The notes under the pieces were generated by a model. It saw nothing but the letters and a program-made list of their open reading frames with translations, searched no databases and was not told the DNA's origin. From a virus (lineage: Duplodnaviria > Caudoviricetes), in IMG/VR virus record IMGVR_UViG_3300009183_002303, positions 1 to 36,061 of that record: a stretch of 36,061 bases of DNA. The stretch is one strand, 5' to 3'. Positions 1-36,061 of this stretch are shown here, in pieces. Within the stretch, counting starts at the first letter, position 1, and each line of letters starts with the position of its first letter. The position numbers and the translations under genes were made by a program.

Positions 1-2
1 AG

Positions 3-812
3 GCATTCAACCGTCACACAACTCTGTTCGCAGAATATGTGGCCAAGTTGGTAAGTGGTGATAAGACTGTTAAGGTTAACGCCAACGCAATCTTCCCACA
101 TGATGTGCTGAAGGGAATCGCTCACAGCTACACCAAGCTGGACAAGACAGAAACTGACCATGTGATTGCACAATGGGACGCTCTGCCTAACTACGTAGGT
201 GACGCAAGTATTCTACCTCTAGTTGACGTATCAGGTTCTATGACTACCCCAACAGGTGGTAAGGGCGATGTGCGTTGTTTGGACGTTGCAGTTAGCCTTG
301 GCTTGTACTTGGCAGATAAGAACAAGGGTGCGTTCAAGGACACATTCTTGACTTTCTCCAGCAAGCCAGAACTTGTAACCCTAAAGGGTAACATTGTTCA
401 AAAGGTGGAACAAATGTCTAAGAGCAACTGGGAAATGAGCACTAACTTGCATGCCGCTATGGACAAGATCCTAAGCGTTGCAGTTAAGGGTTCTGTACCA
501 GCTAGCGACATGCCAGCCATGTTGTTAATCTTGTCAGACATGCAGTTTGACCAATGCGCCCGTTACGACGACAGCGCAATGCAAATGATCGAACGCAAGT
601 TCGCAGATGCAGGTTACACTGTGCCGCAGATTGTTTTCTGGAACCTAAACAGTACCGGTAACGTGCCTGTGGCGGCTGACAAGAGTGGTGCCGCATTGGT
701 AAGTGGATTTAGCCCATCAATCATGACTAGCTTGCTAGCCGCTGATATGGATCAATTCACTCCAGAAGGCATCATGCTCAAGACTGTAATGAGTGATCGT
801 TACGCTCTGTAA
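3..812 (+). CDS. DUF2828-family (Ro60/TROVE-related) vWA-domain protein, 5' truncated by the window edge
   Basis: Frame is open from base 3. MIDAS-like DVSGSM, plus VAVSLGLY, FLTFSSKP, ILSDMQFD, IVFWNL and LVSGFSP motifs typical of DUF2828 proteins. Confidence 0.75.
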   Translation, partial: AFNRHTTLFAEYVAKLVSGDKTVKVNANAIFPHDVLKGIAHSYTKLDKTETDHVIAQWDALPNYVGDASILPLVDVSGSMTTPTGGKGDVRCLDVAVSLGLYLADKNKGAFKDTFLTFSSKPELVTLKGNIVQKVEQMSKSNWEMSTNLHAAMDKILSVAVKGSVPASDMPAMLLILSDMQFDQCARYDDSAMQMIERKFADAGYTVPQIVFWNLNSTGNVPVAADKSGAALVSGFSPSIMTSLLAADMDQFTPEGIMLKTVMSDRYAL

Positions 813-817
813 GTAAC

Positions 818-954
818 TGCTGGCCCACCTTAGCCTAGGCTGAGAATCCAGCATCCGCGATACACGAAATGTGGGATGGGCTGTGTATCCGGGGTTTTGG
901 GGAGAGTTCCTGACACAAAAATCTCTCCCCACTAATTCGTTGTTTTATTACAAC
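818..954 (+). ncRNA. candidate structured RNA in the 3' region of the DUF2828 gene
   Basis: Stems TGCTGG/CCAGCA (818-823/848-853), CTTAGC/GCTGAG, GATACAC/GTGTATC (859-865/883-889) and TGGGGAGAG/CTCTCCCCA (898-906/923-931). Possible pseudoknot CCCAC(824-828)/GTGGG(871-875). Confidence 0.5.
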
Positions 955-958
955 ACCG

Positions 959-992
959 GCCCTGTTAGCCTAGGTTGACAGGGCTTCTTTTT
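959..992 (+). terminator. intrinsic terminator
   Basis: GCCCTGTTAGC-CTAG-GTTGACAGGGC hairpin followed by TTCTTTTT. Confidence 0.8.
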
Positions 993-1003
993 GATGTTAT
1001 AAT
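975..1003 (+). promoter_or_regulatory. sigma70 consensus promoter
   Basis: TTGACA(975-980), 17-nt spacer, TATAAT(998-1003), with extended -10 TG. Confidence 0.9.
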
Positions 1004-1037
1004 ATAAGTAATTGATTAACACCAATCTAGGAGTAAT

Positions 1038-1280
1038 ATGAGAGAATTTGAGAGTATCCAAGGTGACAACTTAGAAGAAAGCGATATGGCTCAATTGTTG
1101 TCAGTAACAGCAAATGCTGATGCTGTAGCAAGAGTACGTGCCGCTATCCCAAAAGGACCTAGTTTAAGTCATTGTAACGAATGCGGAGAAGAGATCCCCG
1201 TAGCTCGCCAAAAAGCAGTAGCAGGATGTACTATGTGTATCGATTGTCAGCAGTATGCAGAAAGAATGAAACGTGCCTAA
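1038..1280 (+). CDS. TraR/DksA C4-type zinc-finger protein
   Basis: CNECGEEIPVARQKAVAGCTMCIDCQ motif; AGGAG RBS upstream. Confidence 0.85.
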   Translation: MREFESIQGDNLEESDMAQLLSVTANADAVARVRAAIPKGPSLSHCNECGEEIPVARQKAVAGCTMCIDCQQYAERMKRA

Positions 1281-1734
1281 ATGTTATCAATTAATTGGAG
1301 TGCCTGCCGCAGGTAAAAGTACTTGGCTTAGAAGTCAAAACTGGATTGAAGGCATGGAGTATGTGAGTACTGATTATCATGTGCATGAATATGCTAAACT
1401 GCAAGGTAAGACTTACAGGGAAGTATTTGAAGAATACATGCCCACAGCAGTTGAACTAATGGCCAAAGAAGTTGTTGCCGCTAGACTAGTAGGTCGTGAT
1501 GTACTTTGGGATCAAACTAGTACTACTGTTAAAAGTCGTGCTCGTAAGTTCAATATGCTTCACGACTATCATCATATTGCTGTGGTGTTTCCAACTCCAG
1601 CAATTGACGTTTTAAAGGAACGTTTGGCATTGCGTATTGACCAACCAATTCCTTGGGAAGTTGTACAGGGCATGATTGATAATTTTGAATATCCAACTGA
1701 AGCGGAAGGTTTCAAAGAGATTTGGAGAATATAA
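1273..1734 (+). CDS. P-loop kinase (AAA_33 / polynucleotide-kinase-like domain)
   Basis: Walker A GVPAAGKST, then VSTD, WDQTS and LKERLALR lid motif. Confidence 0.8.
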   Translation: MPKCYQLIGVPAAGKSTWLRSQNWIEGMEYVSTDYHVHEYAKLQGKTYREVFEEYMPTAVELMAKEVVAARLVGRDVLWDQTSTTVKSRARKFNMLHDYHHIAVVFPTPAIDVLKERLALRIDQPIPWEVVQGMIDNFEYPTEAEGFKEIWRI

Positions 1735-1958
1735 TGAGAGTTGAAAACATCAATGGTCGTAATCTAATGTGTGGCTACATTTATCCTTTGGCAGAACTTG
1801 CTGTGGGACAAGAATGGGCACAAGCTGATGGTGTTGATCGAGTTGTAACAATTCGTGAAATTGAAGGCAATACTATTCGTTATGGTGATCACGCTAGCGA
1901 TACCCTGTACGAAAAGGATCAATTTGCATTTCAAACACGATATTGCAGGGTAGTATAG
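1734..1958 (+). CDS. hypothetical protein
   Basis: ATG at 1734 overlaps the upstream TAA (TAATG coupling). Confidence 0.6.
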   Translation: MRVENINGRNLMCGYIYPLAELAVGQEWAQADGVDRVVTIREIEGNTIRYGDHASDTLYEKDQFAFQTRYCRVV

Positions 1959-1971
1959 CCAAAACGAGCAG

Positions 1972-2000
1972 TTGACAAACTCTCCTTTTGGTTGTATAAT
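1972..2000 (+). promoter_or_regulatory. sigma70 consensus promoter
   Basis: TTGACA(1972-1977), 17-nt spacer, TATAAT(1995-2000); AAGGAGG RBS downstream. Confidence 0.9.
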
Positions 2001-2025
2001 ACATACATAAACAAGAAAGGAGGGC

Positions 2026-2631
2026 ATGATGCCTAGTGTATTTTTAGTAAGCGACACGCATTTTGGACACACCGGCGTCTGCCGCTTCACACGTAACGAT
2101 GGTGTTACAAAATTAAGGCCATGGGATAGTCCAGAGGAAATGGACGAAGCTATGGTTAAGGCGTGGAACGAACGGGTAAAGCCCACTGACAAGGTCTACC
2201 ATTTAGGTGACGTTGTTATCAACCGTAAAGCGTTAAAAATCATGAGCCGCTTAAACGGCGACAAGGTGTTAATCCGCGGTAACCACGACATCTTCAGGGA
2301 TGACGAGTATCGTATGTACTTTAGAGAATTACGTGCATATCACGTTATGAACGGAATGATCTTAAGCCATATTCCGTTACACTCAGATTCAATGGGTCGT
2401 TTTGGTACTAACATTCATGGACATACCCACGCAAATCGTGTGAAACGAGCCCGTGGAGTTGATGCTAGAACTGGAGAAGTTCTGTACAGCGATGAAAACG
2501 ATGTTCGTTACCATTGCGTTTGTGTAGAACAAACTGACTTTGCGCCCATACTGTTTGAAGACGTTATAGCACGTATTGAAGCAGAAGGCGGATCAGTAGG
2601 ATTTAAGAATGGAAACGGTCCTACTATGTAA
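2026..2631 (+). CDS. calcineurin-like metallophosphoesterase
   Basis: SDTHFGH, LGDV, GNHD, SHIP and HGHTH motifs. Confidence 0.9.
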   Translation: MMPSVFLVSDTHFGHTGVCRFTRNDGVTKLRPWDSPEEMDEAMVKAWNERVKPTDKVYHLGDVVINRKALKIMSRLNGDKVLIRGNHDIFRDDEYRMYFRELRAYHVMNGMILSHIPLHSDSMGRFGTNIHGHTHANRVKRARGVDARTGEVLYSDENDVRYHCVCVEQTDFAPILFEDVIARIEAEGGSVGFKNGNGPTM

Positions 2632-2646
2632 TAATAGTAGCACTTT

Positions 2647-2673
2647 AATAGGGCCTTCGGGCCCTATTTTTTT
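2647..2673 (+). terminator. intrinsic terminator with cUUCGg tetraloop
   Basis: AATAGGGCC-TTCG-GGCCCTATT followed by a T run. Confidence 0.9.
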
Positions 2674-2697
2674 GGCTTGATCATTCGGCGCAATAGA

Positions 2698-2704
2698 ATA
2701 AATA
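2698..2704 (+). promoter_or_regulatory. T4-type late promoter motif (ATAAATA)
   Basis: ATAAATA upstream of the tail-fibre gene and just after a terminator. Confidence 0.55.
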
Positions 2705-2752
2705 GTATATAGAAACATAGGGCCGTGCCCTAACAGTATACGGAGATTTTCA

Positions 2753-4033
2753 ATGGCGCTACAAATTAGAAGAGGTTCAGACGCATCTCGAGGAACTACA
2801 AGATTCGCATCAGGTGAATTAATTTACACTACTGATCAAAAAGATTTGTGGGTTGGAGATGGCACACCTAACGGTGGAACACAAATTGCTCCTGTTAAAA
2901 GTGTTAACGGATATCCTGCAACTGTAGCTGGCGCAGGTGCTGGCAATGTTGTATTAACTACTGATAATATTGCAGAAGGTGCAAATACAGCAAGAAAATA
3001 CTACAGTTCAACATCTTCTAAAGCAGACGCCGCGGCGGCCTTGGTAGCTGGTAACGCTGGAAATACTGGAATCACATTTAGTTATAATTCAGGTACAGGC
3101 GCAATTAATGCTGTTCTTCAAAATGCAGGTGGGTTATCAACAGTATCAGGAGATCCTAATCCAGCATTAGGTGGCAATTTAAGTTTAAATTCACGTAATA
3201 TTACAGGTACAGGTAATGTCAATATTACCGGAACTATTACAGCTACTAGCTTTACTGGTACTGTAACTACCGATTCAATTACTCCAGTTACTAGTCTAGT
3301 TTTATACGGAGCTACTTCAAATCCATTAACTGTTAGAGGAATTCCAGCAGTAAGCGGATCTGTCAATATTGACATTAACACATTTAAAGGAACTGTCGGT
3401 TCACCAACAAATACTGGTGCTGGCGACCAAATTGGTTCTTTTAGAGCACTTGGTTATAGAGACGGAAATTATAAGATTGGTTCACAAATTACCACAGCAT
3501 GGACCAGCGATGCAGATTTTACAACAAACAATCCTAAATCAGTACTTTTCTTTGCTACTGGTAATAACAATGAAACACAAACTGGACTTCCTCCAGCATC
3601 ACTAGACGGTAACGGTACATTTACTGCCAAAATTATTCAAATACCTTCGTATGCGACTGGTGCGTATCCAGCAGGTGGAACAATAACAGCACTGTCTGGT
3701 GTGACTATTACAGGAGTTGCTGGACAATTCCAATGTGCATCAACTACGTTAACACTTGGTGCAACTGTAACAATTCGTGGTAATATTGCTGGCGCAACAA
3801 TTAGTGGATATACTAGCCCAACAACATACTATGTTATTGCTACTAATGGTTCGACAACATTTACATTATCAACTACCGGCAACGGAACTGGAGTTACAAC
3901 TAGTGGTACAACTCCAACAGGATTAACATATTCAATGCTGTTGCCGCAAAAAGGTATGATGATATTTGATAGTACTACAAATGACTTCATGGGCTTCAAT
4001 GGAACTAACTGGGTCGCATTTACTGGACCTTAA
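2753..4033 (+). CDS. tail fibre / virion fibre protein
   Basis: N-terminal MALQIRRG...GELIYTTDQKDLWVGDG (Mtd_N / hyaluronidase-N-like anchor), G/T/S/A/N-rich body, C-terminal GMMIFDSTTNDFMGFNGTNW motif; GGAGA RBS. Confidence 0.75.
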   Translation: MALQIRRGSDASRGTTRFASGELIYTTDQKDLWVGDGTPNGGTQIAPVKSVNGYPATVAGAGAGNVVLTTDNIAEGANTARKYYSSTSSKADAAAALVAGNAGNTGITFSYNSGTGAINAVLQNAGGLSTVSGDPNPALGGNLSLNSRNITGTGNVNITGTITATSFTGTVTTDSITPVTSLVLYGATSNPLTVRGIPAVSGSVNIDINTFKGTVGSPTNTGAGDQIGSFRALGYRDGNYKIGSQITTAWTSDADFTTNNPKSVLFFATGNNNETQTGLPPASLDGNGTFTAKIIQIPSYATGAYPAGGTITALSGVTITGVAGQFQCASTTLTLGATVTIRGNIAGATISGYTSPTTYYVIATNGSTTFTLSTTGNGTGVTTSGTTPTGLTYSMLLPQKGMMIFDSTTNDFMGFNGTNWVAFTGP

Positions 4034-4587
4034 TTCCAACTAGGGTACTTGGCTAGTTCTTCATAAAACTTATCGGGGTATAACTGCCAAACTGTTTGGT
4101 TAGTTCCCCGATAATTCATTTCCGCAACACGTTTCATCTGGCCAGTGGCTTCCATAGCTGGCCCAAATATACGATGTACTAGACGTTGCGTTCCAACACT
4201 ACTTTCATTACTAGTAATATACAATTTACTTCCTGCCGGTGCCCAGTTAATACAAGCTGGAATTAAGAACTGACTGGTAGCATGTTGGTGTGTTACAATT
4301 TGATTGCGAGTGCGCAAAGTAGTCATGGGAAGCTGATCTGTGAACACACAAGTACGTACAGCAATGCGATATGCGTCCAAGCCCATTTCTGGGAACGAAT
4401 GTGCGCCTACACTGCCTATGGCTTTATTGTTGTAGTAAAGAATCCAAACGCACCATTCTTGTTCCTTTGCTAGACTATCCACTAACATTTTTTGACTAGC
4501 GTTATTAACAAAGCCCTTAGACTCTGCCATAGCATAAAATTCTGCTAGATCTAAGTTGGGTGTCCATTGTACCATTTTAAAGTTCAT
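4030..4587 (-). CDS. putative GNAT-fold acyltransferase
   Basis: beta-strand pattern WILYYNNKAIGSVGAH...YRIAVRTCVF, helix SQFLIPACINWA, strand KLYITSN. Fold inferred by eye. Confidence 0.45.
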   Translation of the reverse strand: MNFKMVQWTPNLDLAEFYAMAESKGFVNNASQKMLVDSLAKEQEWCVWILYYNNKAIGSVGAHSFPEMGLDAYRIAVRTCVFTDQLPMTTLRTRNQIVTHQHATSQFLIPACINWAPAGSKLYITSNESSVGTQRLVHRIFGPAMEATGQMKRVAEMNYRGTNQTVWQLYPDKFYEELAKYPSWN

Positions 4588-4591
4588 ACAG

Positions 4592-4609
4592 TAATTATCA
4601 CCATAAATA
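4592..4609. promoter_or_regulatory. divergent late-promoter pair
   Basis: ATAATTA on the minus strand (4592-4598), 4 nt before the ATG at 4587; ATAAATA on the plus strand (4603-4609). Confidence 0.5.
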
Positions 4610-4636
4610 ACAGCAGAAACTAATTACGGAGAATTT

Positions 4637-5473
4637 ATGAAATATCATATCCACAGTAATGGATGGACTGTTATACTTGATGATTTTGATATGGCCACAT
4701 GCAGTCAAGATGATGTTAATCTGATTGGCAAATTAGTTAACGAATATACACTAGTGGTTGCTAAAAAACAGTTTGTTACAGTGGAAGAAGAAACTAGGTT
4801 TGTTAATATGTGGCACAATCCTATCCCGCAGTTAACACCCAAAGACGGCGATAAATTTACACACATTGCTGTAGATACAGAAGGAAAGATATTAAGAATT
4901 TCTGGAATTAAAGACGAGCATGGAAACGATTTGGGGTTAGCTGGACACGAAGATGAAATGGCGTGGCATTCAAACCCTCCAGAAGATCCAGCACGTAATT
5001 CAATAGTATATTTAAGAGCAGTAGAAGGGTCAGTAGGTTCACAAACAGAATGGAACAATACTATTTTGATATGGAATGAATTGTCCCAAGAAGAAAAAGA
5101 TAAGTTGCTCCCACTTAAAGTCATACCTAAAGTTGGTGCTAGTTTATCTGGCTATAAAGACAGAGATACTAATGGTCAAGAAATGCCTGACCAAACAAGA
5201 TTTAATCTTGTGCATACTAATCTAGCAGGTAAGACGGGTTTATATTTTCCGTTTGTGCAGTTATCGCGTTTTGAAGATATGACGGTAGAGGAAAGTAGAA
5301 AGATTATGGATCCACTTGCGGAACTGGTCACTCAACCCAAGTACTGTTATAAGCATGATTGGGAAGATGGAGATATGGTTATTGCAGAACAATGGCTAGG
5401 CATACATAGACGATTGCCTTTTAAAGACATAGGCAAAAGATTATTACATAGAGCTGGATTTGACGCACCATGA
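4637..5473 (+). CDS. TauD/TfdA-family Fe(II)/2OG dioxygenase-like protein (copy 1)
   Basis: WHSN; YKHDWEDGDMVIAEQWLGIHRR; RLLHRA, which aligns to the TauD W-x-x-GD...H-x-R and R-x-L-x-R motifs. Confidence 0.8.
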   Translation: MKYHIHSNGWTVILDDFDMATCSQDDVNLIGKLVNEYTLVVAKKQFVTVEEETRFVNMWHNPIPQLTPKDGDKFTHIAVDTEGKILRISGIKDEHGNDLGLAGHEDEMAWHSNPPEDPARNSIVYLRAVEGSVGSQTEWNNTILIWNELSQEEKDKLLPLKVIPKVGASLSGYKDRDTNGQEMPDQTRFNLVHTNLAGKTGLYFPFVQLSRFEDMTVEESRKIMDPLAELVTQPKYCYKHDWEDGDMVIAEQWLGIHRRLPFKDIGKRLLHRAGFDAP

Positions 5474-6333
5474 AATATCACTTACATGAAAATGGGTGGA
5501 CTGTTATCCTAGACGATTTTAACATGGCTACTTGTACACAAACTGAAATTAATTTAATAGAACGACTGATTGCCAAGTATACGCTAGTTATTGCTAAGAA
5601 TCAACACGTTAATAAAGACGAAGAAATTAGATTTATTAAAATGTTTCACAATCCAATACCTATCATGCCTCCCGGCAGTCCAGGCTTTGATAGTATTGCA
5701 GTAGATCCTGAAGGATTAATTTTAAGGGTAACAGGCGAAAAAGACAATGAAGGCAATGTTACCGGCATAGCAGGACACGATGAAGAACTAACATGGCATG
5801 CCAATGTGCCGTATGATCCAAATAGAAATTCTATAATTTACCTAAGGTCGGTGACAGGTTCAGCTGGATCTGTCACCGAGTGGAATAACACAATACTGGC
5901 ATATCACGATTTACCGCAAGTAACTAAAGATCAATTAGCAACACTTAAAATCGTTCCTAAGAAAGGAACAGAACGCGATATGCGGATTGGGTATGCTTTA
6001 GAAACCGGAGAAGAACAACCTGATCAAACACGGTTTGATTTAGTGTATACAAACATAGCAGGCCAAATCGGCCTATATTTCCCTTATAATCAAATAGCTC
6101 GATTTGATGGCATGACCGTAGAGGAAAGTAGAAAGATTATGGATCCGTTATTTGAACACGTTACACAATCTAAGTATTGTTATAAGCACAATTGGGACGA
6201 TGGAGATGCAACCATAGCAGAGCAATGGCTAGGTATACACAGACGCTTGCACTTCGATCGAATGGAATATCGAGTATTACACAGAGCAGGATTAGATTTT
6301 TCTCCGCAAAATTACGATGGAATAATAGAATGA
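5470..6333 (+). CDS. TauD/TfdA-family dioxygenase-like protein (copy 2)
   Basis: Paralogue of copy 1: WHAN, HNWDDGD, IHRR; ATGA coupling. Confidence 0.8.
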   Translation: MKYHLHENGWTVILDDFNMATCTQTEINLIERLIAKYTLVIAKNQHVNKDEEIRFIKMFHNPIPIMPPGSPGFDSIAVDPEGLILRVTGEKDNEGNVTGIAGHDEELTWHANVPYDPNRNSIIYLRSVTGSAGSVTEWNNTILAYHDLPQVTKDQLATLKIVPKKGTERDMRIGYALETGEEQPDQTRFDLVYTNIAGQIGLYFPYNQIARFDGMTVEESRKIMDPLFEHVTQSKYCYKHNWDDGDATIAEQWLGIHRRLHFDRMEYRVLHRAGLDFSPQNYDGIIE

Positions 6334-7202
6334 AATATCACTTACACGAAAACGGATGGGTAGTTAATATAGAAGACTTTGATATGGCCACATGCACCCA
6401 AGACGATATTAATCTAATGGCAAGATTAATTGCCAAATATACATTTGTAATTGTAAAAAATCAATTTCCAACACCAGCAGAAGAAGTAAGATTTGCTAAA
6501 CTGTTTCATAACCCGTTACCACTGTTTGGAAGAGACTCTGTAGAAGTTAGAACAAAAGGTATAGACCCTAATGATGCAGATCCTGAAGGTATATTTTTAA
6601 GAGTCACTGGTAAAAAAGATGACGGCTGGGAATTAGGAATAGCAGGGCATGATGAAGAACTTGCATGGCATTCAAATGTACCGTGGATAGCTGACCGAAG
6701 TTCTATAGTGTATCTACGAGCCGTGGAAGGATCTGTAGGATCTATAACTGAATGGAATAATACAATATTAGCTTACCACGATTTACCCGGCGAAATTAAA
6801 CAACAAATAGCAAACCTTAAAACTGTACCTTTGTCAGATGTTAGATTGGCATTATCGTTGCAAGGCGACGACATGGGCAAGGAAGTAGAAAATCAACACA
6901 GGTTTAACCTAGTACATACAAACATAGCCGGACAAACTGGCTTGTATTTTCCGTTCTTACAAATATCTAGATTTGATAGTATGACCAGAGAAGAAAGTAA
7001 GCCGTTATTAAACATGTTAGCAGAGCATGTAACCAATCCTAAATATTGTTATCAACATCACTGGGAAGACGGTGATGTGGCCATATCTGAACAGTGGTTG
7101 GGTATACATCGCCGACTACATTTTGATCGAATGCAAGAAAGAATATTGCATAGAGCAGGCTGGGACTTTCCTATACAAAATTATCTTGAGGATATAGCAT
7201 GA
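6330..7202 (+). CDS. TauD/TfdA-family dioxygenase-like protein (copy 3)
   Basis: Start moved to 6330 (MKYHLHENGW, ATGA overlap, matches paralogues); WHSN, HHWEDGD, IHRR. Confidence 0.8.
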   Translation: MKYHLHENGWVVNIEDFDMATCTQDDINLMARLIAKYTFVIVKNQFPTPAEEVRFAKLFHNPLPLFGRDSVEVRTKGIDPNDADPEGIFLRVTGKKDDGWELGIAGHDEELAWHSNVPWIADRSSIVYLRAVEGSVGSITEWNNTILAYHDLPGEIKQQIANLKTVPLSDVRLALSLQGDDMGKEVENQHRFNLVHTNIAGQTGLYFPFLQISRFDSMTREESKPLLNMLAEHVTNPKYCYQHHWEDGDVAISEQWLGIHRRLHFDRMQERILHRAGWDFPIQNYLEDIA

Positions 7203-8074
7203 AATATCAAATGCACGAAAACGGTTGGACTGTCATTGTAAGTGATTTTGATTTTAATTATGCTACTAAAGAAGATATAGATCTAATATCTAGATTAATT
7301 GCCAAGTACACAATAGTAGTTGTAAAAAATCAACAACTATCTTTAGAAGATGAAATACGTGTGTGTCATATGTTTAAAGATCCAGAGCCAGCTTTTAAAC
7401 CAACTGAAGGTAGTTTTAAAAGATCAGCGGCCGATTTAAAAATTGATCCAACTGGTTTAATTTGCCGAGTCACTGGAGAAAAAAACGAAGACGGTGAAAC
7501 TGGTATTGCTGGTCATGCTAGCGAAATGGCGTGGCATAATAACATGCCATACGAACCAACCCGTAGGTCAATTGTATGGCTGTATGCTGTGCGCGGGTCT
7601 AACGGATCAAGAACTAGTTGGAATAATACTATATTAGCATATAACGACTTAGACCAAGAAACTAAAAATAAATTTAAAGAACTTAAATGTATATATTTTA
7701 GTGGAATTAATCTTGCTAACGAGTATGTTAGCACAGGCAACGCAGAAGATGAAAACAAACAAGTAATTGAAACATTCACTCCGCCTTTAGTTTATACAAA
7801 TAACGCCAATCAAACAGGACTTTATTTTTCACCGTACTTACTAGAAAGATTTGTAGGGTTAACTAAAGAAGAAACTAAAGCAATTGCTGATCCGTTATTT
7901 GAATACGTAATACAAGACAAGTATTGTTATCATCACGATTGGCAAGACGGTGATGTTGTAATATCAGAACAGTGGTTGGGCATACATAAGCGTTGGCCGT
8001 TTGAACAAATTGAAAAACGTATGTTACACCGTGCGGCTTTTGAATTTACCGACCAAGATTATACTAACCTGTAA
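7199..8074 (+). CDS. TauD/TfdA-family dioxygenase-like protein (copy 4)
   Basis: WHNN, HDWQDGD, IHKR, RMLHRA. Confidence 0.8.
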   Translation: MKYQMHENGWTVIVSDFDFNYATKEDIDLISRLIAKYTIVVVKNQQLSLEDEIRVCHMFKDPEPAFKPTEGSFKRSAADLKIDPTGLICRVTGEKNEDGETGIAGHASEMAWHNNMPYEPTRRSIVWLYAVRGSNGSRTSWNNTILAYNDLDQETKNKFKELKCIYFSGINLANEYVSTGNAEDENKQVIETFTPPLVYTNNANQTGLYFSPYLLERFVGLTKEETKAIADPLFEYVIQDKYCYHHDWQDGDVVISEQWLGIHKRWPFEQIEKRMLHRAAFEFTDQDYTNL

Positions 8075-8642
8075 ACTGAGATTCTAACCCTTTGCGTTTT
8101 AAATCGTACCAATTTCTAATAGTGTCGTTCATTTGCTCAACACCAATTACTGGTACTTGAAAAGGTGCTTCCACAATCCATTTAATAGCAGTCGCTATAT
8201 GTGCAGGGTCCATTGTAGTTTTTAAACCTAAAGGTTTGGCTGAAGACTTAAATCCGCCTACAGTTACATGTGTAACTTTAAATCGTTCATCAGTTAGACT
8301 TAACCCTAATTCTTTTAAATCATTCGATTCTTTATATTTGCTAGGATTTGCTGGAAGCCATTTAGCATACTCGTCTATACTTCCAATATTAAACACATGG
8401 CCTTCTGCCCATACTTCTCGAGCTATAGTTAATACAGTTGCTTGCAAACCATTCTTAACGTATGCATTGTTTACAATTACATTGTAGTCTGTTAAAATAG
8501 ATTTTAATCTAGATAAACCGTCTTCTGTTGATAAATCATATCCGTTAGATCGACTTACAAAAGTACTGTTAGGAAATAGTTTTTTAATTTCCATAGCAAT
8601 GCCTATGTGTTCTGGATTTCCAGTACAAAGTACTTTAAACAT
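8064..8642 (-). CDS. short-chain dehydrogenase/reductase-like protein
   Basis: VLCTG...GIA Rossmann start, VIVNNAY, VFNIGS; YKESN in place of YxxxK. Confidence 0.7.
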   Translation of the reverse strand: MFKVLCTGNPEHIGIAMEIKKLFPNSTFVSRSNGYDLSTEDGLSRLKSILTDYNVIVNNAYVKNGLQATVLTIAREVWAEGHVFNIGSIDEYAKWLPANPSKYKESNDLKELGLSLTDERFKVTHVTVGGFKSSAKPLGLKTTMDPAHIATAIKWIVEAPFQVPVIGVEQMNDTIRNWYDLKRKGLESQFTG

Positions 8643-9318
8643 TTAATGCCTTTGCAATAAAATCTGCCGGATAGTTTGTTCTAAAACTATTCCAACATAA
8701 CTGATCCATTGTTTGCCAAGATTGAGGAACATTCCATTCTATACCCATGCTACTTAAATGTTTGCGTATTTCATCTTGTCTAGTGCTATAGATATGGCTT
8801 TCAACTTCTTCGATACTAATATTTGGTTCTGTTACACGGTAGGTGAAAAAGTAATTGATACTTTTTAATTTTCCATCTACTATAAAATAACTACTTGGGT
8901 GCATACTGTATTTGTGCAATCCAAGACTTTTATGGGCGTGAATTATTTCTAACATTTGATCCTGCCAATCCGGCAATATTGTATCGTAGTTAGTCATGTC
9001 GCATCCTGCTTGTTCCCAAAAATCAGGACCGTCTATTTCTAAATACAATTTTCTGTTATCAAGGTCAATATTTTTAATTGTAGGAACTAAGTTAGGGTAA
9101 TTGTTTCTCATCTGCGTAAGGTAGTTAACTTCACGCAACCATTTTTCCTCCATTTTAGAAGGATCTACTACTTGGTTTTTTCCTTTGTGATATTCAGTAT
9201 CATTATGATACCATTGCACAAAAGTTTTTTTATCTTCACTAATAAGACTAGTGTAGATTAGGTTATTACGGCATAGGCCTTGACCGGGTACGTTATTGTA
9301 GTAGTATTCGTATTTCAT
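8635..9318 (-). CDS. protein-kinase-like fold protein (degenerate motifs)
   Basis: REVNYL (alphaC Glu), VPTIKNID...LYLE hinge, HKYSMHPSS catalytic-loop position, LKSINYF at the DFG position. Confidence 0.5.
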   Translation of the reverse strand: MKYEYYYNNVPGQGLCRNNLIYTSLISEDKKTFVQWYHNDTEYHKGKNQVVDPSKMEEKWLREVNYLTQMRNNYPNLVPTIKNIDLDNRKLYLEIDGPDFWEQAGCDMTNYDTILPDWQDQMLEIIHAHKSLGLHKYSMHPSSYFIVDGKLKSINYFFTYRVTEPNISIEEVESHIYSTRQDEIRKHLSSMGIEWNVPQSWQTMDQLCWNSFRTNYPADFIAKALNV

Positions 9319-9881
9319 AATGTGCTAAACATGATAAAAGAAATGTTTTCGTTGCCCTCATTAACTATGTTAGCATAGCTTGTTTTGTCTAACATGTCAA
9401 TGGTGTAAATTTTACCAACTTCTGGAACAACACTATAATGACCGTTACTGTCATATGCACGTAGCCAATTTGTTCCATTAGTTACTAGCGGTACAAAAAC
9501 TCTTATATGTGGTTTAACTCCAGCAGTCCATTTACCAATATAATCGCCAGGTTCAAAGGTCATTACAAAAGATCTAAACACATTGTTAAAATTATCTTTG
9601 ATCATCTTAAAGAATCCAAATACTAACGCAGTATCTTTAAAATACTCTGGACCTTCATCATGCGGATCTATATCGCAATGATAAGGAAACGCAAGATCAT
9701 TGTAAATAGTCTGCAACCCGTAACCGTGCATTGTCTTTAAACTAAAATGATCGCTAAGGCTTCTTGTATCATTGTGATCTTTTATGTAGTGCCAATGATA
9801 ATGTTCGTAGTCAGTTTGTAGTTGTTTTAAATAAGCAACAGCATCTTGCGGATTATAGGTTAACTCAAGTGTTGTTATCAT
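9315..9881 (-). CDS. AspH/cupin-like 2OG-oxygenase-fold protein, degenerate
   Basis: RSFVMTFEPG...RVFVPLVTN...GKIY...IVNEG resembles AspH-like neighbours, but the HxD and distal His are not at the expected positions. Confidence 0.45.
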   Translation of the reverse strand: MITTLELTYNPQDAVAYLKQLQTDYEHYHWHYIKDHNDTRSLSDHFSLKTMHGYGLQTIYNDLAFPYHCDIDPHDEGPEYFKDTALVFGFFKMIKDNFNNVFRSFVMTFEPGDYIGKWTAGVKPHIRVFVPLVTNGTNWLRAYDSNGHYSVVPEVGKIYTIDMLDKTSYANIVNEGNENISFIMFSTL

Positions 9882-10466
9882 TTAGTATCCAAGTATATGC
9901 AATGTAAACTTTGGAGTCATGCCAGCGTTAATGCCAGTATGCCATTCTTTATAATTTTTCCATTTAAAAATAGAACCTTCAGGAACATTATATATGTAAT
10001 CATCTCCAATTATAAAAATATGTCCCATAGTAGGAGAACACATTGTTATGCTATAACGTTTAATTTTTCCTTTTTCTAAATATGTTTGTTCGTTGTCGTC
10101 TACGTCCCAGTGCCATGGAGCCATGTAGCCAGGATCAATACGACTAATCCACGCACGATGTACTCCTGTTAAACGTAAGTAATTAGCCACGTCATTGACT
10201 AGATCTTGTTTAAAATCTTTGCCTGGGTAATAGTTAATCCACTGCATAGAATTGGTGTTAAACTTGGCATCTTTCCACATTTTATTAATATCTGCATAGC
10301 CAGGGTCGTCTTGGTGTGCTGTTAACCCAGCCATTACATCGGTACCAGGATTGTTAATTAGTTCCTGTGTAAGATTGATTAAATTATGTCTGTAATAGTA
10401 TCCTAAGTAAATGGTACTTTTAAGACTAGTTAGCAATCGTTTGTCAAATACAGATGTTGTAATCAT
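9882..10466 (-). CDS. AspH-like Fe(II)/2OG oxygenase
   Basis: RAWISRIDPGYMAPWHWD...WHTGIN; start set at 10466 (ATGA overlap). Confidence 0.75.
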   Translation of the reverse strand: MITTSVFDKRLLTSLKSTIYLGYYYRHNLINLTQELINNPGTDVMAGLTAHQDDPGYADINKMWKDAKFNTNSMQWINYYPGKDFKQDLVNDVANYLRLTGVHRAWISRIDPGYMAPWHWDVDDNEQTYLEKGKIKRYSITMCSPTMGHIFIIGDDYIYNVPEGSIFKWKNYKEWHTGINAGMTPKFTLHILGY

Positions 10467-11185
10467 TCTAAGTATCCAAATGCCCACAAGCGTTCTTTAC
10501 ACCACCAGCAAGATCCGCAGTGTCCTTCTGTATGCGTGTCTGTTTCACAACTTCTAGTAAATGGAAACAAATCTTTTTCTATTGCTAGCTCTTTATATAA
10601 CGTAGCAATACCTTGTTTAGTATAATTAATCATTGGATTATAAACACGGCTATCTTGCGAAAGTTTTTCTTTGTATTGGCCGTCTATAGTAAGTGCAGGA
10701 TTACTACAATCAGTACCCAGCGGAATGTTTATTTCTAAACCAAATAACGGATGCACATTATCATAATGTCTCCATTGTCTATGCCACTCAGGGCCGGGCA
10801 TTCCCCAAGATGCATAAACATCATCAGGTGGAAATTTGGTTAATCCTGTGTATAAAATATCAATGTCACCCGAGTCTAAAGCATCTTTATAAATTTTAAA
10901 AATCATCTCCGGTGTTTGATGAGCCGCAGGCATCTTATGTACAAAGTAATTAGTTTTGCCTGTAAGTTCTGCACATCGTTTAACTACTTTATCAAACGCT
11001 GGTTCTAGTACAAATTGTCTTTTAGCACCGAGCAAGTTATAGATATGTAAATCGTGCTTTATTTCTTTCATTAACAAGTATAGTATAACAGCACTATCAG
11101 CGCCGCAACTGGTACTAATACCTACTGGACCATCTCTATAAATGCCAAAATCAATATTGGCTAATTTCATGCTCTCTAATTTCAT
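10463..11185 (-). CDS. QueC-like PP-loop ATP pyrophosphatase
   Basis: SCGADS PP-loop; TRSCE...HCGSCWWCKER C-terminal zinc site. Confidence 0.75.
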   Translation of the reverse strand: MKLESMKLANIDFGIYRDGPVGISTSCGADSAVILYLLMKEIKHDLHIYNLLGAKRQFVLEPAFDKVVKRCAELTGKTNYFVHKMPAAHQTPEMIFKIYKDALDSGDIDILYTGLTKFPPDDVYASWGMPGPEWHRQWRHYDNVHPLFGLEINIPLGTDCSNPALTIDGQYKEKLSQDSRVYNPMINYTKQGIATLYKELAIEKDLFPFTRSCETDTHTEGHCGSCWWCKERLWAFGYLE

Positions 11186-11189
11186 ACAA

Positions 11190-11222
11190 TATTTATTTAG
11201 GTGGCCGGCCCTGCCATAAATA
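11190..11222. promoter_or_regulatory. divergent late-promoter pair
   Basis: ATAAATA on minus (11190-11196) and on plus (11216-11222), each exactly 4 nt upstream of an ATG. Confidence 0.65.
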
Positions 11223-11226
11223 TCTG

Positions 11227-12270
11227 ATGCTAATTAAAACCCTATCCATGTGTGAACACTGCTATAGACATATACCAGCTGAACGGTTTGAACGGGACGG
11301 CCAAGTATGGTTAGGTAAAACTTGCCCAAAACATGGCTATCATGAATGTTTAGTTGAAATTGATTCAAATTTTTATAAAACTCACAAATACACAAAACGT
11401 AAACCTAGTTCATACTGGTTAGATATTACTAACAGATGTAATTTAGAATGTCCGCATTGTTACCAAATGCCCGATAATGAATCAAAAGACCCGGGCATAG
11501 GTTATTTGATATCCCAAGTTGAAAGCTGGCCAGATGATGGATTTCCAATCAGCTTAGTTGGTGCTGAACCAACTACTCGTAAAGACCTTGCAGATTTAAT
11601 ACGTGCTATTCAGGCAATACCTGGTAAGCCTAGAATGATAATGGTTGTTACCAACGGAATTAATTTAGGTAAAGAAGAATATGCTAAAAAGTTTGTAGGT
11701 ATAGAAAATCTTAAATGGACTATTGGCCTTAACCATCCCGAATATAACGGCGGGGTTATTCGTGTTAAGCAACAAGCAGGGGTAGACAACTGTGTTGCAT
11801 TAGGACTTACTATTAAAAACTTTACATACACGTTGGGTAGTTTAGATCAATTAGAATATTGTTTAAACGAAATGCAAGAATGGAACCGTTTAGGAATTTG
11901 CGACAACGCCCGTATACAAGTAGGTGTAGACATTGGACGTATTCCTGAAGACAATCCTCCTGAACTATACCTTTCACAATTAGTACACGCTACAAAAGAA
12001 TTATGTAAACATAAAGGCTGGTCGTGGGAGCCTTCAGAAACTGAAGGCAATAGAACACACTACTTGGTGCGTATTAACGGACTAGTACACAGATTAATTA
12101 AATGGGTTGATGTTAAAACTATAGATTTTGAAGAAACGTTTTCAGAATCGTACGCAGACATGATTCCTACTAAACCTATGAGCCCATTACTGCATCAAGT
12201 TATACTGCGTGATAGATTTGTTAATGAAGGTCAAATGCTATTTGATACAATACCAAAAGAGTATCTATGA
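11227..12270 (+). CDS. radical SAM protein with Tes/MJ0619-like N-terminal metal-binding domain
   Basis: TLSMCEHC...TCPKHG; CNLECPHC; GAEPT; VTNG. Confidence 0.8.
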   Translation: MLIKTLSMCEHCYRHIPAERFERDGQVWLGKTCPKHGYHECLVEIDSNFYKTHKYTKRKPSSYWLDITNRCNLECPHCYQMPDNESKDPGIGYLISQVESWPDDGFPISLVGAEPTTRKDLADLIRAIQAIPGKPRMIMVVTNGINLGKEEYAKKFVGIENLKWTIGLNHPEYNGGVIRVKQQAGVDNCVALGLTIKNFTYTLGSLDQLEYCLNEMQEWNRLGICDNARIQVGVDIGRIPEDNPPELYLSQLVHATKELCKHKGWSWEPSETEGNRTHYLVRINGLVHRLIKWVDVKTIDFEETFSESYADMIPTKPMSPLLHQVILRDRFVNEGQMLFDTIPKEYL

Positions 12271-13334
12271 ATAAATTAGAAGATACACAGTCCCTATGTG
12301 AGCATTGCTATAGACACGTTCCTGCTGTTAGGTTTGAACGTGACGGACAAATATGGCTATGGAAAAAATGTAAATGGCACGGTGAAAGCGAACACTTAGT
12401 AGAACCTGATGCTGAGTTTTATTTAAATTACAAATATCCTAGACAAGCATTAAACAGCTATCTAATAGAAGTAACTAACAAATGTAATCTAGCATGTCCT
12501 AATTGTTATCAAGAACCTGATAACATGAGCAAGGATCCAAGCATAGAATATTTGACAACATTAATATCAAGCTGGCCTGATGATGGTAAACCTGTAGCAT
12601 TATGCGGGGCAGAGCCTACTGTACGCAAAGACTTAAAAGAACTAGTATTAGCCATACAAGCACTGCCAGGTAAATCCCGTAGTATAATGATACTAACTAA
12701 TGGCGTGTATTTTGCAGATAGAGAATACACAGAACAATTTAAGGATTTAAAAGATGTAATGTGGACGATTGGACTTAACCATCCAGATTATCAAGGTCGT
12801 ACTGTGCGAGCCAAACAAATGGAAGGTATTAAAAATTGTACAGACTTTGGCTTAAGAATTAAAAATGTCAGCTATACATTAGAAACAATGGATCAGTTGG
12901 AATACTGTTTAGAAGAAATACAAGAATTTGGAAATAGTATATGTGAGCAGTATCGTGTACGCTGTGGCGCCGATATTGGAAGACATCCAGGCGGCCCAAA
13001 GGTATTCCTTTCAGACTTATTAAAAGAAACTAAACTAATTTGTGAAAAGAAAGGTTGGACGTTTGAGTATAGTCCTGGCGGTGGCAATCGAGCGCATTAC
13101 CCTGTGCTAATTAATGGAATGTATGTTAAAATAATACAGTGGCCCGATGTTCGAACAATTGACTTACTAGAGGTACAGACAGAAGCTATATCTGATATAC
13201 TCCCCGGCAAACCGCCAAGTCCGTTAGTACATCAAGTTATACTACGAGATCAAGCAGTTAATAAAGGACTGCCGTTATACGATACAATACCGCAGGAGTA
13301 CATAGATAATTATGGCAATATTAGGAATCAATAA
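12267..13334 (+). CDS. radical SAM protein, paralogue of 11227-12270
   Basis: TQSLCEHC...KCKWHG; CNLACPNC; GAEPT; LTNG; shared SPLxHQVILRD. Confidence 0.8.
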   Translation: MNKLEDTQSLCEHCYRHVPAVRFERDGQIWLWKKCKWHGESEHLVEPDAEFYLNYKYPRQALNSYLIEVTNKCNLACPNCYQEPDNMSKDPSIEYLTTLISSWPDDGKPVALCGAEPTVRKDLKELVLAIQALPGKSRSIMILTNGVYFADREYTEQFKDLKDVMWTIGLNHPDYQGRTVRAKQMEGIKNCTDFGLRIKNVSYTLETMDQLEYCLEEIQEFGNSICEQYRVRCGADIGRHPGGPKVFLSDLLKETKLICEKKGWTFEYSPGGGNRAHYPVLINGMYVKIIQWPDVRTIDLLEVQTEAISDILPGKPPSPLVHQVILRDQAVNKGLPLYDTIPQEYIDNYGNIRNQ

Positions 13335-14118
13335 ACAACCGTACTTTGATATGGCTCCGCATTTAGATATGCAAGAGTTTGATAGATTGCAACCTGAGAT
13401 ATTGTCAGGCTTTGCTCTAGCACGACACTACGCTAAAGAAGGCACGTGGATGAAACCAGGTTTTACTTTTGACGACATGAGCTATAAACTTAGTTGGAAA
13501 CCTATCTATCAGTCTATGGATGAATTTATGGAACTGCCAAAAGACGATCCTATATATCAAGCAGGCATGGCACTAATGCCTAACAATTTTAAAAATTTCC
13601 AAGAACGCAACGTGTTCACACGTTTCTTAAAAATGGCAATGGGTGCGTATGATCCTTACATTTATTATTACTTGTGGGAAGAAGGATCGTGGGATGACAG
13701 AACAGCGCCACGTAAACTAACACCAGAAGCACAATACTTTCCTAACACAGTCAAGTGGGTTGAAAGTCTAGTAGGCACAGTGTTTGAAGACATTGGTCGT
13801 GTTATATTTTTTCACTGCGAAGCAGATGGTATTCCATTTGAGCACAGGGACTTAGATGCTAATAACGGTGTTAACATAGTTAAACCGCACCGTAACGAAT
13901 TTATACACATCCGTCCTAATACTAAGAAAGCTATGTACTTGTGGGATCCAGAGAATAAAAACAAAGTGTATCTTAACACTAGAGCGGCTTGGTGGAATGA
14001 CGTCGACTGGCACGGCGGTGAACGCATTATGGAACAAAGTTACAGTCTACGTATTGACGGCAAATTTACAGAAGACTTCCGCAAGGCACTGGGTATCGAT
14101 CATTTAGATACCTATTAA
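13312..14118 (+). CDS. Fe(II)/2OG oxygenase-fold protein
   Basis: FEHRD...WHGG...YSLRIDG; paralogue of 26311-27093. Confidence 0.6.
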   Translation: MAILGINKQPYFDMAPHLDMQEFDRLQPEILSGFALARHYAKEGTWMKPGFTFDDMSYKLSWKPIYQSMDEFMELPKDDPIYQAGMALMPNNFKNFQERNVFTRFLKMAMGAYDPYIYYYLWEEGSWDDRTAPRKLTPEAQYFPNTVKWVESLVGTVFEDIGRVIFFHCEADGIPFEHRDLDANNGVNIVKPHRNEFIHIRPNTKKAMYLWDPENKNKVYLNTRAAWWNDVDWHGGERIMEQSYSLRIDGKFTEDFRKALGIDHLDTY

Positions 14119-14120
14119 TT

Positions 14121-14621
14121 ATGATATACATCGGCAATTATAAAGATTGGATACAGCAAGAGTGGATTGACTACTTACTAACTACTGACGGAACTCCTCG
14201 ACCACAGACAACAAGTGAAAACCCTAATAGCCCAGAGTTTAGAAAAGCCGCTAGTGTAGGTTATGATTTAACTAAAATTTATTGGTACCATTACACCAAT
14301 ACCAATAATACATTTCCGTTACCCTTAGAACTTCCGTTTGACAATAACCGCAATCACATTTGGTGGTTTATAAAAATGAATCCCGGAATGTTTATGCCTA
14401 TGCATAAAGATCCGCATGCCGTAGAAGAAAAAAATGTTAAACGATATTGGATAGCATTACAGGATTATGAAGAAGGACATATACATATCAATGCTGGGCA
14501 GTTTTTATCTAATTATAAAAAAGGCGATATGTATATGTATGATGACCCAACAGCAATACATGGTGCATGTAACATAGGTTACAACCCACGAATAGTTTTT
14601 AACTTTAGCACATACGATTAA
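14121..14621 (+). CDS. AspH-like Fe(II)/2OG oxygenase
   Basis: WWFIKMNPGMFMPMHKD...IHGACNIG..PR. Confidence 0.75.
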   Translation: MIYIGNYKDWIQQEWIDYLLTTDGTPRPQTTSENPNSPEFRKAASVGYDLTKIYWYHYTNTNNTFPLPLELPFDNNRNHIWWFIKMNPGMFMPMHKDPHAVEEKNVKRYWIALQDYEEGHIHINAGQFLSNYKKGDMYMYDDPTAIHGACNIGYNPRIVFNFSTYD

Positions 14622-14622
14622 T

Positions 14623-15147
14623 ATGGAATATATTGGTAATTATAAAGACTGGATTACTCCAGAATTAATGAATCATCTTAAAACACGAACCGGAGACACA
14701 ACTCCTGTGTGGCAACCAGATAGATGGAAAGGTCACCCAATGTTGGATGAATTTAGAGAACTGGCCCGACCGGGATTTGCGCACAAGGACCACGACTTTC
14801 AACAGTTTAATTCTTCATCCAAAGATATGCAAGATTTTAAATTTCAGCTACCTGATCTTCCTAAGCAAGGAGACCATCAACGTTGGTGGTTTATTAAATT
14901 GTTGCCAGGACAAATGCAGGCTATGCATATTGATCCGCATCTTGTAGAAGTAAAAAATCCTGTACGTTATACTATGTTTTTAGAAGATTACCACCCTGGA
15001 CATATATTTGTTTGGAATGACAAATTAGCTAGTAATTACAAAGCTGGGGATGTGTTCGAGTGGAGTGATCCTATGATTGTACACGGCTGTGTAAACATTA
15101 GTTTTCAAACACGTTACACTATGCAAATCACAATGTTTGACGATTAA
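14623..15147 (+). CDS. AspH-like Fe(II)/2OG oxygenase, paralogue of 14121-14621
   Basis: Shared MxYIGNYKDWI N-terminus; FIKLLPGQMQAMHID...VHGCVN...TR. Confidence 0.75.
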   Translation: MEYIGNYKDWITPELMNHLKTRTGDTTPVWQPDRWKGHPMLDEFRELARPGFAHKDHDFQQFNSSSKDMQDFKFQLPDLPKQGDHQRWWFIKLLPGQMQAMHIDPHLVEVKNPVRYTMFLEDYHPGHIFVWNDKLASNYKAGDVFEWSDPMIVHGCVNISFQTRYTMQITMFDD

Positions 15148-15821
15148 TATATTTTTTTAAAATACTCAGGAAATGGATTATCTGGCCAGCGTTCGTCAAG
15201 GTGATGCATAACAGTATTTTTAAAGAATACTTCAAAATTAATATTATCACCCTCTGTAGCATTATCAAATCTAGTTGTACTATCGCCACCAATTAATTTT
15301 TCTATAATAGTGCGTGGAATTAAACTATTGCTTTTTTCTACACAAGAATAAAAATCAAAAGTTTTTAATTGTTTGTTACGGTCAAAGAAAAAACAGTGAG
15401 GGTACAATGCCATTTTATAACACTCAGCCTGTGTTAAATCCGAAAGAAATGCAAACATTTGTGTTTTCCAATCTGGATATTCTACATCGAGATTTCTACC
15501 TTCAGTCATTAAAATTCTATTGATAGTATTTGTACCATCAAATTCTACAAACACGGATCTTGTATCTACATTAACATCTAGTAATTTTGGTGCCCAATTG
15601 TATCCTTGAAACTTTGTTAAGAATTTAACTTCGCGTTCAAAAAAGAAATCTACAACTTCTTTAGTTAACCTTTTATTTTTTTGATACGGGCTATTCTCAT
15701 CATATTGCATACACATGATTGTTTCCCCAGGATTAACGATTGGTGTATATAATAAGTTAGTTGTGTCCCATGTATTACCACGAGTCATCTTGTAATAGTA
15801 TTTCCAGTTATCCATTATCAT
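15144..15821 (-). CDS. protein-kinase-like fold protein, paralogue of 8635-9318
   Basis: FEREVKFL, WAPKLLDV, VFVEF, YKMALYPHC, LKTFDFY. Confidence 0.55.
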   Translation of the reverse strand: MIMDNWKYYYKMTRGNTWDTTNLLYTPIVNPGETIMCMQYDENSPYQKNKRLTKEVVDFFFEREVKFLTKFQGYNWAPKLLDVNVDTRSVFVEFDGTNTINRILMTEGRNLDVEYPDWKTQMFAFLSDLTQAECYKMALYPHCFFFDRNKQLKTFDFYSCVEKSNSLIPRTIIEKLIGGDSTTRFDNATEGDNINFEVFFKNTVMHHLDERWPDNPFPEYFKKIY

Positions 15822-16483
15822 AGTATTTTAAATTCTTCAGGTAGCATACGTTTAAACGATTCTAGTTTATCCTGCTCTATATTAAATGTTATTCCCACAA
15901 CCCCTTGCGTAAAATTGTTTATCAATCCTAATTTGTTTGCTTCGTTAAACCATGGACTCATGGTGTTATCAAATAAAAATCTAGCGTGGCCTGTATTCTC
16001 CATACTAGTAGCTAACGATACTTCGACTGGATTGTTTAATTTATTATTTTTTAATAGTTTTCTAACTACCAATTGTACTCTTGCTCTACGGCCAAAATTT
16101 GTAGCAGTATGTAGGAAACTTGCATCCATGTCGTACCAAATACCGTCTTGTGACAACGGATACATTGTTTCTCTTACTAGGTCAATTAGATAGCTGTTGT
16201 CACCTAGTATATTCAAATGGTACCTATCATCTATGTCAGCATGAATTTGATAACATTGGTTAGGATCTAAAATAATGATTCTTGCTTCGCCTTTACTTAC
16301 AGGCAATGAATCATAAAGTGTTTCCCAAACTGTACCTTTGTACTCATCTTTTAAAACCCACGGGTCATAGAAGAAGTTACCAGTTGGCTGGTTGATAGTT
16401 GTTTTCATTCCTCCAGTTGGCAAATGGTGACATGCCTCTTGAAATAAGTTTGGATTAGTAGTATAATTAGTAGGAGTTAGCAT
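15818..16483 (-). CDS. AspH-like Fe(II)/2OG oxygenase with C-terminal extension
   Basis: EARIIILDP..CYQIHADIDDRYHL...LHTATNFG...RVQLV. Confidence 0.75.
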   Translation of the reverse strand: MLTPTNYTTNPNLFQEACHHLPTGGMKTTINQPTGNFFYDPWVLKDEYKGTVWETLYDSLPVSKGEARIIILDPNQCYQIHADIDDRYHLNILGDNSYLIDLVRETMYPLSQDGIWYDMDASFLHTATNFGRRARVQLVVRKLLKNNKLNNPVEVSLATSMENTGHARFLFDNTMSPWFNEANKLGLINNFTQGVVGITFNIEQDKLESFKRMLPEEFKIL

Positions 16484-16488
16484 AGAAA

Positions 16489-16519
16489 TATTTATGTGCT
16501 ACTATTATGACTATAAATA
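16489..16519. promoter_or_regulatory. divergent late-promoter pair
   Basis: ATAAATA on minus (16489-16495) and TATAAATA on plus (16512-16519), each 5 nt upstream of an ATG. Confidence 0.65.
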
Positions 16520-16524
16520 TTTCC

Positions 16525-17772
16525 ATGACACAATCACCCACATTTTGTATGCATCCATTTACCGGATTGGCTACCCGAGAAGATGGCGCAGTCAAAGCCT
16601 GTTGCCGTAGCCACCCAGTTGGGTTTATACAAGATGATACATTAGAAGGTATTTGGAACAACGATACAATGCAACGTATTCGTCGGCAAGTGTTAAGCGG
16701 CGAGCGTCCTGCTGAATGTGCGCCATGTTTTAACTTAGAAGACCAGGGTGTTGAAAGTTTACGGCAACGACATATTAAAGGTGAAATACCCGAAGCACGT
16801 ATTAACTTGTATCCTAATACTCCATTACAAGAAATTATGCCGTTTGAATTTCCCACAATGGAAATTAAGATGAATAATTTATGTAATCTTAAATGTCGTA
16901 TGTGTAACCCTATGGACAGTACTAGTTGGAATGATTGGCAAGAAGTAGAATCACATTACAAAAAAGAAGATAATTTCCTAGTACAAAAAATTATTGATTT
17001 AAACTTAAAAAAGAAGCCATTCCTTGATAGTTTTGTTGATACAGATAACTGGTGGGCTAGTTTTGAAAAATTACTGCCTTACTTTAGACGTGTGGAATTT
17101 GCTGGAGGCGAACCTTTGATGGATCCTGCTCACTATAAAATTCTAGACATGCTAGCACCGTATGGCAATAACATTGAGATCAAGTATGCTACCAACTTGA
17201 CCATGCTGGGAAAGAGTAATCGTACTATATGGCAATATTGGCCTAAATTTAAAAGCGTTGCTGTTAACGTGAGTATAGACGGCATAGGTGATAGTTATGA
17301 ATATGTACGTGGCAATGCATCGTGGTCAGAGCTTGTTAATAATATTAAACAAATTCAAACCATACCTAATATTAGTCGTATTGTTGGTGCTGTTGCTGTA
17401 CAGGTTAGTAATATTTTAATACTAGATAAGATGATTAAGTATTTCTTAGACGATTTAGGAATTGTATTTTACACTAACATGGTTAACTATCCAAATGTGT
17501 TATCTGCACAAGTATTGCCGACTGAATTGAAGGCACTTGCTATTACTAAACTAAAAGCAGTACGAGAACTTGTACCTAAATTTAAACACGTTAAGGCTAA
17601 TCCTATATTGTTAGGGATTACACTGGGACAAATAGACGGCGTTATAAATTACTTGAATGCCCAAGATCAAAGCGATAAATGGCAAGAGTGTATAGAGTTT
17701 AATCGTAAGTTGGATGCTACTCGAAATCAGAACTTTTTTAGTACTACACCGGAATTTAAAGAATGGCAATGA
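16525..17772 (+). CDS. radical SAM protein with N-terminal SPASM/twitch-like domain
   Basis: FCMHPF...ACC...ECAPC; CNLKCRMC; AGGEP; SIDG. Start placed at 16525, downstream of TATAAATA. Confidence 0.85.
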   Translation: MTQSPTFCMHPFTGLATREDGAVKACCRSHPVGFIQDDTLEGIWNNDTMQRIRRQVLSGERPAECAPCFNLEDQGVESLRQRHIKGEIPEARINLYPNTPLQEIMPFEFPTMEIKMNNLCNLKCRMCNPMDSTSWNDWQEVESHYKKEDNFLVQKIIDLNLKKKPFLDSFVDTDNWWASFEKLLPYFRRVEFAGGEPLMDPAHYKILDMLAPYGNNIEIKYATNLTMLGKSNRTIWQYWPKFKSVAVNVSIDGIGDSYEYVRGNASWSELVNNIKQIQTIPNISRIVGAVAVQVSNILILDKMIKYFLDDLGIVFYTNMVNYPNVLSAQVLPTELKALAITKLKAVRELVPKFKHVKANPILLGITLGQIDGVINYLNAQDQSDKWQECIEFNRKLDATRNQNFFSTTPEFKEWQ

Positions 17773-18527
17773 AAGAGGAATTAGAAAAGTTATGCAACGT
17801 AGTTGAATTTGACGGAGTGTACTTGCCTATCAATCCTTCTTGGAAAAATATAGCAATTAGTTTAAGCGGCGGTGCAGATAGTGCATTACTAGCATATCTA
17901 ATATGTAGTAATTTAAAAAATGTTAACGTACATGTAATCAGTAATATTAGAATGTGGAGATCACGTCCATGGCAACGGACAATTTCCGTTGAGATTTTCA
18001 ACTGGTTAAAAAATAGATTTCCAGAGCATAATTTTTACAGGCACGAAAATCTTATCAGTCCAGAATTAGAACACGGATCTATTGGGACCACTATAAAAGA
18101 TAGATTTGGTAATATGAAATCTGGTGATCAAATCATGTCCCGCAGTTTTGCAGAATACATTGGGCACTATAATAACATAGAGATTTGGTTCGCAGGTATT
18201 ACTCGCAATCCTAAATTAGATTCAATTACTATGCGACCAACTGATCGAAATGTAGACTATTCTGACAAAACAGATATATCGCTAATGCTACTTAAATTTG
18301 GATCTGCTTTGGTATCCCATCCGTTTGTATTTGTCAGCAAGGATTGGGTTGTAAAACAATACAAGGATTTAAATATACTTGATTTGTTTAACGCCACTCG
18401 CAGTTGTGAAGGTGAGTTTGAAGGATTAGATTATCTAACATATACTCCAGGACAGTATGTTCCTGTATGCAAGAAATGTTTTTGGTGCCAAGAACGAACT
18501 TGGGCCAAACAGGAAAACGGACTATGA
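17769..18527 (+). CDS. QueC-like PP-loop ATP pyrophosphatase
   Basis: SLSGGADS; TRSCE...CKKCFWCQER; ATGA-coupled start. Confidence 0.75.
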   Translation: MKEELEKLCNVVEFDGVYLPINPSWKNIAISLSGGADSALLAYLICSNLKNVNVHVISNIRMWRSRPWQRTISVEIFNWLKNRFPEHNFYRHENLISPELEHGSIGTTIKDRFGNMKSGDQIMSRSFAEYIGHYNNIEIWFAGITRNPKLDSITMRPTDRNVDYSDKTDISLMLLKFGSALVSHPFVFVSKDWVVKQYKDLNILDLFNATRSCEGEFEGLDYLTYTPGQYVPVCKKCFWCQERTWAKQENGL

Positions 18528-19420
18528 ATAAAGTAACTAGCCGTTGGCCACATCAGAGTAGTATTAAGATTGAATGGAATCTTGGCAAACGATGTAATTA
18601 CGATTGTAGTTACTGCCCGGCAAGTATACACGACAACTCTAGCGCACATACTGATATAGAAACGCTTAAGGCAACGGTAGACAAGTTGATGACATTAGGC
18701 AAACCTATACGTCTTAGCTTTACAGGCGGTGAACCGTGTGTGCATCCTAAATTTTTAGAGTTGGTCAAGTATTGTAAACATGTAGGCATTACATGGATCA
18801 GTGTAACAACCAACGGTACACTGCCATACGAATTTTATTCAGCACTAGAAGCAGATCAGATTGTGTTTAGTATACACTTAGAGTTTGACTGGAGGCGTGT
18901 ATTCAATACTGTGGAAAGTGTAGTAGATTTAACAAACAAAAAAGTTATAGCACAAATAATGGCACATCATGATTACATGGATGCTGTATTACAATTACGT
19001 GCTAAATGTTTGTTAGCACACATTCCTAATACTGTAAGACGTATACGCTGGACAGAAGGCGATCACGATTTGTTTGATGACATGCGTTACAACGCAAACG
19101 ATTTAAACTGGCTTAAAGAACAAGAAGCTACCGTAGAAGGTAATTGTGTAATCGATGCTACACAAATTATGCATGCCAACGATGTAATAAAATTGAATAT
19201 GAACAAATACAAAGGTTGGACTTGCAACGCAGGTATAGAAAGCCTAATGATAAATTGGGACGGAGATGTACACAGAGCGACTTGTAGAGTCGGTGGTAGT
19301 CTTGGCAACATATATGAAGGCAACTTCGTTGCTCCTAGCGAACCCGTAACTTGTGACCGTAATTTCTGTACCTGCGCGGCAGACATTCCATTGACAAAAT
19401 ATGCGACTTCAAACAATTAA
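18524..19420 (+). CDS. radical SAM protein with C-terminal twitch/SPASM-like domain
   Basis: CNYDCSYC; TGGEP; TTNG; CNAG...DG.V...C...GN...C...CTC. Start at 18524 (ATGA). Confidence 0.85.
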   Translation: MNKVTSRWPHQSSIKIEWNLGKRCNYDCSYCPASIHDNSSAHTDIETLKATVDKLMTLGKPIRLSFTGGEPCVHPKFLELVKYCKHVGITWISVTTNGTLPYEFYSALEADQIVFSIHLEFDWRRVFNTVESVVDLTNKKVIAQIMAHHDYMDAVLQLRAKCLLAHIPNTVRRIRWTEGDHDLFDDMRYNANDLNWLKEQEATVEGNCVIDATQIMHANDVIKLNMNKYKGWTCNAGIESLMINWDGDVHRATCRVGGSLGNIYEGNFVAPSEPVTCDRNFCTCAADIPLTKYATSNN

Positions 19421-20243
19421 CCCTTCTAAATATAAAAGACTATTTGCCTTTGGGTGTAGTTTTACAAGATACTATTGGCCGACTTGGGCCGACATTCTTT
19501 CACAGGATATTCCATACTACGAAAATTGGGGTTGGGGCGGTGCTGGCAATCTTTATATTTCAAATGCCATTATGGAGGCAAATAATAGGCACAAGTTTAC
19601 TAAAGATGATTTGATTGTAGTAATGTGGAGTCAAAAAGGTCGAGAAGATCGTTACGTTAATAACGAATGGATGGTAACTCCAGGAGCAATGCTAGAAGAG
19701 CGTTATGGTACTGACTGGATTAAAAGATTTTATGATGACCGTGGTGCAGTCATAAGAGATCTTGCATTAATACAATCAACGCAAATATACTTAGATACTT
19801 TAGATTGCGATTGGATTAACATGGCAATTAACAGTTTTGCCAACGGAGATGTTGATAAAATAAGAAAAACTGCTCCGGGGTATTTTAAAGGTAAAGCAGA
19901 CTGGAACGATGTTATTGTAGAGTTGCACAAAGGAACAATTTCAAATTTACTTAAAAATCAAGATGTGCTTACGTGCTACAAAGATGTATTTTTAAAAATA
20001 GAACCGTCAGTGTTTAATATACTACAAGACACTAAGGAATACAGATCACGTGGTAGACCTAACAATGGCGATGGGCATCCTACACCTGCTGAGATTTTAA
20101 AATATCTCGATTTAGTGTTTCCTAACAATACTATTAGCAGTGCGGCAAGAGAGTATGCGGTTTCGTTTGAAGAACAAATATGGAGTCAAAAAACTACTAC
20201 AGAAATTTTTGAATCTAAATCTGTTAAAATTGCTAGATTATAA
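19401..20243 (+). CDS. SGNH/GDSL-like hydrolase or acyltransferase
   Basis: FGCSFT (block I), NWGWGGAGN (block II), DGHPTP (block V). Confidence 0.65.
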   Translation: MRLQTINPSKYKRLFAFGCSFTRYYWPTWADILSQDIPYYENWGWGGAGNLYISNAIMEANNRHKFTKDDLIVVMWSQKGREDRYVNNEWMVTPGAMLEERYGTDWIKRFYDDRGAVIRDLALIQSTQIYLDTLDCDWINMAINSFANGDVDKIRKTAPGYFKGKADWNDVIVELHKGTISNLLKNQDVLTCYKDVFLKIEPSVFNILQDTKEYRSRGRPNNGDGHPTPAEILKYLDLVFPNNTISSAAREYAVSFEEQIWSQKTTTEIFESKSVKIARL

Positions 20244-21545
20244 CAAATCGCCCAACTCTGGAAATATTTTTCTAAAATCTGTTCCACGTTGTTGATCCGT
20301 TACAGTTAAATAATCCTCAAGCATAGGAAGTTTGTTAGACCAATCTTCTGCCATCATGTACTGTACTAATCCTTGCCAACGTTTAACTCCGTATGGGTTA
20401 GTCATAAATTCGTTATCAGATAATCGTCGAGAACAGAAATAGTCAACTTGTTTTACAACTTTGTCTTTTAAATGTTGTGGAAGTACTCTAACATTTAGAT
20501 AGCTAGGTAAGTATACTAAGTGTGTTCCTATTAAGCCGGCGCCGTAAGGAGGCAAGTTAATCTTTTTGAAGTTTTTACTTTCCTTCCAATGCACTAAGTC
20601 TGGTATATTCATTACATTTAACAACTGCACAGCGCAGGCAATATTAACTGTAATGTTGTTAGGAGTATCGTCTAGTCTTTCTAAGTTGGTAACAACATCA
20701 CTCCATTTGCTAGGATAACGTATATAATCATTACGGACGCCTACTGCATCGACACTAAAGTTGAATTTAACTTCTTTAAAATGTTTCCATAAATCAAATA
20801 ATTTTTCTGGAAGTTCAAGCCCGTTAGAATTATAACGCAAGACGCATAATTTGGCGGCACCTGTTTCCACCATAAACTCTAATATCTTGTAGTGTTCAGG
20901 GATTAACAGAGGTTCTCCGCCTGCAAAATAAAGCTCGCGAATATTATATGCTTGCAAACGCATATCACTTAGGAAACTACCTTTCTTATACCACGTATAA
21001 TCAAAGTCGCTATTCCATTGCTGATCTTGTTTTAGTTCAATAGTTTTATATTTAGGATATTGCAGTTTCCACTCTTTAATCCAACTGCTACTATCGTGTG
21101 GACTACACATAATACATTTAAGTTGGCACAAATTTCCTAAGCGCAAATCAAAATAAGGAATGTCTACAGGTAAACTACCATCTTTGCCGGTAGCATCTAT
21201 AATAGTTGGCATATCCAATCGTTCGTTCCAAACTACGGATTCCCATTGACGTTTACTTACAATACCTTTAGATTCTTCTTCAAAGCATTTGGTACAGCTT
21301 GGAGGAACTTTATTATCTAGCATTTGAAGGCGAACTGCCTTCATATAGTCACTATTCCAAACTTCGGCAATGGAATGTGTTTGCAAATTCATAACTTGGC
21401 CGTTTTGCTTTACAAGGCCAACATCTTTAACATCCTCTTCACCTGCGCCACTAGCATTAGCAGTACAACACACACGAACATCGCCGTTAGGGCGAGTAGC
21501 AAGATGTATCCATGGCAAAGGGCATATAGATGTTTTATTTGTCAT
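20238..21545 (-). CDS. radical SAM protein with N-terminal SPASM/twitch-like domain, paralogue of 16525-17772
   Basis: ICPLPW...VCC...CTKC; CQLKCIMC; AGGEP; YIRYPSKW. Confidence 0.85.
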   Translation of the reverse strand: MTNKTSICPLPWIHLATRPNGDVRVCCTANASGAGEEDVKDVGLVKQNGQVMNLQTHSIAEVWNSDYMKAVRLQMLDNKVPPSCTKCFEEESKGIVSKRQWESVVWNERLDMPTIIDATGKDGSLPVDIPYFDLRLGNLCQLKCIMCSPHDSSSWIKEWKLQYPKYKTIELKQDQQWNSDFDYTWYKKGSFLSDMRLQAYNIRELYFAGGEPLLIPEHYKILEFMVETGAAKLCVLRYNSNGLELPEKLFDLWKHFKEVKFNFSVDAVGVRNDYIRYPSKWSDVVTNLERLDDTPNNITVNIACAVQLLNVMNIPDLVHWKESKNFKKINLPPYGAGLIGTHLVYLPSYLNVRVLPQHLKDKVVKQVDYFCSRRLSDNEFMTNPYGVKRWQGLVQYMMAEDWSNKLPMLEDYLTVTDQQRGTDFRKIFPELGDLL

Positions 21546-22617
21546 TGTTTAAGATTTTTTGTTTGTCTATTTTTATAAAAGGGCTATTAGGGCCGCACAT
21601 GATTATACAAGTACTACTTGATTTTTCAGTCCATTTCTTTTGCCACATTGTTTGCCACGCATCAGTTTCTACTATATTTTTAAGGCCTAATTCTAAAACA
21701 TTTAATTTATTAAATCCTAGTACTTGTTGTTGTATAATGGCGCCTTCTTCTAAGACAGAATCGTCTTCATATAAACTGTATTGCTTTAATAAATTGCTAT
21801 CATAGTTCGTATATAAGAACGCACCTATCATACAGCACGGGCTTAATGTATATTGAGCATCAATGTATAGTTCTTTGTTGCGTAGACTTTGGCAATCTAT
21901 AATTTCAGCGCCAGCCCATTTTTGATGCCCGGCTACCTGTTTACGTCCAATAAACTCTACTATCGTATCTTCTGGCTGTTCTATATTATAAATGAACTTG
22001 CCGCCTTTATCAACTACTGGGAACGGTCGGCTAAATCGTTTACTATTTTTTACAGTAAATTTTTTAAATCCTAGTTCACAGGATAATTGTTCAGCTTGTT
22101 TAACTTGGTGTTGATTATGTTTAAATCTAATAAAGCACCATTCCGCTTTGCCGCCCGAGTTAATAAATGCACTTGAGTTTTTTATTATCTTATCAAAATC
22201 TGTACCAATACGATATGTTGAATGTGTATCCTCTAAGCCATCCAATGCAAACACTACTATATGATTAGTGGGCAAACTTTCTGCTAAACTGCGCCACCAG
22301 TTTTCACTACGGGCACTGCCATTAGTATGGATCTGTAATTCTATTGTTGGGGATACAGAAGATACATAACTACACATTTTAATTAAATCGTTGTTAAGAA
22401 TAGGATCTCCAAAGTCTCCACAAAAATTTAATAATCTAAGTTGAGATAACACATCAACCGTAAATATTTTTACAAAATTATCGTAAGTCCAATCATTCAA
22501 TTTAAGTAGCGGGTTATCTATGCCGCCGTGAATGTTTCGAGGACACATTGGGCAACTAGCTTGACAACGGTTAGTTATTTCAATTTGTATCATTTCTAGC
22601 TGGTTAAATTTAAACAT
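21535..22617 (-). CDS. radical SAM protein with C-terminal Cys-rich domain
   Basis: CQASCPMC; CGDFGDP; HTNG; ALDG; C...YID....PCC...CIIMC. Confidence 0.85.
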   Translation of the reverse strand: MFKFNQLEMIQIEITNRCQASCPMCPRNIHGGIDNPLLKLNDWTYDNFVKIFTVDVLSQLRLLNFCGDFGDPILNNDLIKMCSYVSSVSPTIELQIHTNGSARSENWWRSLAESLPTNHIVVFALDGLEDTHSTYRIGTDFDKIIKNSSAFINSGGKAEWCFIRFKHNQHQVKQAEQLSCELGFKKFTVKNSKRFSRPFPVVDKGGKFIYNIEQPEDTIVEFIGRKQVAGHQKWAGAEIIDCQSLRNKELYIDAQYTLSPCCMIGAFLYTNYDSNLLKQYSLYEDDSVLEEGAIIQQQVLGFNKLNVLELGLKNIVETDAWQTMWQKKWTEKSSSTCIIMCGPNSPFIKIDKQKILNNDK

Positions 22618-24157
22618 TTGATTTCCAGCTTAACTTTTTATCGATATAAGTTTGCACAAAGTTTTTAAATTTATCGTCGGAAGTATTTAAATTAGATAAC
22701 TTATAATCGTATACATTTTCATATTGATTTGTTTCGTGGTATACAAACAGCCTGTCAGTTAAGAACGGATTACAACCTCTAAGGCCTTTGAAACCATTGT
22801 CTGAATAAAATTCTTGAACTAAGGTTTCTGCTTGGTACCAATCCATAGTATCATGTTTCCAGATAACGACATCATTTCTAGTGCTACCCACGCCACCACC
22901 CCTAGGAGTTGTAGATTGGAATAGAACATTACCGCTATCGTCTTTAGTTACAGTATATCCAGGATTTTGTCTAGCTTCTAATTTAACTAAGCCGTTGCCT
23001 ACAAGTTCTTTAGTAAAACGACTTTGATTTGTTAATGTTTCATCATAGTCGGGAACTTCTAAAATATGGGCACTGGCACTTTGTCTAGACCATTTAGTGT
23101 TTAACCATTCTAACGAGTTGTTCCATGACTCTACACTTTCGCCTGGTATACCACAAATCATCTGTATGTTTGCTCTGTAGCGTTTAGGTGCATGTATGTC
23201 AGTATAGGCTTGAAAGTCTAACAAACCGTCTTGTAACTTTTCAGGATCCATTCCCTTACGTACAAGTTTACCAGCCGCATGATTAAATGTTTCAATACCC
23301 ATACTATGTCCAAGGAAGCCTAGACGGATATAAGTATCCCAATGCTCACGATGTTTGACAACTAAGTCTCCACGAGCAAATCCACATATCCAAGGATTGT
23401 AATTTAATTCATCTACCGCATCGGCATACTTCTGTAATTTCTCAGGACGATCATTAAATGTTTCGTCCATAACACGCCAGTTCTTAATACCCCATTTTTC
23501 AAATCCTGTTTGCATTTGCAGTTTAAATTGTTCTTTGCTTACACTAACATCTTTAGCCTGTCCTATGATAGGAAAGTTACAATAACTACAACTAAACATA
23601 CAGCCTCGGGCAGTTTCAATCTGCGGGCACTCGTATGCTAACATGAAATCTCTAGCTTCGTAATCAACAAGGTAACTGTCTAATGGCGCACTTGGATAGT
23701 GATGCAAACCGCGTATAACTTTCTTGTTTCCAAAGAAAGCAGAGTCTGTCATTAACGGTGCTCCTAGTGTTCCTACAAGATGCTTACACAATGCCAATAT
23801 AGCATTTTCACCATAACTGTCAACCCAATAGTCCACCCCTTGTGCCGGAGTAGTCAACGCATTGTTTCCTCCTATTACAACTGGAATAGTAGGATATGAT
23901 AGTTTAAGCCATGCTATGAATTCGTTTAAGTAAGGACTCCATGGATTTAAAAATGCTGTGCCAAAACAAAACATAACTGTATTTGTATTAGTGCGGGAAC
24001 GAACTAGTTCTTGTAATTCTTCCAATTGCCAAAACGCAGTAAAATCTACCACTTCGGCATCCCAATCGTTCATCCGTAAAAATGTTGCTACACGATGTGT
24101 CCACAAGGATCTTTCCCAGCGTTTACCTGTTAAACTAAAAAATATTGCGTGTCTCAT
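22610..24157 (-). CDS. B12-binding-domain (BchE / class B-like) radical SAM protein
   Basis: N-terminal VATFLR...EVVDF...VVIGG...GE pattern; ETARGCMFSCSYC; DETFN; MGIETF; GIPGES. Confidence 0.75.
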   Translation of the reverse strand: MRHAIFFSLTGKRWERSLWTHRVATFLRMNDWDAEVVDFTAFWQLEELQELVRSRTNTNTVMFCFGTAFLNPWSPYLNEFIAWLKLSYPTIPVVIGGNNALTTPAQGVDYWVDSYGENAILALCKHLVGTLGAPLMTDSAFFGNKKVIRGLHHYPSAPLDSYLVDYEARDFMLAYECPQIETARGCMFSCSYCNFPIIGQAKDVSVSKEQFKLQMQTGFEKWGIKNWRVMDETFNDRPEKLQKYADAVDELNYNPWICGFARGDLVVKHREHWDTYIRLGFLGHSMGIETFNHAAGKLVRKGMDPEKLQDGLLDFQAYTDIHAPKRYRANIQMICGIPGESVESWNNSLEWLNTKWSRQSASAHILEVPDYDETLTNQSRFTKELVGNGLVKLEARQNPGYTVTKDDSGNVLFQSTTPRGGGVGSTRNDVVIWKHDTMDWYQAETLVQEFYSDNGFKGLRGCNPFLTDRLFVYHETNQYENVYDYKLSNLNTSDDKFKNFVQTYIDKKLSWKSNV

Positions 24158-25245
24158 GCTATTATTGTATTTTTAATTTCTATAAAATCTTGGTAGTCTT
24201 TGGCTTTAGGTATACACATACCGCACCCGCAACGTTTGTTAGGACATACTATAAATTTATCTTTTTGCTCAAGTCGGTTTCTTAAATCTTCAAGTAACTT
24301 ATCACTATCATCTAAATTACCAATTGGGCCACGCTGTTCGTCGTACAATGCTTGGCAGGTTTGGTGATGATAAACTAAATTTGTTTCTTGGTCAACATAT
24401 AAGAAATACCAATCGACCATACAATTCCATTTTTCAAAATTAGTATTAATTAATTTAATAGGTTGCCATGCCCCGTCAACTTTGCCTTCCACACATCGAC
24501 CGCCACAACAAGCACGGCCTAGTTGGTCTCCACCTGCAACTGATTTAGGCTTGTCTTCCAATCCCATCTCGGTCCAAAACCATGCTTGCTGTTCCTTTGA
24601 ATATTCATGACTAGTTCTGCGATTTGTGCCGTCTGCATCAATAAACCAACCTTTACGTATAATTGCACCATCACCAATTGGTCTTGGATTTGCACGTATT
24701 CCTTGTTCTTTTAATTGATTGTATACTCCAGTTGTTTCTTCCCAATGGTCTGCATGTAACATTACATTAACTTGTAGCTTAACATCTGTTTTGGATAATG
24801 CTATGATGTTTTTTATTGCACGTTCTTTTAACTTAGGATCTGCTTCTGCATGGTAGCTGATAGTTACATGGTTAATTGTATCTATAATCTTCTTAGAATA
24901 ATTTTCTCCCCAGGCTCCGTTAGTAGTAAGACCTAGATAATAAAATTCAGGCTGAGACTTAATATGATCTAGTAGATTCCAGAAATTAGGATTGGCAGTT
25001 GGTTCGCCCCCTGTAAAATTAATATTAGTGTGCGTATCTTGTTTACGTTTAGAATTATACAAGTTAGCCCATGATTGTATAAAGCTAAATGTCTTTTTAA
25101 ATTCTTCTAAACTTTTAAAATTACTAGTATTGTTATGTCTGGATGATTCACAATAAGAGCAGTCGTAGTTACATCGTTTGCCAGTATCCCAAACAACTGA
25201 AAATGACTCATTATTAGAATTGCGTATTGCGGAAGTTTCAATCAT
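24154..25245 (-). CDS. radical SAM protein, paralogue of 18524-19420
   Basis: CNYDCSYC; FTGGEPT; TTNG; ISYHAE; CPNKRCGCGMC. Confidence 0.85.
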   Translation of the reverse strand: MIETSAIRNSNNESFSVVWDTGKRCNYDCSYCESSRHNNTSNFKSLEEFKKTFSFIQSWANLYNSKRKQDTHTNINFTGGEPTANPNFWNLLDHIKSQPEFYYLGLTTNGAWGENYSKKIIDTINHVTISYHAEADPKLKERAIKNIIALSKTDVKLQVNVMLHADHWEETTGVYNQLKEQGIRANPRPIGDGAIIRKGWFIDADGTNRRTSHEYSKEQQAWFWTEMGLEDKPKSVAGGDQLGRACCGGRCVEGKVDGAWQPIKLINTNFEKWNCMVDWYFLYVDQETNLVYHHQTCQALYDEQRGPIGNLDDSDKLLEDLRNRLEQKDKFIVCPNKRCGCGMCIPKAKDYQDFIEIKNTIIA

Positions 25246-26318
25246 AGGGTTTCTCTTTCAGCAAACTGGTCAATTGGTTTGCTTAATGCATTAGTTCCGC
25301 AAGCTCTAGCACACGTTACCATTTTAGGGTCTGACCAATATCGATCCCACACCGTTTGATAGACCTCAGAGTCTACAATAGATTTAATACTGCGATACTG
25401 TGTATCGATGTTGTTGATTCCACCAAAGTCTTCAATCATAGCATTGTATTGGTCTACTATTACTTGCCTAACTTCTAGTATAGAAGATCCATCTTCTGTA
25501 TAGTTGTAAGGAGTACTTGCTAGCCAGCAACAGGGAAATACTCTGCCAAACGCATCTATGTAGATTTCTTTGTTTTGCTGTGCATAGCAATTGATTGTGC
25601 TGGCCGCTACTATTTGTTTATAGCTGTCAAGTACCTTGCGGTCAATAAAAACAATTTTACTTTCATTAGCTGGTTCAAGATAGTGTGTTACTTTGCCTAG
25701 TTTATCAAGTACAGGGAATTTGCTTTCTAGTACAAATCTACTGCTGTCTTTCATAACAAATCGTTGAAATCCTAATTCGCTTGCAATAGATTTGGCAGTT
25801 TCTACTTCGTGGGCATTGTGTTTAAATCTAATAAATGCCCATTCGGCAATGCCACCGGCTTTTATATAGGATACTGCATTGCGAAGTATTTGATTATAAT
25901 CAGTACCTATGCGATATAAACTATGCGTTTCATCCAGCCCGTCTATAGCAAACACTACTAAATGATTCTCTGGCATTGCGCGAGCAAGACGTTCCCACCA
26001 ACTGCTATTTCTAAGGCTACCGTTTGTATGTATTCTAATTTCAATATTTGATTTATACTTGACACTGTATTCAATCATTTCTATTAAATCGTTATTAAGC
26101 AACGGGTCACCAAAATTACCGCAAAAATATAAGGCGTCAACTTGATCCAGCACTTCTTGATTTATTGTATGTTTAAAATGTTCAAGAGTCCAGCTGTTAA
26201 TTTTAATTAACGGATTATCAACACCGCCGTGGTGATTGCGACTGCACATGGGACAACTAGCTTGGCAGTTATTTGTTATTTCTAAATGTATTTGTTTCAG
26301 TTCAGAGAATTTAAACAT
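25242..26318 (-). CDS. radical SAM protein, paralogue of 21535-22617
   Basis: MFKF start; CQASCPMC; CGNFGDP; FPCC; CARAC. Confidence 0.85.
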   Translation of the reverse strand: MFKFSELKQIHLEITNNCQASCPMCSRNHHGGVDNPLIKINSWTLEHFKHTINQEVLDQVDALYFCGNFGDPLLNNDLIEMIEYSVKYKSNIEIRIHTNGSLRNSSWWERLARAMPENHLVVFAIDGLDETHSLYRIGTDYNQILRNAVSYIKAGGIAEWAFIRFKHNAHEVETAKSIASELGFQRFVMKDSSRFVLESKFPVLDKLGKVTHYLEPANESKIVFIDRKVLDSYKQIVAASTINCYAQQNKEIYIDAFGRVFPCCWLASTPYNYTEDGSSILEVRQVIVDQYNAMIEDFGGINNIDTQYRSIKSIVDSEVYQTVWDRYWSDPKMVTCARACGTNALSKPIDQFAERETL

Positions 26319-27093
26319 TTTTTATTTTATTCTTAAATTCTTCAGTAAACACCCCGTCAATGCGTACAGCGTATGCCGGCTCCGGAATAGGATCGCCACC
26401 ATGTGTGTCCTTGTCGTTCCACCATCCTACACGGGACTCTATGTAAAATCGTTCTTTGGTTTCTGCATTGTAAACGTAAAACGGACGCTTTGTATTGACC
26501 CTGACGTGTATAAATTCTGAATCAGTATTTGATTCAGGGTCTGCTAAATTGTCTCTATGTTCAAATGAAATTCCAAACGAATCAACAGATACTATGTAGG
26601 CCCTGCCCACGTGTGTAAATATTCCAGCCGTTACTAGACTTTCTATCCATGCCAGTAGCGAAGGAAAATATTCTGCAATTTCGTTTGGTGGACGTTTTTT
26701 AGGATCAGCTTTCCAACCAGGAACGCCATCCCAGAAATTATAAACAGTATAGTGGTCGTGAGCACCGTAAGCATATTTCATAAATTCAACAAATGCGTGA
26801 TTGTCCTGATCGCGAATGGCCAATCCTGTTTGCTTTAACGGATCGTCGTCTGGCAATGCCATAAATTCTTCATACGCATGAAACATCGGTTTAACTTTGT
26901 CAAACACATAGCTACGCTGTTCGTCTACGATTGGATTTCTAAATTGTCCACGTATTGTTAATTTTTTAGACAATGCCATACCTTTCAGTATATCAAGTTG
27001 AATAGCATCAAACGTTGTTAAGTCAATAAGATGTTCTAATTCAAAATGTGTTTGTCCGTAAGACCCAATCATTCCAGGTTTAACTGCCGGCAT
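26311..27093 (-). CDS. Fe(II)/2OG oxygenase-fold protein, paralogue of 13312-14118
   Basis: FEHRD...EFIHVR...WWND..THGG...YAVRIDG. Confidence 0.6.
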   Translation of the reverse strand: MPAVKPGMIGSYGQTHFELEHLIDLTTFDAIQLDILKGMALSKKLTIRGQFRNPIVDEQRSYVFDKVKPMFHAYEEFMALPDDDPLKQTGLAIRDQDNHAFVEFMKYAYGAHDHYTVYNFWDGVPGWKADPKKRPPNEIAEYFPSLLAWIESLVTAGIFTHVGRAYIVSVDSFGISFEHRDNLADPESNTDSEFIHVRVNTKRPFYVYNAETKERFYIESRVGWWNDKDTHGGDPIPEPAYAVRIDGVFTEEFKNKIKNV

Positions 27094-28055
27094 TATATTT
27101 TCCTTTTGGGTATTTTGCTATCTGCACTACTTACGCACATAGGAGTAATACATATTTTAGGTTCTTTGAATAATTCAAAACCTGTAAGGATATTTCCTAT
27201 ATTATTTTCCTTACAACTGTAAGCACGTTTAACTTCAGTACCTCTTATTATAACACTTTGATAGCCTGCATTGCAACCCCATCCTTGGAACTTATTAAAT
27301 CCTAATGCGTTAAATCTTTCTGCTTGATCGATGTAGTAATCTTTCTCTCCATCATTAAGTCTAATTTGAAAAACTTCTCGTTGTTCATATTCGTCCTGCA
27401 TAATTTTAATCATTTCAGGAGTGTATCCTTCTACAATAGCAGTAGCAGTATCATTGCTTTGTGGTTTGAGTGTTACATTAATCCCACGTTTGCGTAATCG
27501 TTCACAACGTTCTAGTGTTTCAAAAAACTTGGCTGGAACCATTACTTGATTGACAGTAACGTGTACTAGTTCGTACATTAACTGTAGACACTTGTCGCCA
27601 AACTCTTGCTCCTTGGCAAACTCATCATGAAAGCTGGCTGTAATACTTCTACGTTGTAACATCTCAGTGTTCTTACACCAAGTGTTCCACCATTTACTAC
27701 CAGGCGACAAATTAGTAGTCATGTGTATACTCTGGTAAGTACTTTCAAGTTCGTCTAGGTATTTTACCAATTCGGGTAATTGTTTATATGCTGTAGGTTC
27801 GCCACCACTAAAGCTCCAATGAAATCTATCAAAACCATTAGCTCGTGCCTGACGCTTAATTTCATCTATTGCAGACTTGTACACATCTAAAGTTTGGTAA
27901 TCTAATTTGTCGCTTCGGGCATATGGCCAACAATAGCTACAGTTATAGTTACAAAATCTACCCAGTATCCAACTTACGTTAAATAGTTTGGTATCCAACA
28001 TGGTTTGTTGTCCAAATTGGACTATATTTTGGAAAGGAATTTGGCTAAAGTTCAT
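27093..28055 (-). CDS. radical SAM protein, paralogue of 18524-19420
   Basis: CNYNCSYC; SGGEPT; TTNL; ASFH; CNAG...SC...GN...C....C. Confidence 0.85.
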   Translation of the reverse strand: MNFSQIPFQNIVQFGQQTMLDTKLFNVSWILGRFCNYNCSYCWPYARSDKLDYQTLDVYKSAIDEIKRQARANGFDRFHWSFSGGEPTAYKQLPELVKYLDELESTYQSIHMTTNLSPGSKWWNTWCKNTEMLQRRSITASFHDEFAKEQEFGDKCLQLMYELVHVTVNQVMVPAKFFETLERCERLRKRGINVTLKPQSNDTATAIVEGYTPEMIKIMQDEYEQREVFQIRLNDGEKDYYIDQAERFNALGFNKFQGWGCNAGYQSVIIRGTEVKRAYSCKENNIGNILTGFELFKEPKICITPMCVSSADSKIPKRKI

Positions 28056-28096
28056 ACTGGCAGTATTTAATGTTTACAGTATGAGCTCAAAAATAA

Positions 28097-28125
28097 TTGA
28101 CATGCTAGCCAAAAGACAGTATACT
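28097..28125 (+). promoter_or_regulatory. sigma70 promoter of the tRNA-like RNA
   Basis: TTGACA(28097-28102), 17-nt spacer, TATACT(28120-28125). Confidence 0.85.
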
Positions 28126-28131
28126 TACATT

Positions 28132-28249
28132 GTAGACGTGAGTGGAACATGGTATACCTCCTCCTAGTAAGCTGACCCCCAGCTGAACGGAGGGACAGGG
28201 CTTGTGACTTAGTCATGCTTTGCAGGTTCGAATCCTGCCGTCTACACCA
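28132..28249 (+). ncRNA. 118-nt tRNA-like RNA with non-canonical (sarcin-ricin-loop-like) anticodon arm
   Basis: Acceptor stem GTAGACG/CGTCTAC + A + CCA; T arm GCAGG-TTCGAAT-CCTGC; D-loop GGAA...TGGTA; long variable arm; no 7-nt anticodon loop. Confidence 0.8.
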
Positions 28250-28278
28250 TTTTTAACACAGGCACAGAAAGGCATTTT

Positions 28279-28581
28279 ATGAAAAAAGTATTTTTAATCT
28301 TAGCGTTGATTTCTAATGTGGCAACTGCCCAGACTATAGGTATGATTTATCCTAGTAAGAATTTGATTACTAGTACTACAATTACTTGGAAATTTTCAGA
28401 CAACGTACCTGAAGCATGTAATGCCGAAAGAAAACGTTGGGGCGAACCTGCTTATCAAGTACCTAGTAGAGCTTGTGCCTTTTGGACTAAAGATACTTGT
28501 TTAATTATTACGGCACGTGAGACACTGCCAGAATCACTAGCACATGAAGTATTACATTGTTTCCAAGGTAAATGGCATTAA
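28279..28581 (+). CDS. small exported protein with HExxH motif
   Basis: Signal-peptide-like MKKVFLILALISNVATA; LAHEVLHC. Confidence 0.6.
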   Translation: MKKVFLILALISNVATAQTIGMIYPSKNLITSTTITWKFSDNVPEACNAERKRWGEPAYQVPSRACAFWTKDTCLIITARETLPESLAHEVLHCFQGKWH

Positions 28582-29120
28582 TGAAAAACGTAGCATCAAG
28601 TCCTGAACGACACACTTTCCAAAAGGAAGGCGCAATCCAACGGGCAGAAGAAGCGGGCGAAGAGCCCAATCAAGCCTACATTGACATGTGGGATCAAATC
28701 AAGATTGACGACGCCAACAAGATCCACGATCCAGCCTGGCAACGGAACAATATGGAGTATGATCTCCGTAGTAGTAAAGAACTGTGCGACAAAGTCAAAG
28801 CCAGCGATGCTTATGCTCAGAATTTGTATGCGGCTATGTGTAATATGACTTGGCAAAGTCGTGAGTTTTGGCAAGAGCTAAAAGGCGAAGTATGGAGTGC
28901 TAGTTGGCGCCATAGCGGTGGCATTGTTGCTGACATGCGTGAACAAGGTGACTACATTGATTGGTACTGTAGCGGTATTGGTAACGATGACTTGGGATAC
29001 GGATTAGATTCTAGACCAGCAACTGGCTATGTTCCAGAAGGGCAAGTAACAGAAGAAATTGAATTGGATTTGAATCGATTAGGTTGGCGGCCAGTTCCTT
29101 GGAATGATGATGAAGATTGA
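28581..29120 (+). CDS. hypothetical phage protein
   Basis: TAATG-coupled start; YAQNLYAAMCN...SWR.SGGIVA...DYIDWYCSG. Confidence 0.65.
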   Translation: MKNVASSPERHTFQKEGAIQRAEEAGEEPNQAYIDMWDQIKIDDANKIHDPAWQRNNMEYDLRSSKELCDKVKASDAYAQNLYAAMCNMTWQSREFWQELKGEVWSASWRHSGGIVADMREQGDYIDWYCSGIGNDDLGYGLDSRPATGYVPEGQVTEEIELDLNRLGWRPVPWNDDED

Positions 29121-29709
29121 TTTAGAACACTTACACTATTGGATGCAAGCCATTAGGCAAAGTCCAGATCCTATGCGAACCATGGATGCTTTTTGGTCTG
29201 GACAACTTAACAGCAAATCATGGCTCATACAAGCCCTGAGTATGCAATATTCAGTTAAAGATGATCCAGTCAGTATAGAAATACACGGCGGCTGGGTAGG
29301 TGTGTTGGCTAGCATGTTGTTTCAAAGTAAGATTCCTATCAAACGCATTTATAGTCTTGACATCGATCCCACCTGTGAGCCTATTGCTACCATGATGAAC
29401 AAGGGCGAAGAGATGCAAGGCAGGTTTCAGGCTAGTACCGGCGACATGTGCAATCTAATATCATTTGTTGATGTAGTGATCAATACCAGTTGCGAACATA
29501 TAACACAAGAACAATATGAAACATGGTTAAGCAAGCGCCAAGATAATCAGTTGTTAGTGTTGCAAAGTAATAATTATAATATAGACGAACATATTAGAAT
29601 TGCCAAGTCAGTTGACGAATTTGCAGAACAGTGTAAAATTAAAGTTAAATGGAGTGGAGAATTACAATTGCCGCTATACAAACGATTTATGATAATTGGA
29701 ACCAAATGA
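29104..29709 (+). CDS. class I SAM-dependent methyltransferase-like protein
   Basis: IHGGWVG (motif I), SLDIDP, DVVINTSCEH, LQSNN. Confidence 0.65.
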   Translation: MMMKIDLEHLHYWMQAIRQSPDPMRTMDAFWSGQLNSKSWLIQALSMQYSVKDDPVSIEIHGGWVGVLASMLFQSKIPIKRIYSLDIDPTCEPIATMMNKGEEMQGRFQASTGDMCNLISFVDVVINTSCEHITQEQYETWLSKRQDNQLLVLQSNNYNIDEHIRIAKSVDEFAEQCKIKVKWSGELQLPLYKRFMIIGTK

Positions 29710-29876
29710 CAACATTAACATTTACAGTTGAAGAACTTTTTGAAGATATTCCCGGGGATCCGGATAATGTTATTTTAAAACTTCCTCCAGAAATTTGCGA
29801 AGCACAAGGATGGGTAGAAGGTACTACTCTCAACATTCAAGTAGAAGATGGAAAAATGATTATTAGCAAAGTATGA
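29706..29876 (+). CDS. AbrB/MazE-like small DNA-binding protein
   Basis: ILKLPPEICEAQGWVEGTTLNIQVEDGKMII swapped-hairpin pattern; ATGA-coupled start. Confidence 0.65.
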   Translation: MTTLTFTVEELFEDIPGDPDNVILKLPPEICEAQGWVEGTTLNIQVEDGKMIISKV

Positions 29877-30091
29877 GTAAGGACGATTTACTGGAACTGA
29901 CTGGACAAGTCACTGAAGTATTACCGGGTAATATGTATAGGGTACAGCTAGATGATAACCAGCATATTATCCTAGCCTACTTGGGCGGCAGGCTAAAACA
30001 ACATAAAATTAAAATTATTTTGGGCGATAAGGTCCGGGTGGAAATAAGCACTTACGACTTATCAAAAGGTCGTGTAACATATAGGTTATAA
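29873..30091 (+). CDS. infA: translation initiation factor IF-1
   Basis: 72 aa, MSKDDLLELTGQVTEVLP...YRV.L...H.ILAYLGG...IKIILGDKVRVEISTYDLSKGRVTYR. Confidence 0.93.
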   Translation: MSKDDLLELTGQVTEVLPGNMYRVQLDDNQHIILAYLGGRLKQHKIKIILGDKVRVEISTYDLSKGRVTYRL

Positions 30092-30092
30092 C

Positions 30093-30761
30093 ATGAATAC
30101 AGTAATGGAAACGGTATCTTCTGTTTGCAATCAAGTTAGACATAACAGCAAACACGGTGTAAGTTTTCAAAATCTGTTGACCATGCTACGCAGAGAATTT
30201 CGAGAGCGCGGATTTAATCTCAAAATAAAATCTGATAGAGACAAGCATCTTGGAACAGAGGAATTTTACGTCAATGCGTACTATGACTCGGATGACGATC
30301 AAAACAATGAAATCCCCATTGAAGTTGTTGTACATCACAATTTTGAGAAATCTGCTGTTTGGGACAAAAAGCATACCACAGAATTTTTAATACAAATATT
30401 TGATGCTACTGTACATGAATACAAACATCAAAGACAGAGTATCAAACGTAAACATCATGTGTACACTCAGAATGTCAAATCACCATACAAAGAATATCTA
30501 GCCGAAGACGATGAACTCGATGCTTATGCACTTAGCATTGCTATTGAACTTTGCCGCACATTGGGAAAATTTAGAGCATTGCGTTACATGCATCGAATCT
30601 CAGCTCTTGCCAAATTAAAATTTAACGGTAGATATGTTAGCCCAAACCTAGCGGCTTATTTTGGACAGTTTGAATCAATAGACAATCCTTTGCTCAAAAA
30701 GTTATCCAAAAAGGTATATGTACGACTACAGAAGATTGACACAGATGCAGTTTTCGTATAA
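30093..30761 (+). CDS. hypothetical protein with zincin-like HExxH...E motif
   Basis: VHEYKHQRQ...DELDAYA. Confidence 0.55.
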   Translation: MNTVMETVSSVCNQVRHNSKHGVSFQNLLTMLRREFRERGFNLKIKSDRDKHLGTEEFYVNAYYDSDDDQNNEIPIEVVVHHNFEKSAVWDKKHTTEFLIQIFDATVHEYKHQRQSIKRKHHVYTQNVKSPYKEYLAEDDELDAYALSIAIELCRTLGKFRALRYMHRISALAKLKFNGRYVSPNLAAYFGQFESIDNPLLKKLSKKVYVRLQKIDTDAVFV

Positions 30762-30764
30762 AAT
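30736..30764 (+). promoter_or_regulatory. sigma70 promoter
   Basis: TTGACA(30736-30741), 17-nt spacer, TAAAAT(30759-30764). Confidence 0.7.
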
Positions 30765-30791
30765 ACTTGCATATTAACTAAGAAAGACATT

Positions 30792-31376
30792 GTGGCATAC
30801 TACACTATCAAAGAACTTAACCAGTTTAGTCATAGGATAGCAAGGGAGATTGCTCTTGAACAAGGAATAAAACGCAAGCCGCATCCTAGTTACAGTGATT
30901 TGGATCATCCAGAGTGTGAAACGCACGGATGTTCAAATCCCAAACAAGTATCAAATTGGCACTGGACTAGCGGTGAGCCTGTTTATCGACCTGTATGCCA
31001 ATTGTGTCACGATGTCAATACTGCTAAAAGATACGCTGAAAAAACAGGTGCATCGTGGGTACAGAATGTACAAGATGTTTGTGCCCATAAAGAAGGTTTT
31101 AATTCTGCTACTGAATGGTTAAACAGCAAACACCCGTATAGGCAATATCGTAAAGACTATTGTGAAAATATAGACGGACGATTAGGATTTGTATGTACTA
31201 CAACTATAGTTTGGGATGGTATGTTAGATGTGGATCATATTGACGAAGATCCGTCCAATAATAATCCAAAGAATCTACAAACCTTGTGTTCCTGTTGTCA
31301 CAAATACAAAAGCAATATATTTGTTAAAGAAAACGGAAGAACTCCTGGACGTAAAACTTTAGGCATAAAATACTAG
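30792..31376 (+). CDS. HNH endonuclease
   Basis: DVDHIDEDPSNNNPKNLQTLCSCCHKYK. Confidence 0.8.
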   Translation: MAYYTIKELNQFSHRIAREIALEQGIKRKPHPSYSDLDHPECETHGCSNPKQVSNWHWTSGEPVYRPVCQLCHDVNTAKRYAEKTGASWVQNVQDVCAHKEGFNSATEWLNSKHPYRQYRKDYCENIDGRLGFVCTTTIVWDGMLDVDHIDEDPSNNNPKNLQTLCSCCHKYKSNIFVKENGRTPGRKTLGIKY

Positions 31377-31384
31377 GAAGAAAA

Positions 31385-32071
31385 ATGAAAGAATTTCCTA
31401 CCCAACAAGTTCTAGAATTAGCTTGTGCGGCACAACGGGTCAACGGTGCTTATATTAAAGAGTCCGCACCAGTATATTCGGAAGACGGTGCGTTCATGTA
31501 TCTCAAACAGACCAACAAGATGATGATGCTCTGCACACTGGATCATCGACATTGGACTGCGGATCCAAAAGATGCACCAATGCCTCTTAAAGTATTGCCA
31601 GAAGACATAGCACAAGCAGAAGAGATCCGCAAGTACTTTCGTAAATTCTTGTTTAGTGCTATTGAAGGTGAAAATGATTTTCAAACTAATATAAACACAA
31701 TCCTATCAAGCGATACAGTCAAACAAAATCAATTTGGTTATGTAGCTTGTTTGCCCAGCGTTCATATTAGAGATGTTGCTCAAACCAAAGTTAAGAAGGC
31801 CGCACGAGCAGTTGAAGAAGGATGTTTAGCAGAAATTGGTAGTACAGTTAAAGATTTGGATGCGGAAATAATCTCCTCAGTTAAGTCAAAAAACTTTGAA
31901 GGCTGGAATATAGATGCTATAATAAACAACAAGATGGTGTCTTGGATGAACAAAACGGATCTTAAATTAGGGCCTGCTGTAATAGTTAAAGCCAAAGTTA
32001 AAGATTGTAATAAGCATTGGAAACATCAAAACGATGTTACTAGATTACACTATGTAAAGGCGGCGCAGTAA
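31385..32071 (+). CDS. hypothetical protein (possible C-terminal OB fold)
   Basis: Long ORF with AGGA RBS; IVKAKVK..H....VTRLHYVK ending. Confidence 0.6.
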   Translation: MKEFPTQQVLELACAAQRVNGAYIKESAPVYSEDGAFMYLKQTNKMMMLCTLDHRHWTADPKDAPMPLKVLPEDIAQAEEIRKYFRKFLFSAIEGENDFQTNINTILSSDTVKQNQFGYVACLPSVHIRDVAQTKVKKAARAVEEGCLAEIGSTVKDLDAEIISSVKSKNFEGWNIDAIINNKMVSWMNKTDLKLGPAVIVKAKVKDCNKHWKHQNDVTRLHYVKAAQ

Positions 32072-32292
32072 TGTATAAAACTATCTACACAGAAGTTGAA
32101 GTGGATGTTAATTTGAGTGACTTTGAAACAGATGATCTAATTGAAGAATTAGAGTCACGTGGGTCGGGTGTTATGGACTATGGTGATGGTAAGGAAGTAT
32201 TACAGTCAATTTTTGAAAAGCGCAGGCTTGGACAAGACTATCAAACAGAATTGGAAACTTTAATCTATTTGGGATTGGGACGGATCATATGA
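32071..32292 (+). CDS. hypothetical protein
   Basis: TAATG-coupled ORF; EVEVDVNLSDFETDDLIEELESRG. Confidence 0.65.
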   Translation: MYKTIYTEVEVDVNLSDFETDDLIEELESRGSGVMDYGDGKEVLQSIFEKRRLGQDYQTELETLIYLGLGRII

Positions 32293-32645
32293 GTGGTTGG
32301 AACACAATTCAAAGGATCAAGCGTATCGAAGAAGAAATCGACAAGCTGGGCTTTAAGTTTGCCAAAAGTAAGCACACTGATTGGTCGGAAGATCACGGGG
32401 CCTTAAGTCTTTTACCAAAAGATCACGAAGCACTACCAATTTACAATCGTGATGCTGAACTGTTTGTTGGCAGTTTAGAACGATTGGAAGATTGGATAAA
32501 TGGTGTGCGTTGGGCACGTGAATACGATCGTATGCTTAAGATCAGCGACGATGACAAACGTGCTAAAGCAGAACAGAAAGAAAAGAATCGTATTCTAATG
32601 CGTATGATTAAAGAAGGCAAACAAGTAGAAGGAATAGAGAAATGA
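32289..32645 (+). CDS. hypothetical protein
   Basis: ATGA-coupled ORF in the operon. Confidence 0.65.
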   Translation: MSGWNTIQRIKRIEEEIDKLGFKFAKSKHTDWSEDHGALSLLPKDHEALPIYNRDAELFVGSLERLEDWINGVRWAREYDRMLKISDDDKRAKAEQKEKNRILMRMIKEGKQVEGIEK

Positions 32646-32860
32646 CATACTCTTGGATTTTAATTGTTGCTATGTATAGTCCTGCCGGAGACTTTATGAG
32701 TAAAGATACTCTACAATTTAATAGCCGAAAAGACTGCGAGGCAGTACGTGTACAGCTACCAAACTTAGATCATCCAATGAAGGTGCGTCATAAAGGGTTA
32801 TGCGTAACACGAGATCATTGGGAAGGTAAGAAACAAATGCCCGGTGTGGCATACGACTAG
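32642..32860 (+). CDS. hypothetical protein
   Basis: ATGA-coupled ORF; WILIVAM...F.S..DC...C. Confidence 0.6.
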   Translation: MTYSWILIVAMYSPAGDFMSKDTLQFNSRKDCEAVRVQLPNLDHPMKVRHKGLCVTRDHWEGKKQMPGVAYD

Positions 32861-32868
32861 GAAAATAT

Positions 32869-33483
32869 ATGAAACAAGAACTAGATAAGTTGTTGTGCGA
32901 GCGGTATCCAAAGATGATGGTTAATCGCAACAAGAACATGCAAGAAACTTGCATGTGTTGGGGATTTGAATGTGGCGATGGCTGGTTCAATATCCTAGAT
33001 CAGCTGATGGGCAGTATTCAGCATCATATCGATTGGAAAGAGAAACAGCGTAAGTGGGCAATTGAATATAACGAAATGGCCACTCAGGCAAAAGCTGGTA
33101 ACTTTGATTTGTTTGAAGAAACTACAAAAGCTCAACCCAATGACGAATACAAAGAAAAGCGACTGGCGGAAATTGTTGCTGGAGACTTTAGAGAAGTGCC
33201 CGAATCTATTCCGCAGGTAACACTGGATCAAGTCAAAGAAAAGTTTGGCACACTGAGATTTTATTACTCAGGTGGAGATGACTACATCAGCGGTATGGTG
33301 TCGTTGGCAGAAAGCCTAACAGGCGTCACTTGCGAAAGCTGTGGCAATGTTGGAGAGCGCCGTGGCGGCGGATGGGTGCATACATACTGCACACCATGTG
33401 AAGAAGCACGTGAAATCAAACGTGCTAAAGAGACGGAAGAATGGGAACAACGTAAACTACTTAAAGAAGGATTTGAAGAATAA
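32869..33483 (+). CDS. hypothetical phage protein with C-terminal zinc ribbon
   Basis: CGDGW...QVKEKFGTLRFYY...TCESCG...TYCTPC. Confidence 0.7.
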   Translation: MKQELDKLLCERYPKMMVNRNKNMQETCMCWGFECGDGWFNILDQLMGSIQHHIDWKEKQRKWAIEYNEMATQAKAGNFDLFEETTKAQPNDEYKEKRLAEIVAGDFREVPESIPQVTLDQVKEKFGTLRFYYSGGDDYISGMVSLAESLTGVTCESCGNVGERRGGGWVHTYCTPCEEAREIKRAKETEEWEQRKLLKEGFEE

Positions 33484-33656
33484 TGGAAAAATTTATGGAA
33501 TGGTTTGGTCGTAACCGTATAACGATCGGATATACTATTGGTGGAATAAACGTGTTGAACGGAGTTACGAGTGTGGCTCTTGGAGACACATTAGGCGGCG
33601 TATTTTTTATTGTGTTAGGTTCAGCAATTATTTTTGATTCAAAGGTGTTCAAATGA
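33483..33656 (+). CDS. small membrane protein (57 aa, not in the ORF track)
   Basis: MEKFMEWFGRNRITIGYTIGGINVLNG...GGVFFIVLGSAIIFDSKVFK; coupled to genes on both sides. Confidence 0.6.
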   Translation: MEKFMEWFGRNRITIGYTIGGINVLNGVTSVALGDTLGGVFFIVLGSAIIFDSKVFK

Positions 33657-34270
33657 TTACAATGAAAGAATGGATGGAATTGGTCGACTATAAAATCACC
33701 GAAGGCGGCGATTATGGTTGGGGTTGTTACGGACCAAATGCCTATACACTGGATTCATGGAATGGTGTTCATGGCGTGGGTGGATATAGTTTTAGTATTG
33801 TGTTCAGTACCAAGAGCCAAAAAGTATACGAAGTCAGTATGTGCGACTATACTAACGACCGTGCTTATCGAATGATTAACCCAAAGAATCAGGAAAAGCA
33901 TGCCAACGAAGCATTAGCTCGCGATGTTAATTTGAACGAAGCATGGGATGATGTTGACTATGTTGATTTGGACGTGGTAGACGACTTTATCCAAAAAGCA
34001 CTTGCCATTCGGGCTGGTGAGGCCTATGATACCCGTGTGCAAGTAGAGGTTGACTTTTCGGATGAAGAACTGTTACAATATATGAAACTAGCGCACGAGC
34101 GTGATATGACTTTTAACGAGCTTGTTGAAGAAGCATTACGTCATGCTATTAGTGAATACGAAGCTGGACGTCTTACTAGAGAAGATGCTCAGAAATGGAA
34201 ATTGGAAAGTCAAGGAAAACCTTGGCCATTTGCGGAAGAAGAAAGCGATGAAGATAAAGCTAGTCAGTGA
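33653..34270 (+). CDS. hypothetical protein with possible C-terminal ribbon-helix-helix
   Basis: VQVEVDFSDEELLQYMKLAHERDMTFNELVEEALR. Confidence 0.6.
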   Translation: MITMKEWMELVDYKITEGGDYGWGCYGPNAYTLDSWNGVHGVGGYSFSIVFSTKSQKVYEVSMCDYTNDRAYRMINPKNQEKHANEALARDVNLNEAWDDVDYVDLDVVDDFIQKALAIRAGEAYDTRVQVEVDFSDEELLQYMKLAHERDMTFNELVEEALRHAISEYEAGRLTREDAQKWKLESQGKPWPFAEEESDEDKASQ

Positions 34271-35108
34271 CCTTCACTTAGAGTTCAGTGATGTCAATAT
34301 TGTTAATGATCAGGACTATGATGTTTTGATCCTTGGTGGTGATATTTGTATCGCCCAGGATCTCCACGACCATCCTGAGCCTGCCAATACTGCGGACCAG
34401 TTAGCGATTGCTAACGGCACTGGATTAGGTCGTAGACAAATGACAGCACAGCGTTTTAGAGATTTCTTTAAGCGTTGTAGTTTTCAGTTCCCTCATGTAA
34501 TTTACATTATGGGTAATCACGAATTCTACAATGGCAAGTTCTATGCGGCTATCGATTACATGCGTGACGAGTGCGCCAAATACCCTAATGTGTATATGTT
34601 AGAGCAAGACACTAAGATTATTGACGATGTTGTGTTTGTCGGTGGAACACTTTGGACAGATATGAACAAGCGTGATCCGCTTACTATGCATGCCATTGAA
34701 GGTATGATGAACGACTTTCGTATCATTCGTAACGACAAGCGAAACTATGCCACTATGAGTGCGTTGGATGTTGCTATTCGTCACGATAAGACTCTGGGCT
34801 ACATCAAACAGATTGTTCAGGAACACAAGGACAAGAAGTGTGTTGTAGTAGGTCATCACAGTCCTAGTTTTCAAAGTGCTCATCCAATGTACGCACACGA
34901 AACTTTGATGAATGGTGGCTACCACAGTGACTTGAGTGAGTTCATTTTGGATCACCCACAGATCAAACTGTGGACACACGGTCATACTCATCATCCTTTT
35001 GATTATACAATTGGTGAGACTAGAGTTGTGTGTAACCCACGTGGTTACGAAAACGATGGTTACAGCGAGAACAGTGGCTGGAACCCAAATATTTTATTGG
35101 AGGTTTAA
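34248..35108 (+). CDS. metallophosphoesterase
   Basis: VSDLHLEF, GGDI, GNHE, GHHSP, HGHTH, NPRGY; start set at MKIKLVSD (34248). Confidence 0.88.
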   Translation: MKIKLVSDLHLEFSDVNIVNDQDYDVLILGGDICIAQDLHDHPEPANTADQLAIANGTGLGRRQMTAQRFRDFFKRCSFQFPHVIYIMGNHEFYNGKFYAAIDYMRDECAKYPNVYMLEQDTKIIDDVVFVGGTLWTDMNKRDPLTMHAIEGMMNDFRIIRNDKRNYATMSALDVAIRHDKTLGYIKQIVQEHKDKKCVVVGHHSPSFQSAHPMYAHETLMNGGYHSDLSEFILDHPQIKLWTHGHTHHPFDYTIGETRVVCNPRGYENDGYSENSGWNPNILLEV

Positions 35109-35264
35109 ATGGAAGAAGTTAAAATGTCAGTTCCTGAAATGGTAAAAACTACTGGGGAGAATACCCATAAGTTTATGCTACAAATTTCTGAACATATTGC
35201 CAAATTAGAAGCAGAAGTTTTTAATTTGCGTCAACGTATTTCAGAACTAGAAAGCGCAGAATGA
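35109..35264 (+). CDS. small coiled-coil protein (51 aa, not in the ORF track)
   Basis: GGAGG RBS; ...HIAKLEAEVFNLRQRISELESAE. Confidence 0.6.
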   Translation: MEEVKMSVPEMVKTTGENTHKFMLQISEHIAKLEAEVFNLRQRISELESAE

Positions 35265-35587
35265 CCACCGTTGGCAATCTAAGCGAAAAGGACACGGCCT
35301 TATTTAAGAAGTGGCTGAAAGGCAATCTTAAATCTGGCCCTGTCACTGTGACATTTACCAAGAAGGACGGTACAGAACGCATTATGAAATGTACTACCAA
35401 TCCAACTTACGTGTTGTTCAAAGATCCAACTATTGTTGAATCTAAAAAAGAACGTAAGGTAAATGAAGATATTATGCCAGTATATGACATGGAGTCAAAT
35501 CATTGGAAAAGTTTTCGTTGGGATAGTGTCAAGAGTATTATGATTACCCTAGGAGAAGAACGTGAATACAATAACGAGACACAGTGA
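35261..35587 (+). CDS. SH3-barrel / WYL_2 (DUF2693-like) protein
   Basis: VTFTKKDGTERIMKCT...VYDMESNHWKSFRWDSV. Confidence 0.7.
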   Translation: MTTVGNLSEKDTALFKKWLKGNLKSGPVTVTFTKKDGTERIMKCTTNPTYVLFKDPTIVESKKERKVNEDIMPVYDMESNHWKSFRWDSVKSIMITLGEEREYNNETQ

Positions 35588-35801
35588 TACTTGTCAAATT
35601 AAACAATCCTCAAGTGGAAAGATTGTTGAAGCAGTTGTACAAGATTTCCAAGAGAATGTTGTACTTCACGTTATCGTTAGTAAAGCAGTAAAAATAGCCA
35701 TGAAATGGAATGGCAAAGTTTACGAAGGTCGTATGGCCAGTATGGACTTTGTGTCCGATGGTCCTACTATATCTAAAACATCAACCAGCAGTAGAGGTTA
35801 G
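35562..35801 (+). CDS. hypothetical protein
   Basis: GTG start with AGGAG RBS. Confidence 0.6.
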   Translation: MNTITRHSDTCQIKQSSSGKIVEAVVQDFQENVVLHVIVSKAVKIAMKWNGKVYEGRMASMDFVSDGPTISKTSTSSRG

Positions 35802-35802
35802 T

Positions 35803-36061
35803 ATGAAAATTGGACTTAGTTATAGTCGATGTGTACGTGACATTGTAGACGGTGTAGTAGACATCGATGATGTGTTGGTGCTGATCACTCGCACAGATTT
35901 CGATCCACATGATGACGAACAGTGGCAGGGTATTTGGGTTGGCTATGGCGGCGGCACTGACAATGCTTACAGTCGCGGATTCTTTGCCCAAAGCAATCCC
36001 GAATGGGCAGGCTATCACGACGAAGATCGATTCCGTAGTGTTAGCATTGAACTTTGGGAAA
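35803..36061 (+). CDS. hypothetical protein, 3' truncated by the window edge
   Basis: MKIGLSYSRCVRDIVDG..., open to the end of the window; GAGG RBS. Confidence 0.6.
   Translation, partial: MKIGLSYSRCVRDIVDGVVDIDDVLVLITRTDFDPHDDEQWQGIWVGYGGGTDNAYSRGFFAQSNPEWAGYHDEDRFRSVSIELWE

Follow-up and report, generated by a model that had tools for sequence, protein, structure and literature searches.

Large, variable and fibre-linked islands have been described in T4-like phages, and in pelagimyophages and cyanomyophages a host recognition cluster is reported, in the available part of one paper (Zaragoza-Solas 2020, PMC7029224), to combine radical SAM cassettes with tail fibres and GT8 glycosyltransferases, and to be located in the structural block between VrlC and gp14. 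The Campylobacter phages CP220 and CPt10 carry a swappable block of 10-12 genes, including five radical SAM genes, which differs in sequence between related phages and was interpreted as metabolic support (Timms 2010, PMC2853527, accessible text). In cyanophage Syn9, excerpts of an earlier survey describe tandem dioxygenase arrays with at least 10 oxygenases of several families in one cluster (Iyer 2010, PMC2938197). Virion glycans are known from mycobacteriophages (Freeman 2023, cited in the accessible part of PMC12619734), while the available text of the moraphage paper concerns glycosyltransferases of another lineage. In chlorovirus PBCV-1, the capsid glycan is finished by A064R, a glycosyltransferase-plus-methyltransferase protein according to the text available (PMC9614988), resembling a protein found in islands closely related to the one described here.

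The window analysed in this study is a stretch of 36,061 nucleotides from a contig of an uncultured, jumbo, T4-like freshwater phage of ~360 kb. Its island (4030-28055) consists of 28 abutting ORFs, bordered by a fibre-like gene (2753-4033) on the left and a tRNA-like RNA (28132-28249) on the right. The open-licence literature yielded no account of an island like this one. It belongs with the variable, fibre-linked islands of T4-like phages, yet not at the VrlC-gp14 position. In contrast to the host recognition cluster as described in the available text, its slot is flanked by a phosphoesterase gene and the tRNA-like RNA, is separated by ~100 kb from the main fibre block of relatives, and holds one fibre-like gene and ten radical SAM genes, with no glycosyltransferase. 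The CP220/CPt10 module is half the size, and the accessible text mentions neither an oxygenase array nor a fibre link; likewise, no radical SAM complement is mentioned in the excerpts on the Syn9 arrays, and the His-x-Asn TauD clade belongs to the present island. The only cultured phage with a comparable combination here is Ralstonia phage RsoM2USA (MG752970), whose genes 347-354, all annotated as hypothetical, comprise the glycosyltransferase (GT) module of our clade, one twitch radical SAM gene (23% identity) and a methyltransferase behind large fibre-like genes, a minimal set. Cultured phages gave no match to a flank gene or to the GT-A/methyltransferase gene discussed below.

The 28 consecutive enzyme-like genes of the initial annotation were confirmed, with intergenic distances of -25 to +49 nt. 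Because the largest gap is 49 nt, there is no space for a separate precursor-peptide gene, in agreement with the absence noted before; a classical RiPP cluster was rejected since this separate small gene is missing. The island is also more AT-rich than its surroundings, as had been proposed (36.7% GC vs 42.7% and 40.1% in the flanks, gene-level p=5e-5). Family-profile and motif searches detected no glycosyltransferase, transporter or scaffold synthase in the window; the claim is upheld for the latter two, and for glycosyltransferases it holds in the window but fails for sister islands and for the clade. The coordinates given initially fit the 28 genes, with one correction: a class I methyltransferase-like gene (29104-29709, + strand; local links, motifs) lies outside them here and inside the island in relatives. 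No island protein exceeds a mean hydropathy of 1.7 (19-residue window), and the proteins look soluble. Contigs from one sequencing run span positions 2001-21900 with even depth (about 31-33) over the island, and near-identical pieces occur in three runs from other studies; no RNA dataset was listed among 19 runs. Relative to the nearest relative, pN was lower than pS in 28/28 island genes, and dN/dS was 0.03-0.35 among the 17 genes with unsaturated dS; the island is conserved at the protein level.

All ten radical SAM genes proposed before were matched by PF04055 (eight above the cut-off) and have an intact CX3CX2C motif. Two of them (11227-12270 and 12267-13334, + strand) are, according to profiles and motifs, short relatives of the tetraether synthase Tes/GDGT-MAS, with which they share the metal ribbon at the N-terminus as well as the radical SAM core (NF045702, PDB 7tol). 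They match the lipid-coupling GDGT-MAS at E 2e-16, but have 347-355 aa compared with 526 aa, and the likeness stops near residue 160-200. Identity with Tes was rejected, as NF045702 scored only 73 and 77.5 bits against a cut-off of 450, in the N-terminal half only. TWI1 (16507-17772, + strand, start likely at 16525) and TWI2 (20238-21545, - strand), the latter a core gene in the islands of the clade, reach 337 and 411 bits with NCBIfam NF033640 (cut-off 170) and are thus members of this N-terminal-twitch radical SAM family, to which the model description assigns no reaction. RSa1 (18467-19420, + strand) has a Cys-rich C-terminus and, like RSb1 (21535-22617, - strand), RSa2 (24154-25245, - strand) and RSb2 (25242-26318, - strand), was assigned by profile and motif. 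RSa3 (27093-28055, - strand; profile) forms the right edge of the island, with TTAAATA upstream at 28064. The best models of a B12-binding-type radical SAM protein (22610-24157, - strand) were PhpK, ladderane and ApyD, all far under cut-off. A viperin-like ddhNTP synthase was also rejected (best island score 56 bits, NF038283 cut-off 180).

Eleven Fe/2OG oxygenase-like genes had been claimed, of which four pass the TauD cut-off; of the seven others, two match AspH below the cut-off, three are tied to these enzymes by local BLAST/HMM and two were called by motif only. The four TauD-family genes (4637-5473, 5470-6333, 6330-7202 and 7199-8074, + strand) are in tandem, 47-61% identical, and score 86-110 bits against a PF02668 cut-off of 27. 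When aligned to TauD, 4/4 lack the canonical His-x-Asp/Glu..His triad and carry His-x-Asn..His, which was also found in 37/51 distinct relatives and in 114 of the 120 best database matches. Among solved structures, they are closest to dioxygenases of sulfonate, sulfate and phenoxyacids, and no account of this His-x-Asn clade was found in the open-licence literature. Among the others are an AspH-like cupin without the metal triad (9315-9881, - strand; local HMM links, motifs), a cupin oxygenase with HxD..H (9882-10487, - strand; local links, motif), two small cupin oxygenases (14121-14621 and 14623-15147, + strand; profile, local links, motifs) and an AspH-like oxygenase with a C-terminal extension (15818-16483, - strand; profile, motif); one island cupin weakly matches LpxO. 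OXL1 (13312-14118, + strand) and OXL2 (26311-27093, - strand) were called from an invariant HxD..H motif, and their alignments found no match in a profile search of solved structures. Against bacterial and archaeal genomes, 1/44 candidate stretches was confirmed for OXL, a 4.6-kb MAG contig that gave no cellular gene context.

QUE1 (10463-11185, - strand; profile) and QUE2 (17763-18527, + strand; profile, motif) are QueC/Cap9-like PP-loop adenylating enzymes, and both stand as first annotated: one scores above the profile cut-off and the other below, and the SxGxDS motif and C-terminal Cys cluster of Cap9/QueC (PF06508) are present. A true QueC (7-cyano-7-deazaguanine synthase) was rejected, with 18.9 bits for QUE1 and no match for QUE2 under a TIGR00364 cut-off of 150.3. 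Among solved structures, the QueC-like profile matches only Cap9, which conjugates deazaguanine to a protein N-terminus according to the accessible text (bioRxiv 2025.04.06.647259); the likeness spans ~50 positions at E 4e-4, and the CBASS/Qat partner genes of Cap9 are absent here. The two kinase-like genes were borne out at the level of fold: the predicted model of KIN1 (8635-9318, - strand; pLDDT 93.5) matches kinases at Z 12.3, and KIN2 (15144-15821, - strand) was identified by local links and its family alignment. The catalytic loop of active protein kinases is labelled HRD/HxD. In both families its Asp is replaced (consensus KYSMHP and KMALYP), and an active protein-kinase-like kinase was rejected for KIN1 and KIN2. 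Canonical catalytic residues are missing from both kinase folds and from at least one oxygenase.

The proposed GNAT, SDR and SGNH genes found no family-library match, and their assignments have other bases: a language-model search for the predicted GNAT-like acyltransferase (4030-4587, - strand; Atlas look-alikes 0.96-0.98, one cluster 20% PF00583), a chain of local HMM links and motifs for the weakly assigned SDR-like protein (8064-8642, - strand; Tyr-x3-Asn replacing Tyr-x3-Lys) and motifs for the SGNH-like protein (19401-20243, + strand). The GNAT alignment found nothing in a profile search of solved structures, and a relative of this gene weakly matches FeeM (E 0.008). Four His-x-Asn TauD enzymes, two Asp-less kinase folds, two truncated tetraether-synthase relatives and two Cap9/QueC-like enzymes are the uncommon features of the island.

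The fibre-like gene (2753-4033, + strand), which borders the slot on the left, is the candidate target. It has an Mtd_N N-terminus (PF18454, 22.5 bits, below cut-off; 36.8-43.1 bits in relatives, above cut-off) and a variable body with a mean column identity of 26%, while the core enzymes are far better conserved; PHROGs gave no tail match. A late-promoter-like ATAAATA motif was detected by motif scan upstream of this gene (2698-2704, + strand), at the start of the TauD operon (4603-4609, + strand) and in two divergent pairs, at 11190-11196 (- strand) and 11216-11222 (+ strand), and at 16489-16495 (- strand) and 16512-16519 (+ strand). The last of these reads TATAAATA, and the T4 late consensus in the available part of PMC1524935 is likewise TATAAATA. 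ATAAATA occurs 6 times in 36 kb vs 18.3 expected, and 6/6 are at operon starts, of the fibre-like gene and five of the seven island operons; the sixth operon has TTAAATA and the seventh a variant. TAAATA is present upstream of 19/21 fibre relatives vs 0/37 upstream regions of three flank genes, and in the slots of ten relatives at 45/70 operon starts vs 23/191 inner genes. Sharing of the motif with the fibre-like gene points to late expression, as the initial annotation had suggested; late expression is unproven, since in the near-complete relative G016 the motif is also upstream of genes outside structural blocks. A T4-type capsid gene was found in 4/4 relatives, and the gp33 profile matched nothing, controls included. 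The flanks carry sigma-70-type promoters, and one (28097-28125) precedes the tRNA-like RNA at the right border (28132-28249, + strand), which has no conserved anticodon. Covariation indicates that this predicted RNA is real, and ARAGORN and Rfam miss it and find no RNA gene.

In ten relatives, the slot is 9.9-31.9 kb long and contains three different kits; G011 (347 kb), which has no slot and 19 scattered radical SAM genes, was excluded from these counts. A fibre-like gene lies beside the slot in 8/10, which supports the proposed link to a structural gene, and gene linkage is conserved across relatives, contrary to the scattering of homologues that would have spoken against a common system. 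Relatives also contain AMP-binding ligases, PLP enzymes, a halogenase, a carbamoyltransferase and a sulfotransferase, and FolE-, QueD- and QueE-like genes are found elsewhere in their genomes. For one gene, 286 related stretches were found in IMG/VR. An unannotated gene of ~480 aa is present in 7/7 radical-SAM-rich sister islands and 20/22 KIN1 loci, and its model (pLDDT 89) shows a GT-A fold plus a methyltransferase fold. By fold, its GT-A part comes closest to 2p6w, a capsid glycosyltransferase from a chlorovirus (Z 11.1, rmsd 3.8, 165 aligned), which we take to be the first domain of A064R, although a guanylyltransferase matches almost equally (Z 10.3). Compared with A064R, the protein has 6% identity, two domains rather than three and no DxD at the usual place, and its gene is absent from the window: a six-frame search of the window and of the first 14 kb of its longer contig, with the HMM of this protein and those of other GT-like clusters, gave no match. 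Alignments of this family and of GT40 had no match among solved structures by profile search. One natural protein (P0065) fuses the GT-A/methyltransferase with the QUE1 family. The third kit (3/10 relatives) lacks the GT-A/methyltransferase gene and has desaturases, a Rieske protein and DctP binding proteins. In 2/2 near-complete relatives, a module with glycogenin-like GT8 genes (E 6e-7) is located beside tail-collar fibres ~100 kb from the slot, as is the main fibre block in G016 and G017, and in G005 and G006 the kit of the present island directly adjoins the GT module. Presumably, this module is in the remaining ~310 kb of the present phage.

The earlier argument from missing glycosyltransferases thus does not generalise, and the sister GT-A-fold/methyltransferase genes together with the clade GT module shift the weight to a glycan carrier. 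Our preferred reading, to which we give a probability of roughly 45%, is that the island is an interchangeable kit at a fixed slot by the fibre-like gene, likely late, making and editing a small block that would be attached to a virion fibre glycan. From the motif shared at the operon starts, the genes would be expressed late, in the cytoplasm, during assembly. As known for their families, the TauD/cupin oxygenases, radical SAM enzymes, SDR and methyltransferase may oxidise, rearrange and methylate a small soluble substrate (a sugar, amino acid or acyl unit), after which the QueC-like, GNAT and SGNH proteins could activate and then transfer the building block. The carrier would be made by the clade-wide GT module, found beside long tail fibres in relatives, and in sister islands probably also by the GT-A-fold/methyltransferase that is absent from this strain's island. 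Swapping the kit might then alter the surface chemistry of the particle, as O-antigen clusters do for cells. Against the glycan reading count the absence of a glycosyltransferase from the window, a third kit whose contents would fit lipids or small acids more readily than sugars, the presence of TauD, QueC-like and kinase-like folds, which are atypical of glycan enzymes, and the weak fibre assignment in the window itself.

A RiPP-like system that needs no glycan and acts directly on residues of a virion protein, whether the fibre or another, by hydroxylation, radical cross-linking, amidation or N-terminus conjugation, is somewhat unlikely. AspH-like cupins, twitch/SPASM-type radical SAM enzymes and GNAT proteins typically act on peptides, and the absence of a GT from the island would fit, as would the Cap9 match and the FolE/QueD/QueE-like genes of relatives. 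Tail-collar proteins were predicted as substrates of linked dioxygenases in the accessible text of Iyer 2010 (PMC2938197). However, the substrates of TauD enzymes are small molecules, conservation is far higher in the core enzymes than in the fibre body they would modify, and GT-fold genes accompany the kit in 7/7 sister islands. We regard as unlikely that the product is a free small molecule (a modified amino acid, acyl-amide or nucleoside), made late and released at lysis against competitors, grazers, host defences or co-infecting phages. The four TauD enzymes, SDR, methyltransferase and B12-type radical SAM protein resemble natural-product clusters, as do the ligases, PLP enzymes, halogenase, carbamoyltransferase and sulfotransferase of relatives, lysis would stand in for an exporter, and metabolites were proposed for cyanophage oxygenase arrays (Iyer 2010 and 2021, available parts); yet the constant position by fibre genes at two separate sites and the linked GT-fold genes would be unexplained, and no scaffold synthase is present.

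Remodelling of host envelope lipid or LPS against superinfection, as proposed for the pelagimyophage clusters in the accessible part of PMC7029224, agrees with the two GDGT-MAS relatives, the weakly LpxO-like cupin and the desaturases of the third kit. It is nevertheless quite improbable, because the window's proteins look soluble, and superinfection exclusion is expected early, whereas the island has the motif of the fibre gene and the sigma-70-type promoters are in the flanks. Hypermodification of phage DNA or RNA bases is highly doubtful: QueC, radical SAM enzymes, 2OG oxygenases, GNAT proteins and kinases are all known in phage base-modification pathways, but no island gene matched TET/JBP, DpdA/TGT, nucleotide hydroxymethylase or amino acid:DNA transferase, the genes are grouped with the fibre gene rather than with the replication block, and the whole kit is exchanged from one relative to another. 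An assembly artefact or decaying, unselected cargo is barely credible despite the triad-less cupin and Asp-less kinase folds, and is already largely refuted by the selection and read-depth results, with near-identical pieces in other runs, intact ORFs and conserved gene order.

We tentatively suggest, as a possibility open to considerable doubt, that the clade runs a combinatorial "virion serotype" chemistry, in which exchangeable kits of 10-37 enzymes, placed in a fixed slot, build non-sugar, radical-made blocks that are attached to the particle surface. If true, this would be the first natural-product-scale pathway with its product as part of the virion, with new chemistry from the His-x-Asn TauD enzymes, Asp-less kinase folds, short Tes relatives and Cap9-like ligases. 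Regardless of what it acts on, the island concentrates candidate enzyme chemistry in a short stretch, including ten radical SAM enzymes, an iron site with Asn in a TauD clade and kinase folds with altered loops, and the cultured RsoM2USA, carrying a minimal version, makes the idea of virion decoration testable now. If the kit decorates virions, an abundant clade of aquatic phages would vary its surface chemically, beyond protein sequence, which would matter for host range, for escape from grazers and defences, and for the recognition of phage particles.

The row of 28 enzyme-like genes proposed in the initial annotation was recovered as 28 abutting ORFs (4030-28055; gaps of -25 to +49 nt), which form seven operons of alternating orientation. 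Its ten radical SAM enzymes, two QueC-like proteins and two kinase folds were likewise found, and the region is indeed more AT-rich than its surroundings (36.7% GC vs. 42.7% and 40.1% in the flanks). Among the radical SAM enzymes, two are NF033640 members, two are short relatives of GDGT-MAS, and one is of the B12-binding type. The proposed 11 Fe/2OG oxygenase-like proteins were upheld in part: four pass the TauD profile cut-off, whereas the other seven, cupin-like, have weaker support, two being recognised by motif alone and one lacking the metal triad. The GNAT, SDR, and SGNH assignments are weaker and stay putative. In one run the island is covered evenly at a depth of ~31-33, against a summed depth of 387 for the shared left flank, and near-identical pieces of the region are present in three runs of other studies; therefore, the assembly is sound. 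Each island gene has pN below pS against its nearest fetched relative (28/28), and dN/dS is 0.03-0.35 across the 17 genes with unsaturated dS. The island is real and under selection.

The His-x-Asp of TauD reads His-x-Asn in all four TauD paralogues of the window, and the Asn form is shared by 37 of 51 distinct relatives and by 114 of the best 120 hits in the database; a literature search found no publication on this triad in the TauD family. In both kinase folds the catalytic-loop Asp is replaced, and a pseudokinase and Rio1 are among the highest-ranking fold matches. The sole match of the QueC-like profile among solved structures was Cap9 (E 4e-4), an enzyme reported to conjugate a nucleobase to protein. 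FolE-, QueD-, and QueE-like genes, a possible source of 7-carboxy-7-deazaguanine, occur in relatives away from the island (loci L261, L264, L137).

IMG/VR lists an identical contig of 48 kb with a completeness rating of 13%, so the genome should be ~360 kb, and relatives sharing flank genes reach 345-356 kb. A T4-type capsid gene is present in all four records of relatives. The listed holders are metagenomes, freshwater or unlabelled, and the twitch radical SAM enzyme TWI2 has six matches among 50,697 cultured phage records, the best being Ralstonia phage RsoM2USA (23%). The complete 347-kb phage G011 (L133-L150) has 19 radical SAM matches spread across its genome. A free-standing HNH endonuclease gene (window 30792-31376, + strand), not seen at that place in the relatives mapped, lies between two conserved flank genes.

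The island fills a slot seen in contigs of ten relatives behind phosphoesterase and fibre-like genes; the fibre-like gene was recognised in eight of them, the AAA gene was taken as the left border in G010 and G012, and the right border of G014 differs. The enzyme sets, or kits, filling this slot span 9.9-31.9 kb across the ten. Five relatives hold the window's kit (GNAT, kinase-like KIN1, Tes-like, oxygenase-like OXL1, and the TWI2 core), and two hold a second kit with the same TWI2 core plus Kelch proteins, a canonical small kinase, an AMP-binding ligase, and AspH cupins. The third kit, in the remaining three (L277:7963-19839, L282:4212-19675, L286:9406-19354), has at most one radical SAM gene, and all three loci share fatty-acid-desaturase-like, Rieske, QueC-like, GNAT, ATP-grasp, nitronate-monooxygenase-like, and DctP solute-binding protein genes. 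Kelch-like beta-propeller genes occur in pairs within the second kit (L045:14156-15283 and neighbours). Sub-modules are stable across relatives: KIN1 has a GNAT as its neighbour in 21 of the 22 distinct cases, and among 27 distinct TWI2 genes with 5 kb of upstream sequence, 26 are accompanied by the methyltransferase, 23 by an RSb radical SAM gene, and 20 by the radical SAM gene RSa3. The window's island is rearranged, with the GNAT shifted next to the fibre and the methyltransferase outside (29104-29709). Relatives also carry a second small variable enzyme island near a PTPS-like gene (G016 ~207-221 kb, L264-L265; G017 L276; G018 L283; G019 L285), whose genes are of the radical SAM, PLP-like, GT-B-like, AMP-binding or halogenase types.

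The motif ATAAATA occurs six times in the window against 18.3 expected, and every copy sits where an operon begins: five of these operons belong to the island, and the sixth copy is that of the fibre-like gene. Of the remaining two island operons, that of RSa3 has TTAAATA and that of the GNAT gene a variant motif; flank units carry sigma-70-type sites instead. TAAATA was found upstream of 19 of 21 fibre relatives vs. none of the 37 regions that precede three flank genes, and at 45 of 70 operon starts vs. 23 of 191 inner genes (slots of ten relatives, summed). The T4 late consensus is given as TATAAATA in PMC1524935. Late expression of the island, judged from these motifs, is likely but not firmer, because in G016 the motif also stands upstream of genes outside structural blocks, which counts against it, and because no late factor gene was identified (the gp33 profile matched nowhere, controls included).

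The tRNA-like RNA (28132-28249, + strand) has an acceptor stem, CCA end, D and T loops, and a long variable arm; its central arm varies in length and shows no conserved anticodon. Compensatory changes were counted in all four helices over 33 copies, 102 hits were obtained among the fetched loci (duplicates included), and a sigma-70-type promoter lies immediately upstream; ARAGORN and Rfam gave no match. On the far side of the slot, window 3-812 (+) encodes an RNA-binding protein (phrog_850, DUF7788), which we take to be Ro/TROVE-like; its gene stands beside a kinase-like AAA gene and a phosphoesterase gene, in a setting that resembles RNA-repair loci. The RNA may serve as a tRNA decoy or as a partner of the Ro/TROVE-like protein.

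As initially annotated, no glycosyltransferase was detected in the window when its six frames were searched with HMMs, but this absence does not hold for its counterparts in relatives: all seven sister islands rich in radical SAM genes contain a ~480-aa gene without Pfam hit, present also at 20 of 22 KIN1 loci, and the predicted model of its product (pLDDT 89) combines an N-terminal GT-A fold with a C-terminal methyltransferase fold. The modelled GT-A fold is closest to a chlorovirus capsid glycosyltransferase (2p6w, Z 11.1) and to STIV A197 (Z 10.6), on a level with which stands a guanylyltransferase (Z 10.3), and the protein has no DxD at the usual place. According to PMC9614988, chlorovirus A064R unites glycosyltransferase and methyltransferase activities and finishes the capsid glycan; the sister-island protein, as modelled, would resemble it in combining the two folds. 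One of its 120 best database relatives, P0065, is fused to a QUE1-type (QueC/Cap9-like) domain, and this single case thus ties the window's QueC-like gene to the putative GT-A/methyltransferase pathway. Moreover, both near-complete relatives possess a GT module ~100 kb from the slot, adjoining tail-collar fibres, in which a pair of glycogenin-like GT8 genes (E 6e-7) is accompanied by two other DxD proteins; the module was not seen in three shorter fragments. In G005 and G006 the window's kit immediately adjoins this module, and RsoM2USA has a minimal form of it.

The island enzymes are thus intact, conserved, and apparently soluble, share the promoter motif of the fibre gene, occupy a swappable slot, and are linked in relatives to GT-fold genes. 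Our preferred reading, held tentatively (probability about 0.45), is that the island builds a modified small unit for display on a glycan of the virion, itself the product of enzymes whose genes lie elsewhere. A small building block would be oxidised, rearranged, and methylated, then activated by the QueC-like enzymes and transferred by GNAT or SGNH proteins. The desaturases of the third kit and an island without any GT are the main results against this glycan reading. Direct modification of virion proteins seems unlikely, and a free metabolite as the product somewhat less likely still; remodelling of the host envelope is improbable, and modification of bases can be given very little weight.

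Variable islands that are linked to fibres and contain GT8 and radical SAM cassettes have already been described (PMC7029224), as have an interchangeable block with five radical SAM genes in Campylobacter phages (PMC2853527) and dioxygenase arrays of ten genes in cyanophages (PMC2938197, PMC7824862); the accessible portions of these four reports give no tested product for the islands, block or arrays. In our literature search, no published account of an island with the window's composition was found. To these systems the window adds a GT-free variant, a slot with three kits, a hidden GT-A/methyltransferase, and a His-x-Asn clade, and there is a fair chance that the island enzymes perform new chemistry.

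What the first reader, a model, noticed from the sequence alone, without database searches (positions are those of the whole stretch)
28132..28249. tRNA body carrying a sarcin-ricin-loop mimic instead of an anticodon arm
Seen: perfect acceptor stem, A discriminator, encoded CCA, canonical T arm, Leu-like D loop and a long variable arm. The anticodon arm reads CCTCC-TAGTA-[AGCTG-ACCCC-CAGCT]-GAAC-GGAGG. Known (recalled): the E. coli 23S sarcin-ricin loop is CUCCUAGUA-CGAGAG-GACCGGAG with the AGUA/GA(A/C) bulged-G motif. Here CTCCTAGTA (28161-28169) is identical and GAACGGAG (28185-28192) matches 7 of 8, with the GAGA apex replaced by a 5-bp hairpin. Bacterial LeuRS largely ignores the anticodon. 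Inference: a chargeable but non-decoding tRNA-rRNA chimera. It could be a decoy for SRL- or tRNA-targeting defence toxins (it lacks the attacked GAGA), a modulator of EF-Tu/EF-G, or an aminoacyl donor for the adjacent enzyme island. Convergence on a common loop-E motif is the simpler alternative.
Basis: partly seen in the sequence, partly recalled or inferred. Interest (0 to 1): 0.88.

Follow-up and report, generated by a model that had tools for sequence, protein, structure and literature searches.

The report
Anticodon-less leucine tRNA of jumbo phages
A group of uncultured giant bacterial viruses keeps a conserved tRNA-shaped RNA gene whose code-reading arm is replaced by assorted stable hairpins, so it is predicted not to read codons and likely carries leucine for a job outside the ribosome; the ribosomal-loop look-alike first noticed is only one of these interchangeable caps.

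Summary
The element is real at 28132-28249; ARAGORN and Rfam miss it. It belongs to a conserved single-copy family of ~350-kb phages: 80 of 80 loci picked by a neighbouring protein carry it; 215 distinct sequences in all. Acceptor and T stems covary. A73 and the Leu-type D loop are kept. A sigma70 promoter points at nucleotide 1 (134 of 149; ordinary phage tRNAs 0 of 147; 25, 127). The weak EF-Tu pair A51-U63 is invariant (135 of 135; phage Leu tRNAs 0 of 14; 38, 44). The anticodon arm is free: 12-34 nt, many unrelated hairpins. Loop E occurs in 56 of 215, changes at least 14 times on a tree, and never carries the GAGA apex. So the SRL-mimic reading fails for the family, and splicing cannot restore a tRNA here. 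Best reading: a non-decoding, likely leucylated tRNA acting off the ribosome, most likely as a leucine donor (0.35). Rivals: decoy, or partner of a phage Ro60-fold protein. No function was tested. This scan had not noted this family.

The parts
28097..28125 (+). sigma70-type promoter TTGACA-17-TATACT; the -10 box ends 6 nt before nucleotide 1, so the predicted start site is nucleotide 1 (leaderless transcript)
   Evidence: 11 of 12 consensus; same spacing in 134 of 149 and 83 of 111 distinct homologue upstream regions; 0 of 147 ordinary phage tRNA genes at 5-7 nt; start site itself is inferred
28132..28249 (+). whole anticodon-less tRNA-like RNA gene, 118 nt
   Evidence: (102.6 bits to family model R1)
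28132..28138 (+). acceptor stem 5' strand (pairs with 28239-28245)
   Evidence: 6 of 7 pairs show two-sided changes in 71 sequences
28139..28159 (+). U8 G9, D arm with Leu-type loop (A14 A15, G18 G19, A20a) and a bulged pyrimidine at 28143
   Evidence: loop motif in 11 of 14 phage Leu tRNAs, 0 of 3 Tyr, 0 of 10 Ser; the three D-stem pairs never vary, so their pairing is inferred
28160..28193 (+). arm in place of the anticodon arm: CCTCC/GGAGG stem, loop-E-type internal loop (28165-28169, 28185-28188), 5-bp apical hairpin with ACCCC loop (28170-28184); one of many interchangeable caps in the family
28194..28221 (+). 5-nt linker, long variable helix (8 bp with a 2-nt bulge and a triloop), U47 U48
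   Evidence: span 21 or 23 nt in 118 of 135; sequence covaries; U48 215 of 215
28222..28238 (+). T arm with invariant A51-U63
   Evidence: A51-U63 in 135 of 135 sequences found without constraining that position, while pairs 49, 50, 52 vary
28239..28249 (+). acceptor 3' strand, discriminator A73, encoded CCA
   Evidence: A73 215 of 215, CCA encoded in 201 of 215
28250..28254 (+). U-run after CCA, candidate 3' processing or weak stop site
   Evidence: sequence; A/T-rich 3' flank in most members; role inferred
3..812 (+). context: C-terminal part of a Ro60-fold protein (DUF2828/DUF7788), candidate partner in one rival reading
   Evidence: fold shown on the G004 homologue
27093..28055 (-). context: divergent radical SAM gene at the edge of the enzyme island; frequent but not obligatory neighbour
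   Evidence: (77 of 100 and 17 of 29 loci)

Best explanation
This is a conserved phage RNA gene with a leucine-type tRNA body whose anticodon arm is replaced by a variable stable hairpin, and it likely works as a leucine carrier outside the ribosome. Step 1 (shown in sequence, about 0.9): a single-copy tRNA-Leu derivative under structural selection, with no anticodon. Step 2 (inferred, strong): host sigma70 RNA polymerase makes it early from its own promoter, starting at nucleotide 1, so RNase P would not be needed; the 3' end would be trimmed to CCA. Step 3 (inferred, about 0.7): host LeuRS would charge it, because A73, A14, A15-U48, G18 G19 and A20a are kept and bacterial LeuRS accepts tRNAs lacking the anticodon arm. 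Step 4 (inferred): the weak A51-U63 pair and an arm of 12-34 nt would keep it off EF-Tu and out of the decoding site. Step 5 (inferred, weakest): the leucyl-RNA would feed a ribosome-independent transferase, most simply the host L/F transferase upstream of the phage-encoded ClpS/ClpA/ClpP, or an unrecognised enzyme. Loop E would be just one way to cap the arm.
For: Conservation and covariation. Leu identity set; the best ordinary-tRNA hits of model R1 are Leu tRNAs (39.9, 38.2, 37.2 bits). E. coli and Aquifex LeuRS need A73 and the D/T core but not the anticodon arm (PMC9976931 passages; PMC2377443 abstract). A73 is kept even in the 14 of 215 members without encoded CCA. A51-U63 is the weakest tested 51-63 pair (+1.1 kcal/mol average, +1.4 in tRNA-Leu; PMC3239215 Table 2); predicted -9.4 to -9.6 against a mean of -10.5 for the 14 Leu tRNAs of these phages. 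S. aureus non-proteinogenic tRNA-Gly donors carry the same pair (PMC7826273). L/F transferase ignores anticodon and variable loop and competes poorly with EF-Tu (PMC4105747). ClpS in 4 of 5 phage records; ClpP, ClpA/B-type ATPase and peptide deformylase in G004. The phages have intact Leu tRNAs elsewhere, so this one is not needed for decoding.
Against: Nothing was assayed. No phage transferase was found: Aat, ATE/Bpt, FemAB-type GNAT and class Ia synthetase each 0 of 5 records; Pfam on 282 of 355 G004 ORFs showed none. The G3-C70 pair preferred by E. coli L/F transferase is in only 106 of 215, A4-U69 in 22. G3-U70, an alanine signal, is tolerated in 13 of 215, so the amino acid may not be strictly controlled. 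Variable-arm orientation matters to Aquifex LeuRS, and here the arm has a 5-nt linker and the D stem a bulge, which could block charging. The T stem also fits tRNA-Tyr (class mean -9.2; a Tyr tRNA scores 37.0 bits), so A51-U63 may be inherited rather than selected. The EF-Tu penalty is only about 1 kcal/mol. ClpS was not found in G005 (80% complete). The invariant D-stem sequence suggests a specific binding partner beyond LeuRS.
Confidence: 0.35

Rival explanations
1. Decoy: an abundant early tRNA look-alike that would soak up host enzymes attacking the tRNA elbow, acceptor end or aminoacyl group, while offering no anticodon loop to cut.
For: Strong own promoter; where no island intervenes it sits behind RNA ligase, polynucleotide-kinase-like, phosphoesterase and phosphatase genes (L018), the known counter-kit against tRNA-cutting defences (PMC7824862 section 21); frequent arm swapping; a weak EF-Tu pair would also suit a decoy.
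Against: Anticodon nucleases mostly read the anticodon stem-loop (recalled), which is missing; acceptor sequence varies freely; no target effector identified.
Confidence: 0.28
2. Y-RNA-like partner of the phage's Ro60-fold protein (DUF2828/DUF7788) in an RNA-repair or decay complex.
For: The protein has the Ro60 fold: all 13 PDB hits at E<=0.001 are Ro60 structures, TM 0.41-0.60, model pLDDT 93 (profile hits). The window encodes it. The RNA lies 86 nt behind the gene in L548 and within 3 kb in 9 of 80 loci. Phage Ro60 binds phage RNAs in Thermus phage phiLo (PMC12135203).
Against: Among 24 records holding both the RNA and the tRNA cluster, 13 lack the gene, 10 have it, 1 has it cut by the contig end (all records incomplete). 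The YrlA motif GNCGAA is in 0 of 215. Topology is that of a tRNA, not of YrlA.
Confidence: 0.15
3. Sarcin-ricin-loop mimic acting on EF-G/EF-Tu or SRL-cutting enzymes, perhaps as an extra role in the loop-E subset.
For: Sequence match to the E. coli SRL flanks is real; loop E is the commonest cap among the closest relatives (49 of 80); 4 of 135 sequences add a GNRA loop two pairs above it.
Against: Absent from 159 of 215 members; 0 of 215 have the GAGA apex; the flanking stem exists without the loop in 48 of 104; at least 14 changes on a 65-row tree; loop E is a widespread RNA module (established knowledge).
Confidence: 0.05
4. Cis-acting tRNA-shaped 5' leader that stabilises or regulates the early mRNA that follows.
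For: Starts at the predicted start site with no terminator before the next gene; RNA-library contigs run from it into downstream genes.
Against: Downstream genes differ wholly between two subfamilies (92 of 93 against 0 of 28 for the 182-aa gene); A73 and CCA are kept; in G007 it lies inside the tRNA cluster.
Confidence: 0.07
5. tRNA with a small intron in the anticodon loop that is spliced to a working tRNA.
For: Hairpin inserts in phage Leu tRNAs were noted on other genomes of this scan (unchecked AI notes).
Against: No single deletion gives the window a canonical arm; 37 of 215 can reach one, with no shared anticodon; 27 of 135 arms are 16 nt or shorter, below the canonical 17; no joint skipping the arm in contigs of four RNA runs laid on the window.
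Confidence: 0.01

Closest known systems
Bacterial tRNA-Leu (class II)
   Same: 7/5 acceptor branch, A73, A15-U48, G18 G19, A20a D loop, long variable arm
   Different: No anticodon loop, bulged D stem, longer kinked variable helix on a 5-nt linker, A51-U63, own promoter at nucleotide 1
Non-proteinogenic tRNA-Gly NP1-3 of Staphylococcus aureus (PMC7826273)
   Same: Weak T stem with U50-A64 and A51-U63; precedent for a tRNA set aside as an off-ribosome aminoacyl donor
   Different: Those are cellular, Gly-specific and have a known Fem transferase; they are ordinary isoacceptors with an anticodon (recalled); here the anticodon is gone and no acceptor enzyme is known
Bacterial and phage Y RNAs, YrlA/Yrl (PMC4201824, PMC12135203)
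   Same: tRNA-like D and T arms without decoding; encoded in phages near a Ro60-fold gene
   Different: No GNCGAA motif (0 of 215), 5'/3' ends form the acceptor stem with CCA, Ro60-fold gene often missing nearby
tmRNA tRNA-like domain
   Same: Acceptor and T arm without an anticodon arm; weak partial hits to the tmRNA model
   Different: No tag frame, no fixed G3-U70 (13 of 215), full Leu-type D arm; these phages have a separate tmRNA
T4 RNA C and RNA D (species 1 and 2)
   Same: Stable small RNAs of a phage tRNA region; RNA C has a T arm
   Different: Model R1 does not hit them; no Leu-type D arm; inside the tRNA operon
23S rRNA sarcin-ricin loop / loop-E motif
   Same: AGUA/GAA-type internal loop on a CUCC/GGAG stem in 56 of 215 members
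   Different: No GAGA tetraloop one pair above the motif; optional in the family
allo-tRNAs and 'E-loop tRNA1' (PMC5389517)
   Same: Irregular tRNAs, some charged but not used in translation
   Different: 8/4 or 9/3 branch and an anticodon; 'E-loop' there means extra loop, not loop E

Membership tests
Decoding tRNA | 5-bp anticodon stem with 7-nt loop and U33 | tested here: not met
   1 of 215 loosely fits as is, window does not; ARAGORN and Rfam negative
Decoding tRNA | 7-bp acceptor, 5-bp T stem, NCCA | tested here: met
LeuRS substrate | A73, A14, A15-U48, G18 G19, A20a, T-loop core present | tested here: met
   (80 of 80 protein-selected loci); identity set
LeuRS substrate | Variable-arm orientation of tRNA-Leu | tested here: inconclusive
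   two U before the T stem, first one able to pair in 114 of 135; 5' linker 4-5 nt in 126 of 135
LeuRS substrate | Actual leucylation | not testable with these tools
   needs an assay
TyrRS, SerRS or AlaRS substrate | Anticodon U35 (Tyr); G73 (Ser); G3-U70 (Ala) | tested here: not met
   no anticodon; G73 0 of 215; G3-U70 13 of 215
Non-proteinogenic donor tRNA | T stem predicted weak for EF-Tu relative to its amino-acid class | tested here: met
   -9.4 to -9.6 against -10.5 (phage Leu) and -9.9 to -10.4 (bacterial Leu classes); holds only if the class is Leu
Non-proteinogenic donor tRNA | A transferase that uses it | tested here: inconclusive
   none in 5 phage records for four families; host enzyme not testable; assembly G006 that holds a phage-like copy has Aat
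SRL mimic | Bulged-G motif conserved across the family | tested here: not met
   56 of 215
SRL mimic | GAGA tetraloop closed by one pair above the motif | tested here: not met
   0 of 215; reference
Y RNA (YrlA type) | 5' GNCGAA motif | tested here: not met
   0 of 215
Y RNA (YrlA type) | Ro60 gene nearby | tested here: inconclusive
   Ro60-fold gene in 10 (plus 1 cut) of 24 informative records
tmRNA | Tag frame and G3-U70 | tested here: not met
Intron-containing tRNA | One excision restores a canonical arm with a shared anticodon | tested here: not met

The most novel reading that the evidence does not exclude
A virus-encoded tRNA that has shed its anticodon to become a dedicated leucine donor: made leaderless in the first minutes of infection, charged by host LeuRS, kept from EF-Tu, and used to tag proteins for the phage's own ClpS-ClpAP or to feed an unrecognised phage transferase.
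Probability: 0.25. Interest if true: 0.9.

Novelty: new variant of a known kind. Interest (0 to 1): 0.74.

Why it matters
tRNA finders require an anticodon arm, so this gene is invisible in annotations although about 300 viral and about 460 metagenome stretches match its patterns (estimates). It is a natural experiment: the anticodon arm is free while the synthetase identity set, a weak EF-Tu pair and a leaderless promoter are fixed. That points to a tRNA with a purely non-translational job in phage infection. Donor, decoy and Ro60-partner readings each predict a different result in simple in vitro assays on a 96-118-nt transcript. It also shows that DUF2828/DUF7788 has the Ro60 fold.

Tried and rejected
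ARAGORN on the window: 0 genes. Rfam at gathering and E-value thresholds: nothing meaningful. blastn against 50,697 GenBank phages: only T-arm fragments, no record covering 80%; tblastn of two neighbours found no close cultured relative. GTDB scan: 15 pattern matches, 13 chance, 2 real (L350/L352, an exact inverted duplicate on one 14-kb phage-like contig). Paralogues: none in G001-G005; the extra tmRNA-model hits are tmRNA ends and tRNAs. A first regex had a length slip and found nothing (fixed in 24). Expression: six lake RNA runs hold small shares; contigs cover the arm unspliced but also run through the promoter, so DNA or read-through is not excluded, and no silent-stretch control or DNA run was laid; two 82-nt contigs in two studies stop 2 nt before the end of CCA, a weak hint only. 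PHROGs on 50 unassigned ORFs showed no transferase. A 201-aa methyltransferase-like neighbour (29104-29709) stayed unassigned; the atlas did not answer for it. Literature: ten searches showed no description of this family; one search was swamped by the common word 'trove'. PMC10690425 lists 8,495 candidate RNAs from IMG/VR; four supplement files gave no match, but two zips and three other files could not be read, so an unnamed listing there is not excluded. Subscription journals are not covered.

Full report
Observation. The 118-nt element is at 28132-28249 as described. ARAGORN calls nothing in the window and Rfam has no match at gathering score or any meaningful E-value. A near-consensus sigma70 promoter ends 6 nt before the first base.

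Source. The window is a virus record. Relatives are IMG/VR contigs up to 356 kb with 27-41 tRNA-model hits each; G004 has 29 ARAGORN tRNAs, three intact Leu tRNAs among them, and a tmRNA. No close cultured relative was found. The host is not known; a proteobacterial host is my inference from gene content and from one phage-like contig in a Gammaproteobacteria assembly, which may be contamination.

The family. A structural filter found the RNA in 80 of 80, 42 of 119, 118 of 120 and 120 of 120 of these: 135 distinct sequences from the first three sets, 215 in all, 94-118 nt. It is single-copy in G001-G005. In 185,579 species genomes the only true matches were the phage-like contig. On 71 representatives, 6 of 7 acceptor pairs and 3 of 5 T-stem pairs change on both sides, 99.6% of cells pair, and 0 of 500 shuffles match this; the structure was derived from these sequences, so the slide control leans its way. 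The three D-stem pairs never vary, so their pairing around a bulged pyrimidine is inferred. The variable helix covaries and keeps its span (21 or 23 nt in 118 of 135; best of ten registers).

The arm is free. Its length runs from 12 to 34 nt, and 27 of 135 are shorter than a normal arm. Caps include UUCG, CUUG, GCAA, C-rich pentaloops and long irregular hairpins. Loop E is in 49 of 80 protein-selected loci, 21 of 118 and 11 of 120 pattern-selected loci, 56 of 215 distinct sequences, a total that enriches. None has the SRL GAGA apex. The CCTCC/GGAGG stem that supplies half of the rRNA match occurs in 104 members, 48 without loop E. On a quick tree of 65 distinct neighbour-gene sequences loop E changes at least 14 times; recombination between the gene and the RNA may add to that count and no shuffle control was printed. 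The SRL likeness is thus a generic motif on an older stem. Splicing is excluded for the window; 37 of 215 can be cut to a canonical arm, with no shared anticodon.

What is fixed. A73 is in 215 of 215, also in the 14 without encoded CCA; U48 in 215. The D-loop motif is in 80 of 80 protein-selected loci and marks Leu among these phages' tRNAs (11 of 14 Leu, 0 of 3 Tyr, 0 of 10 Ser, 1 of 6 Pro). These are the published LeuRS determinants, and anticodon-arm deletions stay chargeable (PMC9976931, passages; PMC2377443, abstract), while TyrRS needs U35. That the anticodon-less body is of a type whose synthetase ignores the anticodon is itself an argument that charging matters (inference). A51-U63 is in 135 of 135 sequences found without constraining it, while pairs 49, 50 and 52 vary; the metagenome pattern fixed this base and is not counted. 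It is the weakest EF-Tu pair tested (PMC3239215, Table 2). It occurs in 0 of 14 Leu tRNAs and 34 of 136 scored tRNAs of these phages (11 of 147 could not be parsed). Predicted affinity is about 1 kcal/mol weaker than their Leu tRNAs, similar to the gap reported for S. aureus donor tRNA-Gly (PMC7826273, passages), but it equals a normal Tyr value. The -10 box ends 6 nt before nucleotide 1 in 134 of 149 and 83 of 111 upstream regions, against 0 of 147 ordinary tRNA genes at 5-7 nt; nucleotide 1 is a purine in 214 of 215. A leaderless early transcript is predicted, not shown.

Neighbourhood. The divergent radical SAM gene is upstream in 77 of 100 and 17 of 29 loci of the two subfamilies; downstream genes differ wholly between them. 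Without the island the RNA follows RNA ligase, kinase-like, phosphoesterase and phosphatase genes (L018), or the DUF2828/DUF7788 gene directly (L548), or lies inside the tRNA cluster (G007). DUF2828/DUF7788 folds like Ro60. It is missing in 13 of 24 records that hold both the RNA and the tRNA cluster; all are incomplete and some may be one population. No Aat, ATE, FemAB-type or class Ia synthetase gene was found in 5 records, nor a transferase among 282 of 355 G004 ORFs scanned. ClpS is in 4 of 5, with ClpP, a ClpA/B ATPase and deformylase in G004.

Expression. Contigs of lake RNA libraries span the arm without a splice joint, but also cross the promoter, so they do not prove a discrete transcript.

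Mechanism. Shown: a conserved anticodon-less tRNA-Leu-type gene with its own promoter. Inferred: early leaderless synthesis, leucylation by host LeuRS (about 0.7), exclusion from EF-Tu and the ribosome. I commit to an off-ribosome leucine donor (0.35), most simply for host L/F transferase, which ignores anticodon and variable loop and competes poorly with EF-Tu (PMC4105747, passages); its preferred G3-C70 is in only 106 of 215 and G3-U70 is tolerated in 13, which counts against. Rivals: decoy 0.28, Ro60 partner 0.15, cis leader 0.07, SRL mimic 0.05, intron 0.01.

Novelty. Not in Rfam; not T4 RNA C or D; not YrlA (PMC4201824, passages; PMC12135203, passages); not an allo-tRNA (PMC5389517, passages and section 16; PMC7609411, outline only). 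Also seen without a description of it: PMC7824862 (passages, section 21), PMC13434031 (passages), PMC5370408 (passages), PMC10690425 (passages and four of its supplement files). Ten searches found no description; unread supplements and closed journals remain. tRNA look-alikes are a known kind, so I class it as a new variant; the family itself appears undescribed. Interest 0.74.

Noticed in passing
window 3-812 (+); G004 L334:2355-3764: DUF2828/DUF7788 (phrog_850 'RNA-binding protein') has the Ro60 fold: all 13 PDB hits at E<=0.001 are Ro60 structures; 4,587 relatives at E<=1e-10 among 50%-identity representatives.
   Followed up: yes
window 1038-1280 (+): 80-aa DksA/TraR-type zinc finger, a possible modulator of host RNA polymerase.
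   Followed up: no
window 4637-28055: Enzyme island: four TauD dioxygenases, ten radical SAM genes, two QueC-like genes and many unassigned ORFs in alternating orientation.
   Followed up: partly
window 29873-30091 (+): Translation initiation factor IF-1, kept about 1.2 kb behind the RNA in 84 of 92 subfamily-1 loci.
   Followed up: no
window 29104-29709 (+): 201-aa methyltransferase-like ORF with no Pfam or PHROG hit, near the RNA in both subfamilies (60 of 141 loci).
   Followed up: partly
G004 278207-278623 (-): ARAGORN calls a permuted tmRNA with a 28-residue tag; similar tmRNA ends in G001-G003.
   Followed up: no
L358:3108-3199, L361:3599-3690, G004 272895-272986: A conserved 92-nt tRNA called Ile(TAT) with a long variable arm and odd D loop in several of these phages.
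   Followed up: no
L358:7569-7646; G004 272730-272810: Leu(CAA) tRNAs with short or unstructured variable arms.
   Followed up: no
L350/L352 (G006 contig C437): Phage-like 14-kb contig in a bacterial species representative, built as an exact inverted duplicate; likely an assembly or amplification artefact.
   Followed up: partly
G004 (L329-L335): Large proteostasis and Fe-S set: ClpS, ClpP, ClpA/B, DnaK, DnaJ, Hsp20, GroES, peptide deformylase, IscU/IscA-like, heme oxygenase with bilin reductase.
   Followed up: no
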